Part shown: piece after piece, positions 1-16,184 of the stretch | How positions within the stretch are numbered: the stretch's first letter is position 1 | How the letters are laid out: the number at the start of each line of letters is the position of its first letter | Origin: Bdellovibrionota bacterium FG-2 | GTDB lineage: Bacteria; Bdellovibrionota; UBA1018 | Assembly (NCBI GenBank): GCA_051382305.1 | Contig: JBBCAV010000118.1 | Location: 1-16,184 of the forward strand | Direction: 5' to 3' | Length of the DNA stretch: 16,184 bases | Program-made: the position numbers and the translations under genes | Notes under the pieces: model-generated | The model's input: only the letters and a program-made list of their open reading frames with translations | What the model was told of the DNA's origin: nothing | Database searches by the model: none

Positions 1-125
1 GAGTGGCTGAATACGTCTTAAAGAATCTTTGGGAAGGTGTCGGCATCCCTGTTCGCAAAATCCTTGCTCGCGGCTATCGAATTAGGGAGATCAGTGAAGA
101 CGGCTTCGTCTTCGTGGCCCCTTAG
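1..125 (+). CDS. 3' end of an unidentified CDS entering the window (possibly a Y1/RAYT-like transposase C-terminus)
   Basis: The frame starting at nt 3 is open and reads VAEYVLKNLWEGVGIPVRKILARGYRIREISEDGFVFVAP, ending at TAG 123-125. 'YVLKN' loosely resembles the YIxxN motif of HUH Y1 transposases, but this product call is weak. Confidence 0.35.
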   Translation, partial: VAEYVLKNLWEGVGIPVRKILARGYRIREISEDGFVFVAP

Positions 126-236
126 GCGCCGGCTCCCGTCCATCCCCCCGTTTTGTTAGGGGGAATTACGCAACAACGCCTAAGCAAGCCCTTAAGTGCT
201 TGAAATTACACAAACAGGGGGTTCGCGATCCACCGT

Positions 237-277
237 TTTGGCTGAAAATCCGCCATTTTGGTGGATTTTGCCGAAAT
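237..277. repeat. Imperfect inverted repeat / stem-loop (possible terminator or element end)
   Basis: Core AAAATCCGCCA-TTT-TGGTGGATTTT at 245-269 pairs at 11 positions with one G:U. It extends through GGC/GCC and flanking T/A runs, and lies between convergent reading frames. Confidence 0.45.
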
Positions 278-499
278 CGAGGAGACGGAGAGGGGTCGGG
301 TGGGACTCGGCAGAGGCCACTTCCATCCTACGGCTGGGGCCGGTCCGTCGGGTGTTATGAACGATTTATTTTAGGCCGCAAACACTCTTCCAGTGATAAA
401 AATGGTTTCTCTGATAAAAAAACTCCAGGATAGCGACGCATGGAAACAATTGCGTATCGAACCGGACAATGGGCACCGGTTTTGCGGTGATAAGGCCAT

Positions 500-880
500 C
501 TATCCCTTCAGTGGAAGCTCAACAATGAAACAAGAGCCCTGGCCGAGTTCACTTTCGACCCGGCTTGAACCGCAGTGTGCTTCAACAATACTGCGTGTAA
601 TAAATAATCCCAGGCCAAAACCACCAAAGGCTTTCGCGGAAACAGCTCTCTCGAAACGTTCAAAGATCCCTTTTTGGTCTTCTATTGCGATCCCAATACC
701 ATGATCACGCACTGAAAGTCGCACTAGACCTTGCTCTTTACGCACAGAAATCTCGATCGGTTTTCCAGCTCCGTATTTCATAGCATTCGTCAGCAGATTT
801 AACACGACCTGCTCGATGCGGACACAATCCCAATTGCCAAGCATTTCAGAAGCGGCTTCAACAGTCGCCGTGCATCCCTT
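500..880 (-). pseudogene. Truncated sensor histidine kinase, HATPase_c domain only
   Basis: N box (EQVVLNLLTNAMKY), G1 (VRDHGIGI), F box (IFERFER) and G2 (GFGLGLFI) are present. The frame continues upstream of the ATG at 844 (KGCTATVEAASE) and then hits TAA at about 881-883. There is no HisKA or sensor domain, and the break coincides with an IS-like end. Confidence 0.8.
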
Positions 881-1054
881 TTAACCCCTGATATTCTCTG
901 GACACCAAAAGCACATAGATCGTGTTAAGAGGTGTGGCATAAACAGGGTACGGAAAAAAAATATAACGAAGAATTCAAAGCGAAGATTCTAAAGGAGGTA
1001 CGAGAAACGAAGAACGCCGCGTTTGCTTCGCTGTGCGACTGGAATAAATTCTGA
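881..1054 (+). mobile_element. Degenerate IS3-family remnant (left IR-like end plus start of OrfA)
   Basis: 881-906 TTAACCCCTGATATTCTCTGGACACC resembles IS3-family IR ends (..CTGGACAC). It is followed by GAGGTG and a short frame 932-1054 containing KKYNEEFKAKILKEVRETKNAA, typical of the HTH_Tnp_1 N-terminus, which then stops early. Confidence 0.6.
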
Positions 1055-1064
1055 TCGGCCAGTG

Positions 1065-2168
1065 TTATTCACGAAGCCGCTGCCAAGCAGAAATCCCCCC
1101 ACTAAGGTGTGCGATAGTGCGAAGGCCCCGCTCCATCAAAATCTCCCCGGCCACCTCGCTTCGCGCACCACTATGACAATAGAGTATCACCCGTGCGCCA
1201 GATGTGAGCTCCGCAGACAACGCCTGGGATTGCCTCAATTGAGACAACGGAATATTCACCGCACCCTCAATATGCCCCGTCTGCCACTCCGCAGCCTCAC
1301 GAACATCAACAAGCAGTACACTACCATCGCGTGCGCCCATGATGCGAGCAAGATCACCCGCAGATAATTCTTCTAAACCTACGACACAGGCTTGGACCTT
1401 TAAATCAGCTAGTACAACCTCTTCCGGTCGGATGGCACATACGGGACACCCCATTACTTTTGGCACGCGAAACATAAAAGGCCCCATAGTTGCGCAATCC
1501 AATACCAATAAAGTGCCGATCAGGGGTTTTAGTGGACCCACATCCGCTCCCTGAATTGCAAGCTTGACCGCCTCCGCAGCTTGCATGCTTCCCACAATTC
1601 CCGCCACTGCCCCCAGAACTCCCGCCTCCGCGCAATTCATCACACGCGTTTCGGGAAGCGCGGGATAGAGACACCGGTAACAAGCGCCGTGCTTGGCCCA
1701 AAAAACAGAGACCTGACCCTCAAAACGTGAAATCGACCCGTACACGACAGGCAATCCCAAGCGAACCGCCGCATCGTTAATCAAGAACTTCGCCGCAAAG
1801 TTATCCGTCCCATCGATGATAATATCAAAGCGAGCGAAAATATCGAGCACGTTGCGCGCGCTCAAACAGCAAGGAAAAGTTTCAATACAAATCTCAGGAT
1901 TCAGTCCCACTAATCTCTTTTTTGCGGCTTCAACTTTAAGTTCTCCCACCTCACAGGTCTGAAACAAAATCTGCCGCTGAAGATTGGTCTCATCGACTCG
2001 ATCAAAATCAACCAAACCTAAAGTACCCACGCCCGCCGCCGCTAGATACAAACTCGCAGGCGACCCCAATCCTCCGACACCCACACAAAGAACGCGCGCT
2101 TTTTTCAGCCGCGCCTGTCCCTCGACACCTATTTCTGGCAGAACGGTCTGCCGTGCATATCGTTTCAT
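1065..2168 (-). CDS. moeB: Molybdopterin-synthase adenylyltransferase MoeB with C-terminal rhodanese domain (MoeZ/MOCS3-like)
   Basis: Motifs RYARQ, GVGGLGS, DFDRVDETNLQRQ, DGTDNF, CYRC and CPVC zinc pairs, and rhodanese DVRE..EW..GHIEGA with active loop CHSGARS. Start placed at ATG 2168, which overlaps the mobA stop (ATGA). Confidence 0.92.
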   Translation of the reverse strand: MKRYARQTVLPEIGVEGQARLKKARVLCVGVGGLGSPASLYLAAAGVGTLGLVDFDRVDETNLQRQILFQTCEVGELKVEAAKKRLVGLNPEICIETFPCCLSARNVLDIFARFDIIIDGTDNFAAKFLINDAAVRLGLPVVYGSISRFEGQVSVFWAKHGACYRCLYPALPETRVMNCAEAGVLGAVAGIVGSMQAAEAVKLAIQGADVGPLKPLIGTLLVLDCATMGPFMFRVPKVMGCPVCAIRPEEVVLADLKVQACVVGLEELSAGDLARIMGARDGSVLLVDVREAAEWQTGHIEGAVNIPLSQLRQSQALSAELTSGARVILYCHSGARSEVAGEILMERGLRTIAHLSGGISAWQRLRE

Positions 2169-2746
2169 TTTATTTTCGCCGCCCATTGTTCCGGGGTATT
2201 GAGATTTACGAATTTTGGCACTTCACTCGGTGCAAGCTCAAAATTTATGGTATTGATTCCTGCAAGCAAAACTCGTATCGAACGAGATCGTCGCTCCGCA
2301 TTTGCATTCACAACTTGGGTAATCGTATCCACAACCTCAACAGAACCTCGCAAGGCCAAAGGGAGTTCATAGTTCGAAAATTTAGCGGCATCGAACCCAC
2401 CCAATCGCTGCCACAGCTCACAAATATGTGCCGGCTCTAACAAAGGCATATCAACAGGTACAACAACCCATAAATTCTCGGGGCTTTTATTCAGCCGCGA
2501 GACTACCGAATGCAAACCACCCAGCGGTCCCAGTTCTGGCACCTCATCCGCAATACACTCGACGCCTTCAATATTTTCGGCAATCTTCCCGCTCACAATT
2601 ACACGGTCTGCGCCGCCGGCTTTGAGCAGAGCAGACATATGATCCACGAGCCTGACTCCACAATAAGACAAGAGCGCCTTGTCGCTACCCATCCGAGTAG
2701 ATCGGCCTCCAGCAAGGAGAATGCCGATAATTTGGCCTTCACCCAT
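2165..2746 (-). CDS. mobA: Molybdenum cofactor guanylyltransferase
   Basis: Motifs LLAGGRSTRMGSDKALL, GPLGGL, PVDMP and NLNTPE. Start placed at ATG 2746, overlapping the moaE stop; ATG 2761 is an alternative. Confidence 0.9.
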   Translation of the reverse strand: MGEGQIIGILLAGGRSTRMGSDKALLSYCGVRLVDHMSALLKAGGADRVIVSGKIAENIEGVECIADEVPELGPLGGLHSVVSRLNKSPENLWVVVPVDMPLLEPAHICELWQRLGGFDAAKFSNYELPLALRGSVEVVDTITQVVNANAERRSRSIRVLLAGINTINFELAPSEVPKFVNLNTPEQWAAKIK

Positions 2747-3188
2747 GCTGACACAACTCATGGCCCTCAAGCCATTCGCTGTCCCCATCTTTATAGTGCT
2801 CTTTCTTCCAAATCGGAGCCCTGACTTTGATTTGCTCAATCAAGTACCGAGAAGCCTGGTATGCCTCATCACGATGGGGTGAACCCACGGCAATGGCGAC
2901 ACTAATCTCGCCCACCGCGAGTCGTCCGACTCGGTGAATAAGTGCAATGCGTTGGGTTTTCCCCCACTTTTCCTGCGCCTCTCGAATCATCGCGACAAAC
3001 ACCCGCTCCGCTAGCAGCTTGTGCACATCGTAAGAAACAGCAACAACAGGTCGTCCAGCATTAAGATCCCTCACAACTCCATAAAAATGGAGCTGCGCCC
3101 CTTGTGCCGGATCCGCGATCAGCTCCCGCATCCGATCCAGAGAAATCGGCTCTTCAACCACGAGTGCTGTAATCCCTTGGAGAGCCAT
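2739..3188 (-). CDS. moaE: Molybdopterin synthase catalytic subunit
   Basis: Motifs GAQLHFYGVVRD, HRVGRLAVGE, SPHRDEAY and KVRAPIWKKE. ATG 3188 is preceded by GGAGGA. Confidence 0.93.
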   Translation of the reverse strand: MALQGITALVVEEPISLDRMRELIADPAQGAQLHFYGVVRDLNAGRPVVAVSYDVHKLLAERVFVAMIREAQEKWGKTQRIALIHRVGRLAVGEISVAIAVGSPHRDEAYQASRYLIEQIKVRAPIWKKEHYKDGDSEWLEGHELCQHG

Positions 3189-3192
3189 GACA

Positions 3193-3456
3193 TCATCCTC
3201 CACACACAGGGGGCAAAACTGAAACGATGCACTTGCCGCTACCCGACTGTTGCAGCAGATCGTAATCGCCTAAAATTCTCGTCTCATCCGCAATCGCCGA
3301 CTTTGCCACCAGATCGCCCGCATTAAGTTTCTCTGTAAGAATCTTTTTGAGATCAATCACGGTCGATTGAGCAGGTATCGTCAAGTTGAGCTGCTGCCCA
3401 TCCGCGAAACTTTTGAATGCGCCAAACAATTTCACTTGCACTTCAATTTGCGTCAT
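3193..3456 (-). CDS. moaD: Molybdopterin synthase sulfur carrier subunit
   Basis: 87 aa ubiquitin-like protein with VKLFG near the N-terminus and C-terminal LPPVCGG. It sits between moeA and moaE and overlaps the upstream stop. Confidence 0.9.
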   Translation of the reverse strand: MTQIEVQVKLFGAFKSFADGQQLNLTIPAQSTVIDLKKILTEKLNAGDLVAKSAIADETRILGDYDLLQQSGSGKCIVSVLPPVCGG

Positions 3457-5870
3457 ACACTAAACCCTCTTGCACGCATTGGCACAACATCGATCAACTC
3501 GCCAGCCGGTAATTCACTCAGTTCTTCGGGTAATATAGCCCAAGCATTGGACACGAGTAACGGACTCACCATAAACGACGCCTGTCCCGGGAGCACCCGC
3601 ACGCTAGCGCTATGGTGTTCCTTGAAATCAAGCCGTGCTTTAAAAAAACAACGAAGGCCCGCAGGCTTTCGCACCTTCTCGCAAAGCTGGGCTCGCAACG
3701 GCTGCTCCGGCGGCAATCCCGTAATCGCCCGCAGATACGGCTCCACAAAAAATCGCAACCCCACGACGGTGGCTACCGGGTTTCCAGGTAGGCCAAACAC
3801 GACAGGACTCTGTGCGCCCAACGTGGGTCCGGGAAGTTTTGCAAAAAGCATAGGTTTTCCTGGCCGAATAGCAGTTTTGTGAAAAACAACTTTTGCGCCT
3901 AAATCTCCCAGCGCCATCGCGATAAAATCATACTTACCCATGGAAACCGCCCCGGTCGTAATAATAACGTCAGGCGATTTTGCCATTTGTTTTTGCATCG
4001 TTTCAATAAACTCATGAGGCTCGTCGGCAAGCGTGCCGCAGAATTCGACTTCAACCCCCAGCGCCGTGAGCGCCGCCACCAAGAAGGGCGCGGTTGAGTT
4101 CCGAATTTGCCCCGTTGTAAGCTCTCGCCCTGTAGAAATCACGGCGACCCGTGGACGCCGACGCACCGGGATTTTGTCGATGCCCAGACTTGCAAGCGCC
4201 AGAATATGCTCAGATTGAAGCATCGCCCCAGCAAAAACAACGGGCGAACCTACGGCAAAATCCTCGCCTGCATCGCGGACATTCTCATGAGGCGCAATGG
4301 GCCGAGACAGCTCAATGGCCATTGCATTGCCCTGCGCATCGCGCTCAACATGAACATCTTCGATACGCACAACAGAATCGCAGCTTTGCGCGGCAGGCAT
4401 CGGTGCACCGGTCATAATTTCCCAAGCACAGCTCCGATCAACGGGGCTTGTTGTAATCGGAGCATCGCCTGCTGCGATCAAGCCCTTCACTAAAAGCCGT
4501 ACAGGATGCTCTGGACTTGCGGAAAATACGGCGCTGCTCATGACGGCAAACCCATCCATCGCGGAGTTATTAAAAGGGGGACTCATCTCCGTACTTTTTA
4601 GGGAGTGGGCACACACTCGGCCCCGAACATCGCTGAGCGTGATTTGCTCTTCAGGCAGCACCCCTTGCTCAACGGCTGCCTCTTGAATCAATTTTAACGC
4701 TTCATCATAACTACAGCTAATCATAAACTCTAACTCCTTTGCTCTTGGCCTAACCCTTGGCACCCCTCGGACGAACCGAGGCAGATCAAAAACTAAGCCG
4801 ATGCCGAGAATCCACAACATGTTCTGTGTAACCAATGCAGTCAGCACCATCGCAATCAGGCGGGGCCTTTCTTCCAAATTATCCCAAGTTTGCCTTGCCA
4901 ATTGCAGGTGAAACACTCCGGTTGCGGCTAAAAGCGCGGCCAACAATGGTGCCCAATACCAAAGTACCGTTCCAGCGCGCAGCCAAACTAGGACACTGAG
5001 TGCCAGCAAAGTGCCGCCCATCACTAGATTTGTTTTCCACGTTTTGGCGCCGCCCCGCACGTGAGCCGTCACACCACCCGAACCATGACAAAAAGGCATC
5101 CCACCCATAACTCCGACTAAGACATTACCCAGGCCAATCGAGAGGAGCAAACGTCTCAGGGTCACTCGTGCGGCGTTAGCCGGAAAATATCGTTGAGTGA
5201 CATCCCTGGTCGCCACGACAGAATTGGCGAGCGTAAGTACAATCTGTGGCATCACAAGTGCCAGAATAAAATCAGGGCGAGCCAGAGCCGTTGCAGAAGT
5301 TAAATGAGCCTCAACGCCCGAGAGAGATGGGGGCAGGGTGAGCATTTTATAAGCGCCAAAGAGCATTCCGCTGGTTGCCAAAAGTCCCATAAAAGGAACA
5401 GCCGTAGCCGCGTTTAATCCCAGAATTGCGCCCGTTAAAGCGAGCGCCACCCAAGGGGCGCCCCAAGCATTTGGCCCAGCCATTTTAGCGGCTTGAAAAA
5501 CAAGAATCACGCCCAAGCCGGCCTGAAGGCCTTGCACCAACGCACGCGGCACCCACGATGCAGCACGGTCCACATTTAAAAAACAAAGAAGGAGACAGAA
5601 AATACCGACAAACGCCCCCGCAAGCCGCACTTCAGCGTAGGAGGCCCCGACGGCGAGCGCGGCGAGCGCGATGGACTTTAGAGGTTGGACCGACATCGGC
5701 ACGCGAAAAAAAATCCCGGCAAAGACATACGCCAACCCTGTCGTTCCAAGAAGAAGCGCGCTCGAAAAACCCGCCCTCAGCGAGAGCGCCACTAAAATAG
5801 GAAAAAGAACGGCACTATCCGCAAACGCGCCGGTAACATCCCCAAGAAGATCCCCGAAAAACTTACGCAT
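3453..5870 (-). CDS. moeA: In-frame fusion: MOT1-family molybdate transporter (N-terminal ~360 aa) plus molybdopterin molybdotransferase MoeA (from Met383)
   Basis: The hydrophobic N-half carries MOT1 motifs GAFADSAVLFP, PMSVQPLKSIA and GMPFCHGSGGVTAH. The C-half carries MoeA motifs PPFNNSAMDGFAV, IMTGAPMP, VAVISTGREL, TTGAVSMGKYD, IRPGKP and FGLPGNPVA. No stop codon separates them. An internal AAGGAG (4734-4739) lies 9 nt before ATG 4724. Confidence 0.85.
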   Translation of the reverse strand: MRKFFGDLLGDVTGAFADSAVLFPILVALSLRAGFSSALLLGTTGLAYVFAGIFFRVPMSVQPLKSIALAALAVGASYAEVRLAGAFVGIFCLLLCFLNVDRAASWVPRALVQGLQAGLGVILVFQAAKMAGPNAWGAPWVALALTGAILGLNAATAVPFMGLLATSGMLFGAYKMLTLPPSLSGVEAHLTSATALARPDFILALVMPQIVLTLANSVVATRDVTQRYFPANAARVTLRRLLLSIGLGNVLVGVMGGMPFCHGSGGVTAHVRGGAKTWKTNLVMGGTLLALSVLVWLRAGTVLWYWAPLLAALLAATGVFHLQLARQTWDNLEERPRLIAMVLTALVTQNMLWILGIGLVFDLPRFVRGVPRVRPRAKELEFMISCSYDEALKLIQEAAVEQGVLPEEQITLSDVRGRVCAHSLKSTEMSPPFNNSAMDGFAVMSSAVFSASPEHPVRLLVKGLIAAGDAPITTSPVDRSCAWEIMTGAPMPAAQSCDSVVRIEDVHVERDAQGNAMAIELSRPIAPHENVRDAGEDFAVGSPVVFAGAMLQSEHILALASLGIDKIPVRRRPRVAVISTGRELTTGQIRNSTAPFLVAALTALGVEVEFCGTLADEPHEFIETMQKQMAKSPDVIITTGAVSMGKYDFIAMALGDLGAKVVFHKTAIRPGKPMLFAKLPGPTLGAQSPVVFGLPGNPVATVVGLRFFVEPYLRAITGLPPEQPLRAQLCEKVRKPAGLRCFFKARLDFKEHHSASVRVLPGQASFMVSPLLVSNAWAILPEELSELPAGELIDVVPMRARGFSV

Positions 5871-5891
5871 AAACTGCTTCCATAAACTACT

Positions 5892-6857
5892 TTAATGACT
5901 CCCGCCCCGCACAATATGAAGCGCATGAGGAATCAATTCATCCAAAGCTTCCAAGCTTTCCAAAACCGCCTTTGGACTCCCTGGGAGCAATAAGACGAGA
6001 GTCCGATCCACCAGTCCTGCCTCACAGCGACTCAACCAAGAACGTTCCGTGAAACGCGAACCATACAGTCGCACGCGCTCTGAAAAACCAGGAATTCGCT
6101 TCGTCCACAAGGACTCGACCGCTTCGGGCGTCACATCTCTTGGCGCAAGGCCCGTCCCGCCCGTCACCACCACCACGCTCAATCCCTCAGTACCCCAAGA
6201 CTTAATCACGTCTTGAATCGCGGTTTTTTCATCAGCGACGATTTTCTGCGCAACATCTGTAGCCCCTCTGACTTTCAAAAACTCTACTGCCGCAGGCCCC
6301 GAGCTATCTTTTGCCTCACCTCGAAAACAACGATCACTCACGGTAAGGACACCCGTACGACATCCTTTGAGTGTCGGTTCTATATCGCCTTCCGACCGCA
6401 ACTGCGGCTTATGATGGGGATGCACCCAAAGTCCTGATTTCCCCCCCTCTTTAATTTCGAGATGAATTTCAGAAATAGTTAACGCCGGATCCACGCCCTT
6501 GGTCAAATCGTAAACACTCAGAAGCGCCGCACTCACGCCAGCAAGCGCTTCCATTTCAACACCCGTTTTTGCAAAAGCGCGCGCCTCGCACGACACGACG
6601 ACTTCACTCCCCACCACCGCGCACGTCACCCAAACCGAATCCAGCCCGAGCGGATGACAAAGCGGGAGCGTTTCCGAGACTCGCTTTGCGCCTTGGATTC
6701 CGGCGACCTCAGCTAACGCAAGCACGTCCCCCTTGGGCATTTCCTTCGCGGCAATTCGAGTCGCCGTTTCAGGGGCCATCCTAATACGTCCACACGCGAC
6801 CGCGCGACGCTTGGTCGGCGTTTTATCACCCACGTCGATCATTCTGAATTCGCTCAT
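5892..6857 (-). CDS. moaC: Bifunctional MoaC (cPMP synthase) / MogA-MoaB (MPT adenylyltransferase)
   Basis: MoaC motifs MIDVGDK, KGDVL, LPLCHPL, TGVEMEAL and GGKSG, then MogA/MoaB motifs LTVSDR, DSSGP, TGGTGLAPRDVTPEA and LPGSPKAV. Start placed at ATG 6857, just after the moaA stop and preceded by GAGG. Confidence 0.93.
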   Translation of the reverse strand: MSEFRMIDVGDKTPTKRRAVACGRIRMAPETATRIAAKEMPKGDVLALAEVAGIQGAKRVSETLPLCHPLGLDSVWVTCAVVGSEVVVSCEARAFAKTGVEMEALAGVSAALLSVYDLTKGVDPALTISEIHLEIKEGGKSGLWVHPHHKPQLRSEGDIEPTLKGCRTGVLTVSDRCFRGEAKDSSGPAAVEFLKVRGATDVAQKIVADEKTAIQDVIKSWGTEGLSVVVVTGGTGLAPRDVTPEAVESLWTKRIPGFSERVRLYGSRFTERSWLSRCEAGLVDRTLVLLLPGSPKAVLESLEALDELIPHALHIVRGGSH

Positions 6858-6861
6858 ACCT

Positions 6862-7881
6862 CTATCCCCCAATTTCCGCGAGGTTCCGCGAATTGCCAGG
6901 ATTTTTCTCATGCAAAAGGTGCGAAGCCGGTTTGTACTTCATTAGATCTAAGATACGGCTCTTGAGTTCCTCTTTTTGCAAAGGACTTTCTAGAAACTCC
7001 CGCAAACTAGCTTCTTCAGATTTTTCGGGGTTTTTCCCTGACTTGGCTCGCGCAAATAAACAGAGGCGCAGCGAGCCTTTTGAAGACACCCGCAACCGAT
7101 TACAAGACTTACAAAAATCCTGGGAGTAAGGCGCGATCACGCCGGCCGTTCCAAGATAATCGGGATGTTCAAAAGTCAAAGCGGGACCTTCATTTTCGCG
7201 CCTCGCTCGCACCCTCCAGCCCCGCTGATAAAGGTTGTTCTGCATTTCAGCCAGAGACATATGCCTGGCTTCAAAAAGTGCTTCGTTATCCGTCGTCTGC
7301 ATCAACTCAATCCAACGCACATGAATCGGCGTCCGCTTAGCCCAATCCAAATAGCGCTCGACTTCAAAATCGTTCAAGCCCTTCATCAAAACGACGTTCA
7401 CTTTGACTGATTCAAACCCCGCCTGAAGCGCCCCTTCGACCCCCGCAACAACTTCATCAAAACGTGAACTTCCCGTAAGGGCTTGAAACCCAGCCGCATT
7501 GAGTGAATCCAGACTCACATTCAAACTCGAAACTCCCGCTTTTTTAAGGGGCAGCGCAAGTTCCTTCAAGCGATAGCCATTCGTCGTCAGTCCCACAGTG
7601 CGAATGCCCGGCACTGTGGCTACGGCTTGCGCAATTTCGACAATATCCTTGCGCACGGTAGGTTCGCCGCCGGTGAGTCGGATTTTTTTAACTCCGAGCT
7701 GTGCAAAGCCACTCACCAAATTGGAGATTTCAGAAACACGGAGAGCCGAACAACCCGAAGGGTTACTCGGAACACTACCATTAGGGAGACAATAGACACA
7801 ACGAAAGTTACAAGTGTCAGTAACTGAAAGTCTGAGATAAGAAAACGTTCTTCCGAACGTATCACGCACTAATGAGGCCAA
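6862..7881 (-). CDS. moaA: GTP 3',8-cyclase (radical SAM)
   Basis: Motifs YLRLSVTDTCNFRCVYC (CxxxCxxC), LTGGEPTVR, FCKSCNRLR..LRLCLF and C-terminal IGG. TTG start with GGAG RBS. Confidence 0.96.
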   Translation of the reverse strand: MASLVRDTFGRTFSYLRLSVTDTCNFRCVYCLPNGSVPSNPSGCSALRVSEISNLVSGFAQLGVKKIRLTGGEPTVRKDIVEIAQAVATVPGIRTVGLTTNGYRLKELALPLKKAGVSSLNVSLDSLNAAGFQALTGSSRFDEVVAGVEGALQAGFESVKVNVVLMKGLNDFEVERYLDWAKRTPIHVRWIELMQTTDNEALFEARHMSLAEMQNNLYQRGWRVRARRENEGPALTFEHPDYLGTAGVIAPYSQDFCKSCNRLRVSSKGSLRLCLFARAKSGKNPEKSEEASLREFLESPLQKEELKSRILDLMKYKPASHLLHEKNPGNSRNLAEIGG

Positions 7882-7885
7882 AACT

Positions 7886-8026
7886 GTCTCCTTTCCAAGT
7901 AATAGGAGGCAAGATCGTTTCCGTTATCTTGCCCCGGTGGGCATTATGCCCACGGCCAAAATCCCGTATTTTCCAACAGAGCTCACAACTACGACGGAAA
8001 ACTTAGACATTTTGGCTCGGAGTTAT
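7886..8026 (-). ncRNA. Molybdenum cofactor (Moco) riboswitch
   Basis: The minus strand reads AACTCCGAGCCAAAATGTCTAAG...TACGGGATTTTGGCCGTGGGCATAATGCCCACCGGGGCAAGATAACGGAAACGATCTTGCCTCCTATTACTTGGAAAGGAGA. This follows the moaA-leader architecture: P1 CTCC/GGAG, P2 GCCAAAAT/ATTTTGGC, P3 GTGGGCA/TGCCCAC, P4 GGCAAGAT/ATCTTGCC with GGAAA, and a TTGGAAAGGAG tail containing the RBS. It lies directly upstream of moaA. Confidence 0.92.
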
Positions 8027-8034
8027 TTGTGAAG

Positions 8035-9645
8035 CTACACCGAAACCGGTACCTCCGCAATCTCGGTTTTTGAATCTTTTTTTCTAATCATCGATTCAAG
8101 CGATTGAACTACGTCTCCCAGGTCCTCAGCTTGATGCCGAAGCTTTTTAGCTGATGCAGCCAGCTCACCTGAAATTTTTGAGTTACTATGGGTTGCGCCA
8201 TCCAATTCTGTCATGGCTTTGGAAATTTCACTCACTCCTTGCGCCTGCTCATGACTTGCGGAAGAAATCTCCTGTACCATCTGATTGACCGCTTGTGTTC
8301 CCGAAAGAATCTTATCCAATACAGCTTCAGACTCACGGGCCGTCCTTAGGCCTAAATCAACTTTCAGCTTAACCCCCTCCATGAGCTGCCTAATTCGAGT
8401 ATTGCTCTCCTCTACGATAGCCTTCACCTTCCCTGTGCTGACAGTTAAGAGTGAATCAATCTCGCGAGCAGCATCACCACTGCTCTTAGCTAAGTTTCCA
8501 ACCTCTTCGGCCACCACTGAAAACCCCTTGCCCTGCTCACCAGCCCGCGCCGCCTCAACCGATGCATTAAAAGATAAAAGTTTTGTTTGAAATACAATAT
8601 CATTTATTACTTTTGTCTTATCCCCGATCTCAGCAATCATTTTGACAATCTCACTAATTCGAGTGTTGCTCAGTTCGATCTCATCCGTCATTTTCTTGTT
8701 GCTGTCGTGGATCTCTTCGATCGCCCGCATCATCCCCTGCATCACCATCTTTCCCTGAGTGACCGCTGCACTACTTTCACTAGAACTCGTCGCAGAGCGA
8801 GCAGCGTTATCAGCACTCTTGGAGACCATCGCATTGAGTTCCTCCACCGACGCCGTAGTCTCTTGCACTGCTGCCGCCTGCTGCGAAGAAGTTGCTGCCA
8901 ACTTTGTTGAGACAGAATACACCCCATCCGCTTCTGATTTTGTCTGCGCGGTTTCGCGAGCAAGATGCTCAACGACCTCCTCCAAGGCAGTTAATATCGC
9001 ACGCCCCAATCTCATGCTCAATAAAACGCCCAAAACAGCGCCTAAAATAACCGAGGTCAACATCAAAACGCTACTCAAACTATTAATGAGGGAGAGCTTT
9101 TCGGCAGCAGTTGCAAGATCTTGCGAAAGCATATCGGTTGCTTCATCTAAGGCCTTCCCGGCTGTGGCATAATTTGGCAAGCAGTTACCTATGAACTCTG
9201 CAATCGCAGCCTTAGGATCAACCTTAATGAGAGACCGAATGTTCTTTTCCAGCGGGAGAACTGTCTCGTGCATTTCTAATACGGTCTTAAATCGTGTCAT
9301 TAATTCGTCAGAAGGTTTAAGCGTATCGATTTGCACCATTAAGTTATCGAGATTTGCATCGGCCTTGATTTTTTCTGCCCACAAAGCAGTCCGCGAAGGA
9401 TCATGCAGGAAGGTCGTAATGGCAAGCTGGCCCGAATTGAACGTAAGCTTAACGGCACCAAAAACTTCCCTGATCGCAACAACGTTTTGGTAATGTGTTT
9501 GAACTCTCCGCGAAACCGCGTTTGAAACAAGGTAGATCGCGATGGATATCACACCCACCGCGATCAATGCGTTTCGAAGAAAGCTAATTCTCTGCGGGAT
9601 TGAAACTATTTTAGCCTCTGCTTGATGCTCGACCATCCGGTTCAC
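8035..9645 (-). CDS. Methyl-accepting chemotaxis protein (two TM helices, periplasmic helical sensor domain)
   Basis: Two hydrophobic segments ([32 protein letters not shown]) and the signalling hairpin [40 protein letters not shown]. Start uncertain (GTG 9645 or ATG 9636). Confidence 0.93.
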
Positions 9646-9657
9646 CCATTCTTAAAT

Positions 9658-9688
9658 TCCCCAGGGCCAAACGCTAGGCCCAGGGGAT
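9658..9688 (-). other. Intergenic stem-loop between the PstS-like gene and the MCP gene
   Basis: Minus strand TCCCCTGGGCC-TAGCGTTT-GGCCCTGGGA. It has no clear U tract, so it may be an mRNA stabiliser or a weak terminator. Confidence 0.35.
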
Positions 9689-9700
9689 CAAATACTCTAA

Positions 9701-10480
9701 CTATTTAGCAGGGACAAACTTCTTACCAACGATCGCCTGACCTTCTGGCGAAAGAATAAAGTCAAAAAATTTCTTCGCATCGCCGGTAGGCGCCTCTTTA
9801 GATACGAGAACTAAAGGGCGTGAAAGAAGATATTCACCGGATTTGACATTATCCGAAGTGGGATCAACACCATTAACACCGATCATCTTGCCACCCACGC
9901 TCTTAAAAGACGATGATGCGTAAGTGATTACGCTCGAGTCCTTAGCTGCTTCACCAACGCAATCATGAGGCTTGTCGACTTGTCTTGACGGTCCATATGC
10001 CTCCTTATCCATCGCCATTTCCTTAAATTCTTTGACCGTGGCGCGATCCCCAGTTTGAAGCTCTGTCACAACCGTGATGGGCCCCGCTTTTCCGCCGACA
10101 TCCTTCCAGTTCGCAATTTTACCTGTAAAAATCTTTTTAATTTGATCTTTTGTAAGCGCTTTAACCGGATTTGAAGCATGCACAAACACAGCAATCGCAT
10201 CGTAACCAATATTTTGATAATAAGGCTTAGCCGCTTTTTCTTCTGTCTTTAACGCCCTACTCAACCCTCCGATATTCGCTGCCCCCGCCATCACTGCCTT
10301 AATTCCCTCTCCCGAGCCTTTTAATCCGATGCTATCAAATTTAATCTTTTCCTTTGCCTCAAAAGCCGTACTTGCCTCTGGCATAACATTCTCACCAATT
10401 GTCGATGAGCCTTCATAAGTGAGTCCTGCCCACGCCATCGTTGTACACAAAAAGACTGCCAAAACTAACACCTGCTTCAT
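9701..10480 (-). CDS. PstS-like (PBP2) periplasmic oxyanion-binding protein, orphan
   Basis: Sec signal MKQVLVLAVFLCTTMAWA, and motifs GSSTI, GSGEGI, SRALK, GYDAIAVFVHASNPV, IFTGKIANWKDVGG, Y.LSRPL and FFDFILSPEGQ. ATG 10480 is preceded by AAGGAGG. No pstCAB in the window. Confidence 0.88.
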   Translation of the reverse strand: MKQVLVLAVFLCTTMAWAGLTYEGSSTIGENVMPEASTAFEAKEKIKFDSIGLKGSGEGIKAVMAGAANIGGLSRALKTEEKAAKPYYQNIGYDAIAVFVHASNPVKALTKDQIKKIFTGKIANWKDVGGKAGPITVVTELQTGDRATVKEFKEMAMDKEAYGPSRQVDKPHDCVGEAAKDSSVITYASSSFKSVGGKMIGVNGVDPTSDNVKSGEYLLSRPLVLVSKEAPTGDAKKFFDFILSPEGQAIVGKKFVPAK

Positions 10481-10537
10481 AACACGTCCTCCTTGGTTAA
10501 ATATAGCGAACACATTTCAAAAAAACCTATACTAATA

Positions 10538-10789
10538 TTACGTCTGCGAAACTTCTAAAGTTTTCTCCACTTGCGGAGCATTAATCTGCTGAACCGACAG
10601 GACGGTTTCGGCGCGCGCTTCGCGCGTATCATCACTCATAAGAGACGAGATACCTTTGCCGTCTACCGCTTCCTTAAAAGCCTTAAATCCCTTACCGAGT
10701 CCCGCTCCAAGCTCCGGCAACCGCCTGGAACCAAAAAGCAACACCACGATCCCCAAAACCAATAAATGCCCTGCACTTAAACCAAACAT
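10538..10789 (-). CDS. tatA: Twin-arginine translocase TatA/TatE subunit
   Basis: MFGLSAGHLLVLGIVVLLFGSRRLPELGAGLGKGFKAFK matches the TatA pattern. ATG 10789 is preceded by AAGGAGG. Confidence 0.9.
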   Translation of the reverse strand: MFGLSAGHLLVLGIVVLLFGSRRLPELGAGLGKGFKAFKEAVDGKGISSLMSDDTREARAETVLSVQQINAPQVEKTLEVSQT

Positions 10790-10810
10790 AAAACCTCCTT
10801 CAAAATTAGA

Positions 10811-10851
10811 ACTGCCCCAGCCCATTAGTACAAATAGCAGGCCAGGGCAGT
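10811..10851 (-). other. Intergenic stem-loop downstream of the catalytic-subunit gene
   Basis: Minus strand ACTGCCCTGGCCT...GGGCTGGGGCAGT forms about 13 bp including G:U pairs, with no poly-U tail. Confidence 0.45.
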
Positions 10852-10875
10852 CGGTAGAGGTAGAAGCCTACATGA

Positions 10876-13425
10876 TTAGACCTTTACCAACTTTACGCAG
10901 GTCTCTTTATGAAGAGCCTGCCCAGAAAGTGGATCAGATTTGGTGGGCCGCAAGGTTGCATCAGAGGTTCCTCTGCCCATCGCATTTTTCCCAAGAGCCG
11001 TGTGACCAAAGCCATGCTGCAACCCCACAACTTCAGGGTGAATACGTTTCGACACCTTCACCTTGGCTTTCACCTTCCCATATTTGGATTCAACCCAAAC
11101 TTCGTCCCCCGATTTAATCTTCATACTCGCTGCGGCCTTGGGATGCATGATCAGTGGGTTATCTGCCTTAATTTCTAAAAGCCAGGGATTGTTCTGAGTC
11201 CTGCTATGAGTGTGGCTCGCTTCCTTCCAGTTGATCGCATAAAAGGGATACTCAGCAGACGGCATCCAATCACGAGAGTTAAACACGGGCAGCGCATCCA
11301 CAGGACGTCCGAGAGCATCTTTTTTATCAGCTAGGCCCTTAGCAAAAAACTCAACTTTACCACTCTTTGTGAAAAAGCCACGCACAGGTTTTCCTGCAAT
11401 GAGAGTTCCAATTCGCTTGCCGCCTTTGTCTTTGGGCTTATCATAAATCCCGGTCCCATCGACCTTACGATCACCGTCAAACCAAGCTGATTTCAGCTTA
11501 TCATCAGCAAGTACGCTCTTGTACTTCTCATACTTCGTGCCTTTCTTATCAATCCATACCGCTCCCGGTAGTTTTTTGAGTTCCGCCAACGTCATTGCGG
11601 GTCCGCCACTCTTACATTCATTTGAGAGATAATCTTCGTACCAGGTTTTGAGATCATCAATTGTCTTGCCCGAAAGCGGTCCAACATTGAAAAATAGTTT
11701 TCCCTCGTGATCTTTAAGCTTCAGTCTTCGCCCCAAAGCCGCCACCACCTCATATTCAGCCAGTTGACCAAAGAGGGGCTTTACTACGGGCTGTCTGAGA
11801 GCCATGCACCCCCAGGTCACCCAGTGAGTGTTGAGATCGTATCGTTCCAGGTACGTCGTCCCAGGAAGCACATAATCCGCCAGCTTGGCCGTCTCGCTCA
11901 TCATAGTATCGATCACAACGAAAGTTTCCAACTTCGCAATTGCCTTGGCAACGGTTCCCGAGCCAGGCACCGACATCATTGGGTTTTGAAAAACGCACAT
12001 CATCATTTTGGGCTTATACGGGCCCTTATCGTCAGCGAGATTTTGAAACATCTGGGTATAGACGCCAGAAGAATGTCCTAGTGGATACTTCTTCGCTTCG
12101 TCAAAAGTCGGCAGTTTTACCGACTTCGCCGCCTTCTCATCGGGATCACAATGTCCGTGCTTGTTCCCCTTTTTATCCGGCATAATCAACGTCCCAGGCC
12201 GATCGTATCCACCCACGAGCGCCGCAAGCATCGCAATCGCGCGCCCTCCTTGCACACCATTACTGTGCTGTCCGGGCCCACTCCAAACATCAACGCAAGG
12301 CGCTTTTGCTTTCGCAAGTTCCTTAGCTAGACGTTCAATGGTTTTTGCAGGAATCGTCGTGATTTTCTCCGCCCACTGAGGGGTCTTGTCTTTAACGTAT
12401 TCGGCATACTCCTTGAAGCCCACCGTCCATTGCTCCACAAACTCTTTATGGTAAAGCTTATCGCGAACAATCACATGCCCCATCGCAAGAGCTAAGGCGC
12501 CATCTGTGGCAGGACGTACTGAAACCCACTCATGAGCTTTCACGGCTGTATCCGACATATACGGATCCACGACAACCAAACGCGCGCCTTTTTCCAGCGC
12601 ACGAGTCATCATGCGTGGCAAATGCACCCATTTGATCGCACTAGTGGGATTCCAGCCAAAGAGCATGATAAAGTCCGATTGAAGCATATCTGCAAGCGGA
12701 CGGTCATCGCCCATCACAGCCTTATACGATGCCTTGCGAGCGACGTCACAAAGGTTCGAGTGCATAACGTAGTTTGGCGTTCCATATAATGTACAAAAGT
12801 CACCCTGAACATGAGTAAATGAATGATCCTCACTCATCCAAATGAGTTTTTGGGCTTCATCGGCATCCCGCAACGCACGCATCTTCTCTGCGATCTCATC
12901 AAGCGCACGCTCCCAAGTGATCTCCTCCCATTTTGGATCCGCTCCCGGCGTTTTATCGGGGTTGGTCCGCTTCAAAGGCTTCTTGACTCGCTCAGGGTCA
13001 TAAAGTTGCATAATCCCTGCGTTTCCTTTGGGACAAAGCGCTCCGCCCTCTTTACAGCCATATGCTTCTGTATATCCGTCAAAAAAATCAGTTGAGATAT
13101 TGGAGTAGTTATTGGGGTTCCAGTGATTAGGTTCGATCTTTTCAACGACGCCATCAACGACATGGACCAGGATACCGGATTGCCCTCCACACATATTACA
13201 GCACGAAGGAATCCATTCGCCCGCCTCACGGCCCCAACGTTTTTTCCCTTCGGCATTAGCGATAATTTGTTGATCGCGAATTACCGGGGTTCCTGTTTTC
13301 TTAGCACCCTTTTTTCCTGTTTTCGCATGAGCCTTAAGCCCAAGCCCCACGACCCCTACTGCAGCCGCAGTTCCTGCGTCCCTAATAAATTTACGACGCC
13401 CCATTTTTTTATCAAAAATATACAT
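10876..13425 (-). CDS. Tat-exported Mo/W-bisPGD oxidoreductase catalytic subunit (DMSO reductase family, Psr/Phs/Srr/Arr/Anr-like)
   Basis: Tat signal GRRKFI..AHA; FS0 region CCNMCGGQS...LCPKG; YDPERVKKPLKRTNP; GTPN..HSNLC (Cys226, predicted Mo ligand); VVVDP; RPATDGALALAM; ADYVLPGTTYLER; HTHSRTQNN; C-terminal dinucleotide-binding domain. RBS AGAGGT. Confidence 0.93.
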   Translation of the reverse strand: MYIFDKKMGRRKFIRDAGTAAAVGVVGLGLKAHAKTGKKGAKKTGTPVIRDQQIIANAEGKKRWGREAGEWIPSCCNMCGGQSGILVHVVDGVVEKIEPNHWNPNNYSNISTDFFDGYTEAYGCKEGGALCPKGNAGIMQLYDPERVKKPLKRTNPDKTPGADPKWEEITWERALDEIAEKMRALRDADEAQKLIWMSEDHSFTHVQGDFCTLYGTPNYVMHSNLCDVARKASYKAVMGDDRPLADMLQSDFIMLFGWNPTSAIKWVHLPRMMTRALEKGARLVVVDPYMSDTAVKAHEWVSVRPATDGALALAMGHVIVRDKLYHKEFVEQWTVGFKEYAEYVKDKTPQWAEKITTIPAKTIERLAKELAKAKAPCVDVWSGPGQHSNGVQGGRAIAMLAALVGGYDRPGTLIMPDKKGNKHGHCDPDEKAAKSVKLPTFDEAKKYPLGHSSGVYTQMFQNLADDKGPYKPKMMMCVFQNPMMSVPGSGTVAKAIAKLETFVVIDTMMSETAKLADYVLPGTTYLERYDLNTHWVTWGCMALRQPVVKPLFGQLAEYEVVAALGRRLKLKDHEGKLFFNVGPLSGKTIDDLKTWYEDYLSNECKSGGPAMTLAELKKLPGAVWIDKKGTKYEKYKSVLADDKLKSAWFDGDRKVDGTGIYDKPKDKGGKRIGTLIAGKPVRGFFTKSGKVEFFAKGLADKKDALGRPVDALPVFNSRDWMPSAEYPFYAINWKEASHTHSRTQNNPWLLEIKADNPLIMHPKAAASMKIKSGDEVWVESKYGKVKAKVKVSKRIHPEVVGLQHGFGHTALGKNAMGRGTSDATLRPTKSDPLSGQALHKETCVKLVKV

Positions 13426-13440
13426 AAATAACCTCTTTTC

Positions 13441-14316
13441 TTAGACCAAGTAATACACATTCGGCAGTGTCTGAAGCTCTTCTTTTAAGCGGATCGCCTT
13501 GTGCTTTTTCAGCAACTGAGAAACCTCACTCTTGGGATCATTAAAGTCCCCAAAGAAAATGGCGTGCCCCGTACACGTTTTTGAACAGGCAGGCCATCGT
13601 CCTGCCGATTTGTCGTAACGTCCGTCTTGATCTTGAAGATGCACACAAAATGTGCATTTTCGAACTTTGCCTGTCGTCATTTTATCGCCTTCGCGCGGCC
13701 TAAACTGATTATATTCAGGCGAAGGAACCTGTGAATAGGGGGTTTTCCCTTCTACAGCTGGATAATTGTTTCCATCATCAATTGTACGCGCTCCGTAAGG
13801 ACAAGCTTTGACACAATCTCCAGCCCCTTGACAAAGATCATAATCCACAACGACAACGCCATCACTTGCCCGCTTAAAGGTCGCATCAACTGGGCAAACG
13901 GGAACGCACGGAGGGTTCTCACAATGAAAACATGGCCGAGTCATGAAAATGGGCTTATCAACCACACTCTTTTTGTCCGGATTTTCCAAGAGGACGTTAT
14001 TAAAGACTCCGGGAGGTGTTTTATTTTCCGCCTTACAAGCAACCACACAAGCCTTGCAGCCCACGCATCGTTTCGTATCCACTACCATTCCAAAACGATA
14101 TTTTCGCTTAGCCTTAGTCTCAGCATTCACGGCCGGGGCAGCGCCAGCAATTGAGGCCACTAATCCTCCCCCCAATGCGAGCGCTAATGCTCCTGCCCCC
14201 GTCTTTACGATCTGTGAAACGAGGTCTCTTCGACTCATCTCTCCATCAAGCGATGAATCTTTGTCCTTATTTTTTTCTTCATTGTTATCGATATTTACCT
14301 TACCTGAATCAGTCAT
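13441..14316 (-). CDS. Four-cluster Fe-S electron-transfer subunit (NrfC/PsrB/DmsB-like) with its own Tat signal
   Basis: SRRDLV followed by a hydrophobic h-region; Cys groups CVGCKACVVAC, CFHCENPPCVPVCP, CQGAGDCVKACP and CTFC..PACSKTC; C-terminal PNVYYL. ATG 14316 is preceded by GGGAGG. Confidence 0.92.
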   Translation of the reverse strand: MTDSGKVNIDNNEEKNKDKDSSLDGEMSRRDLVSQIVKTGAGALALALGGGLVASIAGAAPAVNAETKAKRKYRFGMVVDTKRCVGCKACVVACKAENKTPPGVFNNVLLENPDKKSVVDKPIFMTRPCFHCENPPCVPVCPVDATFKRASDGVVVVDYDLCQGAGDCVKACPYGARTIDDGNNYPAVEGKTPYSQVPSPEYNQFRPREGDKMTTGKVRKCTFCVHLQDQDGRYDKSAGRWPACSKTCTGHAIFFGDFNDPKSEVSQLLKKHKAIRLKEELQTLPNVYYLV

Positions 14317-14318
14317 GA

Positions 14319-14389
14319 GATCCTCCCAAAATTTCGGGAGATCCAATCAAACAGCCCCAAAATCCCCAGCCATTTGAATGGATCTCCCG
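14319..14389 (-). promoter_or_regulatory. Mutually exclusive RNA hairpins overlapping the RBS of the Fe-S subunit gene
   Basis: Long stem CGGGAGATCCA/TGGATCTCCCG plus TCAAATGGC/GCTGTTTGA (14335-14389). The alternative stem GATCTCCCGAA/TTTGGGAGGATC (14319-14343) pairs the Shine-Dalgarno. Confidence 0.5.
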
Positions 14390-14402
14390 CTAAAATCTAT
14401 GT

Positions 14403-15419
14403 CTAGAATGTCCAAGAAAACGTAATTCGTGGAATCACGTCAGCATCAGTACCTTCAGGGTAAGTCACCATTTCAACGTTCGGCATAAAATGGATGTTTT
14501 TAGCAGCCTCATAATCCACACCCGCAATATAGAGCATGGGCTTCGCCGTCTTGCTTTGATGCAAATAGGTCGAATCTCCGAGGCAAGCCTTATCAAGAGC
14601 ATCAACCCGCGCAAAAGCAGAAAGTTCATCCATGACTTTGGCAACAGCATGGAGTGACCAAACGTTATAAGAATTAAAAAGATTTTTTGAGGCAGCGACT
14701 TTTCGATGAGCAAACATCGCACCCACGCGGAAAGCATCCACTTTATAGCCTGCGAAAACGTGATTCAGAGTCGAGTGAGTATTGGATTCATAATCACCAT
14801 ATACCTCAAGGAGAACCTCTTTAATCGGAGCTGACGTAAGCGAGAGGTAAACTCTCTTGCCCTTGTTGATTTCCTGAGTCGTGCTACTGCCATTGGCGGC
14901 CATAACATGATAGCCTAGGAGACCATCACTATAACTCCCCTTGATAGCGACCCCTAAATCTCTCGAAGGGGCTAATCCCCACAAATCTTCTGGCGACTTC
15001 TCAACAGCTCTTAGACCCCAGTGATTTTCGACGACATCAAGAGTAGGCGTCCCCGCGAGGCCCATGAACACTTTACGCGAATCCCATTTATACTGAAGAT
15101 ACAGATCTTTTAGAAAAGGGGAAATCGTGGAACCCGTCTTATCGGTAAAGTCTTTTCCATTCATTTCAAAACGCAAACGTGAAGACCAATTTTCTTCAAA
15201 GCCATAGTCATAAGTAAAATAAGCTCTTCTCAACCAAAAACCATTTTGCCCCTGATAACCCTTCTCACTAGCAAGCGAAGTCGTTGTGTCATGATCCTTT
15301 GCAAACCAGTACGCATCCCCAAACACTAAACCAGAAAACTTCCCCTCGCCCGCAAACGCCGAACCAGAAACCAGCACAATAAAGGCCAGTAATCCTAAAA
15401 CGTGCTTATAATTTTTCAC
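14403..15419 (-). CDS. Outer-membrane beta-barrel porin, OprO/OprP (anion-selective)-like
   Basis: Signal peptide ending AFA, FWLRRAYF motif, alternating beta-strand pattern, and C-terminal BAM signal RITFSWTF. GTG start after GGAGA. Confidence 0.75.
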   Translation of the reverse strand: MKNYKHVLGLLAFIVLVSGSAFAGEGKFSGLVFGDAYWFAKDHDTTTSLASEKGYQGQNGFWLRRAYFTYDYGFEENWSSRLRFEMNGKDFTDKTGSTISPFLKDLYLQYKWDSRKVFMGLAGTPTLDVVENHWGLRAVEKSPEDLWGLAPSRDLGVAIKGSYSDGLLGYHVMAANGSSTTQEINKGKRVYLSLTSAPIKEVLLEVYGDYESNTHSTLNHVFAGYKVDAFRVGAMFAHRKVAASKNLFNSYNVWSLHAVAKVMDELSAFARVDALDKACLGDSTYLHQSKTAKPMLYIAGVDYEAAKNIHFMPNVEMVTYPEGTDADVIPRITFSWTF

Positions 15420-15514
15420 TCATTTTCTCCTTTTACAGTTATTTGATCAGAAGAACACAAAGGCTCTCCTGCCCCCGTTGACTCAAACACTTCGAATAGG
15501 TGTGCAAAAAGGAT

Positions 15515-15556
15515 TATGACGAAAACGACTTCTTTTACTAGTCCGTAAAACTACGT
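15515..15556 (-). promoter_or_regulatory. Candidate promoter / regulator-binding region for the porin-oxidoreductase operon
   Basis: Inverted repeat TTTTAC-N6-GTAAAA (15533-15550) and a CATAAT -10-like hexamer on the minus strand, with only a poor -35. Confidence 0.3.
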
Positions 15557-16162
15557 ATTTTTGGAATGAATAAAAAGCGATGACGACATCACATAACGAG
15601 TAAGACCTGCGGTATTATGAATTCCTAGTTTCTGCATCACCCGCTCCCGATGCGTCGTCACTGTCCGCACACTGATGCACAACTCACAGGCAATCGCCTT
15701 GCTGCTTAAACCGCGAGCAACTAATGTCAAAACCTGCAATTCTCTCGGAGTCAGTTCGCGAGGGGCATCCAAAGAAAGCGGAATCCTTTTTCGAGGGCAA
15801 ACACCGCGAATCGCGACAACCAACTCCTCTGGAGAACTTTCCGCCTTCTGGAAAAACCCACTCACACCCTCACGACGGAGCTGTCGAATCAAATGAAGAT
15901 CATCATGCATCGTCAAAATAATGACTTTGGTTTTTGAAAAATGACTGAGGATCTTTTTTGTCGAATCCACCCCATTCATCCGAGGCATACTAATATCCAT
16001 CAAAACAACATTAGGTGTCAAATCGCGCACCTGCTCAAAGGCGGTTATCCCGTCCGAAGCTTCGCCTACGATTTCAATATCTAGGTAGTCCTTTAATGCA
16101 GCTTTAAGCCCCTCGCGGACCAATCGATGGTCATCAACTATAAGGAGGCGAATCCTCGCCAT
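15551..16162 (-). CDS. NarL/FixJ (LuxR-HTH) family DNA-binding response regulator
   Basis: REC domain (LIVDDH, VVLMDISMPRMNG, ILTMH, FFQK) and LuxR HTH (LTPRELQVLTLVARGLSSKAIA..ISVRTVTTHRERVMQKL). RBS GAGGGG. Confidence 0.93.
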   Translation of the reverse strand: MARIRLLIVDDHRLVREGLKAALKDYLDIEIVGEASDGITAFEQVRDLTPNVVLMDISMPRMNGVDSTKKILSHFSKTKVIILTMHDDLHLIRQLRREGVSGFFQKAESSPEELVVAIRGVCPRKRIPLSLDAPRELTPRELQVLTLVARGLSSKAIACELCISVRTVTTHRERVMQKLGIHNTAGLTRYVMSSSLFIHSKNT

Positions 16163-16184
16163 TTAGACGTGCTCCCCTCGGAGG

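What the first reader, a model, noticed from the sequence alone, without database searches (positions are those of the whole stretch)
1065..16162. Self-contained oxyanion sense-import-taxis-convert island around an unassigned molybdoenzyme
Seen: 14 co-directional genes covering a regulator, anion-type porin, Fe-S subunit, Mo-bisPGD subunit, TatA, PstS-like binder, MCP, and a riboswitch-led Moco/MGD pathway with its own molybdate transporter. Established: arr/arx/aio and antimonate-reductase (anr) clusters pair such enzymes with a periplasmic binding protein and a two-component system. Inference: this is a portable module for respiring, oxidising or detoxifying an oxyanion (Se, As, Sb, Te or S oxyanions are candidates), with the added ability to swim towards it. 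I do not recognise this combination as a characterised system.
Basis: partly seen in the sequence, partly recalled or inferred. Interest (0 to 1): 0.85.

Follow-up and report, generated by a model that had tools for sequence, protein, structure and literature searches.

The report
Orphan periplasmic molybdoenzyme island with chemoreceptor
An uncultured predatory-type bacterium carries a gene cluster joining an untested family of periplasmic molybdenum enzymes to an outer-membrane channel, a binding-protein-dependent chemotaxis receptor and a spare, riboswitch-controlled cofactor pathway; the parts are real, but what the enzyme acts on is still unknown.

Summary
In detail: 14 co-directional genes and a Moco riboswitch lie at the stated coordinates.

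The catalytic subunit passes no curated family model. It belongs to a tight, widespread, uncharacterised clade that is sister to the Psr/Phs group and separate from the Arr-like and Ttr-like groups.

Most relatives have the order B-C(NrfD)-A. This copy lacks the anchor, and the anchor-less B subunits have lost one cluster cysteine: 0 of 9 keep it, against 45 of 45 anchored ones.

Porins recur beside the family. The PstS-like and MCP genes were found in 0 of 84 family loci. Yet they form a conserved chemosensory pair of their own: 8 of 8 loci examined have a signal transducer next to the binder. In two other genomes the pair sits beside other molybdoenzymes plus MoaA.

The Moco operon is a second copy, and only this copy has the riboswitch. 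The substrate is unresolved; arsenic is a weak lead.

The island is accessory: the enzyme is in 3 of 401 genomes of the phylum. No mobility genes are visible.

This scan met the same enzyme family on three other windows.

Verdict: a new variant of a known kind, of moderate interest.

The parts
15551..16162 (-). NarL/LuxR-type response regulator. Its sensor kinase is not on the contig.
   Evidence: Response_reg 87 bits and GerE 67.5 bits. No NCBIfam equivalog is passed. Homologous regulators, 28-39% identical, lie upstream of B in 9 of 84 family loci.
14403..15419 (-). Outer-membrane porin of an unassigned family. Anion selectivity is not shown.
   Evidence: Porin_O_P 18.9 bits, below the 20.9 cut-off. 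Orthologues lie upstream of B in L004 (52%), L006 (36%), L037, L050, L066 and L093. The model has pLDDT 77.8 and a 16-strand porin fold. A paralogue, 49.5% identical, lies on C53.
13441..14346 (-). Tat-exported iron-sulfur subunit B. It has lost the second Cys of the third cluster motif (CQGAGDCVKAC).
   Evidence: Fer4_11. DsrO model 171 bits against cut-off 200, TtrB 162 against 416. SRRDLV signal. Cys loss shown.
10876..13425 (-). Tat-exported Mo-bisPGD catalytic subunit A. Cys226 is the likely Mo ligand. Member of an uncharacterised clade.
   Evidence: Pfam Molybdopterin, Molydop_binding and Molybdop_Fe4S4. Best NCBIfam model PhsA, 372 bits against cut-off 694. PDB PsrA 2vpw 240 bits, ArrA 6cz7 212 bits. 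Tree.
10538..10825 (-). Extra TatA-family protein. It is the third in the genome.
   Evidence: TatA_B_E 45.6 bits. G000 has 3 TatA-family genes; the same-genus genome G263 has 2.
9701..10513 (-). PstS-like periplasmic binding protein of a subfamily that accompanies chemoreceptors. No transporter genes lie nearby.
   Evidence: PBP_like_2 108 bits. TIGR02136 154 bits, below the 206.6 cut-off. 310 relatives at E<=1e-20. A transducer gene is adjacent in 8 of 8 loci examined.
8035..9645 (-). Methyl-accepting chemotaxis protein with a divergent periplasmic sensor of about 145 residues, likely a four-helix bundle.
   Evidence: MCPsignal 127 bits. The sensor region finds only itself in a word-indexed search. 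It is 37-40% identical to the two MCPs beside the G173 PstS-like gene and 38% to the C53 paralogue over the full length.
7872..8034 (-). Moco riboswitch that gates the cofactor operon.
   Evidence: RF01055, 74.9 bits against a gathering score of 36, full model 1-135. AAAGGAG and the TTG start of MoaA lie at its 3' end.
6862..7881 (-). MoaA (GTP 3',8-cyclase), second copy in the genome.
   Evidence: TIGR02666 321 bits, over the 284 cut-off. A second moaA lies on C153.
5892..6911 (-). Bifunctional MoaC/MoaB.
   Evidence: NF002947 339.5 bits, over the 285 cut-off.
3453..5870 (-). MOT1-type molybdate transporter domain fused to MoeA.
   Evidence: MFS_MOT1 104.7 bits plus MoeA_N, MoCF_biosynth and MoeA_C. 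In other genomes of the phylum the two halves are adjacent separate genes. Only the window gives a match over residues 1-805, 1 of 301 genomes.
3193..3456 (-). MoaD-like sulfur carrier.
   Evidence: Weak TIGR01682 match, E 4e-4. C-terminal Gly-Gly. 40% identical to the C153 copy.
2739..3203 (-). MoaE.
   Evidence: Pfam MoaE 111 bits.
2165..2839 (-). MobA-like guanylyltransferase, which makes the bis-MGD form of the cofactor.
   Evidence: NTP_transf_3 96 bits. TIGR02665 65 bits, below its cut-off.
1065..2186 (-). MoeB-type adenylyltransferase with a rhodanese domain.
   Evidence: ThiF 243.5 bits and Rhodanese 68 bits.
500..844 (-). Flank of the cluster: a remnant of a histidine kinase, holding the ATPase domain only.
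   Evidence: HATPase_c 100 bits with no HisKA domain. Non-coding sequence lies upstream. 68% identical to the C-terminus of a kinase on C224.

Best explanation
The window is a composite accessory locus with three working units.

1. Enzyme unit. A porin, a Tat-exported Fe-S subunit B and a Tat-exported Cys-ligated Mo-bisPGD subunit A form a soluble periplasmic two-subunit oxidoreductase. An extra TatA serves its export. The enzyme belongs to a large untested clade that is sister to the polysulfide/thiosulfate reductases. It most likely converts a small inorganic oxyanion that enters through the porin. This copy has lost the quinol-oxidising NrfD anchor of its relatives and has rebuilt the Fe-S cluster that faced the anchor. 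It must therefore exchange electrons with a soluble or separately encoded partner.

2. Sensor unit. The PstS-like binder loads a tetrahedral oxyanion and docks on the four-helix-bundle MCP, as PstS does on CtpL. This steers swimming.

3. Cofactor unit. A second Moco/bis-MGD operon with a fused molybdate importer is switched by a Moco riboswitch and supplies cofactor on demand.

Shown: the gene identities, the clade, the anchor loss with the cysteine loss, the conserved binder-MCP pairing, and the duplication of the Moco operon.

Inferred: the substrate class, co-regulation of the units, and the link between the taxis ligand and the enzyme substrate. An arsenic oxyanion is my leading single candidate, at about 0.3.
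For: Identities.

Clade:
- No NCBIfam equivalog is passed: PhsA 372 bits against cut-off 694, ArrA 233 against 1600, TtrA 111 against 1750.
- In the 50%-identity library the family collapses to one representative at 1373 bits. Sisters score about 500-760 bits. Scores then drop to 344 bits or less.
- None of the 8 family and sister representatives reaches E 1e-130 to any model (63 of the 131 full-length representatives were scanned).
- In the tree of 81 rows, family plus sisters have SH-aLRT support 100. They sit next to the Psr/Phs-like assemblage (96) and apart from the Arr-like clade (100).

Anchor:
- B lies about 2 kb before A in most of 84 loci, and NrfD sits between them wherever this was checked.
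- Among 54 dereplicated loci with a scorable B, 0 of 9 with B next to A keep CxxCxxCxxxC, against 45 of 45 with room for C. The window shows the same loss.

Porins: at least 11 of 67 dereplicated loci have one.

Oxyanion sensing in relatives: a PhnD-like binder plus a HisKA_3 kinase plus a NarL-type regulator lie upstream in L040, L092 and L098.

Binder-MCP pair:
- The window.
- G173, whose binder is 61% identical and has two MCPs beside it.
- Five Nitrospirota genomes with an adjacent MCP. Pfam calls it 4HB-type in three of them, and four of the pairs lie inside che operons.
- G371, where the binder is coupled to a kinase instead.

Complex model: score 0.48 against 0.01 for the best of 3 controls, verdict 'weak support'.
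- The mark was reached by 116 of 157 solved complexes and 2 of 215 mismatched pairs.
- At 0.60 or under it was reached by only 18 of those 157 and by both mismatches that passed.
- The runs agree in at least 95% of contacts, and the partner's pLDDT is at least 90.

Link to Mo enzymes: in G173 the pair abuts MoaA plus a TtrA-like/TtrB-like pair plus a porin. In G646 it follows MoaA and a fragmented sister-clade A.

Cofactor unit: a second operon in the same gene order lies on C153, 33-62% identical and without a riboswitch.

Arsenic lead: LMWPc genes in L031 and L093, ArsR plus ArsP in L043, and an ArsB/CitMHS-like gene in L091. His222, Cys226 and Lys231 align with ArrA residues 189, 193 and 198 (positions from PMC13685797, passages read).
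Against: - The window holds no ars gene. Arsenic-related neighbours occur in only 3-4 of 67 loci. TauE (L073) and DsrE (L064) point instead to sulfur.
- The ArrA substrate motif RGRY (163-166) aligns with S198-E199-D200-H201, and Tyr210 aligns with Arg242.
- By sequence the closest characterised enzymes are sulfur-compound reductases.
- The PstS-like, MCP and TatA genes were found in 0 of 84 family loci, including the closest relative, which is 82% identical (L004 = G353).
- 4 of 5 Nitrospirota binder-MCP pairs lie in che operons with no Mo enzyme within about 8 kb. The pair is therefore not bound to Mo enzymes.
- No NapC/NirT-type cytochrome was found in the 85%-complete genome, so the electron path is unknown.
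- There are no expression data.
- No named SrrA, AnrA, SrdA, ArxA or Wolinella PsrA sequence could be placed in the tree.
Confidence: 0.55

Rival explanations
1. The enzyme is a sulfur-compound reductase (polysulfide, thiosulfate or tetrathionate) of a divergent Psr/Phs type. The JGI annotation says so, and nothing about arsenic or other metalloids is involved.
For: - The best model is PhsA and the best solved structure is PsrA.
- The clade is sister to the Psr/Phs-like assemblage in the tree.
- Sources name relatives 'thiosulfate reductase/polysulfide reductase chain A'.
- TauE and DsrE are neighbours in L073 and L064.
Against: - The PhsA score is about half the cut-off, and true PhsA representatives (P0172, P0179) sit in another clade.
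- The clade has a long stem (0.43) and its own invariant residues, such as the SEDHSF loop and the CCNMCGG cluster motif.
- The gene order is B-C-A, not A-B-C.
- The sensors beside relatives are of the phosphate/phosphite/phosphonate binder class.
Confidence: 0.2
2. The PstS-like/MCP pair is a plain phosphate-taxis module of the CtpL-PstS type. It merely lies next to the enzyme genes here and has no functional tie to the enzyme's substrate.
For: - The pair occurs in 0 of 84 family loci.
- In 4 of 5 Nitrospirota genomes it sits in che operons without Mo enzymes.
- The nearest solved relatives are phosphate-binding proteins.
- A PstS-dependent chemoreceptor for phosphate is established (PMC4926252, abstract read).
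Against: - In 3 of 8 loci (G000, G173, G646; two phyla) the pair directly abuts MoaA and a periplasmic Mo enzyme, and the three enzymes belong to three different lineages.
- The binder falls below the PstS family cut-off. Its subfamily replaces the canonical SGT(R) loop with an invariant R-A-T.
Confidence: 0.3
3. The binder senses molybdate or tungstate. The cell swims towards the metal it needs for the cofactor, which would explain why the pair always touches MoaA rather than the enzyme genes.
For: - In all three Mo-linked loci the pair's immediate neighbour is MoaA or the Moco operon.
- The window operon also carries a molybdate importer and a Moco riboswitch.
Against: - No sequence tie to known molybdate or tungstate binders was seen. 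The PDB hits are all phosphate binders or unnamed ABC binders.
- Most pairs lie in che operons far from Moco genes.
Confidence: 0.1
4. The anchor-less enzyme works in the oxidising direction, for example on arsenite or another reduced oxyanion. It would pass electrons to a periplasmic cytochrome c rather than serve as a terminal reductase.
For: - The loss of the quinol-side subunit goes with a three-Cys cluster motif, likely a higher-potential cluster. That reading of the potential is my inference.
- Cytochrome c genes follow A in L026, L081 and L092.
- Many hosts named by the sources are aerobes or nitrate reducers.
Against: - No cytochrome c gene lies in the window.
- Crp/Fnr-type regulators sit beside L026, L027 and L093, and an anaerobic ribonucleotide reductase beside L091. 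These fit anaerobic respiration.
Confidence: 0.2

Closest known systems
Polysulfide/thiosulfate reductases PsrABC (Thermus thermophilus, PDB 2vpw) and PhsABC
   Same: - Cys-ligated Mo-bisPGD subunit with an N-terminal Fe-S domain and a four-cluster B subunit.
- Relatives carry an NrfD-type anchor.
- These are the best sequence matches.
   Different: - Separate clade: half the PhsA cut-off score and a long stem in the tree.
- The family's order is B-C-A.
- This copy has no anchor.
- B has its own Tat signal.
- The cluster motif is CCNMCGG.
Respiratory arsenate reductase ArrAB (Shewanella sp. ANA-3, PDB 6cz7)
   Same: - Soluble periplasmic AB enzyme without a dedicated anchor.
- The equivalents of His189, Cys193 and Lys198 are conserved.
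- Relatives have a binder-kinase-regulator sensor upstream.
   Different: - The RGRY motif is replaced by SEDH (PMC13685797).
- The ArrA model scores 233 bits against a 1600 cut-off.
- The Arr-like clade is separate in the tree.
- No CymA-type cytochrome was found in the genome.
aio arsenic islands of Agrobacterium tumefaciens GW4, Herminiimonas arsenicoxydans and Rhizobium sp. NT-26 (aioXSR, aioBA, pst1/pho1, mcp)
   Same: A molybdoenzyme for an oxyanion sits beside a two-component regulator, a PstS gene and an MCP that mediates taxis to the substrate (PMC7533571, passages read; PMC5335332, listing and abstract).
   Different: - That enzyme is AioAB (Rieske subunit, Nap-like lineage), and no such genes are here.
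- There the MCP binds arsenite directly and PstS belongs to a full transporter.
- Here the binder stands alone with the MCP.
CtpL-PstS phosphate chemoreception in Pseudomonas aeruginosa
   Same: A PstS-family binder signals to a chemoreceptor by docking on it (PMC4926252, abstract read).
   Different: - There PstS is also the transporter's binder and is not encoded next to ctpL (recalled, not checked).
- Here a distinct short subfamily is encoded next to its MCP in 7 loci and next to a kinase in 1.
Tetrathionate reductase TtrBCA / selenate reductase SrdBCA lineage
   Same: B-C-A gene order (recalled for ttr and srd), a Cys ligand, and a B subunit with a Tat signal. The TtrB model is the second-best match for B.
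   Different: - The TtrA model scores 111 bits against a 1750 cut-off.
- The Ttr-like enzymes of G173, L041 and L052 form a distant clade.

Membership tests
PhsA/PsrA (thiosulfate/polysulfide reductase) | Score over the curated equivalog cut-off (NF012032, 694 bits) | tested here: not met
   372.4 bits. True PhsA representatives score 998 and 1058 bits.
PhsA/PsrA (thiosulfate/polysulfide reductase) | Falls inside the clade that holds true PhsA | tested here: not met
   Family plus sisters form their own clade (SH-aLRT 100), sister to the Psr/Phs-like assemblage. No named Wolinella PsrA or SrrA sequence was available.
PhsA/PsrA (thiosulfate/polysulfide reductase) | Cys ligand to Mo | tested here: met
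   Cys226 aligns with the ligand Cys region of 2vpw and 6cz7 and is invariant in 21 of 21 sequences.
ArrA (respiratory arsenate reductase) | Score over the curated cut-off (NF041714, 1600 bits) | tested here: not met
   232.6 bits.
ArrA (respiratory arsenate reductase) | RGRY substrate motif at residues 163-166 (PMC13685797) | tested here: not met
   It aligns with S198-E199-D200-H201. Those residues are invariant in the family.
TtrA (tetrathionate reductase) | Score over the curated cut-off (NF011567, 1750 bits) | tested here: not met
   111.4 bits.
Three-subunit complex iron-sulfur molybdoenzyme (A, B, NrfD-type C) | Membrane anchor C encoded with A and B | tested here: not met
   No NrfD gene in the window. 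The only NrfD genes of the genome lie on C38 and C205. Relatives do have one.
Moco riboswitch (RF01055) | Score over Rfam's gathering threshold, upstream of a Moco gene | tested here: met
   74.9 bits against 36, directly before moaA.
PstS family phosphate-binding proteins (TIGR02136) | Score over the curated cut-off (206.6 bits) | tested here: not met
   154.4 bits. GSST, SR and YD motifs are kept, but the SGT(R) loop is replaced.
Binding-protein-dependent chemoreceptor (CtpL-PstS type) | The binder docks on the receptor's periplasmic domain | tested here: inconclusive
   Complex model score 0.48 against 0.01 for the best control, verdict 'weak support'. Conserved adjacency in 7 loci. No binding measurement exists.
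aio-type arsenic island | AioA with a Rieske subunit AioB | tested here: not met
   No Rieske domain or Aio-type subunit among the 16 ORFs scanned.

The most novel reading that the evidence does not exclude
The clade is a third, overlooked lineage of metalloid-oxyanion (arsenic or antimony) respiratory enzymes that is widespread in groundwater and soil bacteria. In this bacterium it is coupled to a dedicated PstS-like co-receptor and MCP that recognise the enzyme's substrate or product. That would give energy taxis towards a toxic oxyanion through an indirect, binding-protein-based sensor.
Probability: 0.2. Interest if true: 0.8.

Novelty: new variant of a known kind. Interest (0 to 1): 0.55.

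Why it matters
The enzyme clade is very widespread in uncultured soil and groundwater bacteria. The word-indexed search found 1152 relatives, and the best 120 are 68-84% identical although their sources assign them to many phyla. It is routinely annotated as thiosulfate/polysulfide reductase, yet it passes no curated test for that name. If it acts on arsenic, antimony or selenium oxyanions, metagenome-based budgets for those elements and for sulfur are mislabelled.

Two observations can be tested directly:
- Anchor loss goes with loss of one cluster cysteine in every case (0 of 9 against 45 of 45). This is a natural experiment in how these enzymes re-wire their electron path.
- The PstS-like subfamily that always sits next to a chemoreceptor or kinase is a candidate for a broad class of indirect oxyanion sensors.

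Tried and rejected
- Named reference sequences for SrrA, AnrA, SrdA, ArxA and Wolinella PsrA could not be obtained through the tools.
- The tree left out representatives shorter than about 650 residues and all of P0202-P0274.
- Plasmids: 330 records match, none above 30% identity, and most are phsA.
- ESM Atlas: A gave only generic molybdopterin clusters. The MOT1-MoeA fusion gave no usable hit.
- The MCP sensor domain found only itself in the word-indexed search.
- A PhnD-like sensor binder like that of L098 was not found in the window's own genome, which is 85% complete.
- Sequencing runs: one DNA holder, probably the source sample, and no RNA holder listed.
- NaoABC, the new antimonite oxidase (PMC11521347), was considered and rejected. 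It is Nap-like with a Rieske subunit.
- Literature: two searches for a description of this clade gave nothing specific. Text searches inside PMC10100899 and PMC7331816 found no matching uncharacterised group. Supplements were not read.
- The promoter/terminator scan was at chance level: 13 promoter-like sites against 13.5 expected.
- GC content differs between the two halves. The enzyme/sensor half is 47.2% (5th percentile of the genome's 8-kb windows) and the Moco half 52.6% (98.6th), against 49.8% for the genome. This is too mild to prove foreign origin.

Full report
**1. What is there**

The window is one whole contig (C118) of a 4.34-Mb, 85%-complete genome. Source names of close homologues fit that (Bdellovibrionales, Oligoflexia).

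Fourteen genes lie head to tail on the minus strand, with small gaps or overlaps. Pfam and NCBIfam identify them as:
- a NarL/LuxR-type response regulator;
- a beta-barrel porin;
- a four-cluster ferredoxin B with its own twin-arginine signal (SRRDLV);
- a Mo-bisPGD subunit A with a twin-arginine signal (GRRKFI);
- a TatA-family protein;
- a PstS-like binder;
- an MCP;
- MoaA, MoaC/MoaB, a MOT1-MoeA fusion, MoaD (ending in GG), MoaE, MobA and MoeB-rhodanese.

A full-length Moco riboswitch (74.9 bits, gathering score 36) starts one base after the MCP stop codon and covers the MoaA ribosome-binding site. Any separate promoter for the Moco genes would therefore have to lie inside the MCP gene. 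The consensus promoter scan was at chance level.

Downstream of MoeB lies a kinase remnant with only the ATPase domain.

**2. The enzyme**

*Scores.* Subunit A passes no curated equivalog: PhsA 372 bits against cut-off 694, ArrA 233 against 1600, TtrA 111 against 1750. The nearest solved structures are PsrA (2vpw, 240 bits) and ArrA (6cz7, 212 bits).

*Spread.* The word-indexed search found 1152 relatives among the 8000 candidates scored. The best 120 are 68-84% identical over the full length. Their sources assign them to Lentisphaerae, Planctomycetes, NC10, Armatimonadetes, Latescibacteria, Nitrospirae, Rokubacteria, Gemmatimonadetes and others. Where JGI names them, the name is 'thiosulfate/polysulfide reductase chain A'.

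*Distinctness.* In the 50%-identity library the family collapses to one representative (1373 bits). A few full-length sisters at 44-48% identity score about 500-760 bits. Scores then fall to 344 bits or less. None of the 8 family and sister representatives reaches E 1e-130 to any NCBIfam model, and only P0172 and P0179 are true PhsA (63 of the 131 full-length representatives were scanned).

*Tree.* I built an IQ-TREE quick tree of 81 rows.
- Family plus sisters form one clade (SH-aLRT 100, stem 0.43).
- That clade sits beside the Psr/Phs-like assemblage (96).
- It is apart from an Arr-like clade (100) and from the Ttr-like outgroup.
- I could not add named SrrA, AnrA, SrdA, ArxA or Wolinella PsrA, so this test is incomplete.

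*Active site.* Cys226 aligns with the Mo-ligand cysteine region of PsrA and ArrA. His222 and Lys231 match ArrA positions 189 and 198. The ArrA motif RGRY (163-166) aligns with the family-invariant S198-E199-D200-H201, and Tyr210 aligns with Arg242 (ArrA positions from PMC13685797, passages read). The first Fe-S motif is the invariant CCNMCGG with a long insert before the last cysteine. That this departs from the usual CxxCxxxC is from my memory.

**3. Context of the family**

I examined 84 loci (4 from species genomes, 80 from metagenomes) with the window's proteins and dereplicated them to 67.

*Anchor.* B was found in 70 loci, mostly about 2 kb before A. The gene in between is NrfD wherever I checked. 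The usual order is therefore B-C-A. The window and its nearest relatives (L004, L019, L020, L006/L021) have B directly before A.

*Cysteine loss.* Among 54 dereplicated loci with a scorable B, 0 of 9 anchor-less loci keep the full CxxCxxCxxxC of the third cluster motif. All 45 of 45 loci with room for C keep it. The window reads CQGAGDCVKAC. The replacing residue differs among the anchor-less loci (Y, V, L, A, S, I, T), and they come from several subclades at 45-83% identity. They are kin, so the counts overstate independence.

*Recurrent neighbours* (one search scanned 118 of the 139 ORFs listed):
- porins in at least 11 of 67 loci, of at least three families;
- a PhnD-like binder plus HisKA_3 kinase plus NarL regulator in L040, L092 and L098, the binders passing only the general phosphate/phosphite/phosphonate subfamily model;
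- TorD-like chaperones in 5 loci;
- TatC in L005, L006, L080 and L088;
- Moco genes and MOT1 in several loci;
- CMD/AhpD-like proteins in 4 loci;
- FmdE in 2 loci.

*Substrate hints.* Arsenic-type neighbours are few: LMWPc in L031 and L093, ArsR plus ArsP in L043, and an ArsB/CitMHS-like gene in L091. Sulfur-type neighbours are TauE in L073 and DsrE in L064. I read this as a weak lead to arsenic, not as evidence.

**4. The binder and the MCP**

No PstS-like, MCP or TatA homologue was found in any of the 84 family loci.

The pair is nevertheless a conserved unit of its own.
- The binder has 310 relatives at E<=1e-20 with their own invariant positions.
- It keeps the GSST, SR and YD anion-binding motifs of PstS-type proteins but replaces the SGT(R) loop.
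- It falls below the PstS family cut-off.

In the phylum, 25 of 401 genomes match at E<=1e-20, but only G173 (61% identity) and G371 (37% identity, 194 bits) stand out. The loci I examined show the following:
- In G173 the binder lies between MoaA and two MCPs of the same subfamily. Next to them are a TtrA-like enzyme (457 bits against cut-off 1750), a TtrB-like subunit and a Porin_4 porin.
- In G371 the binder is translationally coupled to a HAMP histidine kinase.
- In Nitrospirota, 6 of 301 genomes carry the subfamily. I examined five; G637 sits on a 2.9-kb contig and was not examined.
- All five Nitrospirota loci have an MCP directly downstream. Pfam calls it 4HB-type in L154, L156 and L159 and HAMP-bearing in L158. 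L155 was seen by tblastn only.
- Three of those loci lie inside CheY-CheA-CheW-binder-MCP-HEAT-CheR-CheB operons, as the Pfam scan of L154 and L158 shows. L155 matches them in gene sizes and tblastn hits only. A fourth has CheW beside it.
- In G646 the pair follows MoaA and a fragmented sister-clade A (40-46% identity). That locus also has a B fused to a TorD-like domain.

In sum, the binder sits next to a transducer in 8 of 8 loci and next to MoaA plus a periplasmic Mo enzyme in 3 of 8. The three enzymes belong to three different lineages.

A complex model of the MCP periplasmic domain with the binder scored 0.48 against 0.01 for the best of 3 controls, verdict 'weak support'.
- The mark was reached by 116 of 157 solved complexes and 2 of 215 mismatched pairs.
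- At 0.60 or under it was reached by only 18 of the 157 and by both passing mismatches.
- The runs agree in at least 95% of contacts, and the partner's pLDDT is at least 90.

The same genome has a parallel module on C53: an MCP paralogue (38% identity over the full length), a stand-alone sCache protein, a porin paralogue (49.5% identity) and che genes.

**5. The cofactor unit**

- The genome has a second Moco operon in the same gene order on C153, 33-62% identical and without a riboswitch.
- The same-genus genome G263 has one moaA.
- MOT1 and MoeA are adjacent separate genes in many genomes of the phylum. A single 805-residue match occurs only in the window, 1 of 301 genomes.
- The TatA is a third copy. 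G263 has two.

**6. Is it an island?**

- A occurs in 3 of 401 sampled genomes of the phylum and was not found in the 98%-complete genome of the same genus.
- The two halves of the cluster differ mildly in GC content.
- A kinase remnant flanks the cluster.
- The contig shows no mobility gene, and no plasmid relative above 30% identity was found.
- The cluster is accessory and patchy in distribution, but portability is not shown.

**7. Comparison with known systems**

- As a machine, the enzyme resembles ArrAB of Shewanella, a soluble periplasmic AB pair. It fails the Arr membership tests.
- By descent it is nearest to Psr/Phs. It fails that test too.
- The combination of enzyme, regulator, PstS and MCP has a published parallel in aio arsenic islands (PMC7533571, passages read; PMC5335332, abstract). 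Binder-dependent phosphate sensing is established for CtpL-PstS (PMC4926252, abstract).
- This scan met the same enzyme family on three other windows. My checks agree with those notes on the anchor loss and the altered cluster. I find the arsenic link weak.

**8. Verdict**

The cluster is a new variant of a known kind: an anchor-less member of an uncharacterised molybdoenzyme clade, joined here, and so far only here, to a conserved binder-dependent chemoreceptor pair and a riboswitch-gated spare cofactor operon. The substrate and the electron path remain open.

Noticed in passing
G000 contig C53 (locus L139:8637-11806): A parallel sensory module in the same genome: an MCP paralogue (38% identity), a stand-alone periplasmic sCache protein (165 aa), a porin paralogue (49.5% identity), then CheY-like, CheC/CheX and hybrid kinase genes.
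   Followed up: partly
L121 (G173:C6), about 8389-17959: Porin_4 porin, TtrB-like subunit, TtrA-like enzyme of 1084 aa (no anchor gene seen) and MoaA, next to the PstS-like orthologue (61% identity) and two MCPs. The architecture matches the window, with a catalytic subunit from another lineage.
   Followed up: partly
L159 (G646:C6), about 3626-13601: A sister-clade A gene read in three frames (either broken or long-read indel errors), a B subunit fused to a TorD-like domain (Fer4_11 plus Nitrate_red_del, 375 aa), FmdE, a LysR-type HTH protein, MoaA, a MoaC fragment, then the PstS-like gene and a 4HB MCP.
   Followed up: partly
L097:4514-5185: Directly after A, one protein joins a TatA-like N-terminal segment to a CMD/AhpD-like domain. 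Free CMD genes sit beside the family in L037, L095 and L049.
   Followed up: no
window 3453-5870: The MOT1 molybdate transporter is fused to MoeA. In other genomes of the phylum these are adjacent separate genes. The fusion was seen in 1 of 301 genomes, and the ESM Atlas gave no usable hit for it.
   Followed up: partly
window 13189-13203 (A residues 75-79): The first Fe-S motif of A reads CCNMCGG and is invariant in 21 of 21 family members. A long insert precedes the last cysteine. That this departs from the usual CxxCxxxC is recalled, not tested.
   Followed up: no
window 500-844 and 1-500: A truncated histidine kinase (ATPase domain only, 68% identical to a kinase on C224), and about 500 bases at the contig end without a confident gene. 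A 40-aa ORF runs at 3-125 on the plus strand.
   Followed up: partly
L041:12742-18073 and L052:659-5244: In two metagenome loci the family's B-C-A set lies next to a second B-C-A set of the Ttr-like lineage (catalytic subunits of 1052 and 1079 aa).
   Followed up: no
G000 contigs C38 and C205: Two further B-like ferredoxin plus NrfD pairs lie on short contigs. Apart from the window, the only other MopB-type enzyme found in the genome is a 915-aa protein on C392.
   Followed up: no

Follow-up and report, generated by a model that had tools for sequence, protein, structure and literature searches.

What does it mean that, in the genome of Bdellovibrionota bacterium FG-2, a MOT1-family permease and the Mo-insertase MoeA are encoded in a single reading frame? 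The question arises from a contig of 16,184 nucleotides, analysed over its full length and hereafter called the window, for which a sequence-only reading had proposed a Rosetta-stone fusion that brings molybdate directly to cofactor insertion. The explanation that we favour, with a probability of about 0.58, is that the join is real but recent and lineage-specific, and sits within an operon headed by a Moco riboswitch: in the other genomes examined the permease and MoeA are encoded by two genes, and here one extra base would have created an open reading frame (ORF) of 805 aa.

An ORF scan of the window placed this frame, from ATG to stop, at 3453..5870 on the minus strand, a strand that the sequence-only reading had left unstated. 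Its description of one uninterrupted frame, in which a MOT1-family permease is followed by a complete MoeA, agrees with what we found: no stop and no frame change lies between the two parts, and both the Pfam domains and the matches to MoeA structures give the same picture. Indeed, MFS_MOT1 (twice), MoeA_N, MoCF_biosynth and MoeA_C follow one another, each above its gathering score. MFS_MOT1 (PF16983) reaches 104.7 bits against a cut-off of 30 and covers two stretches, about residues 12-123 and 203-319, of the permease part (residues 1-382; 4725..5870, minus strand). In the MoeA part (residues 383-805 and the stop; 3453..4724, minus strand), which has its own ATG at 4724-4722, MoeA_N (387-563), MoCF_biosynth (576-714) and MoeA_C (726-797) score 123.1, 115.0 and 32.1 bits against cut-offs of 30.8, 26.6 and 22.1, respectively. 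Programmed frameshifting and another genetic code were also considered for this ORF and dropped, the frame being plainly open under table 11.

Judging from its AlphaFold2 model (pLDDT 90.7, pTM 0.89), the permease is of the SLC26/SulP fold, without a STAS domain. The model has 14 helices, a count that we took from the structure, hydropathy segmentation having given an unclear number. Its best Foldseek matches are SLC26Dg (5da0/5iof, E 3e-10), then SLC26A3, AtSULTR4;1, BicA and UraA; for the top matches (SLC26Dg, SLC26A3, SULTR4;1 and BicA), the probability is 1.00 and the TM about 0.67. The permease model thus has the same 7+7-helix fold as SLC26/SulP transporters (SLC26Dg 5da0, SLC26A3, AtSULTR4;1 7lhv and BicA), with short strands in helices 3 and 10, whereas the similarity in sequence is marginal (profile against 5iof, E 8e-4). 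The two also differ in the cytoplasmic domain that stands at the end of helix 14, which is STAS in SLC26/SulP transporters and an enzyme, MoeA, in the 805-aa protein; no STAS family was detected by Pfam in the 805-aa ORF. A cytoplasmic C-terminus fits this predicted 14-helix SLC26-type arrangement. The permease keeps 24 of the 24 invariant columns of alignment A2 (23 prokaryotic sequences), and the motifs V61-Q62-P63-x-K65 and G257-x-P259-x-C261-H262-G263, invariant in 23 prokaryotic sequences, are found at the two short strands of the model. These two motifs may be equivalent to the published eukaryotic MOT1 motifs.

The MoeA part is matched by E. coli MoeA (1fc5) at E 3e-40 over residues 24-418, and by the E domains of Cnx1 and gephyrin at about 1e-39. 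It keeps all 31 invariant columns of alignment A3 (30 sequences). Its closest relative among the matches listed, P0002 (64% identity), is a separate protein of 442 aa that starts at the homologous Met. It is MoeA-family by its domains, but its scores lie under the NCBIfam equivalog cut-offs (260.2 against 440 bits for PRK10680 MoeA, 261.0 against 475 bits for Glp), and it is assignable to neither the MoeA nor the Glp equivalog. MoeA is a homodimer. A complex prediction for the permease and MoeA, made from A2 and A3, gave a score of 0.00, which, in a run without controls, is no evidence either way.

The genes around the fused frame belong to the Moco pathway and all lie on the minus strand. A Moco riboswitch aptamer (7872..8034; Rfam RF01055) is found directly upstream of moaA, the start of which it abuts; it scores 74.9 bits against a gathering score of 36 (E 7e-17) over the full model, 1-135. 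Then come moaA (GTP 3',8-cyclase; 6862..7881), with Radical_SAM and Mob_synth_C domains and 321 bits for TIGR02666 (cut-off 284), and a fused moaC-moaB gene (5892..6911), with MoaC and MoCF_biosynth domains and 339.5 bits for NF002947, the bifunctional MoaC/MoaB model (cut-off 285). On the other side of the fused frame, the ATG of moaD (3193..3456) overlaps the moeA stop as ATGA; the moaD assignment relies on a weak match to TIGR01682 (E 4e-4, below cut-off) and on a position that is kept in relatives. It is followed by moaE (2739..3203; PF02391, 111 bits), by a gene for a mobA-like guanylyltransferase (2165..2839; NTP_transf_3), matched by the MobA NCBIfam models below their cut-offs, and by a gene for a moeB/moeZ-type adenylyltransferase with a rhodanese domain (1065..2186; ThiF and Rhodanese), matched below cut-off by the MoeB/MoeZ models. 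The order behind the riboswitch, that is moaA, moaC-moaB, MOT1-like, moeA, moaD, moaE and mobA, is a layout conserved across Bdellovibrionota, and of the 15 MOT1-moeA loci tested in relatives, 14 have the riboswitch upstream of moaA. This conserved operon context is a robust finding. Our proposed scheme would start from it, with the riboswitch of the FG-2 genome controlling an operon that runs in this order and ends with moeB.

In relatives, the permease and MoeA are encoded side by side. In seven of their loci (L005-L011), as in a second locus of the FG-2 genome (L020), the MOT1-like gene and moeA are adjacent and in different frames. The commonest type of junction is an ATGA overlap, scored automatically in 13 of 23 junctions; these 13 amount to 9 distinct loci after merging L006=L027, L010=L037 and L011=L050 and counting L028/L029 once; read by eye, the L005=L024 junction is ATGA as well. 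Among 80 loci taken from genome contigs, moeA lies directly downstream of the MOT1-like gene in 19, and at least one Moco gene is found in the flanks of 39. Read from match coordinates, moeA also directly follows the MOT1-like gene in 23 of the 42 other MOT1-carrying genomes. The functional link between MOT1-like and MoeA on which the sequence-only reading was built is well supported: the two genes stay next to each other in relatives, their operon has a riboswitch, and the distribution of MOT1-like genes is complementary to that of ModA (see below).

At the junction, that reading had described a basic linker, PRFVRGVPRVRPRAKELEF. The sequence is indeed present, as residues 364-382 (4725..4781, minus strand), immediately N-terminal of M383, the first residue of the MoeA part; the word linker does not suit it, as this is the usual C-terminal end of the permease, after which comes the ribosome site that belongs to moeA. 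In relatives, the permease tail is of similar length and ends in a stop. In the AlphaFold2 model, the last helix ends at residue 368 and pLDDT is below 60 from about residue 371. The tail holds AAGGAG (4739-4734) and a TTT codon (4727-4725), and AAGGAG precedes the ATG of M383 (4724-4722) with a 9-base spacer, so that a moeA of its own would have an intact ribosome-binding site. In L011, the permease frame reads AAGGAG as Lys-Glu, as it does in the window, with a spacer of 8 bases to the ATG. This AAGGAG/ATG pair does not appear in the sequence-only reading. TAG is met in both alternative reading frames at most 40 bases upstream of the moeA ATG, and the removal of one T from TTT would restore the ATGA stop/start overlap. 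When the three frames of the 61-base tail were compared with codon tables of the window's genes, the codon-usage log-likelihoods differed by a few log units only, too little to tell the frames apart.

In the other genomes examined, the permease gene and moeA are in different frames, usually with the 4-base ATGA stop/start overlap; we propose that here one extra base, most simply a T in the TTT before the moeA ATG, would bring the permease frame into register with moeA. The product would be a 14-helix SLC26-fold permease whose last helix continues, on the cytoplasmic side, into a flexible basic tail (about 14-19 residues) that bears MoeA, so that MoeA would hang where SLC26/SulP transporters carry STAS. 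The retained AAGGAG and ATG could still yield free MoeA.

A frame that depends on one base may also come from an error of sequencing, assembly or consensus, in which case the organism would truly carry two genes overlapping as ATGA, and the long frame would stem from a spurious extra base near the end of the permease gene, within roughly its last 60 bases. With both alternative frames closing so near the moeA ATG, one base would be enough; moeA retains a complete ribosome site and start codon, the fusion turned up nowhere else in the collections searched, and the assembly is a fragmented bin (433 contigs, 85% complete, 4.4% contamination). We nonetheless consider such an error unlikely. In Logan's independent k-mer assembly of run X1, a contig of 6060 bases (depth 8.22) has the same junction and shows neither differences nor gaps over the 2418 bases of 3453-5870. 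Read-level support for the deciding base comes from this one contig only, with a depth of no more than about 8, and X1 may itself be the sample behind the window assembly. Moreover, errors are not usually concentrated in a run of T as short as this one (three bases), and none of the 12 further long ORFs submitted to Pfam from the window has a broken frame, 11 of them matching expected families. In run X2, a groundwater metagenome, only short pieces (4334-4675) and a poor piece (5635-5671) were found, and these do not reach the junction; no RNA run is among the sequencing runs listed as holding the window sequence. Because the Logan contig of depth 8 has the same junction, the permease-MoeA join probably exists in the organism's DNA.

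The fused form is a singleton. A word-indexed search of 5.8 billion clusters gave no second fused MOT1-MoeA protein among the 120 best listed of 941 matches, and another such search of 5.8 billion clusters gave none among its 7 matches. HMMER, run exhaustively against 1.84 billion representatives, gave 24,434 matches, of which the best 150 were all MoeA-only or MOT1-only. The fused frame is present in none of the 80 genome loci, and the 42 other MOT1-carrying genomes (43 of 401 in the phylum carry a MOT1-like gene) have no fusion, their full-length matches lying in open frames of 367-540 aa. A scan of metagenome contigs with the whole protein found 3 MoeA loci only (36-46% identity), with no MOT1-like gene in their flanks and P0002's contig not among them. 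A protein-atlas search with the whole 805-aa protein gave no usable match, and a homologue search with alignment A2 restricted to longer proteins (862-2460 aa) found none, which is weak evidence. In the portion of the literature available to us, we found no description of a MOT1-MoeA fusion or of a bacterial MOT1-moeA operon; the supplementary tables of PMC6147048 may list bacterial homologues. The sequence-only reading had suggested looking for the fused architecture in other genomes, and had regarded two separate genes in all close relatives as part of what would speak against it. Two genes are what the relatives examined carry, and the fusion recurs neither among the best matches from the clusters and representatives nor in the 80 loci and 401 genomes: a Rosetta-stone fusion, in the sense of an established architecture, is not what the data show, and the join looks recent. 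As a singleton, it offers nothing to show selection for the fused form. Being unique and resting on one base, the fused frame is by itself weak evidence, and since the join is unique and one base off the usual overlapping genes, the gene pair conserved in relatives is the firmer of the two results.

An adaptive fusion, selected since a tethered MoeA channels molybdate straight into cofactor insertion, is in our view quite improbable. The topology would permit it, with a cytoplasmic C-terminus and a flexible tail (our model, and PMC9147641 as far as its available text goes). SLC26-type permeases (SLC26Dg dimer structure 8zzv, Foldseek listing) function as dimers, as does MoeA, the conserved coupling of translation would indicate that the pair is needed in matched amounts, and the pathway has other fusions, such as moaC-moaB in the window and MoeA-MoaD in P0006. 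However, no second instance was found at any evolutionary distance, so that there is no sign of retention by selection, and the join has no adapted linker, just the native tail and the unchanged ribosome site. In MoaC-MoaB, MobB-MoeA (NF011060), MoeA-MoaD and the eukaryotic Cnx1/gephyrin (G and E domains), neighbouring, overlapping pathway genes are likewise in one frame, but these fusions are recurrent and have family models of their own, whereas the permease-MoeA join was found once only.

According to the available text of PMC9147641, plant MOT1.1 and MOT1.2 have both their N- and C-termini in the cytosol and interact with Cnx1 in BiFC, MOT1.2 with the E domain, the MoeA homologue; the plant precedent that had been cited for this locus is thereby upheld. 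The bacterial permease shares with these transporters the family (PF16983), an insertase partner and the idea of direct supply. In plants, the partners are two proteins whose contact was seen by BiFC, whereas the bacterial pair is an operon with overlapping genes, and one frame in one contig. The permease would supply a neighbouring MoeA, in the way that plant MOT1 is reported to serve the Cnx1 E domain. We infer that the fused protein is made and works, and molybdate might be channelled directly into cofactor insertion.

Bacterial molybdate uptake is taught as ModABC, WtpABC or TupABC. ModABC with a soluble MoeA, as in E. coli, has the same pathway role as the MOT1-like permease, molybdate import for MoeA, but belongs to an unrelated transporter class, and the two do not co-occur in the phylum: among 401 Bdellovibrionota genomes, 43 have a MOT1-like gene, 26 have ModA and 0 have both, an exclusivity that partly follows family boundaries, so that related genomes are not independent observations. 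MoeA is present in 42 of the 43 MOT1-like genomes and in 24 of the 26 ModA genomes of this sample, and 35 of its 101 MoeA-carrying genomes have neither importer gene. In our first genome sample, one genome (G007) has a distant MOT1-like gene together with ModA. The permease would, in our interpretation, import molybdate (or tungstate) in place of ModABC, the genes of which are known Moco riboswitch targets (PMC2408646, available text). For high-affinity molybdate transport by the permease the support is indirect: the Moco-riboswitch operon, the Moco genes flanking 39 of 80 loci and the absence of co-occurrence with ModA among the 401 genomes. In Bdellovibrionota, a MOT1-family permease is in this way built into a riboswitch-controlled cofactor operon and translationally coupled to the insertase, and would replace ModA.

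Two large comparative studies give MOT1 as eukaryotic only (PMC6147048 Table 3; PMC13144720 Discussion, in the sections available). In the accessible part of the literature, we found no demonstration of molybdate transport by any bacterial MOT1-family member, and no mention, for such members, which are placed in the family by homology only, of operon coupling to moeA, of a riboswitch or of exclusion with ModA. It is conceivable, though we lean against it, that prokaryotic MOT1 permeases are the main molybdate importers of many ModABC-less bacteria, controlled by the riboswitch and touching MoeA, that plant MOT1-Cnx1E was inherited from the bacterial pair, and that the fusion shows tethering to be viable. 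Such bacteria would include a large part of Bdellovibrionota and, here and there, members of other phyla; if true, this would overturn the claim of a eukaryote-restricted MOT1, as it is worded in those sections. The locus would also provide a simple bacterial system for the hand-over of molybdate from a MOT1-type permease to the insertase, so far approached by BiFC in plants only, and the single fused frame, if true, would be a ready-made construct for a hand-over test.

The distribution of importers also bears on whether a real frameshift might be a sign of decay, with the lineage on its way to losing the MOT1-type gene and a second moeA making damage to the pair tolerable. The same assembly does carry a second MoeA gene, on contig C153, so the fused copy need not be functional; the second Moco operon on that contig retains merely the C-terminal half of a MOT1-like gene, in frame with a truncated moaC-moaB, and the operon of a genome of the same genus (G001) is without any MOT1-like gene and has ModA instead. 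We nevertheless hold decay to be very improbable and keep to a recent join of intact genes. The FG-2 genome has no ModA match (in an assembly that is 85% complete), which would make the fused permease its only recognised molybdate importer. Furthermore, both halves keep all their invariant residues and full-length domain matches, and the shift touches at most the poorly conserved tail.

The minus-strand ORF at 3453..5870 runs from ATG to stop over 805 aa and comprises a MOT1-family permease part (residues 1-382) followed by a MoeA part (383-805). The in-frame junction of these two parts, noticed in the sequence-only reading, is real: MFS_MOT1 (PF16983) is matched in two stretches (residues ~12-123 and ~203-319; 104.7 bits against a Pfam cut-off of 30), and MoeA_N (387-563), MoCF_biosynth (576-714) and MoeA_C (726-797) all exceed the Pfam gathering score. 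The stretch first described as a linker, residues 364-382, has the length of the ordinary C-terminal tails of relatives' permeases. M383, the first residue of the MoeA part, is encoded by an ATG at 4724-4722 that is preceded by a complete ribosome-binding site, AAGGAG at 4739-4734 with a 9-base spacer, and a TAG is met in both alternative frames no more than 40 bases ahead of this ATG. An ATGA, as also found at the moeA/moaD junction of the window, is still present at the permease-moeA junction, and the permease frame misses its TGA by a single base. The simplest account of the join is one extra base, likeliest one of the Ts of the codon TTT (4727-4725).

In seven related genomes (L005-L011) and at the second locus of the window's own assembly, a MOT1-like gene is followed directly by moeA on the same strand and always in a different frame. 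The closest MoeA known, P0002 (64% identity), is a stand-alone protein of 442 aa that starts at the Met homologous to M383. Among the 80 best of at least 557 MOT1-like loci in a species-representative genome collection, moeA lies directly downstream in 19, six of which are the same records as L005-L011; these comprise nearly all loci at 39% identity or more, with few exceptions, plus one Chitinophagales locus. The junction seen most often is ATGA, in which permease stop and moeA start overlap by 4 bases; it was found in 13 of the 23 automatically scored junctions, that is nine distinct loci once duplicate records are merged (L006=L027, L010=L037, L011=L050) and L028 and L029, which are 99.96% identical, are counted once. 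The L005 (=L024) junction, read by eye, is also ATGA, and the remaining ones are overlaps of 8-38 bases or small gaps. As in the window, the permease frame of L011 translates AAGGAG as Lys-Glu, with a spacer of 8 bases instead of 9. In the Chitinophagales bin (L087, 1174-3456), the MOT1-like gene is a distant one (29% identity), and its TAA is followed at once by an in-frame ATG of moeA; there, too, changing one stop codon would produce a fusion.

Our best reading, to which we assign a probability of about 0.58 for its three steps together, is as follows. The permease would import molybdate, and possibly tungstate, instead of ModABC; the observed gene arrangement would couple translation of permease and MoeA and yield them in matched amounts; and a recent one-base insertion would have joined the two in this lineage, giving a membrane-tethered MoeA. 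Free MoeA may also be made from the retained start site.

The long frame could also have been made by an indel error, which we regard as unlikely. All sampled words of the ORF stretch are present in sequencing run X1, and a Logan contig from this run (6060 bases, word depth 8.22) spans 3453-5870 with no differences and no gaps; as X1 may be the source sample of the window, this contig is an independent assembly and not independent DNA. Run X2, labelled as a groundwater metagenome from a different study, holds near-identical short contigs only at 4334-4484 and 4494-4675 (0 and 3 differences, respectively), which end before the junction and indicate that this strain, or one very close to it, also occurs elsewhere. 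There was no RNA run among those listed for the stretch.

The sequence-only reading had proposed a Rosetta-stone fusion channelling molybdate directly into cofactor insertion. That this is an established architecture is not supported; the following searches gave no second fusion. In a word-indexed search of the whole protein against 5.8 billion protein clusters, the best 120 of 941 matches (length range 442-1409 aa) were, besides the window's own, only MoeA-type proteins of 442-591 aa with no MOT1 domain, and the permease part alone gave seven hits in the same clusters, six of them MOT1-only (443-492 aa), and no other fusion. When the whole protein was run exhaustively with HMMER against 1.84 billion cluster representatives, 24,434 hits came back; of the best 150 (to 274 bits), every one but the window's own protein was either MoeA-only (312-458 aa) or MOT1-only (374-381 aa). 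Even a fused relative only 30-40% identical in each half should have exceeded this 274-bit score. Restricting a profile search to longer proteins, of 862-2460 aa, gave no match, which is weak evidence. Among 401 genomes of the phylum, the full-length MOT1-like matches of the 42 other carriers are stop-to-stop frames of 367-540 aa, against 812 for the window's. We consider a selected channelling fusion improbable. A weaker interpretation, in which MOT1-type permease and MoeA are functionally linked in bacteria, is well supported, on evidence independent of the fusion.

In the same 401 genomes, MOT1-like genes (E <= 1e-20) are found in 43, ModA above cut-off in 26 and both in none, these being counts over related, non-independent and in many cases incomplete genomes whose largest family has ModA only; G007, from a first, smaller sample, has ModA together with a distant MOT1-like gene. 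ModA had no match in the window's own genome (85% complete). MoeA_N is present in 101 genomes, among which are 42 of the 43 with MOT1-like genes and 24 of the 26 with ModA. Since 35 MoeA carriers have neither transporter, the phylum likely has another way of taking up molybdate or tungstate (Wtp/Tup type or other). By coordinates that we read ourselves, moeA immediately follows the MOT1-like gene in 23 of the 42 other genomes that carry one, and lies on the same contig within ~3 kb in 33.

The model of the permease part (pLDDT 90.7, pTM 0.89) has 14 helices, predicted with high confidence, and short strands at two invariant motifs; structurally it is matched best by SLC26Dg, SLC26A3, AtSULTR4;1, BicA and UraA. 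A sequence search of the PDB found no MOT1-family structure, the profile reaching SLC26Dg only (E 8e-4). In SLC26/SulP proteins a cytoplasmic STAS domain follows helix 14, whereas Pfam finds none in the permease part. Both termini of plant MOT1.1 and MOT1.2 were located in the cytosol by split-GFP (PMC9147641). On these two grounds, the C-terminal MoeA would sit in the cytoplasm. In the model the last helix stops at residue 368, and from about residue 371 onwards confidence is below 60, leaving a flexible basic tether before MoeA. As plant MOT1.1 and MOT1.2 are reported to contact Cnx1, MOT1.2 via the E domain (PMC9147641), contact between the bacterial permease and MoeA is plausible by analogy.

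The operon genes, all on the minus strand and overlapping or nearly touching, are ordered moaA, moaC-moaB, the ORF, moaD, moaE, mobA-like and moeB-rhodanese. Positions 7872-8034, immediately 5′ of moaA, match the Moco riboswitch model RF01055 with 74.9 bits. Of 15 MOT1-moeA loci tested in relatives, 14 likewise have this riboswitch ahead of moaA; L037, L087, L047 and L106, the second locus of the own genome, gave no match to it. The order moaA, moaC-moaB, MOT1-like, moeA, (moaD), moaE, mobA recurs in loci labelled Oligoflexia, Bdellovibrio, Pseudobdellovibrionaceae and Bacteriovoracaceae and in some Pseudomonadota bins. Across several phyla, one or more Moco-biosynthesis genes lie within ~3 kb in 39 of the 80 MOT1-like loci, and five further loci have a molybdopterin-oxidoreductase-like gene alone nearby.

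A second Moco operon of the assembly reads moaA, X, moeA, moaD, moaE, mobA (G000:C153 ~32262-33460; L106 8275-9429; L020 1453-2655). X, a 400-aa ORF that looks like an in-frame deletion remnant, joins N-terminal MoaC and truncated MoaB to the second half only (residues ~206-363) of a MOT1-like protein. In the same-genus genome G001, an operon of this second type (~75% DNA identity) has no permease gene, and ModA is present. Both cases would fit a tolerated, decaying frameshift in the window, which we judge slightly less probable still than a selected fusion; the ORF keeps all 24 invariant columns of the permease (23-sequence alignment) and all 31 of MoeA (30-sequence alignment).

Bacterial PF16983 proteins have been noticed before, as 'SulP-family molybdate transporters' in sulfate reducers (PMC5840216); MOT1 is tabulated as eukaryotic only in Table 3 of PMC6147048 and so described in the Discussion of PMC13144720. 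In the part of the literature that was searched, no MOT1-MoeA fusion, MOT1-moeA overlap, riboswitch control of MOT1-type genes or exclusion with ModA is described.

Over its full length, the MoeA part is matched by E. coli MoeA (1fc5; E 3e-40) and by the E domains of plant Cnx1 and gephyrin; it falls below the NCBIfam equivalog cut-offs for both MoeA and Glp. Its closest relatives P0002-P0005 and P0007 have a C-terminal extension of ~20-35 residues that finishes in Cys-Cys, with or without one residue more, and which we guess to be a metal- or sulfur-handling tail; the window's MoeA is without it and ends just before moaD. Another relative, P0006 (503 aa), runs on into a MoaD-like domain ending in Gly-Gly and is a further case of overlapping neighbour Moco genes read as one frame. 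In G264, a genome with no MOT1-like gene, a MoeA_N match (C37:2857-3345) lies within a 718-aa open frame that may be a different MoeA fusion or merely a long stop-free stretch.

Upstream of the operon, the minus strand at 10876-16162 encodes a PhsA/PsrA-like molybdopterin oxidoreductase (849 aa, Arg-Arg-Lys-Phe motif near the N-terminus), probably the molybdoenzyme served by the operon, together with a LuxR-type response regulator, a weak porin-like protein and a 4Fe-4S subunit of DsrO/TtrB-like type; the window showed no membrane subunit of the NrfD/PsrC type. Between these genes and the riboswitch (8035-10513, minus strand) lie a methyl-accepting chemotaxis protein and a PstS-family periplasmic binding protein, the latter below its family cut-off and lacking a neighbouring ABC permease or ATPase; the two could form an oxyanion-sensing pair.
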